NCBI GenBank assembly: GCA_039805705.1
Contig: JBDLTR010000123.1
Coordinates: 1 to 43,846, forward strand
Direction of reading: 5' to 3'
Length of the DNA: 43,846 nt
Source: Pseudomonadota bacterium
Lineage (GTDB): Bacteria; Pseudomonadota; Gammaproteobacteria; Burkholderiales; Burkholderiaceae_C
The position numbers and the translations under genes were made by a program. Within the stretch, counting starts at the first letter, position 1. Every line of letters starts with the position of its first letter. Under the pieces are notes generated by a model. That model did not search any database and was not told where the DNA came from. It was given only the letters and a program-made list of their open reading frames with translations. Positions 1-43,846 of this stretch are shown piece after piece.

Positions 1-830
1 AATCCCCCGTCCACACGCCAGTCGGGCAGCACCCGCACCAGCTGGCCTTTGCGCAGGGCTTCTTGGGCGCTGAAGTCGGGCAAGAGGGCGATGCCCGCGC
101 CCACCAAGGCGGCTTCGCGCAGCGCCTCGCTGTTGTTGGCGGCCAGCGTGCCACGCACCGGCACATTGACGGTCTCGCGCCCGGCCGCGCGCGCCGCGGG
201 TGTGAAGCTCCAGACCGGCATGTCTTGTGAACGCGGGTAGTGCAAGCAGTTGTGCTGCTGCAAATCGGCCGGCGTCTGCGGGGTACCGGCGCGCCGCAGG
301 TAGCCGCGCGTGGCGACCAGGACTGAAGCGGTGTCGCACAGCGTCCAGGCCACGTGGGTGTCGGGGGCGCGCTCGGTGTGGCGGATCGCCAGGTCGAAGC
401 CTTCGGTGGCCAGCGAGCGCAGGCGGTCGGCCATGTCCAATTCGATGCGCACCTGGGGATGCAGGTCCAGAAACGCGGTCAGCAAGGGCATGAGCTGCTG
501 ACGCGCCAAGGCCACCGGCGCGGTCACGCGCAGCAGGCCGCTGGGCTGCTCGGCCAGATCACGCACCTGGGCAAAGCTTTGCGCGATCTGCTCGAAGGAC
601 GCGCGCGTGTCATCGACCAAGCGCTGACCGGCCTCGGTCAGGCGCACGCTGCGCGTGGTGCGCTGCACCAGCGGCACACGCGCGGCGCGCTCGAGCTCGG
701 CGATGCGCTGGCTCACCGCCGCCTTGCTCACCCCCAGGCGTGCAGCCGCCGCGGTGTAACTGCCTTGCTGGGCCAACACGCTGAGCCAATGCAAGTGACC
801 CCAGAGGGGTGCAATTTTTTGGGATTCCAT
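1..830 (-). CDS. LysR-family transcriptional regulator (3' end beyond left edge); HpdR-like by context
   Basis: Not in the ORF track. Manual translation from ATG at 830 gives [68 protein letters not shown], a classic LysR HTH. Divergent from mmsA. Confidence 0.93.
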
Positions 831-836
831 GGCGCT

Positions 837-858
837 ATTGTTCATGAAATTGAACAAT
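837..858. promoter_or_regulatory. Putative LysR binding box (ATTGTTCA-N6-TGAACAAT, contains T-N11-A)
   Basis: Perfect 8-bp inverted repeat just upstream of the LysR start codon, in the AT-rich divergent spacer. Confidence 0.7.
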
Positions 859-972
859 CATTTCAAGCTGTCTGCCTTGTTCCTGGGTCCAGCTCTGCAT
901 AGACTGCACCGACATTTGCCAAACCCGCTGCCCAAACCCATGGCCTTTGGGCCGCCACACCAGGACACGTTC

Positions 973-2484
<1,512 letters not shown>

Positions 2485-2510
2485 TCTTTACGAGCCGGTG
2501 ACGATGGTCC

Positions 2511-2597
2511 GCCCCCGGTGTGGGGGTGGGTGGCCCGGCCTCATCAGTCGCTGCGCGCCAGCAAATCGGCCAAACCACCCACCCCCACACCGGGGGC
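2511..2597. repeat. Long-stem palindromic element, copy 1 (23-bp perfect inverted repeat, 41-nt spacer); REPIN/MITE-like or structured RNA
   Basis: GCCCCCGGTGTGGGGGTGGGTGG (2511-2533) is the exact reverse complement of 2575-2597. The loop shares a motif with the element at 13393-13476. Confidence 0.85.
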
Positions 2598-2660
2598 CGC
2601 GTTGGTGACCCGCTGCCGAACAGGTTCGCTGCACAATCGCCGCCAGAGGAGACACGCGCG

Positions 2661-4367
2661 ATGAGCGACCACACCTTCGACTACATCATCGTTGGCGGCG
2701 GCACCGCCGGCAGCCTGTTGGCCAACCGGCTGAGCGCCGACGCGCGCCGGCGCGTGCTGCTGATCGAGGCCGGCAAAAAGGACGATTACCACTGGGTACA
2801 CATCCCGGTGGGTTACCTGTATTGCATCGGCAACCCGCGCACCGACTGGCTTTACCAGACCGAGCCGGCCGCCGGCCTGAACGGCCGCACGCTGCGCTAC
2901 CCGCGCGGCAAGGTGCTGGGCGGCTGCAGCAGCATCAACGGCATGATCTACATGCGCGGGCAGTCGCGCGACTACGACCATTGGGCGCAGCTCACCGGTG
3001 ACGACCGCTGGCGCTGGGAGCACAGCCTGCCCTACTTCCAGCTGCATGAGGACCACCACAAGGGCGCGGATGCGTTGCACGGTGCCAAGGGCGCGAAGAC
3101 GCCCCTGCTCGACACCGAACTGCCCGAGGGCAGCTACCTGCACACGCTGCGTGGGCGCGGCGCGGGCGGCGAATGGCGGGTGGACAAACAGCGCCTGCGT
3201 TGGGAGGTGCTCGACGCCTTCGCCCAGGCCGCTCAGCAGGCGGGCATCCCCGCCACCGAAGATTTCAACCGTGGCAACAACGAGGGCGTGAGCTACTTCG
3301 AGGTCAACCAGAAAGAGGGCTGGCGCTGGAACACGGCCAAGGCCTTCCTGCGCCCCACCTGCTACGGTCGCCCCAATTTCGAGCTCTGGACCAAGGCCCA
3401 GGTCAGCCAGCTGCTGATGGAGAAACAGGCGGATGGCCAGCTGCGCTGCACCGGCGTGCAGGTGTGGTCGGGCACCGAGATGGTTGAGGTCAAAGCCACG
3501 CGAGAAGTCATCCTGAGCGCGGGCAGCGTCGGCTCGGTGCAGATCCTCGAACTCTCGGGCATTGGCGATGCCGAATTGCTGCGCCAGCGTGGCATCACGC
3601 CGGTGCACCACCTGCCGGGTGTCGGTGCCAACCTGCAAGACCATCTGCAGATCCGCACGGTCTACAAAGTCAACAACGCGCGCACGCTGAACACCCTGGC
3701 CAACAGCCTGTGGGGCAAGGCCCTGATTGGCGCGGAATACTTGCTCAAGCGCACAGGACCGATGAGCATGGCGCCCAGCCAGCTCGGCGCCTTCACCAAA
3801 AGCGACCCTTCTCGGCCCTGGCCCAACATCCAGTACCACGTGCAACCGCTGAGCCTGGACGCCTTTGGCGAGCCGCTGCACCGCTTCCCGGCCATCACCG
3901 CCAGCGTGTGCAACCTCAACCCCACCAGCCGAGGCAGTGTGCACATCAAGACGCCAAATTTCGAGGACGCGCCTGCGATTGCGCCCAACTACCTGTCGAC
4001 CGACGAGGACCGCCAGGTCGCCGCCGACAGCCTGCGCGTGACGCGCCGCATCCTGCAGCAACCGGCCATGGCCAAGTACCAACCGGAGGAATTCAAGCCC
4101 GGGCCGCAGTACCAGACCGATGAAGAGCTGGCACGACTGGCCGGCGACATCGCCAGCACCATCTTCCACCCGGTGGGCACCACCCGCATGGGGCGTGATG
4201 ACGACGAGATGGCGGTGGTCAACGCGCGCCTGCAGGTGCGCGGCGTGGCCGGCTTGCGCGTGGTCGATGCCGGCGTGATGCCGACCATCACCAGCGGCAA
4301 CACCAACAGCCCCACCCTGATGATCGCCGAGCGCGCGGCACAGTGGATCGCCGAAGCCCATTTGTGA
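2661..4367 (+). CDS. GMC-family FAD oxidoreductase (choline dehydrogenase-like; probable 3-hydroxypropionate dehydrogenase HpdH/DddA type)
   Basis: DYIIVGGGTAG FAD motif, RGKVLGGCSSING, NLQDH, FHPVGT, GNTNSP. GAGGAG RBS precedes ATG 2661. Substrate inferred from mmsA/LysR context. Confidence 0.9.
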   Translation: MSDHTFDYIIVGGGTAGSLLANRLSADARRRVLLIEAGKKDDYHWVHIPVGYLYCIGNPRTDWLYQTEPAAGLNGRTLRYPRGKVLGGCSSINGMIYMRGQSRDYDHWAQLTGDDRWRWEHSLPYFQLHEDHHKGADALHGAKGAKTPLLDTELPEGSYLHTLRGRGAGGEWRVDKQRLRWEVLDAFAQAAQQAGIPATEDFNRGNNEGVSYFEVNQKEGWRWNTAKAFLRPTCYGRPNFELWTKAQVSQLLMEKQADGQLRCTGVQVWSGTEMVEVKATREVILSAGSVGSVQILELSGIGDAELLRQRGITPVHHLPGVGANLQDHLQIRTVYKVNNARTLNTLANSLWGKALIGAEYLLKRTGPMSMAPSQLGAFTKSDPSRPWPNIQYHVQPLSLDAFGEPLHRFPAITASVCNLNPTSRGSVHIKTPNFEDAPAIAPNYLSTDEDRQVAADSLRVTRRILQQPAMAKYQPEEFKPGPQYQTDEELARLAGDIASTIFHPVGTTRMGRDDDEMAVVNARLQVRGVAGLRVVDAGVMPTITSGNTNSPTLMIAERAAQWIAEAHL

Positions 4368-4468
4368 ACACTTTCGCCCTGCAAACAGGCGCCTGGTACC
4401 CCGGGGAATACCCCCGAACCGGGAAATCCCTGAGCTGGGCAGGGCCACGGCCCCGCTACAGTGCACCC

Positions 4469-4600
4469 ACTCGATGACAGGCCACGCCTGCATCCCGAGG
4501 GCCGAGGAGACAACCCGACCCATAACTCGAACAAGACACGAACATCCGACACGAGATGTGATGACTTCCCCCAGCGCCGCTCCTGCGGCGCTTTTTTTTT
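4469..4600 (+). ncRNA. Candidate small RNA (unassigned family)
   Basis: TACAGT -10-like hexamer at 4457-4462, A/C-rich body, strong intrinsic terminator, no credible ORF. The 5' end is approximate. Confidence 0.4.
4573..4600 (+). terminator. Rho-independent terminator
   Basis: AGCGCCGC-TCCT-GCGGCGCT hairpin followed by a run of T to 4600. Confidence 0.9.
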
Positions 4601-4630
4601 CGCCCGCACCCCCATGGGACAATGCCTGCC

Positions 4631-5392
4631 ATGGAATGGCTGATGGTGTCGCTGGCCTCGTTGCTGGCCGGGCTGGTGGATGCGATCGTGGGCGGCGGAG
4701 GCCTGGTCTTGCTGCCCGCGCTGTTCGCAACCTTTCCGCAAGCCGCACCCGCCACCCTGTTTGGCACCAACAAAAGCGCCTCGATCTGGGGCACCGCTTG
4801 GGCCACGTTCCAATACAGCCGCCGCGTGGTGCTGCCCTGGCACGCCTTGTTGCCCGCGGCCGGGACCGGCTTGGTCGGCAGCTTCGCCGGTGCTTGGGCG
4901 GTGCAAGGGATCGACCCCAGCCTGTTTCGCCGAGCCTTGCCCGTGCTGCTGAGCGCACTGCTGCTGTACACACTGGCGCGCAAAGACCTCGGGCGCGCCC
5001 ACGCGCCGCGCTTTGCCGGCCGGCGCGAGGCGATGGTGGCCAGCGCGGTGGGGCTGGTGATCGGGTTTTACGATGGTTTTTTTGGTCCGGGCACCGGCAG
5101 CTTTCTGGTGTTCGCCTGGGTGCGCCTGCTGGGCTATGACTTTTTGCACGCCTCGGCCTCGGCCAAGCTCATCAACACCGCGACCAACCTGTCGGCGCTG
5201 TCGCTGTTCGCCTGGCAAGGCCATGTCTGGTGGCACTTGGCCTTGACGATGGCCATCGCCAACATCGTGGGCAGCCTGATCGGCACCCGGCTGGCACTGC
5301 GCCACGGCGCGGGCTTTGTGCGCCAGGTGTTCATCGTGGTGGTGCTCGCCTTGATCGTCAAAACCGCACACGACAGCGGGCTCTGGCCCTGA
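4631..5392 (+). CDS. Sulfite exporter TauE/SafE (TSUP) family membrane protein
   Basis: AGLVDAIVGGGGLV, GTNK and GFYDGFFGPGTG motifs; hydrophobic. ATG 4622 is an alternative start. Confidence 0.92.
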   Translation: MEWLMVSLASLLAGLVDAIVGGGGLVLLPALFATFPQAAPATLFGTNKSASIWGTAWATFQYSRRVVLPWHALLPAAGTGLVGSFAGAWAVQGIDPSLFRRALPVLLSALLLYTLARKDLGRAHAPRFAGRREAMVASAVGLVIGFYDGFFGPGTGSFLVFAWVRLLGYDFLHASASAKLINTATNLSALSLFAWQGHVWWHLALTMAIANIVGSLIGTRLALRHGAGFVRQVFIVVVLALIVKTAHDSGLWP

Positions 5393-5511
5393 GCCCGCGC
5401 GGCGCCTTCGCGCGCCAGGAGTGGAAAAATCCCCGCGGGCCATCTGGCCAAAGCGGTGGACCTGACCGCACAGCCACCGCACGCACGACAATCGCCGACA
5501 GGAGAACCCCG

Positions 5512-6585
5512 ATGTCCGTCCACCATGCACTGATCCCCATCTCTGCCCTGCTGGTGCTGGGCGGTGCCGGCACCATCGCGCAGGTGCTGCCTTCGGCGGC
5601 GGTGTGGGTGCTGGGCCTGATGCTGATGCTGGCCGTGCTGTCGGCGGTGCACCACGCGGAAGTGGTGGCCCACCGCACGGGCGAGCCCCTGGGCACGCTG
5701 GTGCTGGCGCTCGCGGTCACCGTGATCGAGGTGGCGCTGATCCTCTCGTTCATGCTGGTGGGCGATGCCAGCAAGAGCAGCCTGGCGCGAGACACCTTGT
5801 TCGCCGCCATCATGATCATCTGCAATGGCGTGGTCGGCCTGTGCCTGCTGGTGGGCGGCTGGCACCATTCGGAACAGGTGTTTCGCGTGCAGGGTGTGGG
5901 GCCGGCACTGGCCGCCTTGCTGGCGCTGAGCACGCTGTCCCTGGTGTTGCCCACCTTCACCACCAGCTCGGCCGAAGGCACTTACACCGCCTCGCAGCTG
6001 CTGTTCGTCGCCATCAGCTCGCTGGCTTTGTGGTGTGCCTTCACTTTTTTCCAGACCGTTCGCCACCGCGACTATTTCTTGCCCGAAGACGCCAGCGAAA
6101 ACGCGAAAGCGCACGCGGCGCCGCCCAGCGGCTTGCAGGCCTTGGGCAGCCTGTTGGCGCTGCTGGCGTGCCTGGTCAGCGTGGTGGGCCTGGCCAAACA
6201 GCTCTCGCCCCAGATCGAATCGGCGGTGCGCGCCTGGGGCGCGCCGCAAACCCTGGTGGGCATCGTGATCGCTTTGCTGGTGCTGATGCCCGAGACCCTG
6301 GCCGCCTTGCGCGCCGCCCGGGCCAACCGGCTGCAAACCAGCCTGAACCTGGCCTTGGGCTCGGCCCTGGCCAGCATCGGCCTGACGATCCCGGTGGTGG
6401 CCATCGCCGCCGTGGTGTGGAACCTGCCGCTGACGCTGGGGCTGGACAGCAAAGACCTGGTGCTGCTGGCCCTGACTTTCATGGTGGGCAGCATCACGCT
6501 GGCCCACGGCCGCACCAGCATGATGCAAGGTGCGGTGCACCTGGTGATTTTTGCGGCCTTCCTGTTCCTGGCCTTGGTCCCCTGA
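5512..6585 (+). CDS. chaA: Ca2+/H+ antiporter (ChaA/CaCA family)
   Basis: HHAEVVAHRTGEPLGTLVLALAVTVIEV and LLVLMPE...NRLQTSLNLALGSALASIGLTIP alpha repeats; AGGAG RBS. Confidence 0.88.
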   Translation: MSVHHALIPISALLVLGGAGTIAQVLPSAAVWVLGLMLMLAVLSAVHHAEVVAHRTGEPLGTLVLALAVTVIEVALILSFMLVGDASKSSLARDTLFAAIMIICNGVVGLCLLVGGWHHSEQVFRVQGVGPALAALLALSTLSLVLPTFTTSSAEGTYTASQLLFVAISSLALWCAFTFFQTVRHRDYFLPEDASENAKAHAAPPSGLQALGSLLALLACLVSVVGLAKQLSPQIESAVRAWGAPQTLVGIVIALLVLMPETLAALRAARANRLQTSLNLALGSALASIGLTIPVVAIAAVVWNLPLTLGLDSKDLVLLALTFMVGSITLAHGRTSMMQGAVHLVIFAAFLFLALVP

Positions 6586-6595
6586 GGGCCCCGCC

Positions 6596-7693
6596 TCAGG
6601 CGCGCACGCGCACCGGCACGCGCGGCGACAAGGCGCACATGAGTTCGTAGGCCAGGGTGCCGGCGCTGGCGGCCACCTCGTCGATGGACAGGCACTGGCC
6701 GTTGTCGGCCAAGCCCCAGAGCGTGGCGGTGCTGCCATAGCCCGCCTGCGGCAGATCGCTGAGGTCGACCGTCAGCATGTCCATGCTCACGCGCCCCAGG
6801 GTGCGGCTGCGCACGCCGTCGACCAGCACCGGCGTGCCGGTGGGGCACACGCGCGGGTAGCCATCGGCATAACCACAGGCCACCACGCCCACACGCATGG
6901 GCCGCTCGGCCACGAACAGGCTGCCATAGCCCACCGCATCGCCCGTTTGCAGGTGTTGCACGGCGATCACTTGGGCGCTGAGCGTCATGGCAGGCTGCAG
7001 CTGCCATTCGGGCGCGCTGTGCGCGGGGTGGTCGGGCGAGCTGCCGTACAGCGCGATGCCGGGGCGCACCCAGTCGGCACGGACACCCGTGTCCTGCGCG
7101 TGGCGCAAGATGGCGGCGCTGTTGGCCAGCGAACGCTCGCCCGGCAAGTCGCGTGTGGCCTGTGCGAAACGCGCCACCTGCACCGCCACGCCCTGCGGGC
7201 CATCGGCGTCGCTGAAATGGCTGGCCAGTGAAACCTCATCGACCTGCGGCAGCGCGCTCAGCCGGGTCCAGGCCGCGCGGTAACGCTCGGGGGTGAAGCC
7301 CAGGCGGTTCATGCCCGAATTCATTTTGAGGAACACCCGGTGCGGCTCGTGCGTTTTGTGCATGGCCAGCATGTCGATCTGCTCGTCGCAGTGCACCGTG
7401 TGCCACAGCCCCAGGCGGGAACACAGTTCCAGATCGCGCGGCTCGAACACGCCTTCGAGCAGCAGGATCGGCCCCCGCCAGCCCAGCGCGCGCACCCGCG
7501 CCGCTTCGTCCAGGTCGAGCAAGGCAAAACCATCGGCTGCGCGCAAACCCTCGTATACGTGCTCGATCCCATGGCCGTAGGCATTGGCCTTGACCACCGC
7601 CCAGACTTTGGCGTCGGCTGCGGCCGCGCGCAGGCGTTGCAGGTTGTGGCGCAGGGCGGCGGGATCGATGGTGGCCGAAATGGGGCGTGGCAT
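6596..7693 (-). CDS. alr: Alanine racemase
   Basis: PLP-lysine motif [42 protein letters not shown]. Confidence 0.97.
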
Positions 7694-7874
7694 GGGCAAA
7701 CAGCGGTCAGGGCAAATGCACACGCGAGTGTGCCAGCAAAAGCGCAGACCGCCCTGGAATTGATCCCGATCAGCCCTGGGGAAGTCCCTCGAGAACCCGC
7801 GTCAGCAGGGCCTTTCAAATGCTTTACACTGGCGCGCCGGCCCGTCCCCTGGGGCGACTTTTGGCCCCTTTTGC

Positions 7875-8495
7875 ATGGATGTTTTTCAGTTCCTGATGCC
7901 CATCTTCACCGAATACGGTTACCTGGCCGTGTTCGTGATGCTGCTGATCTGCGGCTTTGGCGTGCCCGTGCCCGAGGACGTCACGCTGGTCACCGGCGGC
8001 GTCATTGCCGGCCTGGGCCACGCCGATGTGCACACCATGTTCGCCGTCGGCATGGCCGGTGTGTTGGTCGGTGATGGCCTGATGTTCACGCTGGGCCGGG
8101 TGTACGGCCAGCGCATCCAGCGGCTGCCCGGTTTTCGCAAGATCCTCACCCCCGAGCGCTTTGCCAGTGCGCAGGACGCCTTCCACAAATACGGCAAGTG
8201 GGTGATGTTCGTGGCCCGCTTCCTGCCGGGCCTGCGCACGCCGGTGTTCTTTTCGGCCGGCATGAGCCACCGCGTGAGCTTTGGCACCTGGTTCTTCATG
8301 GACGGCTTTGCCGCACTGATCAGCGTGCCGATCTGGGTCTACCTGGGTTACTTCGGCGCGCAAAACTGGGACTGGATGTTCGGCGTGCTGCGGCAGTTCC
8401 AACACGCCATCTTCGCGCTGCTCGCCATCGGCGGTGGCTGGTTGCTGTGGCGCTGGTGGAAAAAGCGCCACGCCGCCGTCGGCCCCAACGACTGA
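7875..8495 (+). CDS. DedA-family membrane protein
   Basis: GVPVPED, GDGLMF.LGR and ARFLPGLR DedA motifs. Confidence 0.93.
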   Translation: MDVFQFLMPIFTEYGYLAVFVMLLICGFGVPVPEDVTLVTGGVIAGLGHADVHTMFAVGMAGVLVGDGLMFTLGRVYGQRIQRLPGFRKILTPERFASAQDAFHKYGKWVMFVARFLPGLRTPVFFSAGMSHRVSFGTWFFMDGFAALISVPIWVYLGYFGAQNWDWMFGVLRQFQHAIFALLAIGGGWLLWRWWKKRHAAVGPND

Positions 8496-8500
8496 GCGCC

Positions 8501-9403
8501 GTGCACGCCGCCTCTCCCCGCGCGGCCTGGGCCGTGTCCGGCCTGCTGCTCAATGCCCTGGTCTGGGGCCTGTCGTGGTGGCCCTTCAAACGCCTCGAAT
8601 CCCAGGGCTTGCACCCTTTGTGGGCCACCGCCCTGGTGTTTGGCCTGGCCTGCGTGGCCCTGGTGCTGTGGCGCAAGCCGGCGGGCCACCACCGACAAGC
8701 CTGGCGCACGCACTCAGGCTTGTGGTGGCTGATGGTCGCCTCGGGCCTGACCAATGTGGGCTTCAACTGGGCGGTCACCGTGGGCGATGTGGTGCGCGTG
8801 GTGCTGCTGTTCTACCTGATGCCCGCTTGGTCGGTGCTGGTGGCCTGGGCCTTGCTGGGCGAGCGCCCCACCGCGGGGGCGCTGGCGCGCCTGTTGCTGG
8901 CCATGGCGGGCATGGCCACCGTGCTGCACCAGCCCGGCCAGCCCTGGCCCTGGCCCGAGACACTGGCCGACGGGCTGGCGCTCATGAGCGGTCTGGCGTT
9001 TGCCGTGACCAACGCCTTGCTGCTCAAACTCAAAGACGTGCCCGAGCGGGCGCGGATGCAGGCCATGTTTGGCGGCGGGGCCTTGATGGGGGTGCTGGCC
9101 GCGGTGCTGGCCACGGCCAACGGGCTCGCGCACTGGCCCAGCGCCTGGCAAAGCGGCTGGCTGGGGCCGGTGCTCGCCCTGAGCCTGGCCTTTGTGGTGG
9201 GCAACCTGGCCCTGCAATACGGGGCGGCGCGGCTGCCTGCCCACACCACCGCCCTGGTCATGTTGTCCGAGCTGGTGTTCGCTTCGCTGTCTTCCGTGAT
9301 ACTGGGCGCCTCGACCTGGGACAACCGGACCTTGCTGGGCGGCGCGCTGATTTTGCTGGCGGCCCTGCTGGCGATCCGGATACCTGGTCGTTCATCTTCT
9401 TGA
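8501..9403 (+). CDS. DMT/EamA-family transporter
   Basis: About 10 hydrophobic segments, WGLSW, LLFYLMPAW...LLGER, LSELVFA. Start (GTG 8501) is uncertain. Confidence 0.85.
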   Translation: MHAASPRAAWAVSGLLLNALVWGLSWWPFKRLESQGLHPLWATALVFGLACVALVLWRKPAGHHRQAWRTHSGLWWLMVASGLTNVGFNWAVTVGDVVRVVLLFYLMPAWSVLVAWALLGERPTAGALARLLLAMAGMATVLHQPGQPWPWPETLADGLALMSGLAFAVTNALLLKLKDVPERARMQAMFGGGALMGVLAAVLATANGLAHWPSAWQSGWLGPVLALSLAFVVGNLALQYGAARLPAHTTALVMLSELVFASLSSVILGASTWDNRTLLGGALILLAALLAIRIPGRSSS

Positions 9404-9416
9404 GACCGGAGCCCCC

Positions 9417-9899
9417 ATGAGCGTGTACGACTTTGAAGCGCAAAGCATCGACGGCCAGAACGTGTCCCTCTCGCGTTACCGCGGCCAAGCCCTGTTGATC
9501 GTGAACACCGCCAGCGCCTGCGGCTTCACGCCCCAGTTCGCGGGGCTGGAGCAGCTGCACCAGCACTACGGGCCACAAGGCCTGGTGGTGCTGGGTTTTC
9601 CGTGCAACCAGTTCGGCGCGCAAGATCCCGGCAGCAACGCCGAGATCGGCGCCTTCTGCCAGAAGAACTACGGCGTGAGCTTTCCGATGATGGCCAAGAT
9701 CGAGGTCAACGGGACAGGCGCGCACCCCCTGTACCAGTGGCTCAAGCAAGAAGCCCCTGGGCTGTTGGGCAGTGAGGGCATCAAGTGGAACTTCACCAAG
9801 TTCCTGGTCGGGCGCGATGGCCGGGTCATCAAGCGCTATGCCCCGCAGGACGCGCCGGCCAAGCTTGGAAAAGACATCGAGGCGGCGCTGGCCAGCTGA
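9417..9899 (+). CDS. Glutathione peroxidase (Cys-type)
   Basis: VNTASACGFT, LGFPCNQF and IKWNFTKFLV signatures. Confidence 0.96.
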   Translation: MSVYDFEAQSIDGQNVSLSRYRGQALLIVNTASACGFTPQFAGLEQLHQHYGPQGLVVLGFPCNQFGAQDPGSNAEIGAFCQKNYGVSFPMMAKIEVNGTGAHPLYQWLKQEAPGLLGSEGIKWNFTKFLVGRDGRVIKRYAPQDAPAKLGKDIEAALAS

Positions 9900-9929
9900 G
9901 GCCACAGGGCCAGCCCGACGCGGCCGTGC

Positions 9930-11174
9930 TCAGTGCGTCGCTTGCAGCGCCTGGTCCAGCAGTTCCACCCAATGCCGTACTGAGGTGCTGCAACCGCTTT
10001 GCAGGTGGGTGATGCAGCCGATGTTGGCGCTGAGGATGCCCTGGGGCTGCAGCGCCTGCAGGTGGCCCAGCTTGCGGTCGCGCAGTTGCTTGGACAGATC
10101 GGGGTTGAGCACGCTGTAGGTGCCGGCCGAGCCGCAGCACAGGTGCGCTTCGTTCGTGGCGGTCTTCACCGTGAACCCCAGTTGTATGAGCAGGGCTTCG
10201 ACACCGCCCTTGAGCTGCTGGCCATGCTGCAGCGTGCAGGGCGGGTGGTAAGCCTGCAGGCCGGCGTTTTGCAGCACCTCGGTGTTGATCTTGGCCTTGA
10301 GTTCGGGCAAGAGCGCGGGCATCAGCTCGCTGAGGTCTTTCGTCAGCGCGCTGATGCGCGCGGCCTTGTCGGCGTAGGCGCTGTCGTGCTGCAGGATGTG
10401 CCCGTATTCCTTGACGGTGACGCCGCAGCCGGAGGCGTTCATGACGATGGCTTCGACCTCGCCGCTTTCCACCAGCGGCCACCAGGCGTCGATGTTGGCG
10501 CGCATCTGCGCGCTGCCGCCGTCCTGGTCATTGAGGTGGAACTTGACGGCGCCGCAACAACCGGCTTTGGGCGCGATCACGGTCTCGATGCCGCAGGCGT
10601 CGAGCACGCGCGCGGTGGCGCTGTTGATGTTGGGGCTCATCGCCGGCTGCACGCAGCCGGCCAGCATCAGCACCTTGCGCGCATGCGTGCGCGTGGGCCA
10701 GACGCCGGCGTCCTGCGGTGCCGGCACTTTGGCCTTGAGCGTTTCGGGCAAGAGATCGCGCACCAGCTGGCCCATTTTCATGGCCGGGCCAAACACCGGT
10801 GAAGGCAAGCCCTCCTTGAGGGCCCAGCGCACCGCCTTCTCGCCCAAGGGACGCGGCACTTTCGCATCGACCAGCTTGCGCCCGATGTCGACCAGGTGGC
10901 CGTACTGCACGCCGCTCGGGCAGGTGCTTTCGCAGTTGCGGCAGGTCAGGCAGCGGTCCAGGTGTTGCTGGGTCTTGCGCGTGGGTTCGGCGCCCTCGAG
11001 CACCTGCTTCATCAAATAGATGCGCCCGCGTGGGCCATCGAGCTCGTCGCCGAGCAATTGGTAGGTCGGGCAGGTGGCGGTGCAAAAACCGCAGTGCACG
11101 CACTTGCGCAAAATCGCTTCGGCCTCGCGGCCTTCGGGCGTGTTCTGGTATTCGGGGGCCAGGTGGGTTTGCAT
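9930..11174 (-). CDS. glcF: Glycolate oxidase iron-sulfur subunit
   Basis: CVHCGFCTATCP and CLTCRNCESTCP 4Fe-4S motifs, two CCG domains, ANIGC. Confidence 0.95.
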   Translation of the reverse strand: MQTHLAPEYQNTPEGREAEAILRKCVHCGFCTATCPTYQLLGDELDGPRGRIYLMKQVLEGAEPTRKTQQHLDRCLTCRNCESTCPSGVQYGHLVDIGRKLVDAKVPRPLGEKAVRWALKEGLPSPVFGPAMKMGQLVRDLLPETLKAKVPAPQDAGVWPTRTHARKVLMLAGCVQPAMSPNINSATARVLDACGIETVIAPKAGCCGAVKFHLNDQDGGSAQMRANIDAWWPLVESGEVEAIVMNASGCGVTVKEYGHILQHDSAYADKAARISALTKDLSELMPALLPELKAKINTEVLQNAGLQAYHPPCTLQHGQQLKGGVEALLIQLGFTVKTATNEAHLCCGSAGTYSVLNPDLSKQLRDRKLGHLQALQPQGILSANIGCITHLQSGCSTSVRHWVELLDQALQATH

Positions 11175-11184
11175 GTCGCGGTCC

Positions 11185-12327
11185 TCAAATGCCCATGCGG
11201 TCCGTGGCGAACACGCCCTGCGGGTCGAATTCTTGTTGCAGCGCGCGCTGGATGCGTTGCTGCACCGCATCCAGCGGTGGGTTCACGCCAACCGCCTTGT
11301 CGCTGGCGCCGCCGAGTACGCTGGCGCGGAACAAGGTGGCTTGCCCACCCACGCGCTGCGCGGCTTCGCGCAAGGCCTGGGCGGCGGTGGCCGGTGCCCA
11401 CAACCAGCGTTGCGCGCCTTGCCACTCGATGTATTGGGCGTAGGGCAGATCGATCACGGGCGCCGTCTGTGGCACCGACAGGCGCCACAGGCAAAGTTCG
11501 CCACTGGGCGGTTCGAAGAATTGCAGGGTGTGCTCCGCGCTGGCGCGCCAGTCTTGCGCCGCTTCGGCCGCATCCATCACCTGCACCTGCGCGCCCTGGG
11601 CCTGGGCATCGGCGCCCATTTTGGCGAGCGCCGATTGCACCGCCGCCACCGCCCCGCGCAAACGCACGAACAGATAGTCGGCCGCGACCTCGGCGGTGGT
11701 GTCGCGCACCCAGGCGCTGGCGTTCAGCGGCAAGGGCTGGCCCCCCCAACGGTGCAGCACATCGAGTGCCGCGTGCTGCGGGATGCCCGCGCACATCAGC
11801 GTGGCCTCGGCCGGCGCGACCGGCAAGACCTTGAGGCTGACTTCGGTGACCACGCCCAGCGTGCCCCAGCTGCCCGCCAGCAAGCGGCTGACGTCATACC
11901 CGGCCACGTTCTTCATGACCTGGCCGCCGAAGGTCAAGTCCTCGCCCTTGCCGTTGACCATGCGCACGCCAAGCACAAAGTCGCGCACCGCACCCACGCT
12001 GGCGCGGGCCGGACCACTCAGGCCAGCGGCCAGCATGCCACCGACGGTGGCCGCAGCGCCAAAATGCGGCGGCTCAAACGCCAGGCACTGGCCTTTTTCG
12101 GCCAGCGCGGCTTCGAGCTCGGCCAAGGGTGTGCCACAACGCGCCGTGACCACCAGCTCGCTGGGCTCGTAGCTGACGATGCCCGCGTGCGCGCGGGTGT
12201 CGAGCACATCGCCACGGTGGGGGGCACCCCAGAAGTCTTTGGTCCCGCCGCCGCGCAGGCGCAAGGTGCGGCCGTCGGCAGCGGCGGCGCGCACGGCTTC
12301 GGTGAATGGGGCTGCATGGGTGTCCAT
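11185..12327 (-). CDS. glcE: Glycolate oxidase FAD subunit
   Basis: GGGTK, YEPSELVVTARCGTPL, FEPP, GGQVMKNVAGYDVSRL, C-terminal FDPQGVF; directly upstream of glcF. Confidence 0.94.
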   Translation of the reverse strand: MDTHAAPFTEAVRAAAADGRTLRLRGGGTKDFWGAPHRGDVLDTRAHAGIVSYEPSELVVTARCGTPLAELEAALAEKGQCLAFEPPHFGAAATVGGMLAAGLSGPARASVGAVRDFVLGVRMVNGKGEDLTFGGQVMKNVAGYDVSRLLAGSWGTLGVVTEVSLKVLPVAPAEATLMCAGIPQHAALDVLHRWGGQPLPLNASAWVRDTTAEVAADYLFVRLRGAVAAVQSALAKMGADAQAQGAQVQVMDAAEAAQDWRASAEHTLQFFEPPSGELCLWRLSVPQTAPVIDLPYAQYIEWQGAQRWLWAPATAAQALREAAQRVGGQATLFRASVLGGASDKAVGVNPPLDAVQQRIQRALQQEFDPQGVFATDRMGI

Positions 12328-12407
12328 GGCCCGCATGGTAAACCGCGCGCCGCGCCCCCAGCTTGAATTTTTTGAACGGGCCCTGTGTGGGAAATTGCCC
12401 GCGCGCC

Positions 12408-13328
12408 TCAAGGCCGCCAAAAGTTCACGGGCAAGCCCGCCACAGCCACCCGCGTGGCGAACACACAGCCCGCATCCGGGTGCTGGGCCAGTTCCTGCGC
12501 GCTGCGCCCTTGGCGCGCGGTGGTGATGAAGAGGGTTTTCAGGTCAGGCCCGCCGAAACAGGGCATGGTGGGGCAGGGCACCGGGGTGGGCACCACGGCC
12601 AGCACCTCGCCGCTGGGCGAGAGGCGCAGCAGGCGTTGGCCCTCGTATTGGGCGGACCAGTAAGCGCCCTCGCTGTCGACCGCCGCGCCATCCGGGCGAC
12701 CACCGTAAGGCAGGCCACACCCCCAGGTCCAGGCGGCGGGTTTGGGCGTGGCCTGATGCAACACGCGCGCGCCCGAGAGCTGGCCGCTGGCGGGGTCCCC
12801 GTCAAAAGCGCGCACCTGGTGCGCGGCCGTATCGGCCCAGTAGAGCGTGCGGCCATCGGGCGACCAGGCCAGGCCGTTGGCGGTGGTCACCCCGCGCGCC
12901 ATGGGGTGCAGGCCCTGGGCATCGCGCATGTAGAGCACGCCCAGCGCCTGGTCTTTGGGCTCGTAGAGAGAGCCCACCCACAAACGGCCCTGCGGGTCGC
13001 ACTTGCCGTCGTTGAAACGCAGCCGGGCGGTGTCGTAGGGCGCAGCGTTGAGCAGCTCCAGCGGACCGCCCCAAGTGCGGGCCCGATGAATGCCGCTGCG
13101 CAGCGCGAGCCCCCAACCGCCACCCTGGGCAGGGGCGATGCAAGCGGGTTCTTCACCGAGCAGCCAGTGCTCGACAACTCCGACGGCCTGCAGGCCATCG
13201 ACCGCCAGACGAGCCAGGCGCCGGCCCGCGATGTCGACCCAATAGAGGCGCTGCTCCTGCGGGTGCCAAAACGGCGACTCGCCCAGCGCGTCGGGCGAAT
13301 CGGTGATGCGGGTCCATACGGCGTCCAT
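12408..13328 (-). CDS. SMP-30/gluconolactonase/LRE family protein
   Basis: LGESPFW, RFNDGKCD, NGLAWSPDG, PDGAAVDSEG, PTMPCFGG. Confidence 0.93.
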   Translation of the reverse strand: MDAVWTRITDSPDALGESPFWHPQEQRLYWVDIAGRRLARLAVDGLQAVGVVEHWLLGEEPACIAPAQGGGWGLALRSGIHRARTWGGPLELLNAAPYDTARLRFNDGKCDPQGRLWVGSLYEPKDQALGVLYMRDAQGLHPMARGVTTANGLAWSPDGRTLYWADTAAHQVRAFDGDPASGQLSGARVLHQATPKPAAWTWGCGLPYGGRPDGAAVDSEGAYWSAQYEGQRLLRLSPSGEVLAVVPTPVPCPTMPCFGGPDLKTLFITTARQGRSAQELAQHPDAGCVFATRVAVAGLPVNFWRP

Positions 13329-13392
13329 GTGGGCATTGTGCCGTCAGGCACCTGCACACCCACAGGATCTGCCGCAGCAAAGAGCGACCGCA

Positions 13393-13476
13393 GCCGAGGG
13401 TGAGGCGGTGTGGGGCGGGGTGACGATTTCTGCTCGCAGCATGAGGCACTCCGCCCCACACCGCCTCACCCTCGGC
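13393..13476. repeat. Long-stem palindromic element, copy 2 (30-bp inverted repeat, one mismatch)
   Basis: GCCGAGGGTGAGGCGGTGTGGGGCGGGGTG (13393-13422) pairs with 13447-13476. Stem core and loop resemble the element at 2511-2597. Confidence 0.85.
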
Positions 13477-13521
13477 CCCACCGCGCACCCGGCTTCGCGA
13501 ACTGCCGTTAAAAAGTTGCGA

Positions 13522-14556
13522 TCACTTCTTGCGCGCAGCGATCGCGGCTTCGGCTTCTTTGACCAGGGCCGGGCCAACGGTGTTGGTCCACTTCTGGTAG
13601 ACCGGGCGCGTGGCCTTGATGAAGACTTCGCGCTCCGCCGGCGTCAGGAAAGTCACGTTCACGCCCATGGCCGCGATGTCCTTGAAGGCGGGCTTGTCGG
13701 CCTCGGTCAGGCCCTTGCGCGCGATCGCGATTTCCTGCTTGCCGGCATCCAGCGCCGCCTGGCGCACGATGTCCTGGTCGGCCTTGGTCCAGGAGTTCCA
13801 AATGTCCTTGTTGACCACGAAGATCAGCGGGTCGGCGACATAGCCCCAGGCGGTGACGAACTTCTGGCCCACGTTCTGCATCTTGAGCACGTTGAACAAG
13901 AAGAGCGGATTCTCCTGGCCGTCCACGGCGCCGCTGGAGAGCGCCGGCTGTGCGTCGGCCCAGCTCATCTGGGTGGGGTTGGCGCCCAGGGCCGAAAAGA
14001 TGTCGGAGTAGATCGGCGAGCCGACCACGCGGATCTTCATGCCCTTGAGGTCCTCGGGCGAGCGGATCGCGCGCTTGGAGTTGGTGACCTCGCGGTAACC
14101 GTTCTCACCCCAGGCCAGCGGCACCACGCCGCCTTGCTCCAGGCGCCGGAAGATCTTCTGGCCCACGCTGCCTTGCGTGAGCGCGTCGATGGCCGCGTAG
14201 TCGGGCATCAGGAAGGGCAGCGAGAACAGGTTGAGTTCCTTGATCTGCGGCGACCAGTTGATGGTCGAGCCCACGGCCATGTCGATCACGCCCTGGCGCA
14301 GCGCGCTGAACTCGCGCGTCTGGTCGCCCTGGATCAGCGAGACGCCGGGGTAGAGCTTGATGTTGATGCGGCCCTGGGTGCGCTCCTTGACGAGGTCGGA
14401 CCAGATCTTGGCGGCCTGGCCCCAGGGCGTCGGCGGTGCCAGCACGATGGACAGGCGGTACTCGGACTTGTACTCGGCGGCGGCAGCGGGCAAGGCCAGG
14501 CCACACACCGCGGCGGCTGCGGCCACCAGGCCCAGCAAACGATGACGCATTTTCAT
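13522..14556 (-). CDS. dctP: TRAP transporter solute-binding subunit DctP
   Basis: Signal peptide, ENGYR, DLKGMKIRV, GAVDGQENP; AAGGAG RBS. Confidence 0.94.
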   Translation of the reverse strand: MKMRHRLLGLVAAAAAVCGLALPAAAAEYKSEYRLSIVLAPPTPWGQAAKIWSDLVKERTQGRINIKLYPGVSLIQGDQTREFSALRQGVIDMAVGSTINWSPQIKELNLFSLPFLMPDYAAIDALTQGSVGQKIFRRLEQGGVVPLAWGENGYREVTNSKRAIRSPEDLKGMKIRVVGSPIYSDIFSALGANPTQMSWADAQPALSSGAVDGQENPLFLFNVLKMQNVGQKFVTAWGYVADPLIFVVNKDIWNSWTKADQDIVRQAALDAGKQEIAIARKGLTEADKPAFKDIAAMGVNVTFLTPAEREVFIKATRPVYQKWTNTVGPALVKEAEAAIAARKK

Positions 14557-14587
14557 GAGGAGTTCTCCTTGGGTTGAAAAAAGAAAA

Positions 14588-15886
14588 TCAGTAACCGAGG
14601 TGGCGCGGCAGCCACAGCGCCAACTCGGGCCAGGCGATGACCGCCACCATGACCAGGAACATCGACAAGAGCATCCAGCCGACCCAGCGCACCGTGTCCT
14701 CCATGCGCACACCGGCGATGCGGCAAGACACCATCAGGTTCACCGCCAGCGGCGGCGTGAACTGGCCCAAGGCCACCTTGAGCGTGAGGATCACACCGAA
14801 CCACACCGGGTCCCATTGGTAGTGCTGCACGATGGGCCAGAGCAGGGGCACGAAGATCAGGAAGATCGACACGCCGTCGAGGAACATGCCCACGGTGATC
14901 AGCAGCAGGATCAGGAGCGCGAGCACGCCGTACTCGCCCAGGCCCGAATTCACGATGGCATGGGTCACCGGGTCGATCACGCCCAGCGTGGAGAGCGAAT
15001 ACGCGAAGATGCCCGCCAGCGAAACCACCAGCAAGATCACGGCCGAGAGCTCGCCCGATTCGCGCAGGATCACGAACAGGTCGCGCACCTGGATCGTGCG
15101 GTGGATGGCCATGCCCACAAACAGGCCGTAGAACACCGCGACCACCGCGGCCTCGGTCGGCGTGAACCAGCCGGCGCGCATGCCCCCCAAAATCAGCACC
15201 GGCGCGGCCAGGCCCCAGGAGGCCTCGCGCAGGCTTTGCCAAAACGGCGGACGCGGCAGACTCGACTCCAAAGCGCCCATCTTGTGCTTGCGCGCCATCC
15301 ACACCGCAGGCACGATCAGCGCAATGCCGGCCAACACGCCGGGCACCATGCCGGCCGCGAACAGCGCGGGCACCGAAGCGCCCGGCACCAGCACCGAATA
15401 GACAATAAAGGCCACCGAGGGCGGGATCAGGATATCGGTGGCCGCCGCCGCACCCACCACACTGGCCGAGAACGCCGCCGGGTAACCCGCGCGCGACATG
15501 GCCGCGATCATCACCGCGCCCACGGCCGCGGCGTTGGCCGGCCCCGAACCCGAGATGCCCCCCAAGAACATGGCCACCAAAATCGCCACCATGGGCAGCA
15601 TGCCGGGGCCACGGCCGACGATGGCGATGGCGAAATTCACCAGGCGTTGCGCCACGCCCGAACGGTCAAAGATCGAGCCCACCAGCACGAACATCGGGAT
15701 CGCCAGCAGCGGGTACTTGCCCAGGCCGGCGTAGAAGTTTTGCGGCACGGCCAGCAGGCCAAACCACTGCGCCTCGGGGTTGGCCAGCGCGATGCAGGCA
15801 GCACCCGCCAGGCCCAGGGCCGCGCCGATCGGCACGCCCAGCAGCATCATGACCAGGAAGGCGACGAACAGCAGAGTCGGGATCAT
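14588..15886 (-). CDS. dctM: TRAP transporter large permease DctM
   Basis: LLAIPMFVLVG, GGISGS, ILIPPS, FTPTEAA, GQFTPP; ATGA overlap with dctQ. Confidence 0.94.
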   Translation of the reverse strand: MIPTLLFVAFLVMMLLGVPIGAALGLAGAACIALANPEAQWFGLLAVPQNFYAGLGKYPLLAIPMFVLVGSIFDRSGVAQRLVNFAIAIVGRGPGMLPMVAILVAMFLGGISGSGPANAAAVGAVMIAAMSRAGYPAAFSASVVGAAAATDILIPPSVAFIVYSVLVPGASVPALFAAGMVPGVLAGIALIVPAVWMARKHKMGALESSLPRPPFWQSLREASWGLAAPVLILGGMRAGWFTPTEAAVVAVFYGLFVGMAIHRTIQVRDLFVILRESGELSAVILLVVSLAGIFAYSLSTLGVIDPVTHAIVNSGLGEYGVLALLILLLITVGMFLDGVSIFLIFVPLLWPIVQHYQWDPVWFGVILTLKVALGQFTPPLAVNLMVSCRIAGVRMEDTVRWVGWMLLSMFLVMVAVIAWPELALWLPRHLGY

Positions 15887-16410
15887 GGCCGACGCCCCCG
15901 GCGGATGAACAGGCCGAGCGCGCGGCCCGCGATCGCGGTCGACAGCACCGGCAACCAGACCGTGTACCACCACTGCGGCACGCCAATGCCGGGCGAGGTC
16001 TCGCCGAAGCGGTAGTCGTCCCAGACCACGCGCGCGCTGAGCACCGCGATCAGTGCGAACAGCACAAATACCATGAGCGCGCCGAAACGCGCGAGCGCGC
16101 GCTGGCGCGACTCGGGGCCGCTGTCGGCGAAGTACTCGATGCGGATCTGGCGGTTGCGCGCCACCGAGGCGGACCCCGCCACCAGCGCCAGCACGATCAT
16201 CAGGAACACCGAGAACTCTTCGGTCCAGGCGAAGGACTGGTCGGTGAAGTAGCGGACGATCACATTGGCGAAAGTGATCAGGGCCAAGAGGCCCATCACG
16301 AGCACGGTGAGCCAGTCTTCGATCTTCAGGGGAATGCGGGTGGGTTCGTCCGTCTCATCGGCTTCGAACACGGGCGTGTTCAGGGCCTGCGGATCTTCGT
16401 GCTGGGACAT
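15883..16410 (-). CDS. dctQ: TRAP transporter small permease DctQ
   Basis: Four TM segments, NVIVRY...WTEE motif; upstream of dctM. Confidence 0.92.
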   Translation of the reverse strand: MSQHEDPQALNTPVFEADETDEPTRIPLKIEDWLTVLVMGLLALITFANVIVRYFTDQSFAWTEEFSVFLMIVLALVAGSASVARNRQIRIEYFADSGPESRQRALARFGALMVFVLFALIAVLSARVVWDDYRFGETSPGIGVPQWWYTVWLPVLSTAIAGRALGLFIRRGRRP

Positions 16411-16487
16411 CGCGGCGGGTCAAATCATCAAACGATTCACTGTACCACGCGGTCTTTCAAGCGCCCGCCTCGGCGCGGCCCGCTGCG

Positions 16488-19400
16488 TCAGGGGCGCGCC
16501 TGGGCGGCACGGGCCCGCGCCACGGCGGCGGGCAAATCGGTCCATTCGGGCTGTTGCGGCGCGAAGCGCTGGCGCATGTAGCGGGCCAGCTCGACCAGCT
16601 GCCGGTCGTCCAGCGCGTCCTTGAAGGCCGGCATGAAGCCCAGCTCGCGACTGGCGGGCGCCTGCACCCCTTCGAGGATGCTGCGCAGCAGGTTGTCGGG
16701 GCGCGCGCTGTGCAGGTTGCTGTTGAGCGCCAGGGGCACGTTGGTGCCGAGCAAGCGCGGTCCATCGCCGTCGTGGTGGCAAGCGCCACAGGCCTGCGCA
16801 AACAGGCGCTGGGCCGGGCCCAGCAGGGCGGGCTCGGTGCGCGCGGCCTGGGCGATGGCCTCGCGCGCCATCTGCTGGGCCTGCTCGGTCGGGGTGGGCT
16901 GGCCAAAAGACGCCAGGTAGTGCGCCATCGCGCGCAGGTCGGCATCGGGCACGTCGTGCAGATTGCGCACCACCTCGGCCATCGGGCCACCGGCCACGCC
17001 ATGCTGCGGGCTGTGGCCACGGCGCAGGTAATCAAAGAAAGCGGTTTCGGTCCAGGGCACGGGCGAGGGGTGGCGCGCGGTCAGCGAGGGCGCTTCCCAG
17101 CCCTTGACCATGGCCCCACCCAAAAACGCCGGGCCGTCACGCTCGGCGCCCAGGGCATTGCGTTCGGTGTGGCAGGCACCGCAGTGGCCGACCGCGTTCA
17201 CCAGGTATTCGCCGCGCCGCCACAGCGCGGTGCGCGTGGTTTCGGTGTGCGGACGCGGCCCGGGCTCCAGGTACAACGCGTTCCAGCCGGCCAGCAAGGG
17301 GCGCGCGCTGAAAGGGAATTTCAGTTGCGTCTCGGGCGCCTGGGCGCGCACCGGCTGTTGGCGCATCAGGTAGGCGTAGAGCGCGGTGAGGTCGTCGTCG
17401 CTCATGCGGGTGTAGGCGGTGTAGGGGAAGGCCGGGTACAGGTGCCGGCCATCGCGCGAAATGCCTTCGCGCATGGCGCGCTGGAACGCGCTGAAAGACC
17501 AGGCGCCGATGCCGGTCTCGACATCGGGCGTGATGTTGGTGCTGTAGACGGTGCCAAACGGCGTGTCCATGGCCACGCCGCCGGCCAAGGGTGCGCCCCC
17601 GTCGACGGTGTGGCACTGGGCGCAGTTGCCCAGGGCGGCCAGCTGGCGGCCTTTCTCGATGGTTTCGGCGGTGTAGACCGCGGCGGTGCTGGGCGTGACC
17701 GGCGCGATGGCGCTGCGCCCGCCCAGCAGGCCCCACAGCACACCGCCCGCACCGAGCAGCAAAGCGCCGAGCTGGCGCCAGGCCGGGCGGCGCCACGGCC
17801 AGGGCGCATCGGCCGGGGCCTCGCGCAGCGGCGGCGCAGTGGCAGCCGCGTCGGGTGGCGAAGCCAAGGGCTGCGGGTTGAGCGCGGCGCGCACCACCTC
17901 GGGCGTGAAGGGCGGCTGGCGAAAACGCACGCCGGTGGCGTCGAAGATGGCATTGGCGATCGCGGCGGTGCCCGGCACCGACGACGATTCGCCCGAGCCC
18001 ATCGGTGGCTGGTCGGGGCGCGGCATCTGCATGACCTCGATCACCGGCACCTCGCGGAAGCTCAGGATCGGGTAGCTGCCCCATTCGCGGCTGGCCACCA
18101 CACCGGTGTCGGGGTCGACACGCACCTGCTCCTTGAGGGAGCGGCTGGTGGTTTGCAGCACATTGCCGTGGATCTGGTGCGCCACGCCCGCGGGGTTGAT
18201 GGTCAGGCCCGCATCGTGCCCGACCACCACGCGCTTGACGTGCACCTCGCCGGTCTTGCGGTTGACGTCGACATCGGCCACCCACGCCGCCCAGGCGGCG
18301 CCGAAACCGGGCCACTTGCTGTGGATGTAGCGCGCATAGGCCACGCCCTGGCCGTGCAGCCAGTCGCCGGTGGCGCCCTGGCCTTGCGGCTCGGTGTGCG
18401 GGACCCAGCCCGCGCGTTCGGCGGTGGCCTGCAGCAGCTCGCTGGCGCGCGGGTCTTGCAGGTAGCGCAGGCGGTAGGCCACCGGGTCCACGCCCGCGGC
18501 CGTGGCCAATTCGTCGATGTAGGACTCGTGCGCAAACGAGTTGGGCATGGCCGAGACGCCGCGCAGCCACGAGGCGCGCAGCATCGGCGGCATGTCGTTG
18601 ACGGTGACGCGCAGGTCGGCGATGTCGTAGGGCGGACGGGCGGTGCGGTCGCCCATCTCGAACATCTGGGCTTGCGGCTCGACGGTGCGCGTGAGCAGCA
18701 AGGCCAGGGTGGGCGCGGCGTTCGAAGGGTAGGAGGTGGCAAAGTCGTAGGCCGCGATGCCGCCGTCGGCGCGCAGCCCGCCGCGCACCTGCATCAGCTG
18801 GGCCGCGCCCTTGGGCTCCCACAGGTGTTCCTGCTCGCGCGTGAGCTGCACCCGCACCGGCGCACCGACCGCGCGCGAGAGCAGGGCCGCGTCGGCGGCC
18901 ACATCGTCGGCGCAGTTGCGCCCGTAGCAACCGGCCGCCTCCATGCGCACCACATCGACCACCACGTCCTGCACGCCCATCAGGCGCGCCAAGTCCAGGC
19001 GCAGCACATGCGGGTTCTGTGTGCCGGCGTAGACACGCAGCGCGGGCGCACCCGCCTCACCGCGCCAGTCGGCCACCGCGCACGAAGGGCCGATCGAGGC
19101 GTGCATCTGGTAGGGCCAGACATAGCTGCGCTCCATGACCTGGCTGGCGCCGGACAAGGCCTGATCGACATCGCCTTCGTCCACCAGCTGGCGCGGCCGT
19201 GCGGGGTTGTCGCGCAGGGCCTGGGCCAGGTCGTCCAGCGGACGCATGCCCGGCCAGGGTTTCCAGCGCACCTGCAGGCTGGCGCAAGCGGCCTCGGCCT
19301 GTTCCTCGCGTTCAGCGACGATGCCGACAAAGTCGCGGATCACCACCACCGCGCGGATGCCCGGGATGTGCGCGATCGAGCGCTCGTCGACCGATTCGAG

Positions 19401-20141
19401 GGTGTTGCCAATGAAGTCGCCGTGGTCGGCGCCGGCATAGGGCGGCCGCACCACGCGGCCGTGCAGCATGCCGGGCACACGCATGTCGTGCACAAAAACC
19501 GCTTCGCCAAACGCCTTAGCCGGGATGTCCACGCGCGGCTGGCTTTGGCCCACCACGCGGTAGTCGGCCACCGCTTTGACCGGGCTGTCCAAATCGAGCC
19601 GCAGCTCGATGCGGCGGCCTTGCAGCAGATCGCCGTAGCGCACGCCGCGCTCGGCCTCGCCGGCCACCTGCACGAGGCCGGCGTTGACGGTCAGCCCTTC
19701 CACAGGCACGCCCAGCTGCCGGGCGGCTTCGGCCAGCAGCCAGGCGCGCGCCTGCGCGGCGGCCTTGCGCAAGGGCACCGCATGGATCTGGATGGAGGCG
19801 CTGGCGATGGTCGGGCCCTGGTTGGGCGCACGCGCGGTGTCGCCCAGCACCATGTCGACCTGGTCCATGCCCAGGTCCAGTTCGTCGGCCACGATCTGAC
19901 CGAGCGCGGTGCGGATGCCCGTGCCCAGGTCCACATGCCCGTGCAGGCCCAGCGCGGTGCCGTCGTCCCACACCGCGAGCAGCACCTCCACGCCCTCGGC
20001 CGGATTGCCCGCGACGATGGGCGGCTGGCCGGGCGCGGGCGGCGGCGCGGGCGGCGGCTCGCGCGTGATGAGCAGCACGCCATCGGCGCTCAAAAAATCG
20101 GCGCGGGTGCGCAGCCGGGTCAGGCGCTCGCTCCGATTCAT
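16488..20141 (-). CDS. nicB: Molybdopterin hydroxylase large subunit fused to a triheme cytochrome c (NicB-like nicotinate dehydrogenase subunit)
   Basis: XDH-family Mo motifs (GHVDLGTGI, AAGCYGRN, FAHES, GSGE), a hydrophobic linker and three CxxCH motifs (CAQCH, CGACH, CGACH). Operonic with hnr. Substrate is inferred. Confidence 0.82.
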   Translation of the reverse strand: MNRSERLTRLRTRADFLSADGVLLITREPPPAPPPAPGQPPIVAGNPAEGVEVLLAVWDDGTALGLHGHVDLGTGIRTALGQIVADELDLGMDQVDMVLGDTARAPNQGPTIASASIQIHAVPLRKAAAQARAWLLAEAARQLGVPVEGLTVNAGLVQVAGEAERGVRYGDLLQGRRIELRLDLDSPVKAVADYRVVGQSQPRVDIPAKAFGEAVFVHDMRVPGMLHGRVVRPPYAGADHGDFIGNTLESVDERSIAHIPGIRAVVVIRDFVGIVAEREEQAEAACASLQVRWKPWPGMRPLDDLAQALRDNPARPRQLVDEGDVDQALSGASQVMERSYVWPYQMHASIGPSCAVADWRGEAGAPALRVYAGTQNPHVLRLDLARLMGVQDVVVDVVRMEAAGCYGRNCADDVAADAALLSRAVGAPVRVQLTREQEHLWEPKGAAQLMQVRGGLRADGGIAAYDFATSYPSNAAPTLALLLTRTVEPQAQMFEMGDRTARPPYDIADLRVTVNDMPPMLRASWLRGVSAMPNSFAHESYIDELATAAGVDPVAYRLRYLQDPRASELLQATAERAGWVPHTEPQGQGATGDWLHGQGVAYARYIHSKWPGFGAAWAAWVADVDVNRKTGEVHVKRVVVGHDAGLTINPAGVAHQIHGNVLQTTSRSLKEQVRVDPDTGVVASREWGSYPILSFREVPVIEVMQMPRPDQPPMGSGESSSVPGTAAIANAIFDATGVRFRQPPFTPEVVRAALNPQPLASPPDAAATAPPLREAPADAPWPWRRPAWRQLGALLLGAGGVLWGLLGGRSAIAPVTPSTAAVYTAETIEKGRQLAALGNCAQCHTVDGGAPLAGGVAMDTPFGTVYSTNITPDVETGIGAWSFSAFQRAMREGISRDGRHLYPAFPYTAYTRMSDDDLTALYAYLMRQQPVRAQAPETQLKFPFSARPLLAGWNALYLEPGPRPHTETTRTALWRRGEYLVNAVGHCGACHTERNALGAERDGPAFLGGAMVKGWEAPSLTARHPSPVPWTETAFFDYLRRGHSPQHGVAGGPMAEVVRNLHDVPDADLRAMAHYLASFGQPTPTEQAQQMAREAIAQAARTEPALLGPAQRLFAQACGACHHDGDGPRLLGTNVPLALNSNLHSARPDNLLRSILEGVQAPASRELGFMPAFKDALDDRQLVELARYMRQRFAPQQPEWTDLPAAVARARAAQARP

Positions 20142-20647
20142 CGCGGCTCCCCCGCCGCTGGCGCGGCCATGGCCGCCACGGCCTCGGTCACCGCGGCCAA
20201 AATCTCCACATGCGCACCACAGCGGCACAGGTTGCCCGACAAAGCGTCGCGCACCGCTTGCGGACTCGGCCGCGGCTCATGCGCCAGCAAGGCGGCCACC
20301 GTCATGACCATGCCGTTGAGGCAGTAACCGCATTGCGCCGCCTGCGCCGAAATGAAAGCGCTTTGCACCGGGTGCGGCCGCTCGCGCTGGCCCAGGCCTT
20401 CGAGCGTGGTGATCACGCGGGCCTGCACCTGCGCGGCCGGGATCACGCAGGCGCGCGCGGCCACGCCGTCGATGTGCACCGTGCAGGCGCCGCACTGGCC
20501 CAGGCCGCAACCGTATTTGGGACCGTTGAGGCCGAGGTCGTTGCGCAGCACCTGCAGCAAGGTGGCGCTGCGGCCAACGGTCAGCGCATGCGTCTGCCCG
20601 TTGACGTTCAGGGCGATCGCTTGCTCTGTGTAAGGACTGGGGACCAT
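20138..20647 (-). CDS. nicA: 2x[2Fe-2S] small subunit (NicA-like)
   Basis: KYGCGLGQCGACTV, ARAC, QCGYC, NLCRCG; ATGA overlap with the large subunit. Confidence 0.85.
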   Translation of the reverse strand: MVPSPYTEQAIALNVNGQTHALTVGRSATLLQVLRNDLGLNGPKYGCGLGQCGACTVHIDGVAARACVIPAAQVQARVITTLEGLGQRERPHPVQSAFISAQAAQCGYCLNGMVMTVAALLAHEPRPSPQAVRDALSGNLCRCGAHVEILAAVTEAVAAMAAPAAGEPR

Positions 20648-20677
20648 GCGCGCGGGGCCTGGGGTGGGCGCGGAACG

Positions 20678-21430
20678 TCAGACGCTCAGGTAGGCGCGGC
20701 GGATGTCTTCGGCCCGCGCGAGTTCCTCGATGCTGCCTTCGAAGCGGATCTGGCCTTTTTCGAGCACATAGGCGCGGTCGGACACCAGCTCGGCGAAGTG
20801 CAGGTTTTGCTCGGACAGCAAGATGCTCACGCCCTTGGCCTTGAGCTCCAGGATCATGTGGGCCATCTGCTCGACGATCACCGGGGCCACGCCTTCGGAG
20901 GGCTCGTCGAGCAAAACCAGCAAGGGGTTGCCCATGAGGGTGCGGCCCACCGTCAGCATTTGTTGTTCACCACCGCTCATGCGGCCGCCCGGGCGGTCGG
21001 GCATCTCGCCCAGGTTGGGGAAGAGTTTGTAGAGCTCTTGCGGCGTCCAGCTCGGCGCGGCGCTGCCATCGGGCCAGCGGCGCGGCGGCTGGCGGCCCAC
21101 CTCGAGGTTTTCGGTGACGGTCAGGTCGGTGAAGATGCGCCGGTCCTCGGGCACAAAGCCCATGCCCATGCGCGCGATCTGGTGCGGCTGGCTGTCCGAG
21201 ATGTCGTGGTCCATGAAGCGCACCGTGCCCTGACGGCGGTCCATCAGGCCCATCAGGGTCTTGAGCGTGGTGGACTTGCCGGCACCGTTGCGGCCCATCA
21301 GGGCCACCACCTCGCCACGGCGCACCTGCAGCTGGATGTCGTACAGGATTTGCGCCGCACCGTACCAGGCGGCGAGGCCGTGTGCGTCCAGCAGGACGGG
21401 GTCATTGCCTGTCTGCGAAACCGCCGTCAT
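20678..21430 (-). CDS. ABC transporter ATP-binding protein (LivF-like)
   Basis: Walker A GRNGAGKST, MSGGEQQML, LLDEPSEG. Confidence 0.94.
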   Translation of the reverse strand: MTAVSQTGNDPVLLDAHGLAAWYGAAQILYDIQLQVRRGEVVALMGRNGAGKSTTLKTLMGLMDRRQGTVRFMDHDISDSQPHQIARMGMGFVPEDRRIFTDLTVTENLEVGRQPPRRWPDGSAAPSWTPQELYKLFPNLGEMPDRPGGRMSGGEQQMLTVGRTLMGNPLLVLLDEPSEGVAPVIVEQMAHMILELKAKGVSILLSEQNLHFAELVSDRAYVLEKGQIRFEGSIEELARAEDIRRAYLSV

Positions 21431-22221
21431 GCCGCTTGCTCCTGTTGCGCCGCGCCTGGCGCTGCTGACTTTTCAAAGGTTTTGCCGCTGCCGAAATACA
21501 CCTCTTGCACCTTGGGGTGGTCGCGGATGAGTTCGGGTGGGCCTTCGGCGATCAGGCGCCCGCGCGCCAGCACCACCATGCGGTCGGCATAGGCAAAGAC
21601 CACGTCCATGCTGTGCTCGGTGAACAGCACGGCCACGCCGCGCTCGGTCACCAGCTTTTTGGTCAGCGCCATCAGCGCGTTGCGCTCCTTGGGCGCCATG
21701 CCGGCGGTGGGCTCGTCCATGAGCAGCAATTTGGGCCGGTTGGCCATGGCGATCGCCAGCTCCACGCGCTTGACATCGCCGTAGGCGAGCACGCTGCAGG
21801 GCCGGTCGGCCTGCGCGCTCATGCCCACCATGTCGAGCAAATCGAGCGCGTCGCTGCGGCGGTGGCGCGCGGCCGAAGACCACATGGAAAAGAGCTTGCG
21901 GTCTTGCGACATCAGCGCCATCTGCACGTTCTCGACCACCGTCAAGGACGAGAAGGTGGCCGCGATCTGGAAGGTGCGGCCCACGCCCAGGCGCCAGATC
22001 TCGCGCGGTTGCAGGCCCACCAGCTCGGTGCCATCCAGGCGGATCGAACCGCGGTCAGCGCGCAGCTGGCCATTGACCATGTTGAAGGTGGTGGACTTGC
22101 CCGCCCCGTTGGGGCCGATCAGGGCCAGCAGCTCGCCGGCCTTGAGCTCGAAGTGGATGCCATCGACGGCTTTCACGCCACCAAAGGACTTGCCGAGGTT
22201 TTCGACGGTCAACAAACTCAT
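21427..22221 (-). CDS. ABC transporter ATP-binding protein (LivG-like)
   Basis: GPNGAGKST, GRTFQ, LAYGD, LMDEPTAG, EHSMD. Start set to ATG 22221 (MSLLTVENL). Confidence 0.94.
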   Translation of the reverse strand: MSLLTVENLGKSFGGVKAVDGIHFELKAGELLALIGPNGAGKSTTFNMVNGQLRADRGSIRLDGTELVGLQPREIWRLGVGRTFQIAATFSSLTVVENVQMALMSQDRKLFSMWSSAARHRRSDALDLLDMVGMSAQADRPCSVLAYGDVKRVELAIAMANRPKLLLMDEPTAGMAPKERNALMALTKKLVTERGVAVLFTEHSMDVVFAYADRMVVLARGRLIAEGPPELIRDHPKVQEVYFGSGKTFEKSAAPGAAQQEQAA

Positions 22222-24113
22222 GGCGTCACCTCTTTGGCGCCGGCCCGCTGCGCCAGCACTTGCCGGAAAAAGCCGGCGATGCCCTGCGGGAACAGCAGCA
22301 CCAAGATCAAGATCACCGCGCCCAGCAGGGCACGCCAGTATTCGGTGCTGCGCGCCATCACGTCGTGCAGCCAGGTGTAGCTGACCGCGCCCACCACCGG
22401 GCCGGCCAAGGTCTGCAGGCCGCCGAGCAGCACCATCACCAGGCCATCGACCGAGCGGCTGACGTTGAGGGTCTCCGGCGAAATGCTGCCCTTGGAGAAC
22501 GCGAACAAGGCACCGGCCACGCCGGCGAAAGCGCCCGCGATGATGAAGGCCACCCATTGCATGGCCTTGACGTCCATGCCGATGGCGTCGGCGCGCAGCA
22601 CCGAGTCGCGGCCCGCACGCAAGGCATAGCCAAAGGGCGAGAACAGCATGCGCCGCAAGGCCCACAGCGACAGCACCACCAGCACCAGGGTCAGGTAGTA
22701 ATAGGCCGACTTGTTCGACAGCCACTCGGCTGGCCAGACCCCGGTCATGCCGTTGCTGCCGCCCGTGACCTCGTCCCACTGGTAGACCCCGGCCCAGACG
22801 ATCTGGGCGAAGGCCAGCGTCAACATGGCCAGGTACACGCCCGACAGGCGCACGCTGAACCAGCCGACGATGAGCGCCCCCAGCGCCGCCACCAGCGGCG
22901 CCAGCAGCAGGGCCATTTCCATCGACAGGCCGAGCTTGCGCACCACCAGCGCGGCGGCGTAAGCCCCGAGGCCAAAGTAGGCCGCATGGCCAAACGAGTG
23001 CATGCCCGCCGGCCCCATGATGAAGTGCAGGCTGGCGGCGAACAGCGCGGCGATCAGCAGGTCGATGGCCAGCACCACCACATAGGGCGAACCGCTGCTC
23101 ATCGACGGCAGCACCAGCAAGGCCAAGGCGAGCACGGCCACGGCCGTCAGGAAGAGCTTGTCGGCCGGGCGGATCGGCAACTCGGCTTCGCCGAGCGCGC
23201 GCGCGGCCGCTTGCGCCTTGCCCATCAGGCCCCAGGGACGCACCACCAGCACCACCGCCATGACCACGAACTCGGCCACCAGCGTGAGCTTGGAAAACGA
23301 AATCTCGATGCCGAAGACGTTGATCAGGCCCAGCCAGATGCACAAGGCCTTGATCTCCGAAATCAACAAGGCGGCGACGAAGGCGCCCGGGATCGAGCCC
23401 ATGCCGCCGACCACCACCACCACAAAGGCCGAGCCGATGATGTGCAGGTCCATCTCCAGGTTGGCCGGTTCACGCGGCAGCTGCAGTGCGCCGCCCAGCC
23501 CCGCCAGCATCGCGCCCAGCGCGAACACCGCCGTGAACAACCAGGCCTGGTTGACGCCCAGCGCGCCGACCATTTCGCGGTCTTGCGTGGCGGCACGCAC
23601 CAGCGTGCCCCAGCGCGTGCGGGTGAGCAGCAGCCACAGCAGGCCCAGCACGATGGGGCCCACCACGATCAAAAACAGGTCATACACCGGGAACTGTCGT
23701 CCCAGCACATCGACCGAGCCGGTCAGGCCAGGCGCCCGCGGGCCCAGCAATTCCTCGGGCCCAAACAGCCACAGCACGCCATCCTTGATGGCCAAGACCA
23801 AGGCAAAGGTGGCGAGCAATTGAAAGAGCTCGGGCGCGCGGTAGATGCGCCGCAGCAGCAGCATCTCCACCACCACGCCGAGCAAGCCCACCGCACAGGC
23901 GGCCACGGGAACAGCGAGCCAAAAGCCCATCCATTCCAGCCGCGCCACCAGGGCGTAAGCGAAGTAAACCCCCAGCATGTAAAAGGAGCCGTGGGCGAAA
24001 TTCACAATCCGGGTGACACCGAAAATCAGTGACAACCCGGCTGCGACCAAAAACAGCGACGAAGCGCCGGCCAGGCCATTGAGCAACTGGACAACAAAGC
24101 CCGAAAAATTCAT
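22218..24113 (-). CDS. Fused LivH-LivM-type ABC permease
   Basis: N-terminal half with GLSLIFG..RIVNFAHG, C-terminal half with SFGHAAYFGLGAY and YLAMLTLAF; 631 aa. Confidence 0.92.
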   Translation of the reverse strand: MNFSGFVVQLLNGLAGASSLFLVAAGLSLIFGVTRIVNFAHGSFYMLGVYFAYALVARLEWMGFWLAVPVAACAVGLLGVVVEMLLLRRIYRAPELFQLLATFALVLAIKDGVLWLFGPEELLGPRAPGLTGSVDVLGRQFPVYDLFLIVVGPIVLGLLWLLLTRTRWGTLVRAATQDREMVGALGVNQAWLFTAVFALGAMLAGLGGALQLPREPANLEMDLHIIGSAFVVVVVGGMGSIPGAFVAALLISEIKALCIWLGLINVFGIEISFSKLTLVAEFVVMAVVLVVRPWGLMGKAQAAARALGEAELPIRPADKLFLTAVAVLALALLVLPSMSSGSPYVVVLAIDLLIAALFAASLHFIMGPAGMHSFGHAAYFGLGAYAAALVVRKLGLSMEMALLLAPLVAALGALIVGWFSVRLSGVYLAMLTLAFAQIVWAGVYQWDEVTGGSNGMTGVWPAEWLSNKSAYYYLTLVLVVLSLWALRRMLFSPFGYALRAGRDSVLRADAIGMDVKAMQWVAFIIAGAFAGVAGALFAFSKGSISPETLNVSRSVDGLVMVLLGGLQTLAGPVVGAVSYTWLHDVMARSTEYWRALLGAVILILVLLFPQGIAGFFRQVLAQRAGAKEVTP

Positions 24114-24174
24114 AGGGTGTGTGCAGATTTCAACAAGTCAGACATGGGGCGCTCGGTCGCTGTGGGTTTGCCAC

Positions 24175-25389
24175 TCAGTTGGCCGGGCGCATTTTCTTGA
24201 CCTCGTCGGCCGAGGGCAGGAACTTGGCACCGTCCATGTAGCGCGAGTTGACCATCACGCCTTTGCCGCCTTCGTTCTTGGTGCGGCCCACATAAGCGCC
24301 CATGGTCGACTGGTGGTCTTCGGCGCGGTACACGACGGGACCAAACGGCGTCATGACGTTCAGGCCACGGAAGGCGTTGACCAGCTTTTCAGACTCGGTG
24401 GAGCCGGCTTTCTTGACGCCTTCGGCGATCGACTTGATGGCGGCATAACCCACCACCGAACCCAGGCGCGGGTACTCTTTGAACTTGGCCTCGTAGGCGT
24501 TGCGGAAGGCGTTGTGCTCGGGCGTGTTGATGGCGTACCAGGGGTAACCGGTCACCAGCCAGCCGTTGGGCGTCTCGTCCTTGAGCGGGTCCAGGTACTC
24601 GGGCTCGCCGGTCAGCAAGCTCGCCACCTCAACACCCTTGAACAGGCCGCGGGTGTTGCCCTCGCGCACGAACTTGGCCAGGTCGGCACCGAACAGCACG
24701 TTGAAGATCGCGTCGGGCTTGGCATCGGCCAGGGCCTGCACCACGCTGCCGGCCTCGACCTTGCCCAGTGGCGTGGCCTGCTCGGCGACGAACTCGACAT
24801 CGGGCTGGGCCGCCTTGAGCAGCTTCTTGAAGCTGGCCACGGCGGACTGGCCGTATTCGTAGTTGGGGTAGACCAGGGCCCAGCGCTTTTTCTTCATCGC
24901 GGCCACATCGGGCATGAGCATGGCCACCTGCATGTAGGTGGAGGTGCGCAGGCGGAAGGTGTAGCGGTTGCCGTTGTCCCAAACGATCTTGTCGGTCAGC
25001 GGTTCACCGGCCAGGAAGAAGGTTTTCTTTTGCTTGGCGAAATCGGTCAGGGCCAAACCGATGTGCGAGAGGAAAGAGCCCATCAGCACATCGACCTGCT
25101 CGCGCGACATCAGCTCTTCGGCCGCGCGCACGGCATCGCCGGGGTTGGCGTTGTCGTCGCGGGTGATCAGCTCGATCTTGCGGCCCAGCACGCCACCGGC
25201 GGCGTTGACCTCGTCGACCGCGAGCTGCATGCCTTTTTTGTAGGGCTCCAAGAACGCCGGTTGCGCCTTGTAGCTGTTGATTTCACCGATCTTCAGCACG
25301 TTTTGCGCCAAAGCGCTCACGGCCAGGGTCATGCCAGCCGTCAGGGCCAACAACGGGCGCATCACGCCAGGCTTGTTCCATTTCAACAT
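24175..25389 (-). CDS. ABC transporter substrate-binding protein (LivJ/LivK-like; candidate nicotinate binder)
   Basis: Signal peptide, AGGVLGRKIELITRDD and YTFR motifs; AAAGGAAG RBS. Confidence 0.9.
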   Translation of the reverse strand: MLKWNKPGVMRPLLALTAGMTLAVSALAQNVLKIGEINSYKAQPAFLEPYKKGMQLAVDEVNAAGGVLGRKIELITRDDNANPGDAVRAAEELMSREQVDVLMGSFLSHIGLALTDFAKQKKTFFLAGEPLTDKIVWDNGNRYTFRLRTSTYMQVAMLMPDVAAMKKKRWALVYPNYEYGQSAVASFKKLLKAAQPDVEFVAEQATPLGKVEAGSVVQALADAKPDAIFNVLFGADLAKFVREGNTRGLFKGVEVASLLTGEPEYLDPLKDETPNGWLVTGYPWYAINTPEHNAFRNAYEAKFKEYPRLGSVVGYAAIKSIAEGVKKAGSTESEKLVNAFRGLNVMTPFGPVVYRAEDHQSTMGAYVGRTKNEGGKGVMVNSRYMDGAKFLPSADEVKKMRPAN

Positions 25390-25450
25390 GGTGCTTCCTT
25401 TCAGGGGGTTAAGTTCACTCAAGCATCTTCACACACTGGTCTTTGCCATT

Positions 25451-26035
25451 TCACCTCAAACCGTCCTCACCTTTGATTTCATGGACCTGCAGCCCACCGA
25501 TGCGCGGCAGGGGCCGCCCGCTGTCGGTGACCGCCACCGCGACCACGATCTCGTTGGCCCGCGGCGCATCGGCCACGCGCGCCTCGACCGCGTCAAAGTG
25601 GCTGCGCACAAAAGCCGCATCCTTGTGGCCCAGCGGCACATCGATGGCCGTGCCCATGCCGCCGCGCTTTTTGCTCGAAGGCACCAGGGCCGCGCCCTTT
25701 TCGACCGCCTGGCGCAAGGGCGCGCCCAGTTTGGGGTGCAGGATGGCGGCGGCGTGCTCGAGCTCGCCGGCCTCGCCCACGATGGCGGCCTTGCCATAGC
25801 TCTGCGCCTGGCCTGGGGCGATGCCCAGCGCGCTCACGCATTTTTGACCCAGCAGGGCACCGAGTTCTTCACCGATGGCGATCAACTCGTCGAGGGAGGA
25901 CACATAACGCCCGGCACAGGGGTTCTCGATCACCGCCATGGCCACGGCGCGGCGCGTGGGCGGGTCAATGGCTTGGCCCATTTCGAGGCGGGTTTCGTCG
26001 ACTTGCACCAGCAGTTTTCGGATCTTGGCTGACAT
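25451..26035 (-). CDS. 'Amino acid synthesis' (AA_synth/DUF1185) family protein, paralog 1
   Basis: AVIENPCAGRY, SYGKAAIVGEAGELEHAA, DVPLGHKDAAFVRSHFD, PRANEIVVA; GAGGA RBS. Confidence 0.85.
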   Translation of the reverse strand: MSAKIRKLLVQVDETRLEMGQAIDPPTRRAVAMAVIENPCAGRYVSSLDELIAIGEELGALLGQKCVSALGIAPGQAQSYGKAAIVGEAGELEHAAAILHPKLGAPLRQAVEKGAALVPSSKKRGGMGTAIDVPLGHKDAAFVRSHFDAVEARVADAPRANEIVVAVAVTDSGRPLPRIGGLQVHEIKGEDGLR

Positions 26036-26072
26036 AGGTTTCCTCGCAAGAATGAATGCACAAGAGCGCGCT

Positions 26073-26714
26073 TCAGCGCTGGCCGTCCCATTTGGCAATG
26101 TCGGCGGCTTTGAGCCCACCCACACGGGCATGCACGCGCGCACCGGTGGACATGGCCAGCACATAGACCAGCTCGTCGGGCAGCGGCGCACCGGGCACAC
26201 GTGCTTCGATGGCATCGAAGTGGCTGCGCACATAGCTGGCGTTGATGTGGGTCAGCGGCACATCCAGGGTGCAGCCCGGTGGCCCGACCTTTTTGGTCGA
26301 GGGCACGATGGCCAGCGCATTGCCCGGCTGGCCGGTCTTGGCCTCGCCTTGGCCCTGGGTGTAGGCGGCGCGGTCGCCGCTCCAGCCCAGCAGCTCGCGC
26401 ATGGCGTAGCCGCCCGGCACGTGCCACAGGGCGCCGTGCTCGAGCTCACCGGCGGCGCCGATGATGGCGCCCTTGCCGTAGCTCTGGATCTGTTCGCGCT
26501 CGACCGCCATCGCCGCCAGCAGGCGGTGCGCCATCTGGGTGCCAACGGCGTTGAGGGCCTCCATCATCGGCAGGATGTCAGGCTCGTAGCGGCCCGCGAA
26601 AGGGTTGCCCAGCACCGCCGCGACAAAGCCACGGCGCAAGGGCTGCGCGGCCACGGGCCCAAACTCGTGAAAGATGTCTTCGACGTGGGTGTGGATTCTG
26701 CGGATCTCAATCAT
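26073..26714 (-). CDS. AA_synth/DUF1185 family protein, paralog 2
   Basis: NPFAGRY, SYGKGAIIGAAGELEHGA, DVPLTHINASYVRSHFD; visibly homologous to paralog 1. Confidence 0.85.
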   Translation of the reverse strand: MIEIRRIHTHVEDIFHEFGPVAAQPLRRGFVAAVLGNPFAGRYEPDILPMMEALNAVGTQMAHRLLAAMAVEREQIQSYGKGAIIGAAGELEHGALWHVPGGYAMRELLGWSGDRAAYTQGQGEAKTGQPGNALAIVPSTKKVGPPGCTLDVPLTHINASYVRSHFDAIEARVPGAPLPDELVYVLAMSTGARVHARVGGLKAADIAKWDGQR

Positions 26715-27633
26715 CTAGGGTCTCCAGCGCGCACACCTGCGGGTGTGCGCGCACCGAGGGTGTCGCCGGTTTTGGCGCGGGCGACGCGGGCGTCGACACC
26801 GCCTGGCCTTGGCACGTCAGGACGCAGGCCGTGATGCGGCCCGCGCGCTGCAGGGCCAGGGCATGGTCCAGACCGGCTTGCAAAGCCTGCTGCACCCGCG
26901 ATGGTGCCAGCGTCGGCACCGACACCGTCACCGGGATGGTACCGAGGTCGCTGTCGTCCTTGAGGGTGTTGGCGGGCGCACGCACGATGCCTGGCGCCTG
27001 CACATTGACGGCGTTGGCGATCAGGCTGGCGGCGGCATCCGCCTCGGCGGCCGTGGCCGCCAGCACCGTCACGCTGTCGGCGATGCCCAGCGAGAAACTG
27101 CGCCCCTTCCAACCACTCGTGGCCACGCCCCGCACGCCGCTCGCATGCGCGACATCGAACTGGCCATCGACCTGCAGACCGTCGCGCGCGCCCAGCCATC
27201 GCAAGCTTTCGGGGTCGGCACACAGCCCAATCCGCCACGAGGTGCCGGGCGTCAGGTGCAGGGCGATGTCACCGCCGTTGTTGACCCAGGCACGGGAAAC
27301 GCCCGCAGCCGTGTAGGCCTGCACCAGCTCCTGCGCCACCGCGCCGGCGACCGCCACCATGGGCGTGACATAGGCCGGACGATGCGCCGCAGCAGCCGCC
27401 CACATGCGGCGTGCCACCGGCCCGCGCAGACGGCAGACCCCGTCCACCGCTGCGCGCAGCTGCGGCAATTCGGCCACCAGCTCTTGGAGCAAACCTTGGA
27501 AACGCGCCCAGGCCCGGGCATGCGCGGCCTGCACCGCACGCGGCTCGCCCTCGGCCCCGATGACGATGTCCATCGGGCCATGCTGGAAGTGCAAACGCCC
27601 GTCACCGAGCGAGCGGCATTGCGCGGACACCAT
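26707..27633 (-). CDS. UPF0280 / ApbE-like protein
   Basis: HGPMD, TPMVAVAGAVA, VNNGGDIA, GVATSG, SLGIADSVTV...ADAAAS motifs. ATG overlaps the hnr stop (TGATG). Confidence 0.82.
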   Translation of the reverse strand: MVSAQCRSLGDGRLHFQHGPMDIVIGAEGEPRAVQAAHARAWARFQGLLQELVAELPQLRAAVDGVCRLRGPVARRMWAAAAAHRPAYVTPMVAVAGAVAQELVQAYTAAGVSRAWVNNGGDIALHLTPGTSWRIGLCADPESLRWLGARDGLQVDGQFDVAHASGVRGVATSGWKGRSFSLGIADSVTVLAATAAEADAAASLIANAVNVQAPGIVRAPANTLKDDSDLGTIPVTVSVPTLAPSRVQQALQAGLDHALALQRAGRITACVLTCQGQAVSTPASPAPKPATPSVRAHPQVCALETLDD

Positions 27634-29246
27634 CAGCCGATCAGCGGAGCTTGGCCCATCGGCCAGGGGTTGCTGGGGTCTTGGCGCAGCCACTGCCGGC
27701 GCGTGGGCGCGCCGTCGTTGTGCCAGGCGCCCGTGCGCAGCACATCCTGCAGGCTGCGCACCTCTTGCACATGGCCACCCATGGCGACGTAGTCGTCCAT
27801 GCGCATGCTGAACTCGATCGGGGCGATGATGGCCGGCGTCGGCACCGTGCCAAAGCTGTTGTCGGGCATGCGCATCACATCCACCATGACCGTGATGCCA
27901 CCGCCCGGCCACACATAGGCGGGTGCGCCACCGCAGGTCACATTGATCAGGGCGTCCTTGATGCCGCGCGTGAGCAGCACCGGGTTTTCGGTGGCGCCGG
28001 CACGCAAGCTACCGCCAGCGCCCGCCAGGAACAGCACGGTGGTCATGGACGGTTCGCAGTTTTCGCCGATGCGCTCGACCACCGCCCGCACCGGCGCCGG
28101 CATGGGCTGCTCCTGCGGCACCAGCTGCGCGTCGAGCACATACCAGGCGGCATGCTCACCGGTGGTGGAGGTCATGAGCAAGCGCAGGCCCGGCCAGGCC
28201 ACTTCGGGGTCCCAGCCTTCGATCACCGACAACGGCTCCGAGATCGAGGTGCCGCCCCAGCCGGTGCCCGGATCGGCCACCTGGAAGTAGCGGCCCGGCG
28301 TGGATTTGCGCCCACGCACCTGGATGCCCGAAGGGCGCATGTCCAGGCAACGTCCGGCCTGGTGCTCGCTGAGCACGCCGGTGATGTGGTCATCGACCAC
28401 CACCACCTCGTCCACATGCCCGAAGAGCTGTTTGGCAAAAATGCCCACGGTGGCCGAACCGCAGCCCACACGCATGCGCCGCTCTTCGACGCCGTTGACG
28501 ATGGGGGCGCGACCGGCCTGGATGACGATTTGCGCGCCGTGGTCGATGGAGAGTTCGACCGCCTGCTTGTTGCCGAGCGCCTGCATCATCTCGACGGTGA
28601 TGCGGCCTTCCTTTTTGCTGCCGCCCGTCAGGTGGTGCACGCCACCGAGCGAGAGCATTTGCGAGCCGTATTCGGCGGTGGTCACATGGCCCACCACCTC
28701 GCCCTTGCAGCGCACATTGGCCTGCTCGGGGCCGAGGTAGCGGTCGGTGTCGATCTTCACCTTGAAGCTGCAGTAGCTGAAGATGCCTTCGGTCACCACC
28801 GTCACCATGTCCACGCCCTGCGCCTTGGAACCCACGATGAAGGGCGCGGGCTTGTAGTCCGGGTAGGTCGTCGAAGAGCCCACGCCGGTCACAAACACCT
28901 CGTCGGACAGCAGCAGATCGCCGTCCCAATCGGGGGCGGCCGACACATCCTGGGCCGGGGGGGTGCCGTCTTGCACCACACGGCCACTGAACTGCACCAG
29001 CTTGGCATCGGCGTCGTTCAGGGTTTTGCGCAGCAGCACCACCGGATCGACACGGATCAGCACGCCGCCCTGGTTGGCGTAGCGGTCGCAGGCGCCGCTG
29101 CGGCCCTCGGTGATCTGGCACAGCACCGGGCACGCGTTGCATTCGATCTTGGTGTCGGCCATGCGCTCGCTGCGCGGGCGGGCGCGCTCGAGCACCTGAG
29201 GCCCGCCCTCTCCGGGCATTCCATCTGTTCGGGTGTGCTCTGTCAT
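27633..29246 (-). CDS. hnr: 6-hydroxynicotinate reductase (Fe-S flavoprotein)
   Basis: N-terminal CNACPVLC...GACDRY, TTYPDYKPAP, EYGSQMLSLGG, MRVGCGSA, VVVDDHITG, GWGGT, GAGGSLRAG; clustered with enamidase; GGAGG RBS. Confidence 0.85.
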   Translation of the reverse strand: MTEHTRTDGMPGEGGPQVLERARPRSERMADTKIECNACPVLCQITEGRSGACDRYANQGGVLIRVDPVVLLRKTLNDADAKLVQFSGRVVQDGTPPAQDVSAAPDWDGDLLLSDEVFVTGVGSSTTYPDYKPAPFIVGSKAQGVDMVTVVTEGIFSYCSFKVKIDTDRYLGPEQANVRCKGEVVGHVTTAEYGSQMLSLGGVHHLTGGSKKEGRITVEMMQALGNKQAVELSIDHGAQIVIQAGRAPIVNGVEERRMRVGCGSATVGIFAKQLFGHVDEVVVVDDHITGVLSEHQAGRCLDMRPSGIQVRGRKSTPGRYFQVADPGTGWGGTSISEPLSVIEGWDPEVAWPGLRLLMTSTTGEHAAWYVLDAQLVPQEQPMPAPVRAVVERIGENCEPSMTTVLFLAGAGGSLRAGATENPVLLTRGIKDALINVTCGGAPAYVWPGGGITVMVDVMRMPDNSFGTVPTPAIIAPIEFSMRMDDYVAMGGHVQEVRSLQDVLRTGAWHNDGAPTRRQWLRQDPSNPWPMGQAPLIG

Positions 29247-29298
29247 GCTTTGCCTGCCTCCAATCGCTGTCGTACCGTGTCGACGTGGCGTCAATTTA

Positions 29299-29316
29299 AT
29301 GTAGCAATCTCTACAT
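29299..29316. promoter_or_regulatory. Palindromic operator candidate 1 (ATGTAG-N6-CTACAT)
   Basis: Perfect 6-bp inverted repeat in the AT-rich divergent spacer; second copy 79 bp away. Confidence 0.7.
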
Positions 29317-29377
29317 GCACATGGAGTAAACCCTAAACCAACAGCCTTGCAGTTCGTTTAGCATTCACTCCACCAAC

Positions 29378-29395
29378 GTGTAGCAGCAGCTACAT
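29378..29395. promoter_or_regulatory. Palindromic operator candidate 2 (GTGTAG-N6-CTACAT)
   Basis: Same motif and spacing as 29299-29316. Confidence 0.68.
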
Positions 29396-29450
29396 GAAGC
29401 CATGGGCCGACAGATCCGCTTGCGCCCCATGCGCTGCACCTGGAGTTGAA

Positions 29451-29774
29451 ATGACCCATGTCGTGACCGATGCCTGTGTCCGCTGCAAGTACACCGATTG
29501 CGTGGACGTGTGCCCCGTCGATTGTTTCAAGGAAGGCCCCCACTTCCTGGTCATCGACCCCGACGAGTGCATCGATTGCGCGGTGTGCATCCCGGAATGC
29601 CCGGTCAATGCCATCTTTGCCGAGGAAGACGTGCCGCCCGATCAGCAGCACTTTGTCGCGCTCAACCGCGAGCGCGCCCCCGGCTGGCCCACCATCAGCA
29701 AACGCAAAAGCCCGCTGCCCGATGCCGAGCAGTGGAAAGACCAACGCCACAAGCTCGAGGGCTTGAACGATTGA
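29451..29774 (+). CDS. fdxA: 7Fe-type ferredoxin (FdI/FdxA family)
   Basis: [18 protein letters not shown] and [16 protein letters not shown]; GGAG RBS. Confidence 0.94.
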
Positions 29775-29795
29775 GGATTGGCCAGGGAGACCACC

Positions 29796-30569
29796 ATGAG
29801 CGCATTCATCGAAGAAAAAGTCTTGAGCGTCCGCCACTGGACCGACCGCCTGTTCAGCTTCACCACCACGCGCGACAGCGGCGTGCGGTTTTCCAACGGC
29901 CACTTCACCATGATCGGCCTGCGCGTGAATGACAAACCGCTGCTGCGCGCCTACAGCATCGCCTCGGCCAATTACGAGGAGTACCTGGAGTTTCTGAGCA
30001 TCAAGGTCGAAGACGGTCCACTGACCTCGCGGCTGCAGCACATCCAGGTGGGCGACACCATCATCGTGGGCCGCAAACCCACCGGGACCCTGGTGATCGA
30101 CTACCTGCTGCCCGGCAAGCGCCTGTACCTGCTCGCCACTGGCACTGGCCTGGCGCCTTTCATGAGCATCGTGCGCGACCCGGAAACCTATGAAAAATTC
30201 GAACAGGTGGTGCTGGTGCACGGCGTGCGCACCGTCGACGAGCTGGCCTACCGCGAGCTGCTCACCGACCATTTGCCGCAGCACGAATTCTTGGGCGAGA
30301 TGATCGCGCGCCAGCTGCTGTACTACCCCACGGTCACGCGCGAGGCTTTCGACCACATGGGCCGCGTCACCGAACTGATGGCCTCGGGCAAGCTGTTCAC
30401 CGACCTGAACTTGCCACCGTTGGACCCGGCCACCGACCGTGCGATGATCTGCGGCAGCCCTGCCATGCTCAAAGACCTCAAGCACCTGCTGGAGCAGCGG
30501 GGGTTCAACGAAGGCAACACCTCTCGACCCGGCGATTTCGTGATCGAGCGCGCCTTCGCCGAATCCTGA
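29796..30569 (+). CDS. fpr: Ferredoxin-NADP+ reductase (subclass I)
   Basis: RAYSIAS, GPLTSRL, TGTGLAPF, ICGSP, C-terminal ERAFAE. Confidence 0.95.
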   Translation: MSAFIEEKVLSVRHWTDRLFSFTTTRDSGVRFSNGHFTMIGLRVNDKPLLRAYSIASANYEEYLEFLSIKVEDGPLTSRLQHIQVGDTIIVGRKPTGTLVIDYLLPGKRLYLLATGTGLAPFMSIVRDPETYEKFEQVVLVHGVRTVDELAYRELLTDHLPQHEFLGEMIARQLLYYPTVTREAFDHMGRVTELMASGKLFTDLNLPPLDPATDRAMICGSPAMLKDLKHLLEQRGFNEGNTSRPGDFVIERAFAES

Positions 30570-30636
30570 TGCGGCCGAGGTCTACCGGTACGGCATGGCG
30601 CCCAGTGTTGATGTCACCCCTTTGCACGAGACCTCT

Positions 30637-31317
30637 ATGAGCACCCCTGTCACGCGCACCCCCAAGCGCCGCTCGGCCACCCCCGGTCGCAAACCGGGTG
30701 TGCGCGAACAGGCCGCGCTGGACACACAGGACAGCATCTTGCGCGCGGCCACGCGGGTGTTTGCCAAGCACGGCTTCTCAGGCGGGCGCATCGAGCAGAT
30801 TTCGAAGGCGGCGAAATCGCACGACCGGATGATCTACTACTACTTTGGCAACAAAGAAGGCCTGTTCATCGCGGTCATCGAAGACCTGTACCGCCGCTTC
30901 AACGAGGCCGAGACGGCGCTGAACCTCGATGTGGAGCAGCCCGAACAAGCCCTGGTCGATGTGGTGAGCTTCATCTGGGACTACTACCAAAAGAACCCCG
31001 AGTTCATCACCCTGCTCAACGACGAGAACCTGCACCGCGGCAAGCACATCGCCAAGTCCAGCCGCGCGCAAGACTACTCGTCGCCGGCCATCCAGATCCT
31101 GGAATCGGTGCTGGCCAGCGGCATGAAGAAGAAAGTGTTTCGCGAAGGCCTGTCGGGCCGCGACGTCTACCTGATGATCGCCAGCCTCAATTATTTTTAC
31201 CTCTCCAACCGCTTCACGCTCTCGGCCTTTCTGGGCGAGAAGCTGGAGAGCCCGCCCGCGCTGGCCCACTGGCACCAGGTGGTGGTCGACACCGTGATGC
31301 GGGCCGTCAAACGCTGA
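30637..31317 (+). CDS. TetR-family regulator (RutR/NicS-like)
   Basis: ILRAATRVFAKHGFSG...MIYYYFGNKEGLF HTH, ENLHRG and FYLSNRFTL C-terminal motifs. Start may be 30595. Confidence 0.9.
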   Translation: MSTPVTRTPKRRSATPGRKPGVREQAALDTQDSILRAATRVFAKHGFSGGRIEQISKAAKSHDRMIYYYFGNKEGLFIAVIEDLYRRFNEAETALNLDVEQPEQALVDVVSFIWDYYQKNPEFITLLNDENLHRGKHIAKSSRAQDYSSPAIQILESVLASGMKKKVFREGLSGRDVYLMIASLNYFYLSNRFTLSAFLGEKLESPPALAHWHQVVVDTVMRAVKR

Positions 31318-31337
31318 ATTTTTTCGAGGAGACACCC

Positions 31338-32525
31338 ATGGCAGACGTGGCAAGCAGTGAAAAATCGGGCAAGGTGGTCATCAAGAACATCGGCCTCTTG
31401 CTCTCGGGCGACATCGACCAGCCGATCCTGGACGCCGACACCATCGTGGTGCAAGACGGCCTGATCGCTGCCGTGGGCAAGGAAGCCGATTGCGACACCG
31501 CGCACGCGCGGCAAACCATCGACGCGCGCCGCACCTGCGTAGCGCCCGGCCTGATCGACAGCCATGTGCACCCGGTGTTTGGCGACTGGACGCCGCGGCA
31601 AAACCAGATCGGCTGGATCGACTCGACCATGAACGGCGGCGTCACCACGATGGTCTCGGCCGGCGAGGTGCATCTGCCGGGCCGTCCCAAGGACATCGTC
31701 GGCCTCAAGGCCCTGGCCATCACGGCGCAGCGCGCCTTCGACAACTTCCGTCCCGGTGGCGTCAAGGTCATCGCGGGCGCGCCCGTGATCGAAAAAGGCA
31801 TGACCGAGCAGGACTTCAAAGACCTGGCCGATGCCGGCGTCAAGCTGCTGGGCGAGGTGGGGCTCGGCTCGGTCAAAGCCGGTGAAGAGGCCCAGACCAT
31901 GGTCGCCTGGGCGCGCAAGTACGGCATCCAGAGCACCATCCACACCGGTGGGCCGTCGATCCCCGGCTCCGGCCTGATCGACAAAGACGTGATCCTGGAG
32001 GCCGATGCCGACGTGATCGGCCACATCAACGGTGGCCACACGGCGCTGCCCTGGCGCCATGTGTGCGAGCTGTGCGAGAAATCCTCGCGTGCGATCGAGA
32101 TCGTGCACAACGGCAACGAGAAAATCGCCATCGAGGCGGCACGCGCGGCGATCGAGCTCAAGTGCCCGCACCGCGTGATCCTGGGCACCGACGGCCCGGC
32201 CGGCTCGGGCGTGCAGCCGCTGGGCATGCTGCGCCTGATCGCCCTGATCTCCAGCTTCGCCAACATCCCAGCCGAGATCGTCTTCGGCTTCGCCACCGGC
32301 AACACGGCGCGCATCCGCGAGCTCAACTGCGGCCTGATCGAAGTCGGGCGCGCCGCCGACTTCGTCTTCATGGACAGGGCCCAACACACGGCGGGCAAAA
32401 CCTTGCTCGAGAGCGTGCAGCTGGGTGACATCCCGGGCATCGGCATGGTCATGATCGACGGCCTGGTGCGCTGTGGCCGCAGCCGCAACACGCCACCGGC
32501 GACCGAAATCCCCGTCATCGTCTGA
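31338..32525 (+). CDS. ena: Enamidase (amidohydrolase superfamily)
   Basis: IDSHVH, GDWTPRQ, SAGEVH.PGRP, GEVGLG, IHTGG, GHINGG, GTDGP metal-ligand pattern; GAGGAG RBS; in the hnr cluster. Confidence 0.87.
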   Translation: MADVASSEKSGKVVIKNIGLLLSGDIDQPILDADTIVVQDGLIAAVGKEADCDTAHARQTIDARRTCVAPGLIDSHVHPVFGDWTPRQNQIGWIDSTMNGGVTTMVSAGEVHLPGRPKDIVGLKALAITAQRAFDNFRPGGVKVIAGAPVIEKGMTEQDFKDLADAGVKLLGEVGLGSVKAGEEAQTMVAWARKYGIQSTIHTGGPSIPGSGLIDKDVILEADADVIGHINGGHTALPWRHVCELCEKSSRAIEIVHNGNEKIAIEAARAAIELKCPHRVILGTDGPAGSGVQPLGMLRLIALISSFANIPAEIVFGFATGNTARIRELNCGLIEVGRAADFVFMDRAQHTAGKTLLESVQLGDIPGIGMVMIDGLVRCGRSRNTPPATEIPVIV

Positions 32526-32549
32526 CGCACCGCGCACGCGGGCGGACAA

Positions 32550-32579
32550 AAAAACACGGGCCCGAAGGCCCGTGTTTTT
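32550..32579. terminator. Bidirectional rho-independent terminator between ena and amtB
   Basis: AAAAACACGGGCC-CGAA-GGCCCGTGTTTTT between convergent genes. Confidence 0.92.
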
Positions 32580-32596
32580 GCGTGAGCGCGGGGTGC

Positions 32597-34060
32597 TCAG
32601 CCGTGGTAAGCCGACTCGCCGTGGCTGCTGATGTCCAGGCCTTCGCGCTCTTCTTCCTCGCTGACACGCAGACCCACCGTGAGGTCAACGATCTTGTAGG
32701 CGATCACGGAGACCACGCCGGACCACAGCACCGTCAGGGCGACGGCCTTGGCCTGGGTCCAGACCTGGGCGCCGATCGAGAACTCGGTCGGTGTGACCAT
32801 GGCGGCGGTGACCCAGTCGGCGACAAAGCCCGGGCCGCCCAAATTGGGCGAGTTGAACACGCCGGTGAGCAGGGCACCCAGGATGCCGCAGACACCGTGC
32901 ACGCCGAACACGTCCAAGGAGTCGTCGGCACCCAGCAAACGCTTGAGGCCGTTGACGCCCCACAGGCCACCGAAGCCACCGATGAAGCCGATGACCACAG
33001 CACCACCGATGCCGACGTTGCCTGCGGCCGGGGTGATGGCGACCAAGCCGGCCACAGCGCCCGAAGCGGCACCCAGCATCGAGGCCTTGCCACGCATCAG
33101 CGCTTCGCCAATGCACCAGGCCAGGACAGCAGCCGCGGTGGCCACCATGGTGTTGATGAAGGCCAGGGCGGCGAAACCGTTGGCTTCCAGCGCAGAGCCG
33201 GCGTTGAAACCGAACCAGCCCACCCACAGCAGGGCCGCGCCCACCATGGTCAGCGTGAGGCTGTGCGGGGCCATCGATTCGCGGCCGTAACCGACGCGCT
33301 TGCCGACCATGAAGGCACCGACCAGACCGGCCACCGCGGCGTTGATGTGCACCACAGTGCCACCGGCGAAGTCCAGCGCGCCCCACTGCCAGATCAGGCC
33401 CGCTTTGGACGTCATCTCGTCGACGACGTCTTTCGAGGCGTAGGCGTCCGGCCCCATCCAGAACCAGACCATGTGGGCCACGGGGATGTAGCTGAAGGTG
33501 AACCACAGCACCATGAACAGCAGCACCGCCGAGAACTTCACGCGCTCAGCGAAGGCGCCCACGATCAGCGCACAGGTGATGCCCGCGAAAGTCGCCTGGA
33601 AAGCGGCAAACAGGATTTCGGGGATGTAGACACCCTTGCTGAAGGTGGCCGCGTTGGCGAAGGTGCCGGCGACGTTGTCCCAGATGCCCTTCATGAACAG
33701 GCGGTCGAAGCCGCCGATGTAGGCGTTGCCTTCGGTGAACGCGAGGCTGTAGCCATAGATGAACCACAGCACCACGATCAACGAGAAAGTGACCATCACC
33801 TGCATGAGCACCGACAGCATGTTCTTGCTGCGGACCAGGCCGCCGTAAAACAGCGCCAGGCCCGGCACGGCCATCATCAGCACCAAGAGGGTGGAGACCA
33901 TCATCCAGGTGGTGTCGCCCTTGTTGGGCACGGGGGCGGCAGCGGCAGCCACTTCGGCCACCGCGGCTGCGGCTTCGGGGGCGGCGGTCTGGGCCCATGC
34001 CAGCGCGCCAGCACCGAGCAGGCCCAGGCCCAAGGCCAGGGGTTTGATGAGTTTGTTCAT
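32597..34060 (-). CDS. amtB: Ammonium transporter
   Basis: PGLALFYGG, FQATFA, DFAGGTVVH, WFGFNAGS, DDSLDVFGVHG. Confidence 0.97.
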   Translation of the reverse strand: MNKLIKPLALGLGLLGAGALAWAQTAAPEAAAAVAEVAAAAAPVPNKGDTTWMMVSTLLVLMMAVPGLALFYGGLVRSKNMLSVLMQVMVTFSLIVVLWFIYGYSLAFTEGNAYIGGFDRLFMKGIWDNVAGTFANAATFSKGVYIPEILFAAFQATFAGITCALIVGAFAERVKFSAVLLFMVLWFTFSYIPVAHMVWFWMGPDAYASKDVVDEMTSKAGLIWQWGALDFAGGTVVHINAAVAGLVGAFMVGKRVGYGRESMAPHSLTLTMVGAALLWVGWFGFNAGSALEANGFAALAFINTMVATAAAVLAWCIGEALMRGKASMLGAASGAVAGLVAITPAAGNVGIGGAVVIGFIGGFGGLWGVNGLKRLLGADDSLDVFGVHGVCGILGALLTGVFNSPNLGGPGFVADWVTAAMVTPTEFSIGAQVWTQAKAVALTVLWSGVVSVIAYKIVDLTVGLRVSEEEEREGLDISSHGESAYHG

Positions 34061-34082
34061 GTTCGACCTTCTTTCGTGGGGT

Positions 34083-34439
<357 letters not shown>

Positions 34440-35201
34440 TCAGAAGGCGTACTTGAGGCCAACGACAAGGCTGGTCTTGCCGAGACCCTCGACACCGGCT
34501 CGGCCTGGCGTGTAGTAAAAGTCTTTGCTGGCATTGGTGCCCACCACTGCGCCCGTCACGGCCAGACCGCCGCCCAAATCTTTGGCCAAGGTCAGGGCGT
34601 AGTCGGTGTAAGAGCCATCGGTGTTTGCTGCGCCCTTGAGCTTCTGGTAGCCCACGTGCGGCACCAAGCTGTAACCATTGCCCAGGTCGAGCGTGGCGCT
34701 CAGGTCCAGGTAGTAGCTGTTCTTGCTGTCGGGGTTGCCAAACAGGTTGGAAATGGCGTGCGAGTATTTGGCCGTGAACAGACCGTAGGTCACCGCGCCA
34801 TACACCTCGTTGGTGCTGGCGTTGGTGTAGGCACCCACACCAGCGAGCTTGTTGCCGGCGTACTCGTAGCGCAAAAAGCCCACGTCGTAAGCGACATCGC
34901 CAACCGCGCCTTTGTAGCCGCCGTACAGGTCCAGCTCCACAGAGCCCTTGCTGGCACCCAGGTCCTTGATCCATTTGATGGTGGAGCCCCAAGCGCCCAC
35001 ATAAAAACCGCTCTTGTCGGTGTAGTCCACACCGCCTTGCAGCGCGGGGTCAAAACGGGTCTGGCTCAAACCACGGTAACGGTAGTCCGAGACCACCCCC
35101 ACGTTGAAAGCCAGGGTGCTCTCGGGTTCGGCCGCAGACGACACAGCAGGCAAAGCGCCTGCAACGCTGGCCAACAGGGCTGGGAAGAGGATCTTTTTCA
35201 T
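34440..35201 (-). CDS. TorF-family putative porin (Gcw_chp/TIGR02001-like)
   Basis: Signal peptide, SDYRYRGLSQT, PALQGGVD, ELDLYGGY, terminal Phe; first gene of the glnK-amtB operon. Confidence 0.88.
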   Translation of the reverse strand: MKKILFPALLASVAGALPAVSSAAEPESTLAFNVGVVSDYRYRGLSQTRFDPALQGGVDYTDKSGFYVGAWGSTIKWIKDLGASKGSVELDLYGGYKGAVGDVAYDVGFLRYEYAGNKLAGVGAYTNASTNEVYGAVTYGLFTAKYSHAISNLFGNPDSKNSYYLDLSATLDLGNGYSLVPHVGYQKLKGAANTDGSYTDYALTLAKDLGGGLAVTGAVVGTNASKDFYYTPGRAGVEGLGKTSLVVGLKYAF

Positions 35202-35239
35202 GGGGAACTCCTTGGAAGGGATGGATGACAAGCCCGATT

Positions 35240-35255
35240 AGCAGGGACCGTGCCA
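35240..35255 (-). promoter_or_regulatory. Sigma-54 (-24/-12) promoter of torF-glnK-amtB
   Basis: Minus strand reads TGGCAC-GGTCC-CTGCT, versus consensus TGGCAC-N5-TTGCW. Confidence 0.85.
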
Positions 35256-35352
35256 AGCCACCGCAAACCCGGTGTTTACGAGGGCGCGTCTTGCTGCGAT
35301 CATGATCCCACCACACGCGCACGCCCCAAGATGCGCGCCACAACACACACCA

Positions 35353-35369
35353 TGCACCAGCATGGGGCA
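35353..35369. promoter_or_regulatory. NtrC-type enhancer site
   Basis: TGCACCAGCATGGGGCA is one mismatch from TGCACCA-N3-TGGTGCA and lies ~100 bp upstream of the sigma-54 site. A weaker site starts at 35322. Confidence 0.72.
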
Positions 35370-35379
35370 GGGAGATGAG

Positions 35380-36912
35380 ATGGGACTCAGTTTGGTGCGC
35401 AGCCGTGCCCTGGTGGGCTTGCAAGCGCATGCGGTCACGGTGGAAGTGCACATGGCCAACGGCCTGCCCAGCTTCAGCCTGGTCGGCCTGGCCGATGTCG
35501 AAGTCAAGGAAGCCCGCGAGCGCGTGCGCTCGGCCATCCTCAACAGTGGCCTGAGCTTTCCCCACAACCAGCGCATCACCGTCAACCTGGCGCCGGCCGA
35601 CCTGCCCAAAGATTCGGGTCGGCTGGACCTGCCGATCGCACTCGGCATCCTGGCCGCCAGCGGGCAAATCGATGGTCAGCGGCTGGACGGTTGTGAGTTT
35701 GCCGGGGAGCTCTCGCTGTCGGGCCAGTTGCGGCCGGTGCGCGGCGCACTCGCCATGAGCCTGGCCCTGCGCCAGCAGGCCCAGCCGCTGCGCCTGGTGC
35801 TGCCGCCGGACAGCGCCGAGGAAGCCGCGCTGGTGCCCGGTGCCGAGGTGTTCCGCGCCCGGCATCTGCTCGATGTGGTGCAACAGTTCTTGCCGCCCTC
35901 GGGCGAACCACCCCCCGAAGCTGGCGACGGCTGGGTGCGTTTGCAAGGCCAAGGGCCCAGCGCACCAGCCTCGCACCCGGATCTGTCGGAAGTGAAAGGC
36001 CAGGGCGCGGCCAAGCGCGCCCTCGAAATCGCGGCCGCCGGCGGCCACTCGGTGCTGATGGTCGGCCCGCCCGGGGCCGGCAAATCGATGCTGGCCCAAC
36101 GCTTTGCCGGGCTGCTGCCCCCGATGTCGGTCGACGAAGCGCTGGAGACCGCCGCCATCGCCAGCCTGGCCGGGCGCTTTGACATCGGCCGCTGGGGCCA
36201 ACGCCCAACCGCGCAGCCCCACCACACCGCCAGCGCGGTGGCGCTTGTGGGTGGGGGCTCGCCGCCGCGGCCCGGCGAAATTTCGCTGGCGCACCATGGC
36301 GTGTTGTTCCTCGACGAGTTCCCGCAATTCGCGCGCAGCGCGCTCGACGCCCTGCGCGAACCGCTGGAGACCGGCACCATCACCATCGTGCGGGCCGCGC
36401 GGCGGGCCGAGTTCCCGGCGCGCTTTCAGCTGATCGCCGCCATGAACCCCTGCCCTTGCGGCTACTTGGGCAGCACCGTGCGCAGCTGCCGCTGCACACC
36501 CGACCAGGTGGCGCGCTACCAGGGCAAACTCAGCGGGCCATTGCTCGACCGCATCGACCTGCACCTGGAAGTGAGCAGCCTGAGCGCCGAGGCCCTGCTC
36601 ACGGCCGCCCCCGGAGAAAGCAGCGCCCGCATCGCCGCGCGCAGCCAGGCCGCGCGCGCACGCGCCTTGGCGCGGCAGGGGGTGCCCAATGCCCAGCTGC
36701 AAGGTCAGGACCTGGACACCCACATCGGGCTCGATGCCGATGCGCAGGCCCTGCTGACCACAGCCGCGGCCCGTCTGGCCTGGAGCGGGCGCGGCACCCA
36801 CCGCACCTTGCGCCTGGCCCGCACCATCGCCGACCTGGCCGGCAGCGCAGCGGTGTCGGCCAGCCATGTCGCCGAAGCGATCCAGTACCGGCGCGTGCTG
36901 AAAGAAGCCTGA
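35380..36912 (+). CDS. comM: YifB/ComM Mg-chelatase-like AAA+ ATPase
   Basis: ITVNLAPADLPK, GELSL, GPPGAGKS, PHH, PGEISLAHHGVLFLDE, NPCPCG, SGPLLDRID. Confidence 0.95.
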   Translation: MGLSLVRSRALVGLQAHAVTVEVHMANGLPSFSLVGLADVEVKEARERVRSAILNSGLSFPHNQRITVNLAPADLPKDSGRLDLPIALGILAASGQIDGQRLDGCEFAGELSLSGQLRPVRGALAMSLALRQQAQPLRLVLPPDSAEEAALVPGAEVFRARHLLDVVQQFLPPSGEPPPEAGDGWVRLQGQGPSAPASHPDLSEVKGQGAAKRALEIAAAGGHSVLMVGPPGAGKSMLAQRFAGLLPPMSVDEALETAAIASLAGRFDIGRWGQRPTAQPHHTASAVALVGGGSPPRPGEISLAHHGVLFLDEFPQFARSALDALREPLETGTITIVRAARRAEFPARFQLIAAMNPCPCGYLGSTVRSCRCTPDQVARYQGKLSGPLLDRIDLHLEVSSLSAEALLTAAPGESSARIAARSQAARARALARQGVPNAQLQGQDLDTHIGLDADAQALLTTAAARLAWSGRGTHRTLRLARTIADLAGSAAVSASHVAEAIQYRRVLKEA

Positions 36913-36936
36913 ACACCCGCGCCGGATAATGGCCGC

Positions 36937-38157
36937 ATGCCGCTGGCCCGTCCCGCCCCGCCCCAGTCCCTGCATGCGTTCAGCCTGTGGCTGTCGCTGC
37001 CGCAGCTCATCAGCTGGGGGGCGCTGTTCTACACCTTTTCCTTGCTGATGGCCCCGCTCGAAACCGAGCTGGGCATGACGCGTGCGCAGTCTTCGCTGGC
37101 CTACAGCCTGGCGCTGCTGGCCGAAGGCGCCGCCGCTTTTGCGGTGGGCCGCTGGATCGATGCGGGGCACGAACGCGCGGTCATGGCGCTGGGCTCGTTG
37201 TGGGTGGGGCTGGGCCTGCTGGCGCACAGCGCAATCGACTCGGTGGCGGGTTTTTACGCGGTCTGGGTCTGGCTGGGGCTGGGCATGGCCGCCGCCCTCT
37301 ACAACCCGGCGTTTGCCATCGTCACCCGCCGCTTCGGTGCCGACTTTCGGCGCGCGGTCATCACCATCACCTTTCTGGGCGGGCTGGCCAGCACGGTCTT
37401 CATCCCGCTGGTGTCCTGGTGGATGGCGCTGTGGGGCTGGCGCACCAGCCTGTGGCTGTTGGCCGCGCTGCAACTGGGCCTGTGCCTGCCGCTGCATGCC
37501 TGGTTGCTGCAAGGCGCGCCGCGCATGCTGGCGCATGCCAGCCACGAAGACACCACCAGGCTGCCCTCGGTGCGCCGCTACCTGCAGCAGCCCACCTTCT
37601 GGCTGCTGGCCCTGTTCATGGTGCTGATCATGGCACTCACCTCGGCGCTGCCGGTGCACATGATCAACCTGCTGGGCGAAGCGGGGCTGGCGCCGCACTG
37701 GGTGGTGCTGATCCCGGCGGCCATCGGCGTGTTGCAGGTGCTGGGCCGCATGCTGCTGTTTGTCTTCGAGCGGCGCTGGGATGTGCACGCCGCCAACCGC
37801 TGGATTCCGGTGCTGCTGCCGGCCAGCCTGCTGGTGCTGGTGCTCGGCGGCTGGCACCCGGCGGTGGCGCTGGTGTTTGTGCTGCTCTACGGCCTGGGCA
37901 ACGGCATGGTCACCATCGTCAAGGGCACCGCCATGGCGCAGTACGTGAGCGCTGCGCATGTGGGCCAGCTCAACGGCCTGCTGGGCGTGCCGATCGCGCT
38001 GTCCCGCGCCGCCGCCCCCTGGCTCGTGGGCCTGCTGTGGTCGCCCGCCGTGGGCTACCGCTGGGGCCTGTGGTGGATGCTCGCCGCCAGTCTGGCGGGG
38101 GTGGCCGCTTTGTGGATCGCCCAGACCCACGCCCTGCGGCGGGGTCATCGGCTTTGA
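36937..38157 (+). CDS. MFS transporter
   Basis: About 12 hydrophobic segments; GRWID motif A-like; ITFLGGLASTVF. Confidence 0.9.
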   Translation: MPLARPAPPQSLHAFSLWLSLPQLISWGALFYTFSLLMAPLETELGMTRAQSSLAYSLALLAEGAAAFAVGRWIDAGHERAVMALGSLWVGLGLLAHSAIDSVAGFYAVWVWLGLGMAAALYNPAFAIVTRRFGADFRRAVITITFLGGLASTVFIPLVSWWMALWGWRTSLWLLAALQLGLCLPLHAWLLQGAPRMLAHASHEDTTRLPSVRRYLQQPTFWLLALFMVLIMALTSALPVHMINLLGEAGLAPHWVVLIPAAIGVLQVLGRMLLFVFERRWDVHAANRWIPVLLPASLLVLVLGGWHPAVALVFVLLYGLGNGMVTIVKGTAMAQYVSAAHVGQLNGLLGVPIALSRAAAPWLVGLLWSPAVGYRWGLWWMLAASLAGVAALWIAQTHALRRGHRL

Positions 38158-38230
38158 CCTGCAAGGGACACCCCCTTGCCACGGCCAAGCCGCCTCGGCC
38201 GGCGCGCTGGCCTCGGGTATAACCCGGCCC

Positions 38231-39211
38231 ATGCGCCGTCCCCAGATCGTCATCGTCTGCCCCGCCACGCCGCAAGCGAACAACGGCAATTGGCGCACCG
38301 CAGCGCGCTGGCAAGGCCTGTTGCGCAGCACGGCCAAGGTGCGCATCGTGCAGCAGTGGCCGGATGCACTGGCGCCGCACGACCAGGCCATGCTGGCGCT
38401 GCACGCGCGCCGTTCGGCGCCTTCGATCGCCGCCTGGCATGCGCAGCGCGGCGCACGCGGTCTGGGTGTGGTGCTGACCGGCACCGACATTTACCCGGAC
38501 ATCACCCAAGATGCGTTGGCCATGGTCTCTTTGCAGCAGGCCGCCGGTCTGGTGGTGCTGCAGGCCGAAGCCTTGCTGGCCTTGCCTGCAGCGCAGCGCC
38601 ACAAGGCGCGGGTGGTGTTTCAGTCTTGTGCCGAACGACAGCCTCTGGCCAAAACCAGCCGCCATCTGCGGGTGGTGATGGTGGGGCATCTGCGCGACGA
38701 AAAAAACCCAGCCATGCTGTGGCGGGCGGTGCGCCGGATACCCGCAGATGCGGGCATTCGGGTGGACCACATCGGTGAGGCGCTCGACCCCGGCTGGGCT
38801 GCACAAGCCCAAGCCACAGCGCGCGCATGCCCCCACTACCGCTGGCTGCAAGGCCTCTCGCACGCCGCCACCGTACAGCGCATCCAGCGCGCGCACCTGC
38901 TGGTGCACACCAGCCGCAGCGAAGGCGGAGCCCTGGTGATCAGCGAAGCGATCCGCAGCGGCACACCGGTGCTGGCCACGCGCATGGCCGGCAATGTGGG
39001 CCTGCTGGGCCCCACCTACAGCGGCTTGGTCGCACCCGACGACGACGCTGCCCTGGCGGCCCAGCTGCTGCAATGCCGCCATGAGCAAGCGCTAGGCCGC
39101 GCCGGCCTGCTGCAAGCCTGGCAGCAGCAGTGCCAAGCACGCGCTTCACTGTTCGAGCCCGAGGCCGAGCAGGCTGCGCTGCAGGCTTGGGTCCAGCACT
39201 TGCTCAGCTGA
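38231..39211 (+). CDS. senB: Selenosugar synthase SenB (TIGR04348-type glycosyltransferase)
   Basis: NNGNWRTAARW, MLALHARRSA, VLTGTDIY, VGHLRDEK, SEGGALV...GTPVLA and GNVGLLG motifs recognised as characteristic of this family. Confidence 0.82.
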   Translation: MRRPQIVIVCPATPQANNGNWRTAARWQGLLRSTAKVRIVQQWPDALAPHDQAMLALHARRSAPSIAAWHAQRGARGLGVVLTGTDIYPDITQDALAMVSLQQAAGLVVLQAEALLALPAAQRHKARVVFQSCAERQPLAKTSRHLRVVMVGHLRDEKNPAMLWRAVRRIPADAGIRVDHIGEALDPGWAAQAQATARACPHYRWLQGLSHAATVQRIQRAHLLVHTSRSEGGALVISEAIRSGTPVLATRMAGNVGLLGPTYSGLVAPDDDAALAAQLLQCRHEQALGRAGLLQAWQQQCQARASLFEPEAEQAALQAWVQHLLS

Positions 39212-39249
39212 GTCGCGTGTGGTGGCATGCCCTGCAGCAGAGCGGCCGC

Positions 39250-39756
39250 TCAGACCGGCGGCTTGAGGCGCTGTTTGATCACTGCATCGAGCGACAAGCG
39301 TCCTGGCCCCATGAACACCAGCGGCAGCAGCATGGCGATGAAGAGGACCGGCAGCTTGAAGTTGCCGTGACCCTTGTCGGTCAGGGCATAGCCCTGGAGC
39401 AGCTCACCCACGCTCGACCAGGACGCAGGCCAATGCACGCTGAGCATGGCGACCACGGTGAGCACGATCAGCGAGGCCGAGAAAAACCGCGTGCCCAGGC
39501 CCATGAGCAATGCAAAGGCCCCCGCGATTTCGAAGCCGGTGGCCAATGCCCAGTTGATGTCGGCAGGCACGAGGCGAAAGGGCCAGGGAAACTGGTCCTG
39601 GATGTCGGCAAACCAGTTGCTGCCGTGCAGTTTTTCAAAACCGGCTTCACCAAACTCCCAGGCCATCAGCAGGCGCAGGCTCAGCAGGCCGCCCCACAGG
39701 CCCAGGTGGTCGAGGGTGTTCAAACCCTGTCGGGCCAGAACTGACGCAGGGTTCAT
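39250..39756 (-). CDS. DoxX-family membrane protein (HvfX/BufD-like)
   Basis: LRLLMAWEF..AG..K, FE..G...L..GL.TR, HW, GNFKLP, GPGRLSLD; last gene of the MNIO operon. Confidence 0.88.
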   Translation of the reverse strand: MNPASVLARQGLNTLDHLGLWGGLLSLRLLMAWEFGEAGFEKLHGSNWFADIQDQFPWPFRLVPADINWALATGFEIAGAFALLMGLGTRFFSASLIVLTVVAMLSVHWPASWSSVGELLQGYALTDKGHGNFKLPVLFIAMLLPLVFMGPGRLSLDAVIKQRLKPPV

Positions 39757-40487
39757 GTTGCGGCTCCCAAAATGACGCCCTGCGCGCGCAGGTCGGTGAG
39801 CAAGGTGTGTCCGAAAGCCATCAGGGCTTGCGGGTCGGGGTGGTGCATCTCGCGCGCCAGCTGCGCCAAGGCCTGCTGGCCGGTTTGGCCTTCATCCAGC
39901 CAGACGAGCACGCGGGCCGTGACGGCGTTGAGCTCGGCGAACTGCACCGCATGCCGCGCATCACGAAACACCACCAGAAAGGTGGGCTCGGGGCGGCGCG
40001 GCCGCCAGGCCGGCCCGATGCGGTGCACCGGCCAGGGGCTGGCCACGTCGATGCGCGCGGGGTTCAGACACACGGGCCGGGCCATCAGGTCGCCTTGTGG
40101 GTCGTGGGCAGGCACGGCCACGTCGATCACATCGACCGCCAGCTCGGCCCATTCGTAATGGGCCAGATCGGCCAGCCAGCGCGGCAGGGGCTGGGCGATG
40201 TGCCCCTCTTGCAAATAGCGCACGAACTCGCGTGGGATCTCGCGGAACCAGGGGGTGTGCGAGGGCCAGTCGCGGTAGAAGGTGCGGCACAGGCGCCGCC
40301 AGCGGACTTCGCCCAGCAGTTCGCGGCTGACCGGAAAGCAGCTGTCGACAAAACCGCAAACGCTGTTGAACAGCAGCTCGTTGTAGAGCGCCATGCGCCG
40401 CACCGGCACGCCCGCAGGGCGGCGCGTGTGGTGCGGATCGCGCAGGTGCTGCGCCAAATCACGCTGAAACTGTTGAAACGCGCGCAT
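39753..40487 (-). CDS. MNIO partner protein (DUF2063, HvfC/BufC-like)
   Basis: FQRDLAQHLRDP, RMALYNELLFN, FPV, TPWF..I..EF, DLAHYEWAEL; overlaps both neighbours. Confidence 0.88.
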   Translation of the reverse strand: MRAFQQFQRDLAQHLRDPHHTRRPAGVPVRRMALYNELLFNSVCGFVDSCFPVSRELLGEVRWRRLCRTFYRDWPSHTPWFREIPREFVRYLQEGHIAQPLPRWLADLAHYEWAELAVDVIDVAVPAHDPQGDLMARPVCLNPARIDVASPWPVHRIGPAWRPRRPEPTFLVVFRDARHAVQFAELNAVTARVLVWLDEGQTGQQALAQLAREMHHPDPQALMAFGHTLLTDLRAQGVILGAAT

Positions 40488-41353
40488 CAGGCCACCTGCC
40501 TTTGCGGCGACGACGGTGCGCCCGAGGCTTGCTGCTGCAGGCGTGCGATCTGCGCCACCTCTGGCGTGAGCCTGGCCAGGTCAGGGATGTTGAAGTCACG
40601 CTCCAGGCAGGTGGGCACGGCATGGCCGATGCGGGCATAAGCCTCGCGCAGCAGCTGCCAGACCGGGTCGATCACCTCGCTGCCGTGGGTGTCCACCACC
40701 AGGCCGTCTTCTTCCACAAAGTGGCCCGCCACATGGACATAGCAGGTGCGCGCCAGCGGCAGCTGCGCCAGGCAAGCCAGTGGGTCAAAACCGAAGTTGC
40801 GGCTGTTGACGTAGAGGTTGTTCACATCCAGGTGCAGCAGGCAGTCGGCTTGCTCGACCACGGCGTTGATGAATTCGGGCTCGCCCATGTCCGAGCCTGG
40901 CGGCACCATGTACGTGGAGGCGTTCTCCACGCCGATGCGCCTACCCAGGATGTCCTGCGCGCGGGCGATGCGCTCGGCGGTCCAGCGCACCGCCGCTTCG
41001 GTCATGGGGATGGGCAAGAGGTCGTACAGGTGGCTGTCGTCGGCGCACCAGGACAGGTGTTCGGTGTAGAGCGAGATGCCATGCTGGCGCATGAAGTCTC
41101 GCGTGCAGCGCAACAGGGTCTCGTCGAGCGGACCCGGGCCGCCGAGCGAGAGCGACAGGCCATGGCAGACAAAGGGGTGGCGCTCGGTGAAGGCGCGCAA
41201 GGTGTGCGCCGACCGGCCGCCCATGCCGACCCAGTTTTCGGGCGCAATCTCAAAAAACTGGATGTCGGCGGGCACGCCTTGCTGCAACTCGGGGATCAGC
41301 TCGCGGCGAAACCCCAGGCCGGCCGCGTCATTGGGCAGGGCCATGGTGTGCAT
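40487..41353 (-). CDS. Multinuclear non-heme iron oxidative enzyme (MNIO, DUF692; HvfB/BufB-like)
   Basis: GLGFRR, EIAPENW, HGLSLSLG, EHLSW, EN, LDVNN, HVAGH, DTHG and ERD iron-ligand motifs. ATG overlaps the precursor stop. Confidence 0.94.
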   Translation of the reverse strand: MHTMALPNDAAGLGFRRELIPELQQGVPADIQFFEIAPENWVGMGGRSAHTLRAFTERHPFVCHGLSLSLGGPGPLDETLLRCTRDFMRQHGISLYTEHLSWCADDSHLYDLLPIPMTEAAVRWTAERIARAQDILGRRIGVENASTYMVPPGSDMGEPEFINAVVEQADCLLHLDVNNLYVNSRNFGFDPLACLAQLPLARTCYVHVAGHFVEEDGLVVDTHGSEVIDPVWQLLREAYARIGHAVPTCLERDFNIPDLARLTPEVAQIARLQQQASGAPSSPQRQVA

Positions 41354-41607
41354 CACTTTTTCTTGTCGCTGCCGCACTTGCCTTCGCCGCATTTGCCGTC
41401 TTGGGCCTTGCTGCCGGACTTCTTGTCGGCGCCACACTTGGCCTCACCGCATTTGCCATCCTTGGTCTTGGTGTCGGCTTGGGCGATCTGGTAACCGGCA
41501 TCCAAGGTCTTGGTGGCAAAGGGGTTGCCCGCGGCATGCGCGGGCAAGGCGGTGACCGCGGCGAATGCAGAGCCCAGTGCGATGCCGATGAGTTGTTGCT
41601 TGTTCAT
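41353..41607 (-). CDS. Secreted RiPP precursor with KCG repeats (HvfA/oxazolin- or BufA2-like), 84 aa
   Basis: Signal peptide MNKQQ...AHA, NPF motif, then DGKCGEAKCGADKK and DGKCGEGKCGSDKK; CAGGAG RBS. Confidence 0.9.
   Translation of the reverse strand: MNKQQLIGIALGSAFAAVTALPAHAAGNPFATKTLDAGYQIAQADTKTKDGKCGEAKCGADKKSGSKAQDGKCGEGKCGSDKKK
41359..41460. repeat. Two imperfect 42-nt direct repeats (60-nt period) encoding the duplicated KCG core
   Basis: 41359-41400 and 41419-41460 align without gaps. Confidence 0.85.
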
Positions 41608-41689
41608 GAAAATCTCCTGAAAGTGCAGTGGTGGTGAATGACCCCTGGCTTCGCCCGGCGTGGGGGTCTGCATGGGGGTCATGGTGTAA

Positions 41690-41715
41690 TCCGCTAAACA
41701 TCCCCAATAAGTTAC
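41690..41715 (-). promoter_or_regulatory. SigF(ECF16)-type promoter for the RiPP operon
   Basis: Minus strand reads GTAACT-N16-CGGA. Confidence 0.72.
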
Positions 41716-41748
41716 ATCTCAGTGAAAATTTTGTTTTCTTTTGTTTGT

Positions 41749-41774
41749 GTAACTTTTTCAACGTCCGCAACGAA
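41749..41774 (+). promoter_or_regulatory. SigF(ECF16)-type autoregulatory promoter
   Basis: GTAACT-N16-CGAA, ending 8 nt before the sigma factor ATG. Confidence 0.78.
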
Positions 41775-41782
41775 CTCCCTTC

Positions 41783-42343
41783 ATGAGCGAGAGCCTGCAA
41801 GCCATCGAAGCCCGACTGAACGCCTTGTGGCGCGCGTCACAGCAAGGCGACAGCGCGAGCTATGCGCAAGCCTTGACGCTGCTGGGCGCTCAACTTCGGC
41901 GCTATTTGCGCAAACGCCTGCCCGCCCAGAGCGGTGATGTCGAGGACCTTGTGCAAGAAACCCTGATCGCCATCCACCAGAAACGCCACACCTACCAGAG
42001 CAATCAACCGCTCACGGCCTGGGTGTTTGCGATCGCGCGCTACAAGTGGATCGACCATCTGCGCGCGCACGGTCGGCGCGAGCAGCTGCACGAGCCCATC
42101 GACGACTGGGTCGAGACCCTCACGGTGGAGGGCGAAGAGCACGCCAGCGACGCGCAGCGCGATCTGCCGCAGCTGCTGGCTGAGCTGCCCGCCAAACAAC
42201 GTGTGGCCATCGAACACACGCGGCTGCAGGGCCTGTCGGTGGCCGAAACCGCCAAACTGACCGGCCAGAGCGAGGCCTCGGTCAAGGTCAATGTGCACCG
42301 GGGCCTCAAAGCCCTGGTGGCCAAATGGGGAGTCCAGAAATGA
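41783..42343 (+). CDS. ECF sigma factor (SigF/ECF16-like)
   Basis: EDLVQETL..IH.KRHTY, WVFAIARYK.ID, region 4 GLSVAETA...SVKVNVHRGLK; followed by an NrsF-like gene. Confidence 0.93.
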   Translation: MSESLQAIEARLNALWRASQQGDSASYAQALTLLGAQLRRYLRKRLPAQSGDVEDLVQETLIAIHQKRHTYQSNQPLTAWVFAIARYKWIDHLRAHGRREQLHEPIDDWVETLTVEGEEHASDAQRDLPQLLAELPAKQRVAIEHTRLQGLSVAETAKLTGQSEASVKVNVHRGLKALVAKWGVQK

Positions 42344-42978
42344 ACACACAGGCGCTGATCGAGCGGCTCGCGAGCGACACCCGGCCCGCCCCGGCACCGG
42401 CACGCCTGCAACTGGCGCGGGCAGGTCTTTTGGGCGGGCTGGTCGGCATCCTCTTGCTGCTCACCTTGTGGGGCATCAACCCGCAGATGCGCGCCATGGC
42501 CGTGCACCCGGCTTTCCTCACCAAGATGGTCTGGCTCGCCGGCCTGATCGCCTTCAGTGTGCATGGTCTGCTGCGCCTGTCGCGCCCGGGCCTGTCGGCA
42601 GGTCAGACCTGGAAAGGGCTGGCCTTGTGCCTGCTGGCCATGTGGGGCCTGGGCGTGGCGCAGTCGTGGCAAGCCCAGGCCGATGCACGCCTGGCGCTGT
42701 GGCTGGGCGCGTCCTGGCCAGTGTGTTCGGTGAGCATTGCCGCCCTGGCCTTGCCGGTGCTGGCGGCCTTGTTCTGGGCACTGCGCCAGCTCGCGCCCAC
42801 GAACCCCGCACTGGCCGGTGCGGTGGCCGGCGTGCTGGCCAGCAGCCTGGCCGCCTGCCTTTACTCGTTGCATTGCCCAGAAACCAGCTTCGGCTTTTTT
42901 GCGCTCTGGTATGTGGCCGGCATGGCCGCGGTGACCGCATTGGGTGCAGCGCTGGGCCAACGCCTGCTGCGCTGGTGA
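42340..42978 (+). CDS. nrsF: NrsF-like (DUF1109) membrane anti-sigma factor
   Basis: ATGA overlap with the sigma gene; MNT..LI..LA start, about six TM segments, LSRPG, conserved Cys in WPVC and YSLHCPE. Confidence 0.85.
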   Translation: MNTQALIERLASDTRPAPAPARLQLARAGLLGGLVGILLLLTLWGINPQMRAMAVHPAFLTKMVWLAGLIAFSVHGLLRLSRPGLSAGQTWKGLALCLLAMWGLGVAQSWQAQADARLALWLGASWPVCSVSIAALALPVLAALFWALRQLAPTNPALAGAVAGVLASSLAACLYSLHCPETSFGFFALWYVAGMAAVTALGAALGQRLLRW

Positions 42979-43000
42979 AGTCCGCTGCCCCTTGCGGGCC

Positions 43001-43846
43001 TCAGACCGTCTGGGCCAGTGGCAAATTGAGCAGCAGGTTTTGCGGCTTGAGCTTGAGCAAGCCCTGCGCGTCCATGGCCAGTCCCAGGTAGACCGGCTTG
43101 CCGCGCACATCGGCGCGCATGACTTGCGGGTCGTCAAAGCGCAGCGTGAACAGGCTGATGAGCTGCTGCTGGCGCGAGGCGTCGAGCGTGTGCCCCTGGT
43201 ACAGGTCATTGAGCAAGGCGGTGGCCGTGGCGTCCAGCCCCACGTGCCAGCGCCAGCCCGGGTCGTCGACTTTTTGCACCGGGGTGATCTGCACCGCCAC
43301 ACCCAGAAAATGTTGCACCCAGCGGGTCAGCACCCCCGACAAGGCCTTGAGCCCGGAGCGCGCGTTGACCATGTTCAGCACCAGACCGTGCGGCAGCTCT
43401 TTCTGGATGTCGTGCGTCAGATCGAGCAAGAAAGCGTGGCGGCCCAAGCCCTCGCGCTGCGCCCAGTAGTCCGCAGCGTTGTCCGGGTGCAGCACCCGCA
43501 CATCGACCGCCTTGAGCGGGGCTCCGGCCTCGCGCAACAGGCGGCCCATCTCGCCCAAGCCTGCGGTGGTTTGCAGGGTGTCCAGCGTCTCGCTGTCGCC
43601 CGCCAGCACACGGCCGTTCTGAACCGTGATGCGTTGGCGGCGGAACAGCAGCTCGGCCGCGCGCCAGGTCCAGGCGTCGTCGGTGCCATCGAGCACGTTG
43701 CAGACGATGGCCTGCACCACCAGATCCATGAAAAGCGGTGGCAGCTGGATTTGGCCGCTGTGCATCCAGGCCATGTAGGCCGATTCCAGCGAACCTGCGC
43801 TTTCCACCTCGTCGCGAAAGCGCAGGAACAGGGCGTGGTTCTCGCG
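43001..43846 (-). CDS. DUF6352-like protein (5' end beyond right edge)
   Basis: Frame is open to the window edge; LPPLF.D, RAAELLFR.Q, W.WHVGLD, LNDLY.G, VYLGLAM, KPQNLL.NLPL. Family name from memory. Confidence 0.7.
   Translation of the reverse strand, partial: RENHALFLRFRDEVESAGSLESAYMAWMHSGQIQLPPLFMDLVVQAIVCNVLDGTDDAWTWRAAELLFRRQRITVQNGRVLAGDSETLDTLQTTAGLGEMGRLLREAGAPLKAVDVRVLHPDNAADYWAQREGLGRHAFLLDLTHDIQKELPHGLVLNMVNARSGLKALSGVLTRWVQHFLGVAVQITPVQKVDDPGWRWHVGLDATATALLNDLYQGHTLDASRQQQLISLFTLRFDDPQVMRADVRGKPVYLGLAMDAQGLLKLKPQNLLLNLPLAQTV

What the first reader, a model, noticed from the sequence alone, without database searches (positions are those of the whole stretch)
16488..32525. Hybrid nicotinate catabolic locus: aerobic-type NicAB joined to reductive Hnr/enamidase, with no recognisable lower pathway
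Seen: divergent operons hnr-UPF0280-2xDUF1185-ABC-nicA-nicB and fdx-fpr-tetR-ena. Known: Pseudomonas putida NicAB (Mo plus cytochrome c) normally feeds the oxygenase maleamate route (NicC, X, D, F, E). Hnr and enamidase belong to the Eubacterium barkeri fermentation, which continues via Hgd, Mgm, Mii, Dmd and Dml. Related hnr/ena clusters are known in Proteobacteria, and Azorhizobium caulinodans converts nicotinate via tetrahydro-oxonicotinate to glutarate. I see neither lower pathway in this window. Inference: an oxygenase-independent respiratory route whose steps after 2-formylglutarate are enzymatically unassigned. This is the best candidate for an incompletely described system here.
Basis: partly seen in the sequence, partly recalled or inferred. 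Interest (0 to 1): 0.82.

Follow-up and report, generated by a model that had tools for sequence, protein, structure and literature searches.

The report
Known-type reductive vitamin B3 breakdown cluster
This is an intact copy of a widespread, already described bacterial gene cluster that likely takes up vitamin B3 (nicotinate) and opens its ring by hydroxylating, reducing and hydrolysing it; the product is likely finished via glutarate by ordinary genes found elsewhere in this genome, and only three small helper genes remain without a tested function.

Summary
All 14 genes are present and intact. But the 'hybrid' is not new: it is the Azorhizobium/Bradyrhizobium-type nicotinate cluster already in print (PMC3511419), found in 49 of 301 genomes of this family, against 3 of 301 for the oxygenase gene nicC. 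Cytochrome-c NicB is one family shared by both routes. The lower pathway is missing only from the window: this 63%-complete genome encodes glutaryl-CoA dehydrogenase, a GabD-type semialdehyde dehydrogenase and CoA-transferases, and three relatives' lineages carry such genes beside the cluster. Oxygenase-free does not mean anoxic: A. caulinodans does not catabolise nicotinate microaerobically (PMC3357923). What stays open: the step from 2-formylglutarate to glutarate semialdehyde (best candidate: the DUF1185 pair; clade b accompanies enamidase in 83 of 83 loci) and the ApbE-fold UPF0280 partner of Hnr (48 of 48 in Hnr genomes). Added here: a candidate TetR operator, TGTAG-N6-CTACA (76 of 81 TetR loci, 0 of 17 MarR loci). 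The scan reported this cluster type and the UPF0280 idea several times before on other DNA. New member of a known kind; modest interest.

The parts
16488..20141 (-). nicB, nicotinate dehydrogenase large subunit: Mo-cofactor domains, a hydrophobic segment at residues ~791-807, three c-type haem motifs (1217 aa)
   Evidence: Pfam; CxxCH x3; hydrophobic segment; 54-61% identical to NicB of four complete maleamate clusters
20138..20647 (-). nicA, 2x[2Fe-2S] small subunit (169 aa)
   Evidence: Pfam Fer2/Fer2_2; eight Cys
20678..25389 (-). Liv-type ABC importer: binding protein 24175-25389, fused permease 22218-24113, ATPases 21427-22221 and 20678-21430; likely nicotinate uptake
   Evidence: Pfam; conserved in the cluster; substrate inferred from context
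25451..26035 (-). DUF1185 clade b (194 aa); travels with enamidase; candidate for processing the enamidase product
   Evidence: 2qtp (SPO0826) E 6e-88; tree; 83 of 83 Ena loci; 46 of 301 genomes
26073..26714 (-). DUF1185 clade a (213 aa), His-rich type
   Evidence: 3byq (BB2672) E 3.6e-50; tree; 13 of 14 hydantoinase-type loci and 79 of 83 Ena loci
26707..27633 (-). UPF0280/COG2122 protein with ApbE fold (308 aa); inseparable partner of hnr, candidate maturation factor
   Evidence: NF003322; PF27030; model pLDDT 91.5; fold matches; co-occurrence
27633..29246 (-). hnr, 6-hydroxynicotinate reductase homologue (537 aa) lacking the N-terminal 2x[4Fe-4S] domain of anaerobe-type homologues
29300..29315 (.). 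palindrome TGTAG-N6-CTACA, candidate TetR operator 1 (54 nt upstream of hnr)
29379..29394 (.). palindrome TGTAG-N6-CTACA, candidate TetR operator 2 (57 nt upstream of fdx)
29451..29774 (+). FdxA-type 7Fe ferredoxin (107 aa); likely electron donor to Hnr
   Evidence: NF045490 164.8 bits, cut-off 135; aligns to the N-terminal domain of an anaerobe-type Hnr
29796..30569 (+). fpr, ferredoxin-NADP+ reductase (257 aa)
   Evidence: present in 81 of 103 loci
30637..31317 (+). TetR-family regulator (226 aa; alternative start 30595)
   Evidence: Pfam TetR_N + TetR_C_29
31338..32525 (+). ena, enamidase (395 aa)
   Evidence: 2vun E 7.6e-108, full length

Best explanation
This is an Azorhizobium-type nicotinate catabolic cluster: the ABC system likely imports nicotinate, NicAB likely hydroxylates it to 6-hydroxynicotinate using water and passes electrons through its c-type haems to respiration, Hnr likely reduces the ring with electrons from NADPH via Fpr and the ferredoxin, and enamidase likely opens it to 2-formylglutarate and ammonia. 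The 2-formylglutarate is then predicted to lose CO2 to give glutarate semialdehyde, a step most likely speeded by the DUF1185 proteins (inferred, untested). Unlinked general-purpose enzymes (GabD-type dehydrogenase, succinate:glutarate CoA-transferase, glutaryl-CoA dehydrogenase with ETF) would finish the route to crotonyl-CoA and acetyl-CoA. UPF0280 is likely the maturation factor of Hnr (flavin attachment is the leading guess), and TetR likely represses both arms at the two palindromes. Shown here: gene content, homologies, co-occurrence, presence of lower-pathway genes. Inferred: every catalytic step in this organism.
For: Ena vs solved enamidase E 7.6e-108. NicB 54-61% identical to NicB in full nicC/X/D/E/F clusters. 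An isochorismatase-family gene sits in 38 of 103 related loci; its representative passes the nicotinamidase model (187.9 bits, cut-off 174), pointing to nicotinamide/nicotinate. Same cluster type published for A. caulinodans, B. japonicum, R. palustris and strain SG-6C, which mineralised nicotinate via 6-hydroxynicotinate (PMC3511419, passages seen). Own genome: GcdH at C52 (PDB 3gnc E 1.5e-217), SSADH at C60 (TIGR01780 693 bits, cut-off 646), CoA-transferases at C120 and C86 whose best model is succinate-glutarate CoA-transferase; the C120 protein is 67-71% identical to cluster-linked CoA-transferases. Physical linkage in relatives: gcdH-CoAT-etfB-etfA beside ena in L104; gcdH-CoAT-ALDH behind a LysR gene next to nicB in G145; ALDH and CoAT inside the Pusillimonas clusters L046/L047; etfB beside the cluster in 13 of 103 loci. 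0 of 96 proteobacterial Hnr carry an N-terminal CxxCxxCxxxC, against 12 of 15 distant homologues, and the window's Fdx aligns to that missing domain.
Against: No activity, expression or growth data for this organism. GcdH is near-universal in the family (75 of 78 Hnr genomes, but also 70 of 80 Hnr-negative genomes), so its presence is permissive, not specific. The CoA-transferases score below the curated cut-off (508-562 vs 750 bits), and the C120 one sits in another acyl-CoA operon. Lower-pathway genes other than ETF are linked in only a handful of the loci examined. The cluster-linked ALDH clade is in only 46 of 78 Hnr genomes and not found in this genome (best 42%). The operator is absent near gcdH in 10 of 10 genomes (against 92), so the lower genes are not visibly co-regulated by this TetR. 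The ferredoxin is in only 52 of 103 loci. UPF0280 lacks the ApbE catalytic-His loop and Hnr has no D-x-x-[ST]-G-A-[ST] motif (sequence; motif from PMC12052999).
Confidence: 0.8

Rival explanations
1. The pathway is as described, but DUF1185 is not a decarboxylase: 2-formylglutarate, a beta-oxo acid, decarboxylates on its own, and the DUF1185 proteins instead hydrolyse the enamine/imine left after lactam opening or turn over the hydrate/lactol of the aldehyde.
For: DUF1185 clade tracks the ring-opening enzyme (b with Ena 83 of 83; a with HyuAB 13 of 14). The fold is chorismate-mutase-like (PMC2954203, passages seen), as is the enamine deaminase RidA (recalled). The homologue TgnF is reported only to stimulate succinate-semialdehyde oxidation (PMC7913881, passage seen, citing a paper I could not read).
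Against: E. barkeri enamidase is described as bifunctional, releasing ammonia itself (PMC9304392, passage seen), so an extra enamine hydrolase should be dispensable beside Ena. Ena/Hyu changes only three times on the Hnr tree, so the association rests on few independent events.
Confidence: 0.3
2. The locus mainly serves to free nitrogen (and some respiratory electrons) from nicotinate; the five-carbon skeleton is only incidentally used, which is why no lower genes are kept in the cluster or its regulon.
For: The cluster ends at the ammonia-releasing step; operator sites are confined to the locus; amtB lies next to ena in the window; A. caulinodans uses nicotinate as a nitrogen source (title of reference 33 in PMC3357923).
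Against: SG-6C grows on nicotinate as sole carbon source with this cluster type (PMC3511419). Three lineages have glutarate genes beside the cluster. amtB was not among the recurrent neighbour genes annotated from related loci.
Confidence: 0.1
3. UPF0280 is not a flavin transferase but a sulfur- or metal-cluster-handling partner of Hnr, as its only genetically studied relatives (COG2122) serve the DUF39/ferredoxin homocysteine pathway.
For: Closest solved fold is DVU1097 (Z 20.2) ahead of true ApbEs (Z 13.8-16.4). [quoted passage not shown] His loop missing.
Against: No invariant cysteine in 70 aligned Hnr-linked UPF0280 proteins; the GGD, ATSG and SVTVLA..ADA motifs shared with ApbE are kept; E. 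barkeri Hnr has a covalent flavin (recalled from Alhapel 2006, not read).
Confidence: 0.3
4. In this organism 6-hydroxynicotinate from NicAB is drained by an oxygenase route encoded on contig C136 (nicX/nicD/nicF-like genes and two flavin monooxygenases), making it a true two-route hybrid.
For: C136 carries NicX-, NicD- and NicF-like genes at 42-43% and two FAD monooxygenases.
Against: Those monooxygenases are only 32-33% identical to NicC, whereas family NicC orthologues are 59-60%; no nicE hit; C136 has its own two Mo-hydroxylases, so it likely serves another pyridine.
Confidence: 0.05
5. The product is handled by an Eubacterium barkeri-type lower branch (Hgd, Hmd, Mgm, Mii, Dmd, Dml) in the unassembled part of the genome.
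For: The assembly is 63% complete, so absence cannot be shown.
Against: No PrpF/Mii-family match in the assembly; a PrpF query hit only its own source locus among the Hnr loci mapped.
Confidence: 0.02

Closest known systems
Proteobacterial nicotinate degradation cluster of Azorhizobium caulinodans ORS571 (AZC_2790-2804), Bradyrhizobium japonicum (blr3818-3830), Rhodopseudomonas palustris HaA2 and Bradyrhizobiaceae SG-6C (PMC3511419, citing Alhapel 2006 and Kitts 1992)
   Same: Dehydrogenase, Hnr, enamidase, ABC transporter and conserved genes of unknown function in one cluster; no lower pathway in the cluster; glutarate route proposed.
   Different: Betaproteobacterial layout with divergent fdx-fpr-tetR-ena arm and a TetR (most alphaproteobacterial loci examined have MarR); two DUF1185 paralogues. 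I could not align against the named loci themselves.
Eubacterium barkeri nicotinate fermentation (Ndh, Hnr, Ena, Hgd ... Dml)
   Same: Enamidase homologous over the full length; Hnr family; an anaerobe-type locus L151 has the same ena-hnr-UPF0280-DUF1185b core.
   Different: Cytochrome-c NicAB instead of the four-subunit Se/FAD dehydrogenase (recalled); Hnr without the N-terminal 2x[4Fe-4S] domain; no Mii-family gene found.
Pseudomonas putida nic (maleamate) cluster
   Same: NicAB architecture and family.
   Different: No nicC or nicE orthologue found in this assembly; nicX/D/F-like genes only at 42-43% in an unlinked cluster; ring opened without oxygenases.
Trigonelline pathway TgnF/TgnE (Acinetobacter baylyi) and 7-hydroxycoumarin HcdD (Pseudomonas mandelii)
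   Same: DUF1185 protein beside heterocycle-opening enzymes; TgnF stimulates semialdehyde oxidation (PMC7913881, passage seen).
ApbE/Ftp/FmnB flavin transferases and COG2122 (DVU1097, MA1715)
   Same: Fold (Z 13.8-20.2) and three shared motifs.
   Different: No lipoprotein-type N-terminus evident, catalytic-His loop absent, no canonical target motif in Hnr.

Membership tests
Azorhizobium-type (Hnr/Ena) proteobacterial nicotinate cluster | Mo-dependent nicotinate dehydrogenase genes in the cluster | tested here: met
Azorhizobium-type (Hnr/Ena) proteobacterial nicotinate cluster | 6-hydroxynicotinate reductase homologue | tested here: met
   named relatives at 76-91%; 41% to anaerobe-type Hnr; the E. 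barkeri sequence itself was not available
Azorhizobium-type (Hnr/Ena) proteobacterial nicotinate cluster | enamidase homologue | tested here: met
   2vun E 7.6e-108, residues 11-390
Azorhizobium-type (Hnr/Ena) proteobacterial nicotinate cluster | ABC transporter and conserved genes of unknown function | tested here: met
Azorhizobium-type (Hnr/Ena) proteobacterial nicotinate cluster | glutarate-route enzymes in the genome | tested here: met
   GcdH; SSADH above cut-off, CoA-transferases below cut-off
Azorhizobium-type (Hnr/Ena) proteobacterial nicotinate cluster | nicotinate converted via THON and glutarate in vivo | not testable with these tools
   needs growth and metabolite data
P. putida maleamate (nic) pathway | NicAB with cytochrome c domains | tested here: met
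P. putida maleamate (nic) pathway | NicC orthologue and nicX/D/F/E linked to nicAB | tested here: not met
   none in the window; best NicC hits 31-33% elsewhere, no nicE hit; none at E<=1e-90; assembly 63% complete, so genome-wide absence is not shown
E. barkeri fermentation pathway | Hgd, Hmd, Mgm, Mii, Dmd, Dml | tested here: inconclusive
   Mii/PrpF family not found; four B12-binding domains not examined further; no Hgd/Mgm reference sequence; incomplete genome
ApbE flavin transferases (for UPF0280) | ApbE fold | tested here: met
ApbE flavin transferases (for UPF0280) | catalytic His loop (HxxDP) | tested here: not met
   segment deleted in profile alignment to a canonical ApbE
ApbE flavin transferases (for UPF0280) | target with D-x-x-[ST]-G-A-[ST] motif | tested here: not met
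   absent from the Hnr sequence; conserved S/T positions listed
ApbE flavin transferases (for UPF0280) | FMN transfer from FAD | not testable with these tools
   needs assay

The most novel reading that the evidence does not exclude
The three small genes complete the pathway: the DUF1185 pair is the missing 2-formylglutarate decarboxylase (giving PF06684 its first catalytic function, with clade b matched to enamidase and clade a to ATP-dependent lactamases), UPF0280 is a His-less, motif-independent cytoplasmic flavin transferase dedicated to Hnr, a structurally unclassified reductase whose ferredoxin domain has been split off as a separate gene, and the whole is run by a TetR at TGTAG-N6-CTACA.
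Probability: 0.25. Interest if true: 0.62.

Novelty: new member of a known kind. Interest (0 to 1): 0.3.

Why it matters
It shows that the reductive, oxygenase-free route is the usual way this large family of soil and freshwater bacteria handles vitamin B3 (49 vs 3 of 301 genomes), which bears on vitamin turnover and on the fate of neonicotinoid breakdown products. It narrows the long-open gap in the Azorhizobium pathway to one step and names testable candidates (DUF1185a/b, both with solved structures of close homologues), a candidate maturation factor for an enzyme with no solved structure, and an operator sequence. The locus itself is not surprising.

Tried and rejected
Complex prediction of Hnr with UPF0280 plus FAD and Mg: no verdict, score 0.00, mark 0.32; no evidence either way. 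Hnr structure: model pLDDT 89.4 but no PDB match by sequence, Foldseek (none at E<=0.001) or VIA-align (best Z 4.0); this does not prove a new fold. Hnr-UPF0280 fusions: 17 longer hits; the seven read look like frameshift read-throughs with out-of-frame stretches, so I rejected them as fusion evidence. GcdH co-occurrence as support: rejected after the control (75/78 vs 70/80). One dedicated aldehyde dehydrogenase for the pathway: rejected (46/78). Genome-wide operator scan for hidden regulon members: one-mismatch hits were fewer than the reversed-pattern control, and none lay near gcdH. DUF1185b in two Hnr-negative genomes: both lie at contig ends in truncated copies of the operon. CsiD route for glutarate: not found. 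nirS not found, narG present. Sigma-70 scan of the divergent gap: nothing. Metagenome scan for anaerobe-type loci gave only two full Hnr loci among five. Primary papers (Alhapel 2006, Kitts 1989 and 1992, Perchat 2018, Jimenez 2008, Buckmiller 1991) are not held, so I cannot say whether they already proposed roles for DUF1185 or UPF0280. In the held library, searches listed no paper that, in the listings and passages I saw, ties DUF1185 or UPF0280 to nicotinate; supplements were not read.
Full report
Setting. The window is contig C123 of a 1.67-Mb, 63%-complete genome; the closest named Hnr relatives are Hydrogenophaga at 88-89%. GC content across the locus (0.63-0.71) is like the rest of the window.

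Observation. All fourteen genes are intact and tightly spaced in two divergent arms. NicB has Mo-cofactor domains and three CxxCH motifs. Ena matches the solved E. barkeri enamidase over residues 11-390 at E 7.6e-108. The two DUF1185 genes correspond to the two solved members of the family, SPO0826 (E 6e-88) and BB2672 (E 3.6e-50). UPF0280 passes NF003322. Hnr has no curated model; its assignment rests on database names of close relatives and on context. The window holds no maleamate or glutarate genes.

Is the hybrid new? No. PMC3511419 (abstract, Fig. 4 legend and passages of the pathway section seen) describes a cluster with the first three enzymes, an ABC transporter and two conserved unknown genes in A. 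caulinodans, B. japonicum, R. palustris and SG-6C, states that A. caulinodans proceeds via glutarate, and shows SG-6C mineralising nicotinate. Hnr is in 49 of 301 family genomes, 33 of 401 phylum genomes and 26 plasmids; nicC orthologues are in 3 of 301 family genomes, none Hnr-positive. Of 105 Hnr-centred loci mapped (80, 5 plasmids, 20 chosen for diversity), 103 had room downstream: 73 show NicAB, 15 a FAD-type CoxMSL dehydrogenase; 83 show enamidase, 14 an ATP-dependent hydantoinase. A tree of 11 full-length NicB proteins interleaves Hnr-linked and maleamate-linked copies and rejects one Hnr clade (p-AU 3.8e-56). So NicAB is a shared front end, and the dehydrogenase and ring opener are exchangeable modules around a fixed hnr-UPF0280-DUF1185 core, which also occurs in an anaerobe-type locus (L151).

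Substrate. A nicotinamidase-type gene lies in 38 of 103 loci (representative above cut-off). With NicB and Ena orthology this makes nicotinate the likely substrate. It was not tested.

Lower pathway. The genome encodes glutaryl-CoA dehydrogenase (C52; E 1.5e-217 to PDB 3gnc), a GabD-type semialdehyde dehydrogenase (C60, above cut-off) and two CoA-transferases whose best model is succinate-glutarate CoA-transferase, below cut-off. GcdH presence is not specific (75 of 78 Hnr genomes, 70 of 80 Hnr-negative). More telling is linkage in three lineages: gcdH-CoAT-etfB-etfA beside ena (L104), gcdH-CoAT-ALDH next to nicB (G145) and ALDH plus CoAT inside the Pusillimonas clusters. These match the order I recall from Kitts 1992 (decarboxylation, oxidation to glutarate, CoA transfer, glutaryl-CoA dehydrogenase; recalled, not read). 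Mii/PrpF and CsiD families were not found in the assembly. Only the decarboxylation lacks an obvious enzyme.

DUF1185. At least one copy is in 102 of 103 loci. Two clades are fully supported. Clade b is in 83 of 83 enamidase loci; clade a in 13 of 14 hydantoinase loci; the Ena/Hyu label changes only three times on the Hnr tree, so independence is limited. Clade b is in 46 of 301 genomes: 44 Hnr-positive and two truncated operons. PMC2954203 (passages seen) gives a chorismate-mutase-like hexamer with a His-lined cavity, did not mention nicotinate, and guessed amino-acid metabolism from the neighbouring ABC genes. PMC7913881 (passages seen) reports that the homologue TgnF stimulates semialdehyde oxidation and that HcdD showed no effect. 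I infer that DUF1185 acts on the enamidase product; decarboxylase is my lead, enamine or hydrate turnover the rival.

UPF0280. It is in 48 of 301 genomes, all Hnr-positive; the one Hnr genome without it has hnr at a contig end. It follows hnr within 200 nt in 102 of 103 loci. The model (pLDDT 91.5) has the ApbE fold (PF27030) and keeps the GGD, ATSG and ADA motifs but lacks the His loop; Hnr lacks the canonical target motif given in PMC12052999 (passages seen). PMC5764234 (passages seen) shows the related COG2122 is needed for homocysteine synthesis and doubts flavin binding. PMC8238504 (passages seen) does not mention UPF0280. Dedicated Hnr helper is well supported; flavin transfer is about even odds.

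Electron supply. Anaerobe-type Hnr homologues mostly begin with a 2x[4Fe-4S] domain (12 of 15), proteobacterial ones never do (0 of 96), and the window's ferredoxin aligns to that domain. Two distant homologues carry NAD(P)-linked reductase domains. Fpr is in 81 and Fdx in 52 of 103 loci. NADPH to Fpr to Fdx to Hnr, pulled by hydrolysis, is the likely chain (inference).

Regulation. TGTAG-N6-CTACA occurs twice, perfectly, in the divergent gap (chance mean 0.16 matches for the window at one mismatch). With one mismatch it is upstream of hnr in 76 of 81 TetR loci and 0 of 17 MarR loci, with 21 other matches in 1.98 Mb, nine of them about 65 nt before ena. It is upstream of hnr in 9 of 10 whole genomes and near gcdH in none. 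Kin share the motif, so the counts overstate independence.

Oxygen. The ring chemistry needs no oxygenase, but NicB's haems need a respiratory sink. PMC3357923 (passage seen) states that A. caulinodans does not measurably catabolise nicotinate in microaerobic culture. This genome has narG; nirS was not found. Anoxic use is untested.

Verdict. Real, intact, ordinary for its family: a new member of a known kind. Earlier notes of this scan reached the same cluster type, the hydantoinase swap and the ApbE-fold idea on other genomes. Interest 0.3.

Noticed in passing
G000:C136:13700-29000 (L147): A second pyridine-catabolic cluster in the same genome: IclR, NicF-like amidase, two FAD monooxygenases (32-33% to NicC), two CoxMSL-type Mo-hydroxylases with CoxG, NicD-like and NicX-like genes (42-43%), TctC transporter. 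Substrate unknown; may funnel another pyridine carboxylate to 2,5-dihydroxypyridine.
   Followed up: partly
G000:C56:91-6674 (L137): A third DUF1185 gene sits with a Zn-alcohol dehydrogenase, glyoxalase-type dioxygenase, FAD monooxygenase, FAA hydrolase, TctC and GntR, resembling the hcd 7-hydroxycoumarin genes of PMC7913881.
   Followed up: partly
L112-L115, L119, L123-L133: 14 of 103 Hnr loci have an ATP-dependent hydantoinase pair (HyuAB) in place of enamidase, mostly with a FAD-type CoxMSL dehydrogenase and MarR.
   Followed up: partly
P0129, P0137: Anaerobe-type Hnr homologues of about 970-980 aa carry an NAD(P)-linked Pyr_redox_2/Fer4_20 module fused or inserted in the chain.
   Followed up: no
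L050, L086, L156, L046, L115: A Rieske oxygenase recurs beside the cluster in several lineages, in L050/L086 with a second binding protein preceded by a one-mismatch operator; it may feed an N- or O-methylated pyridine into the route.
   Followed up: no
window:39250-42978: DoxX, DUF2063 DNA-binding protein, DUF692/MbnB-TglH-ChrH family enzyme, a short upstream ORF and an NrsF anti-sigma factor: looks like a DUF692 RiPP (bufferin-like) operon; label recalled, not tested.
   Followed up: no
window:32597-36912: amtB, a Gcw_chp outer-membrane protein and a ComM/Mg-chelatase-like ATPase flank the cluster; amtB is convergent with ena.
   Followed up: no
window:829-4367: CoA-acylating methylmalonate-semialdehyde dehydrogenase (above cut-off) and a GMC oxidoreductase 12 kb from the cluster; not among the recurrent neighbours of related Hnr loci.
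   Followed up: partly
L176, L177 (G148, G158): Operon halves with DUF1185b, ABC genes and (in L177) nicAB end at contig edges, so the family count of 49 Hnr genomes is a lower bound.
   Followed up: yes
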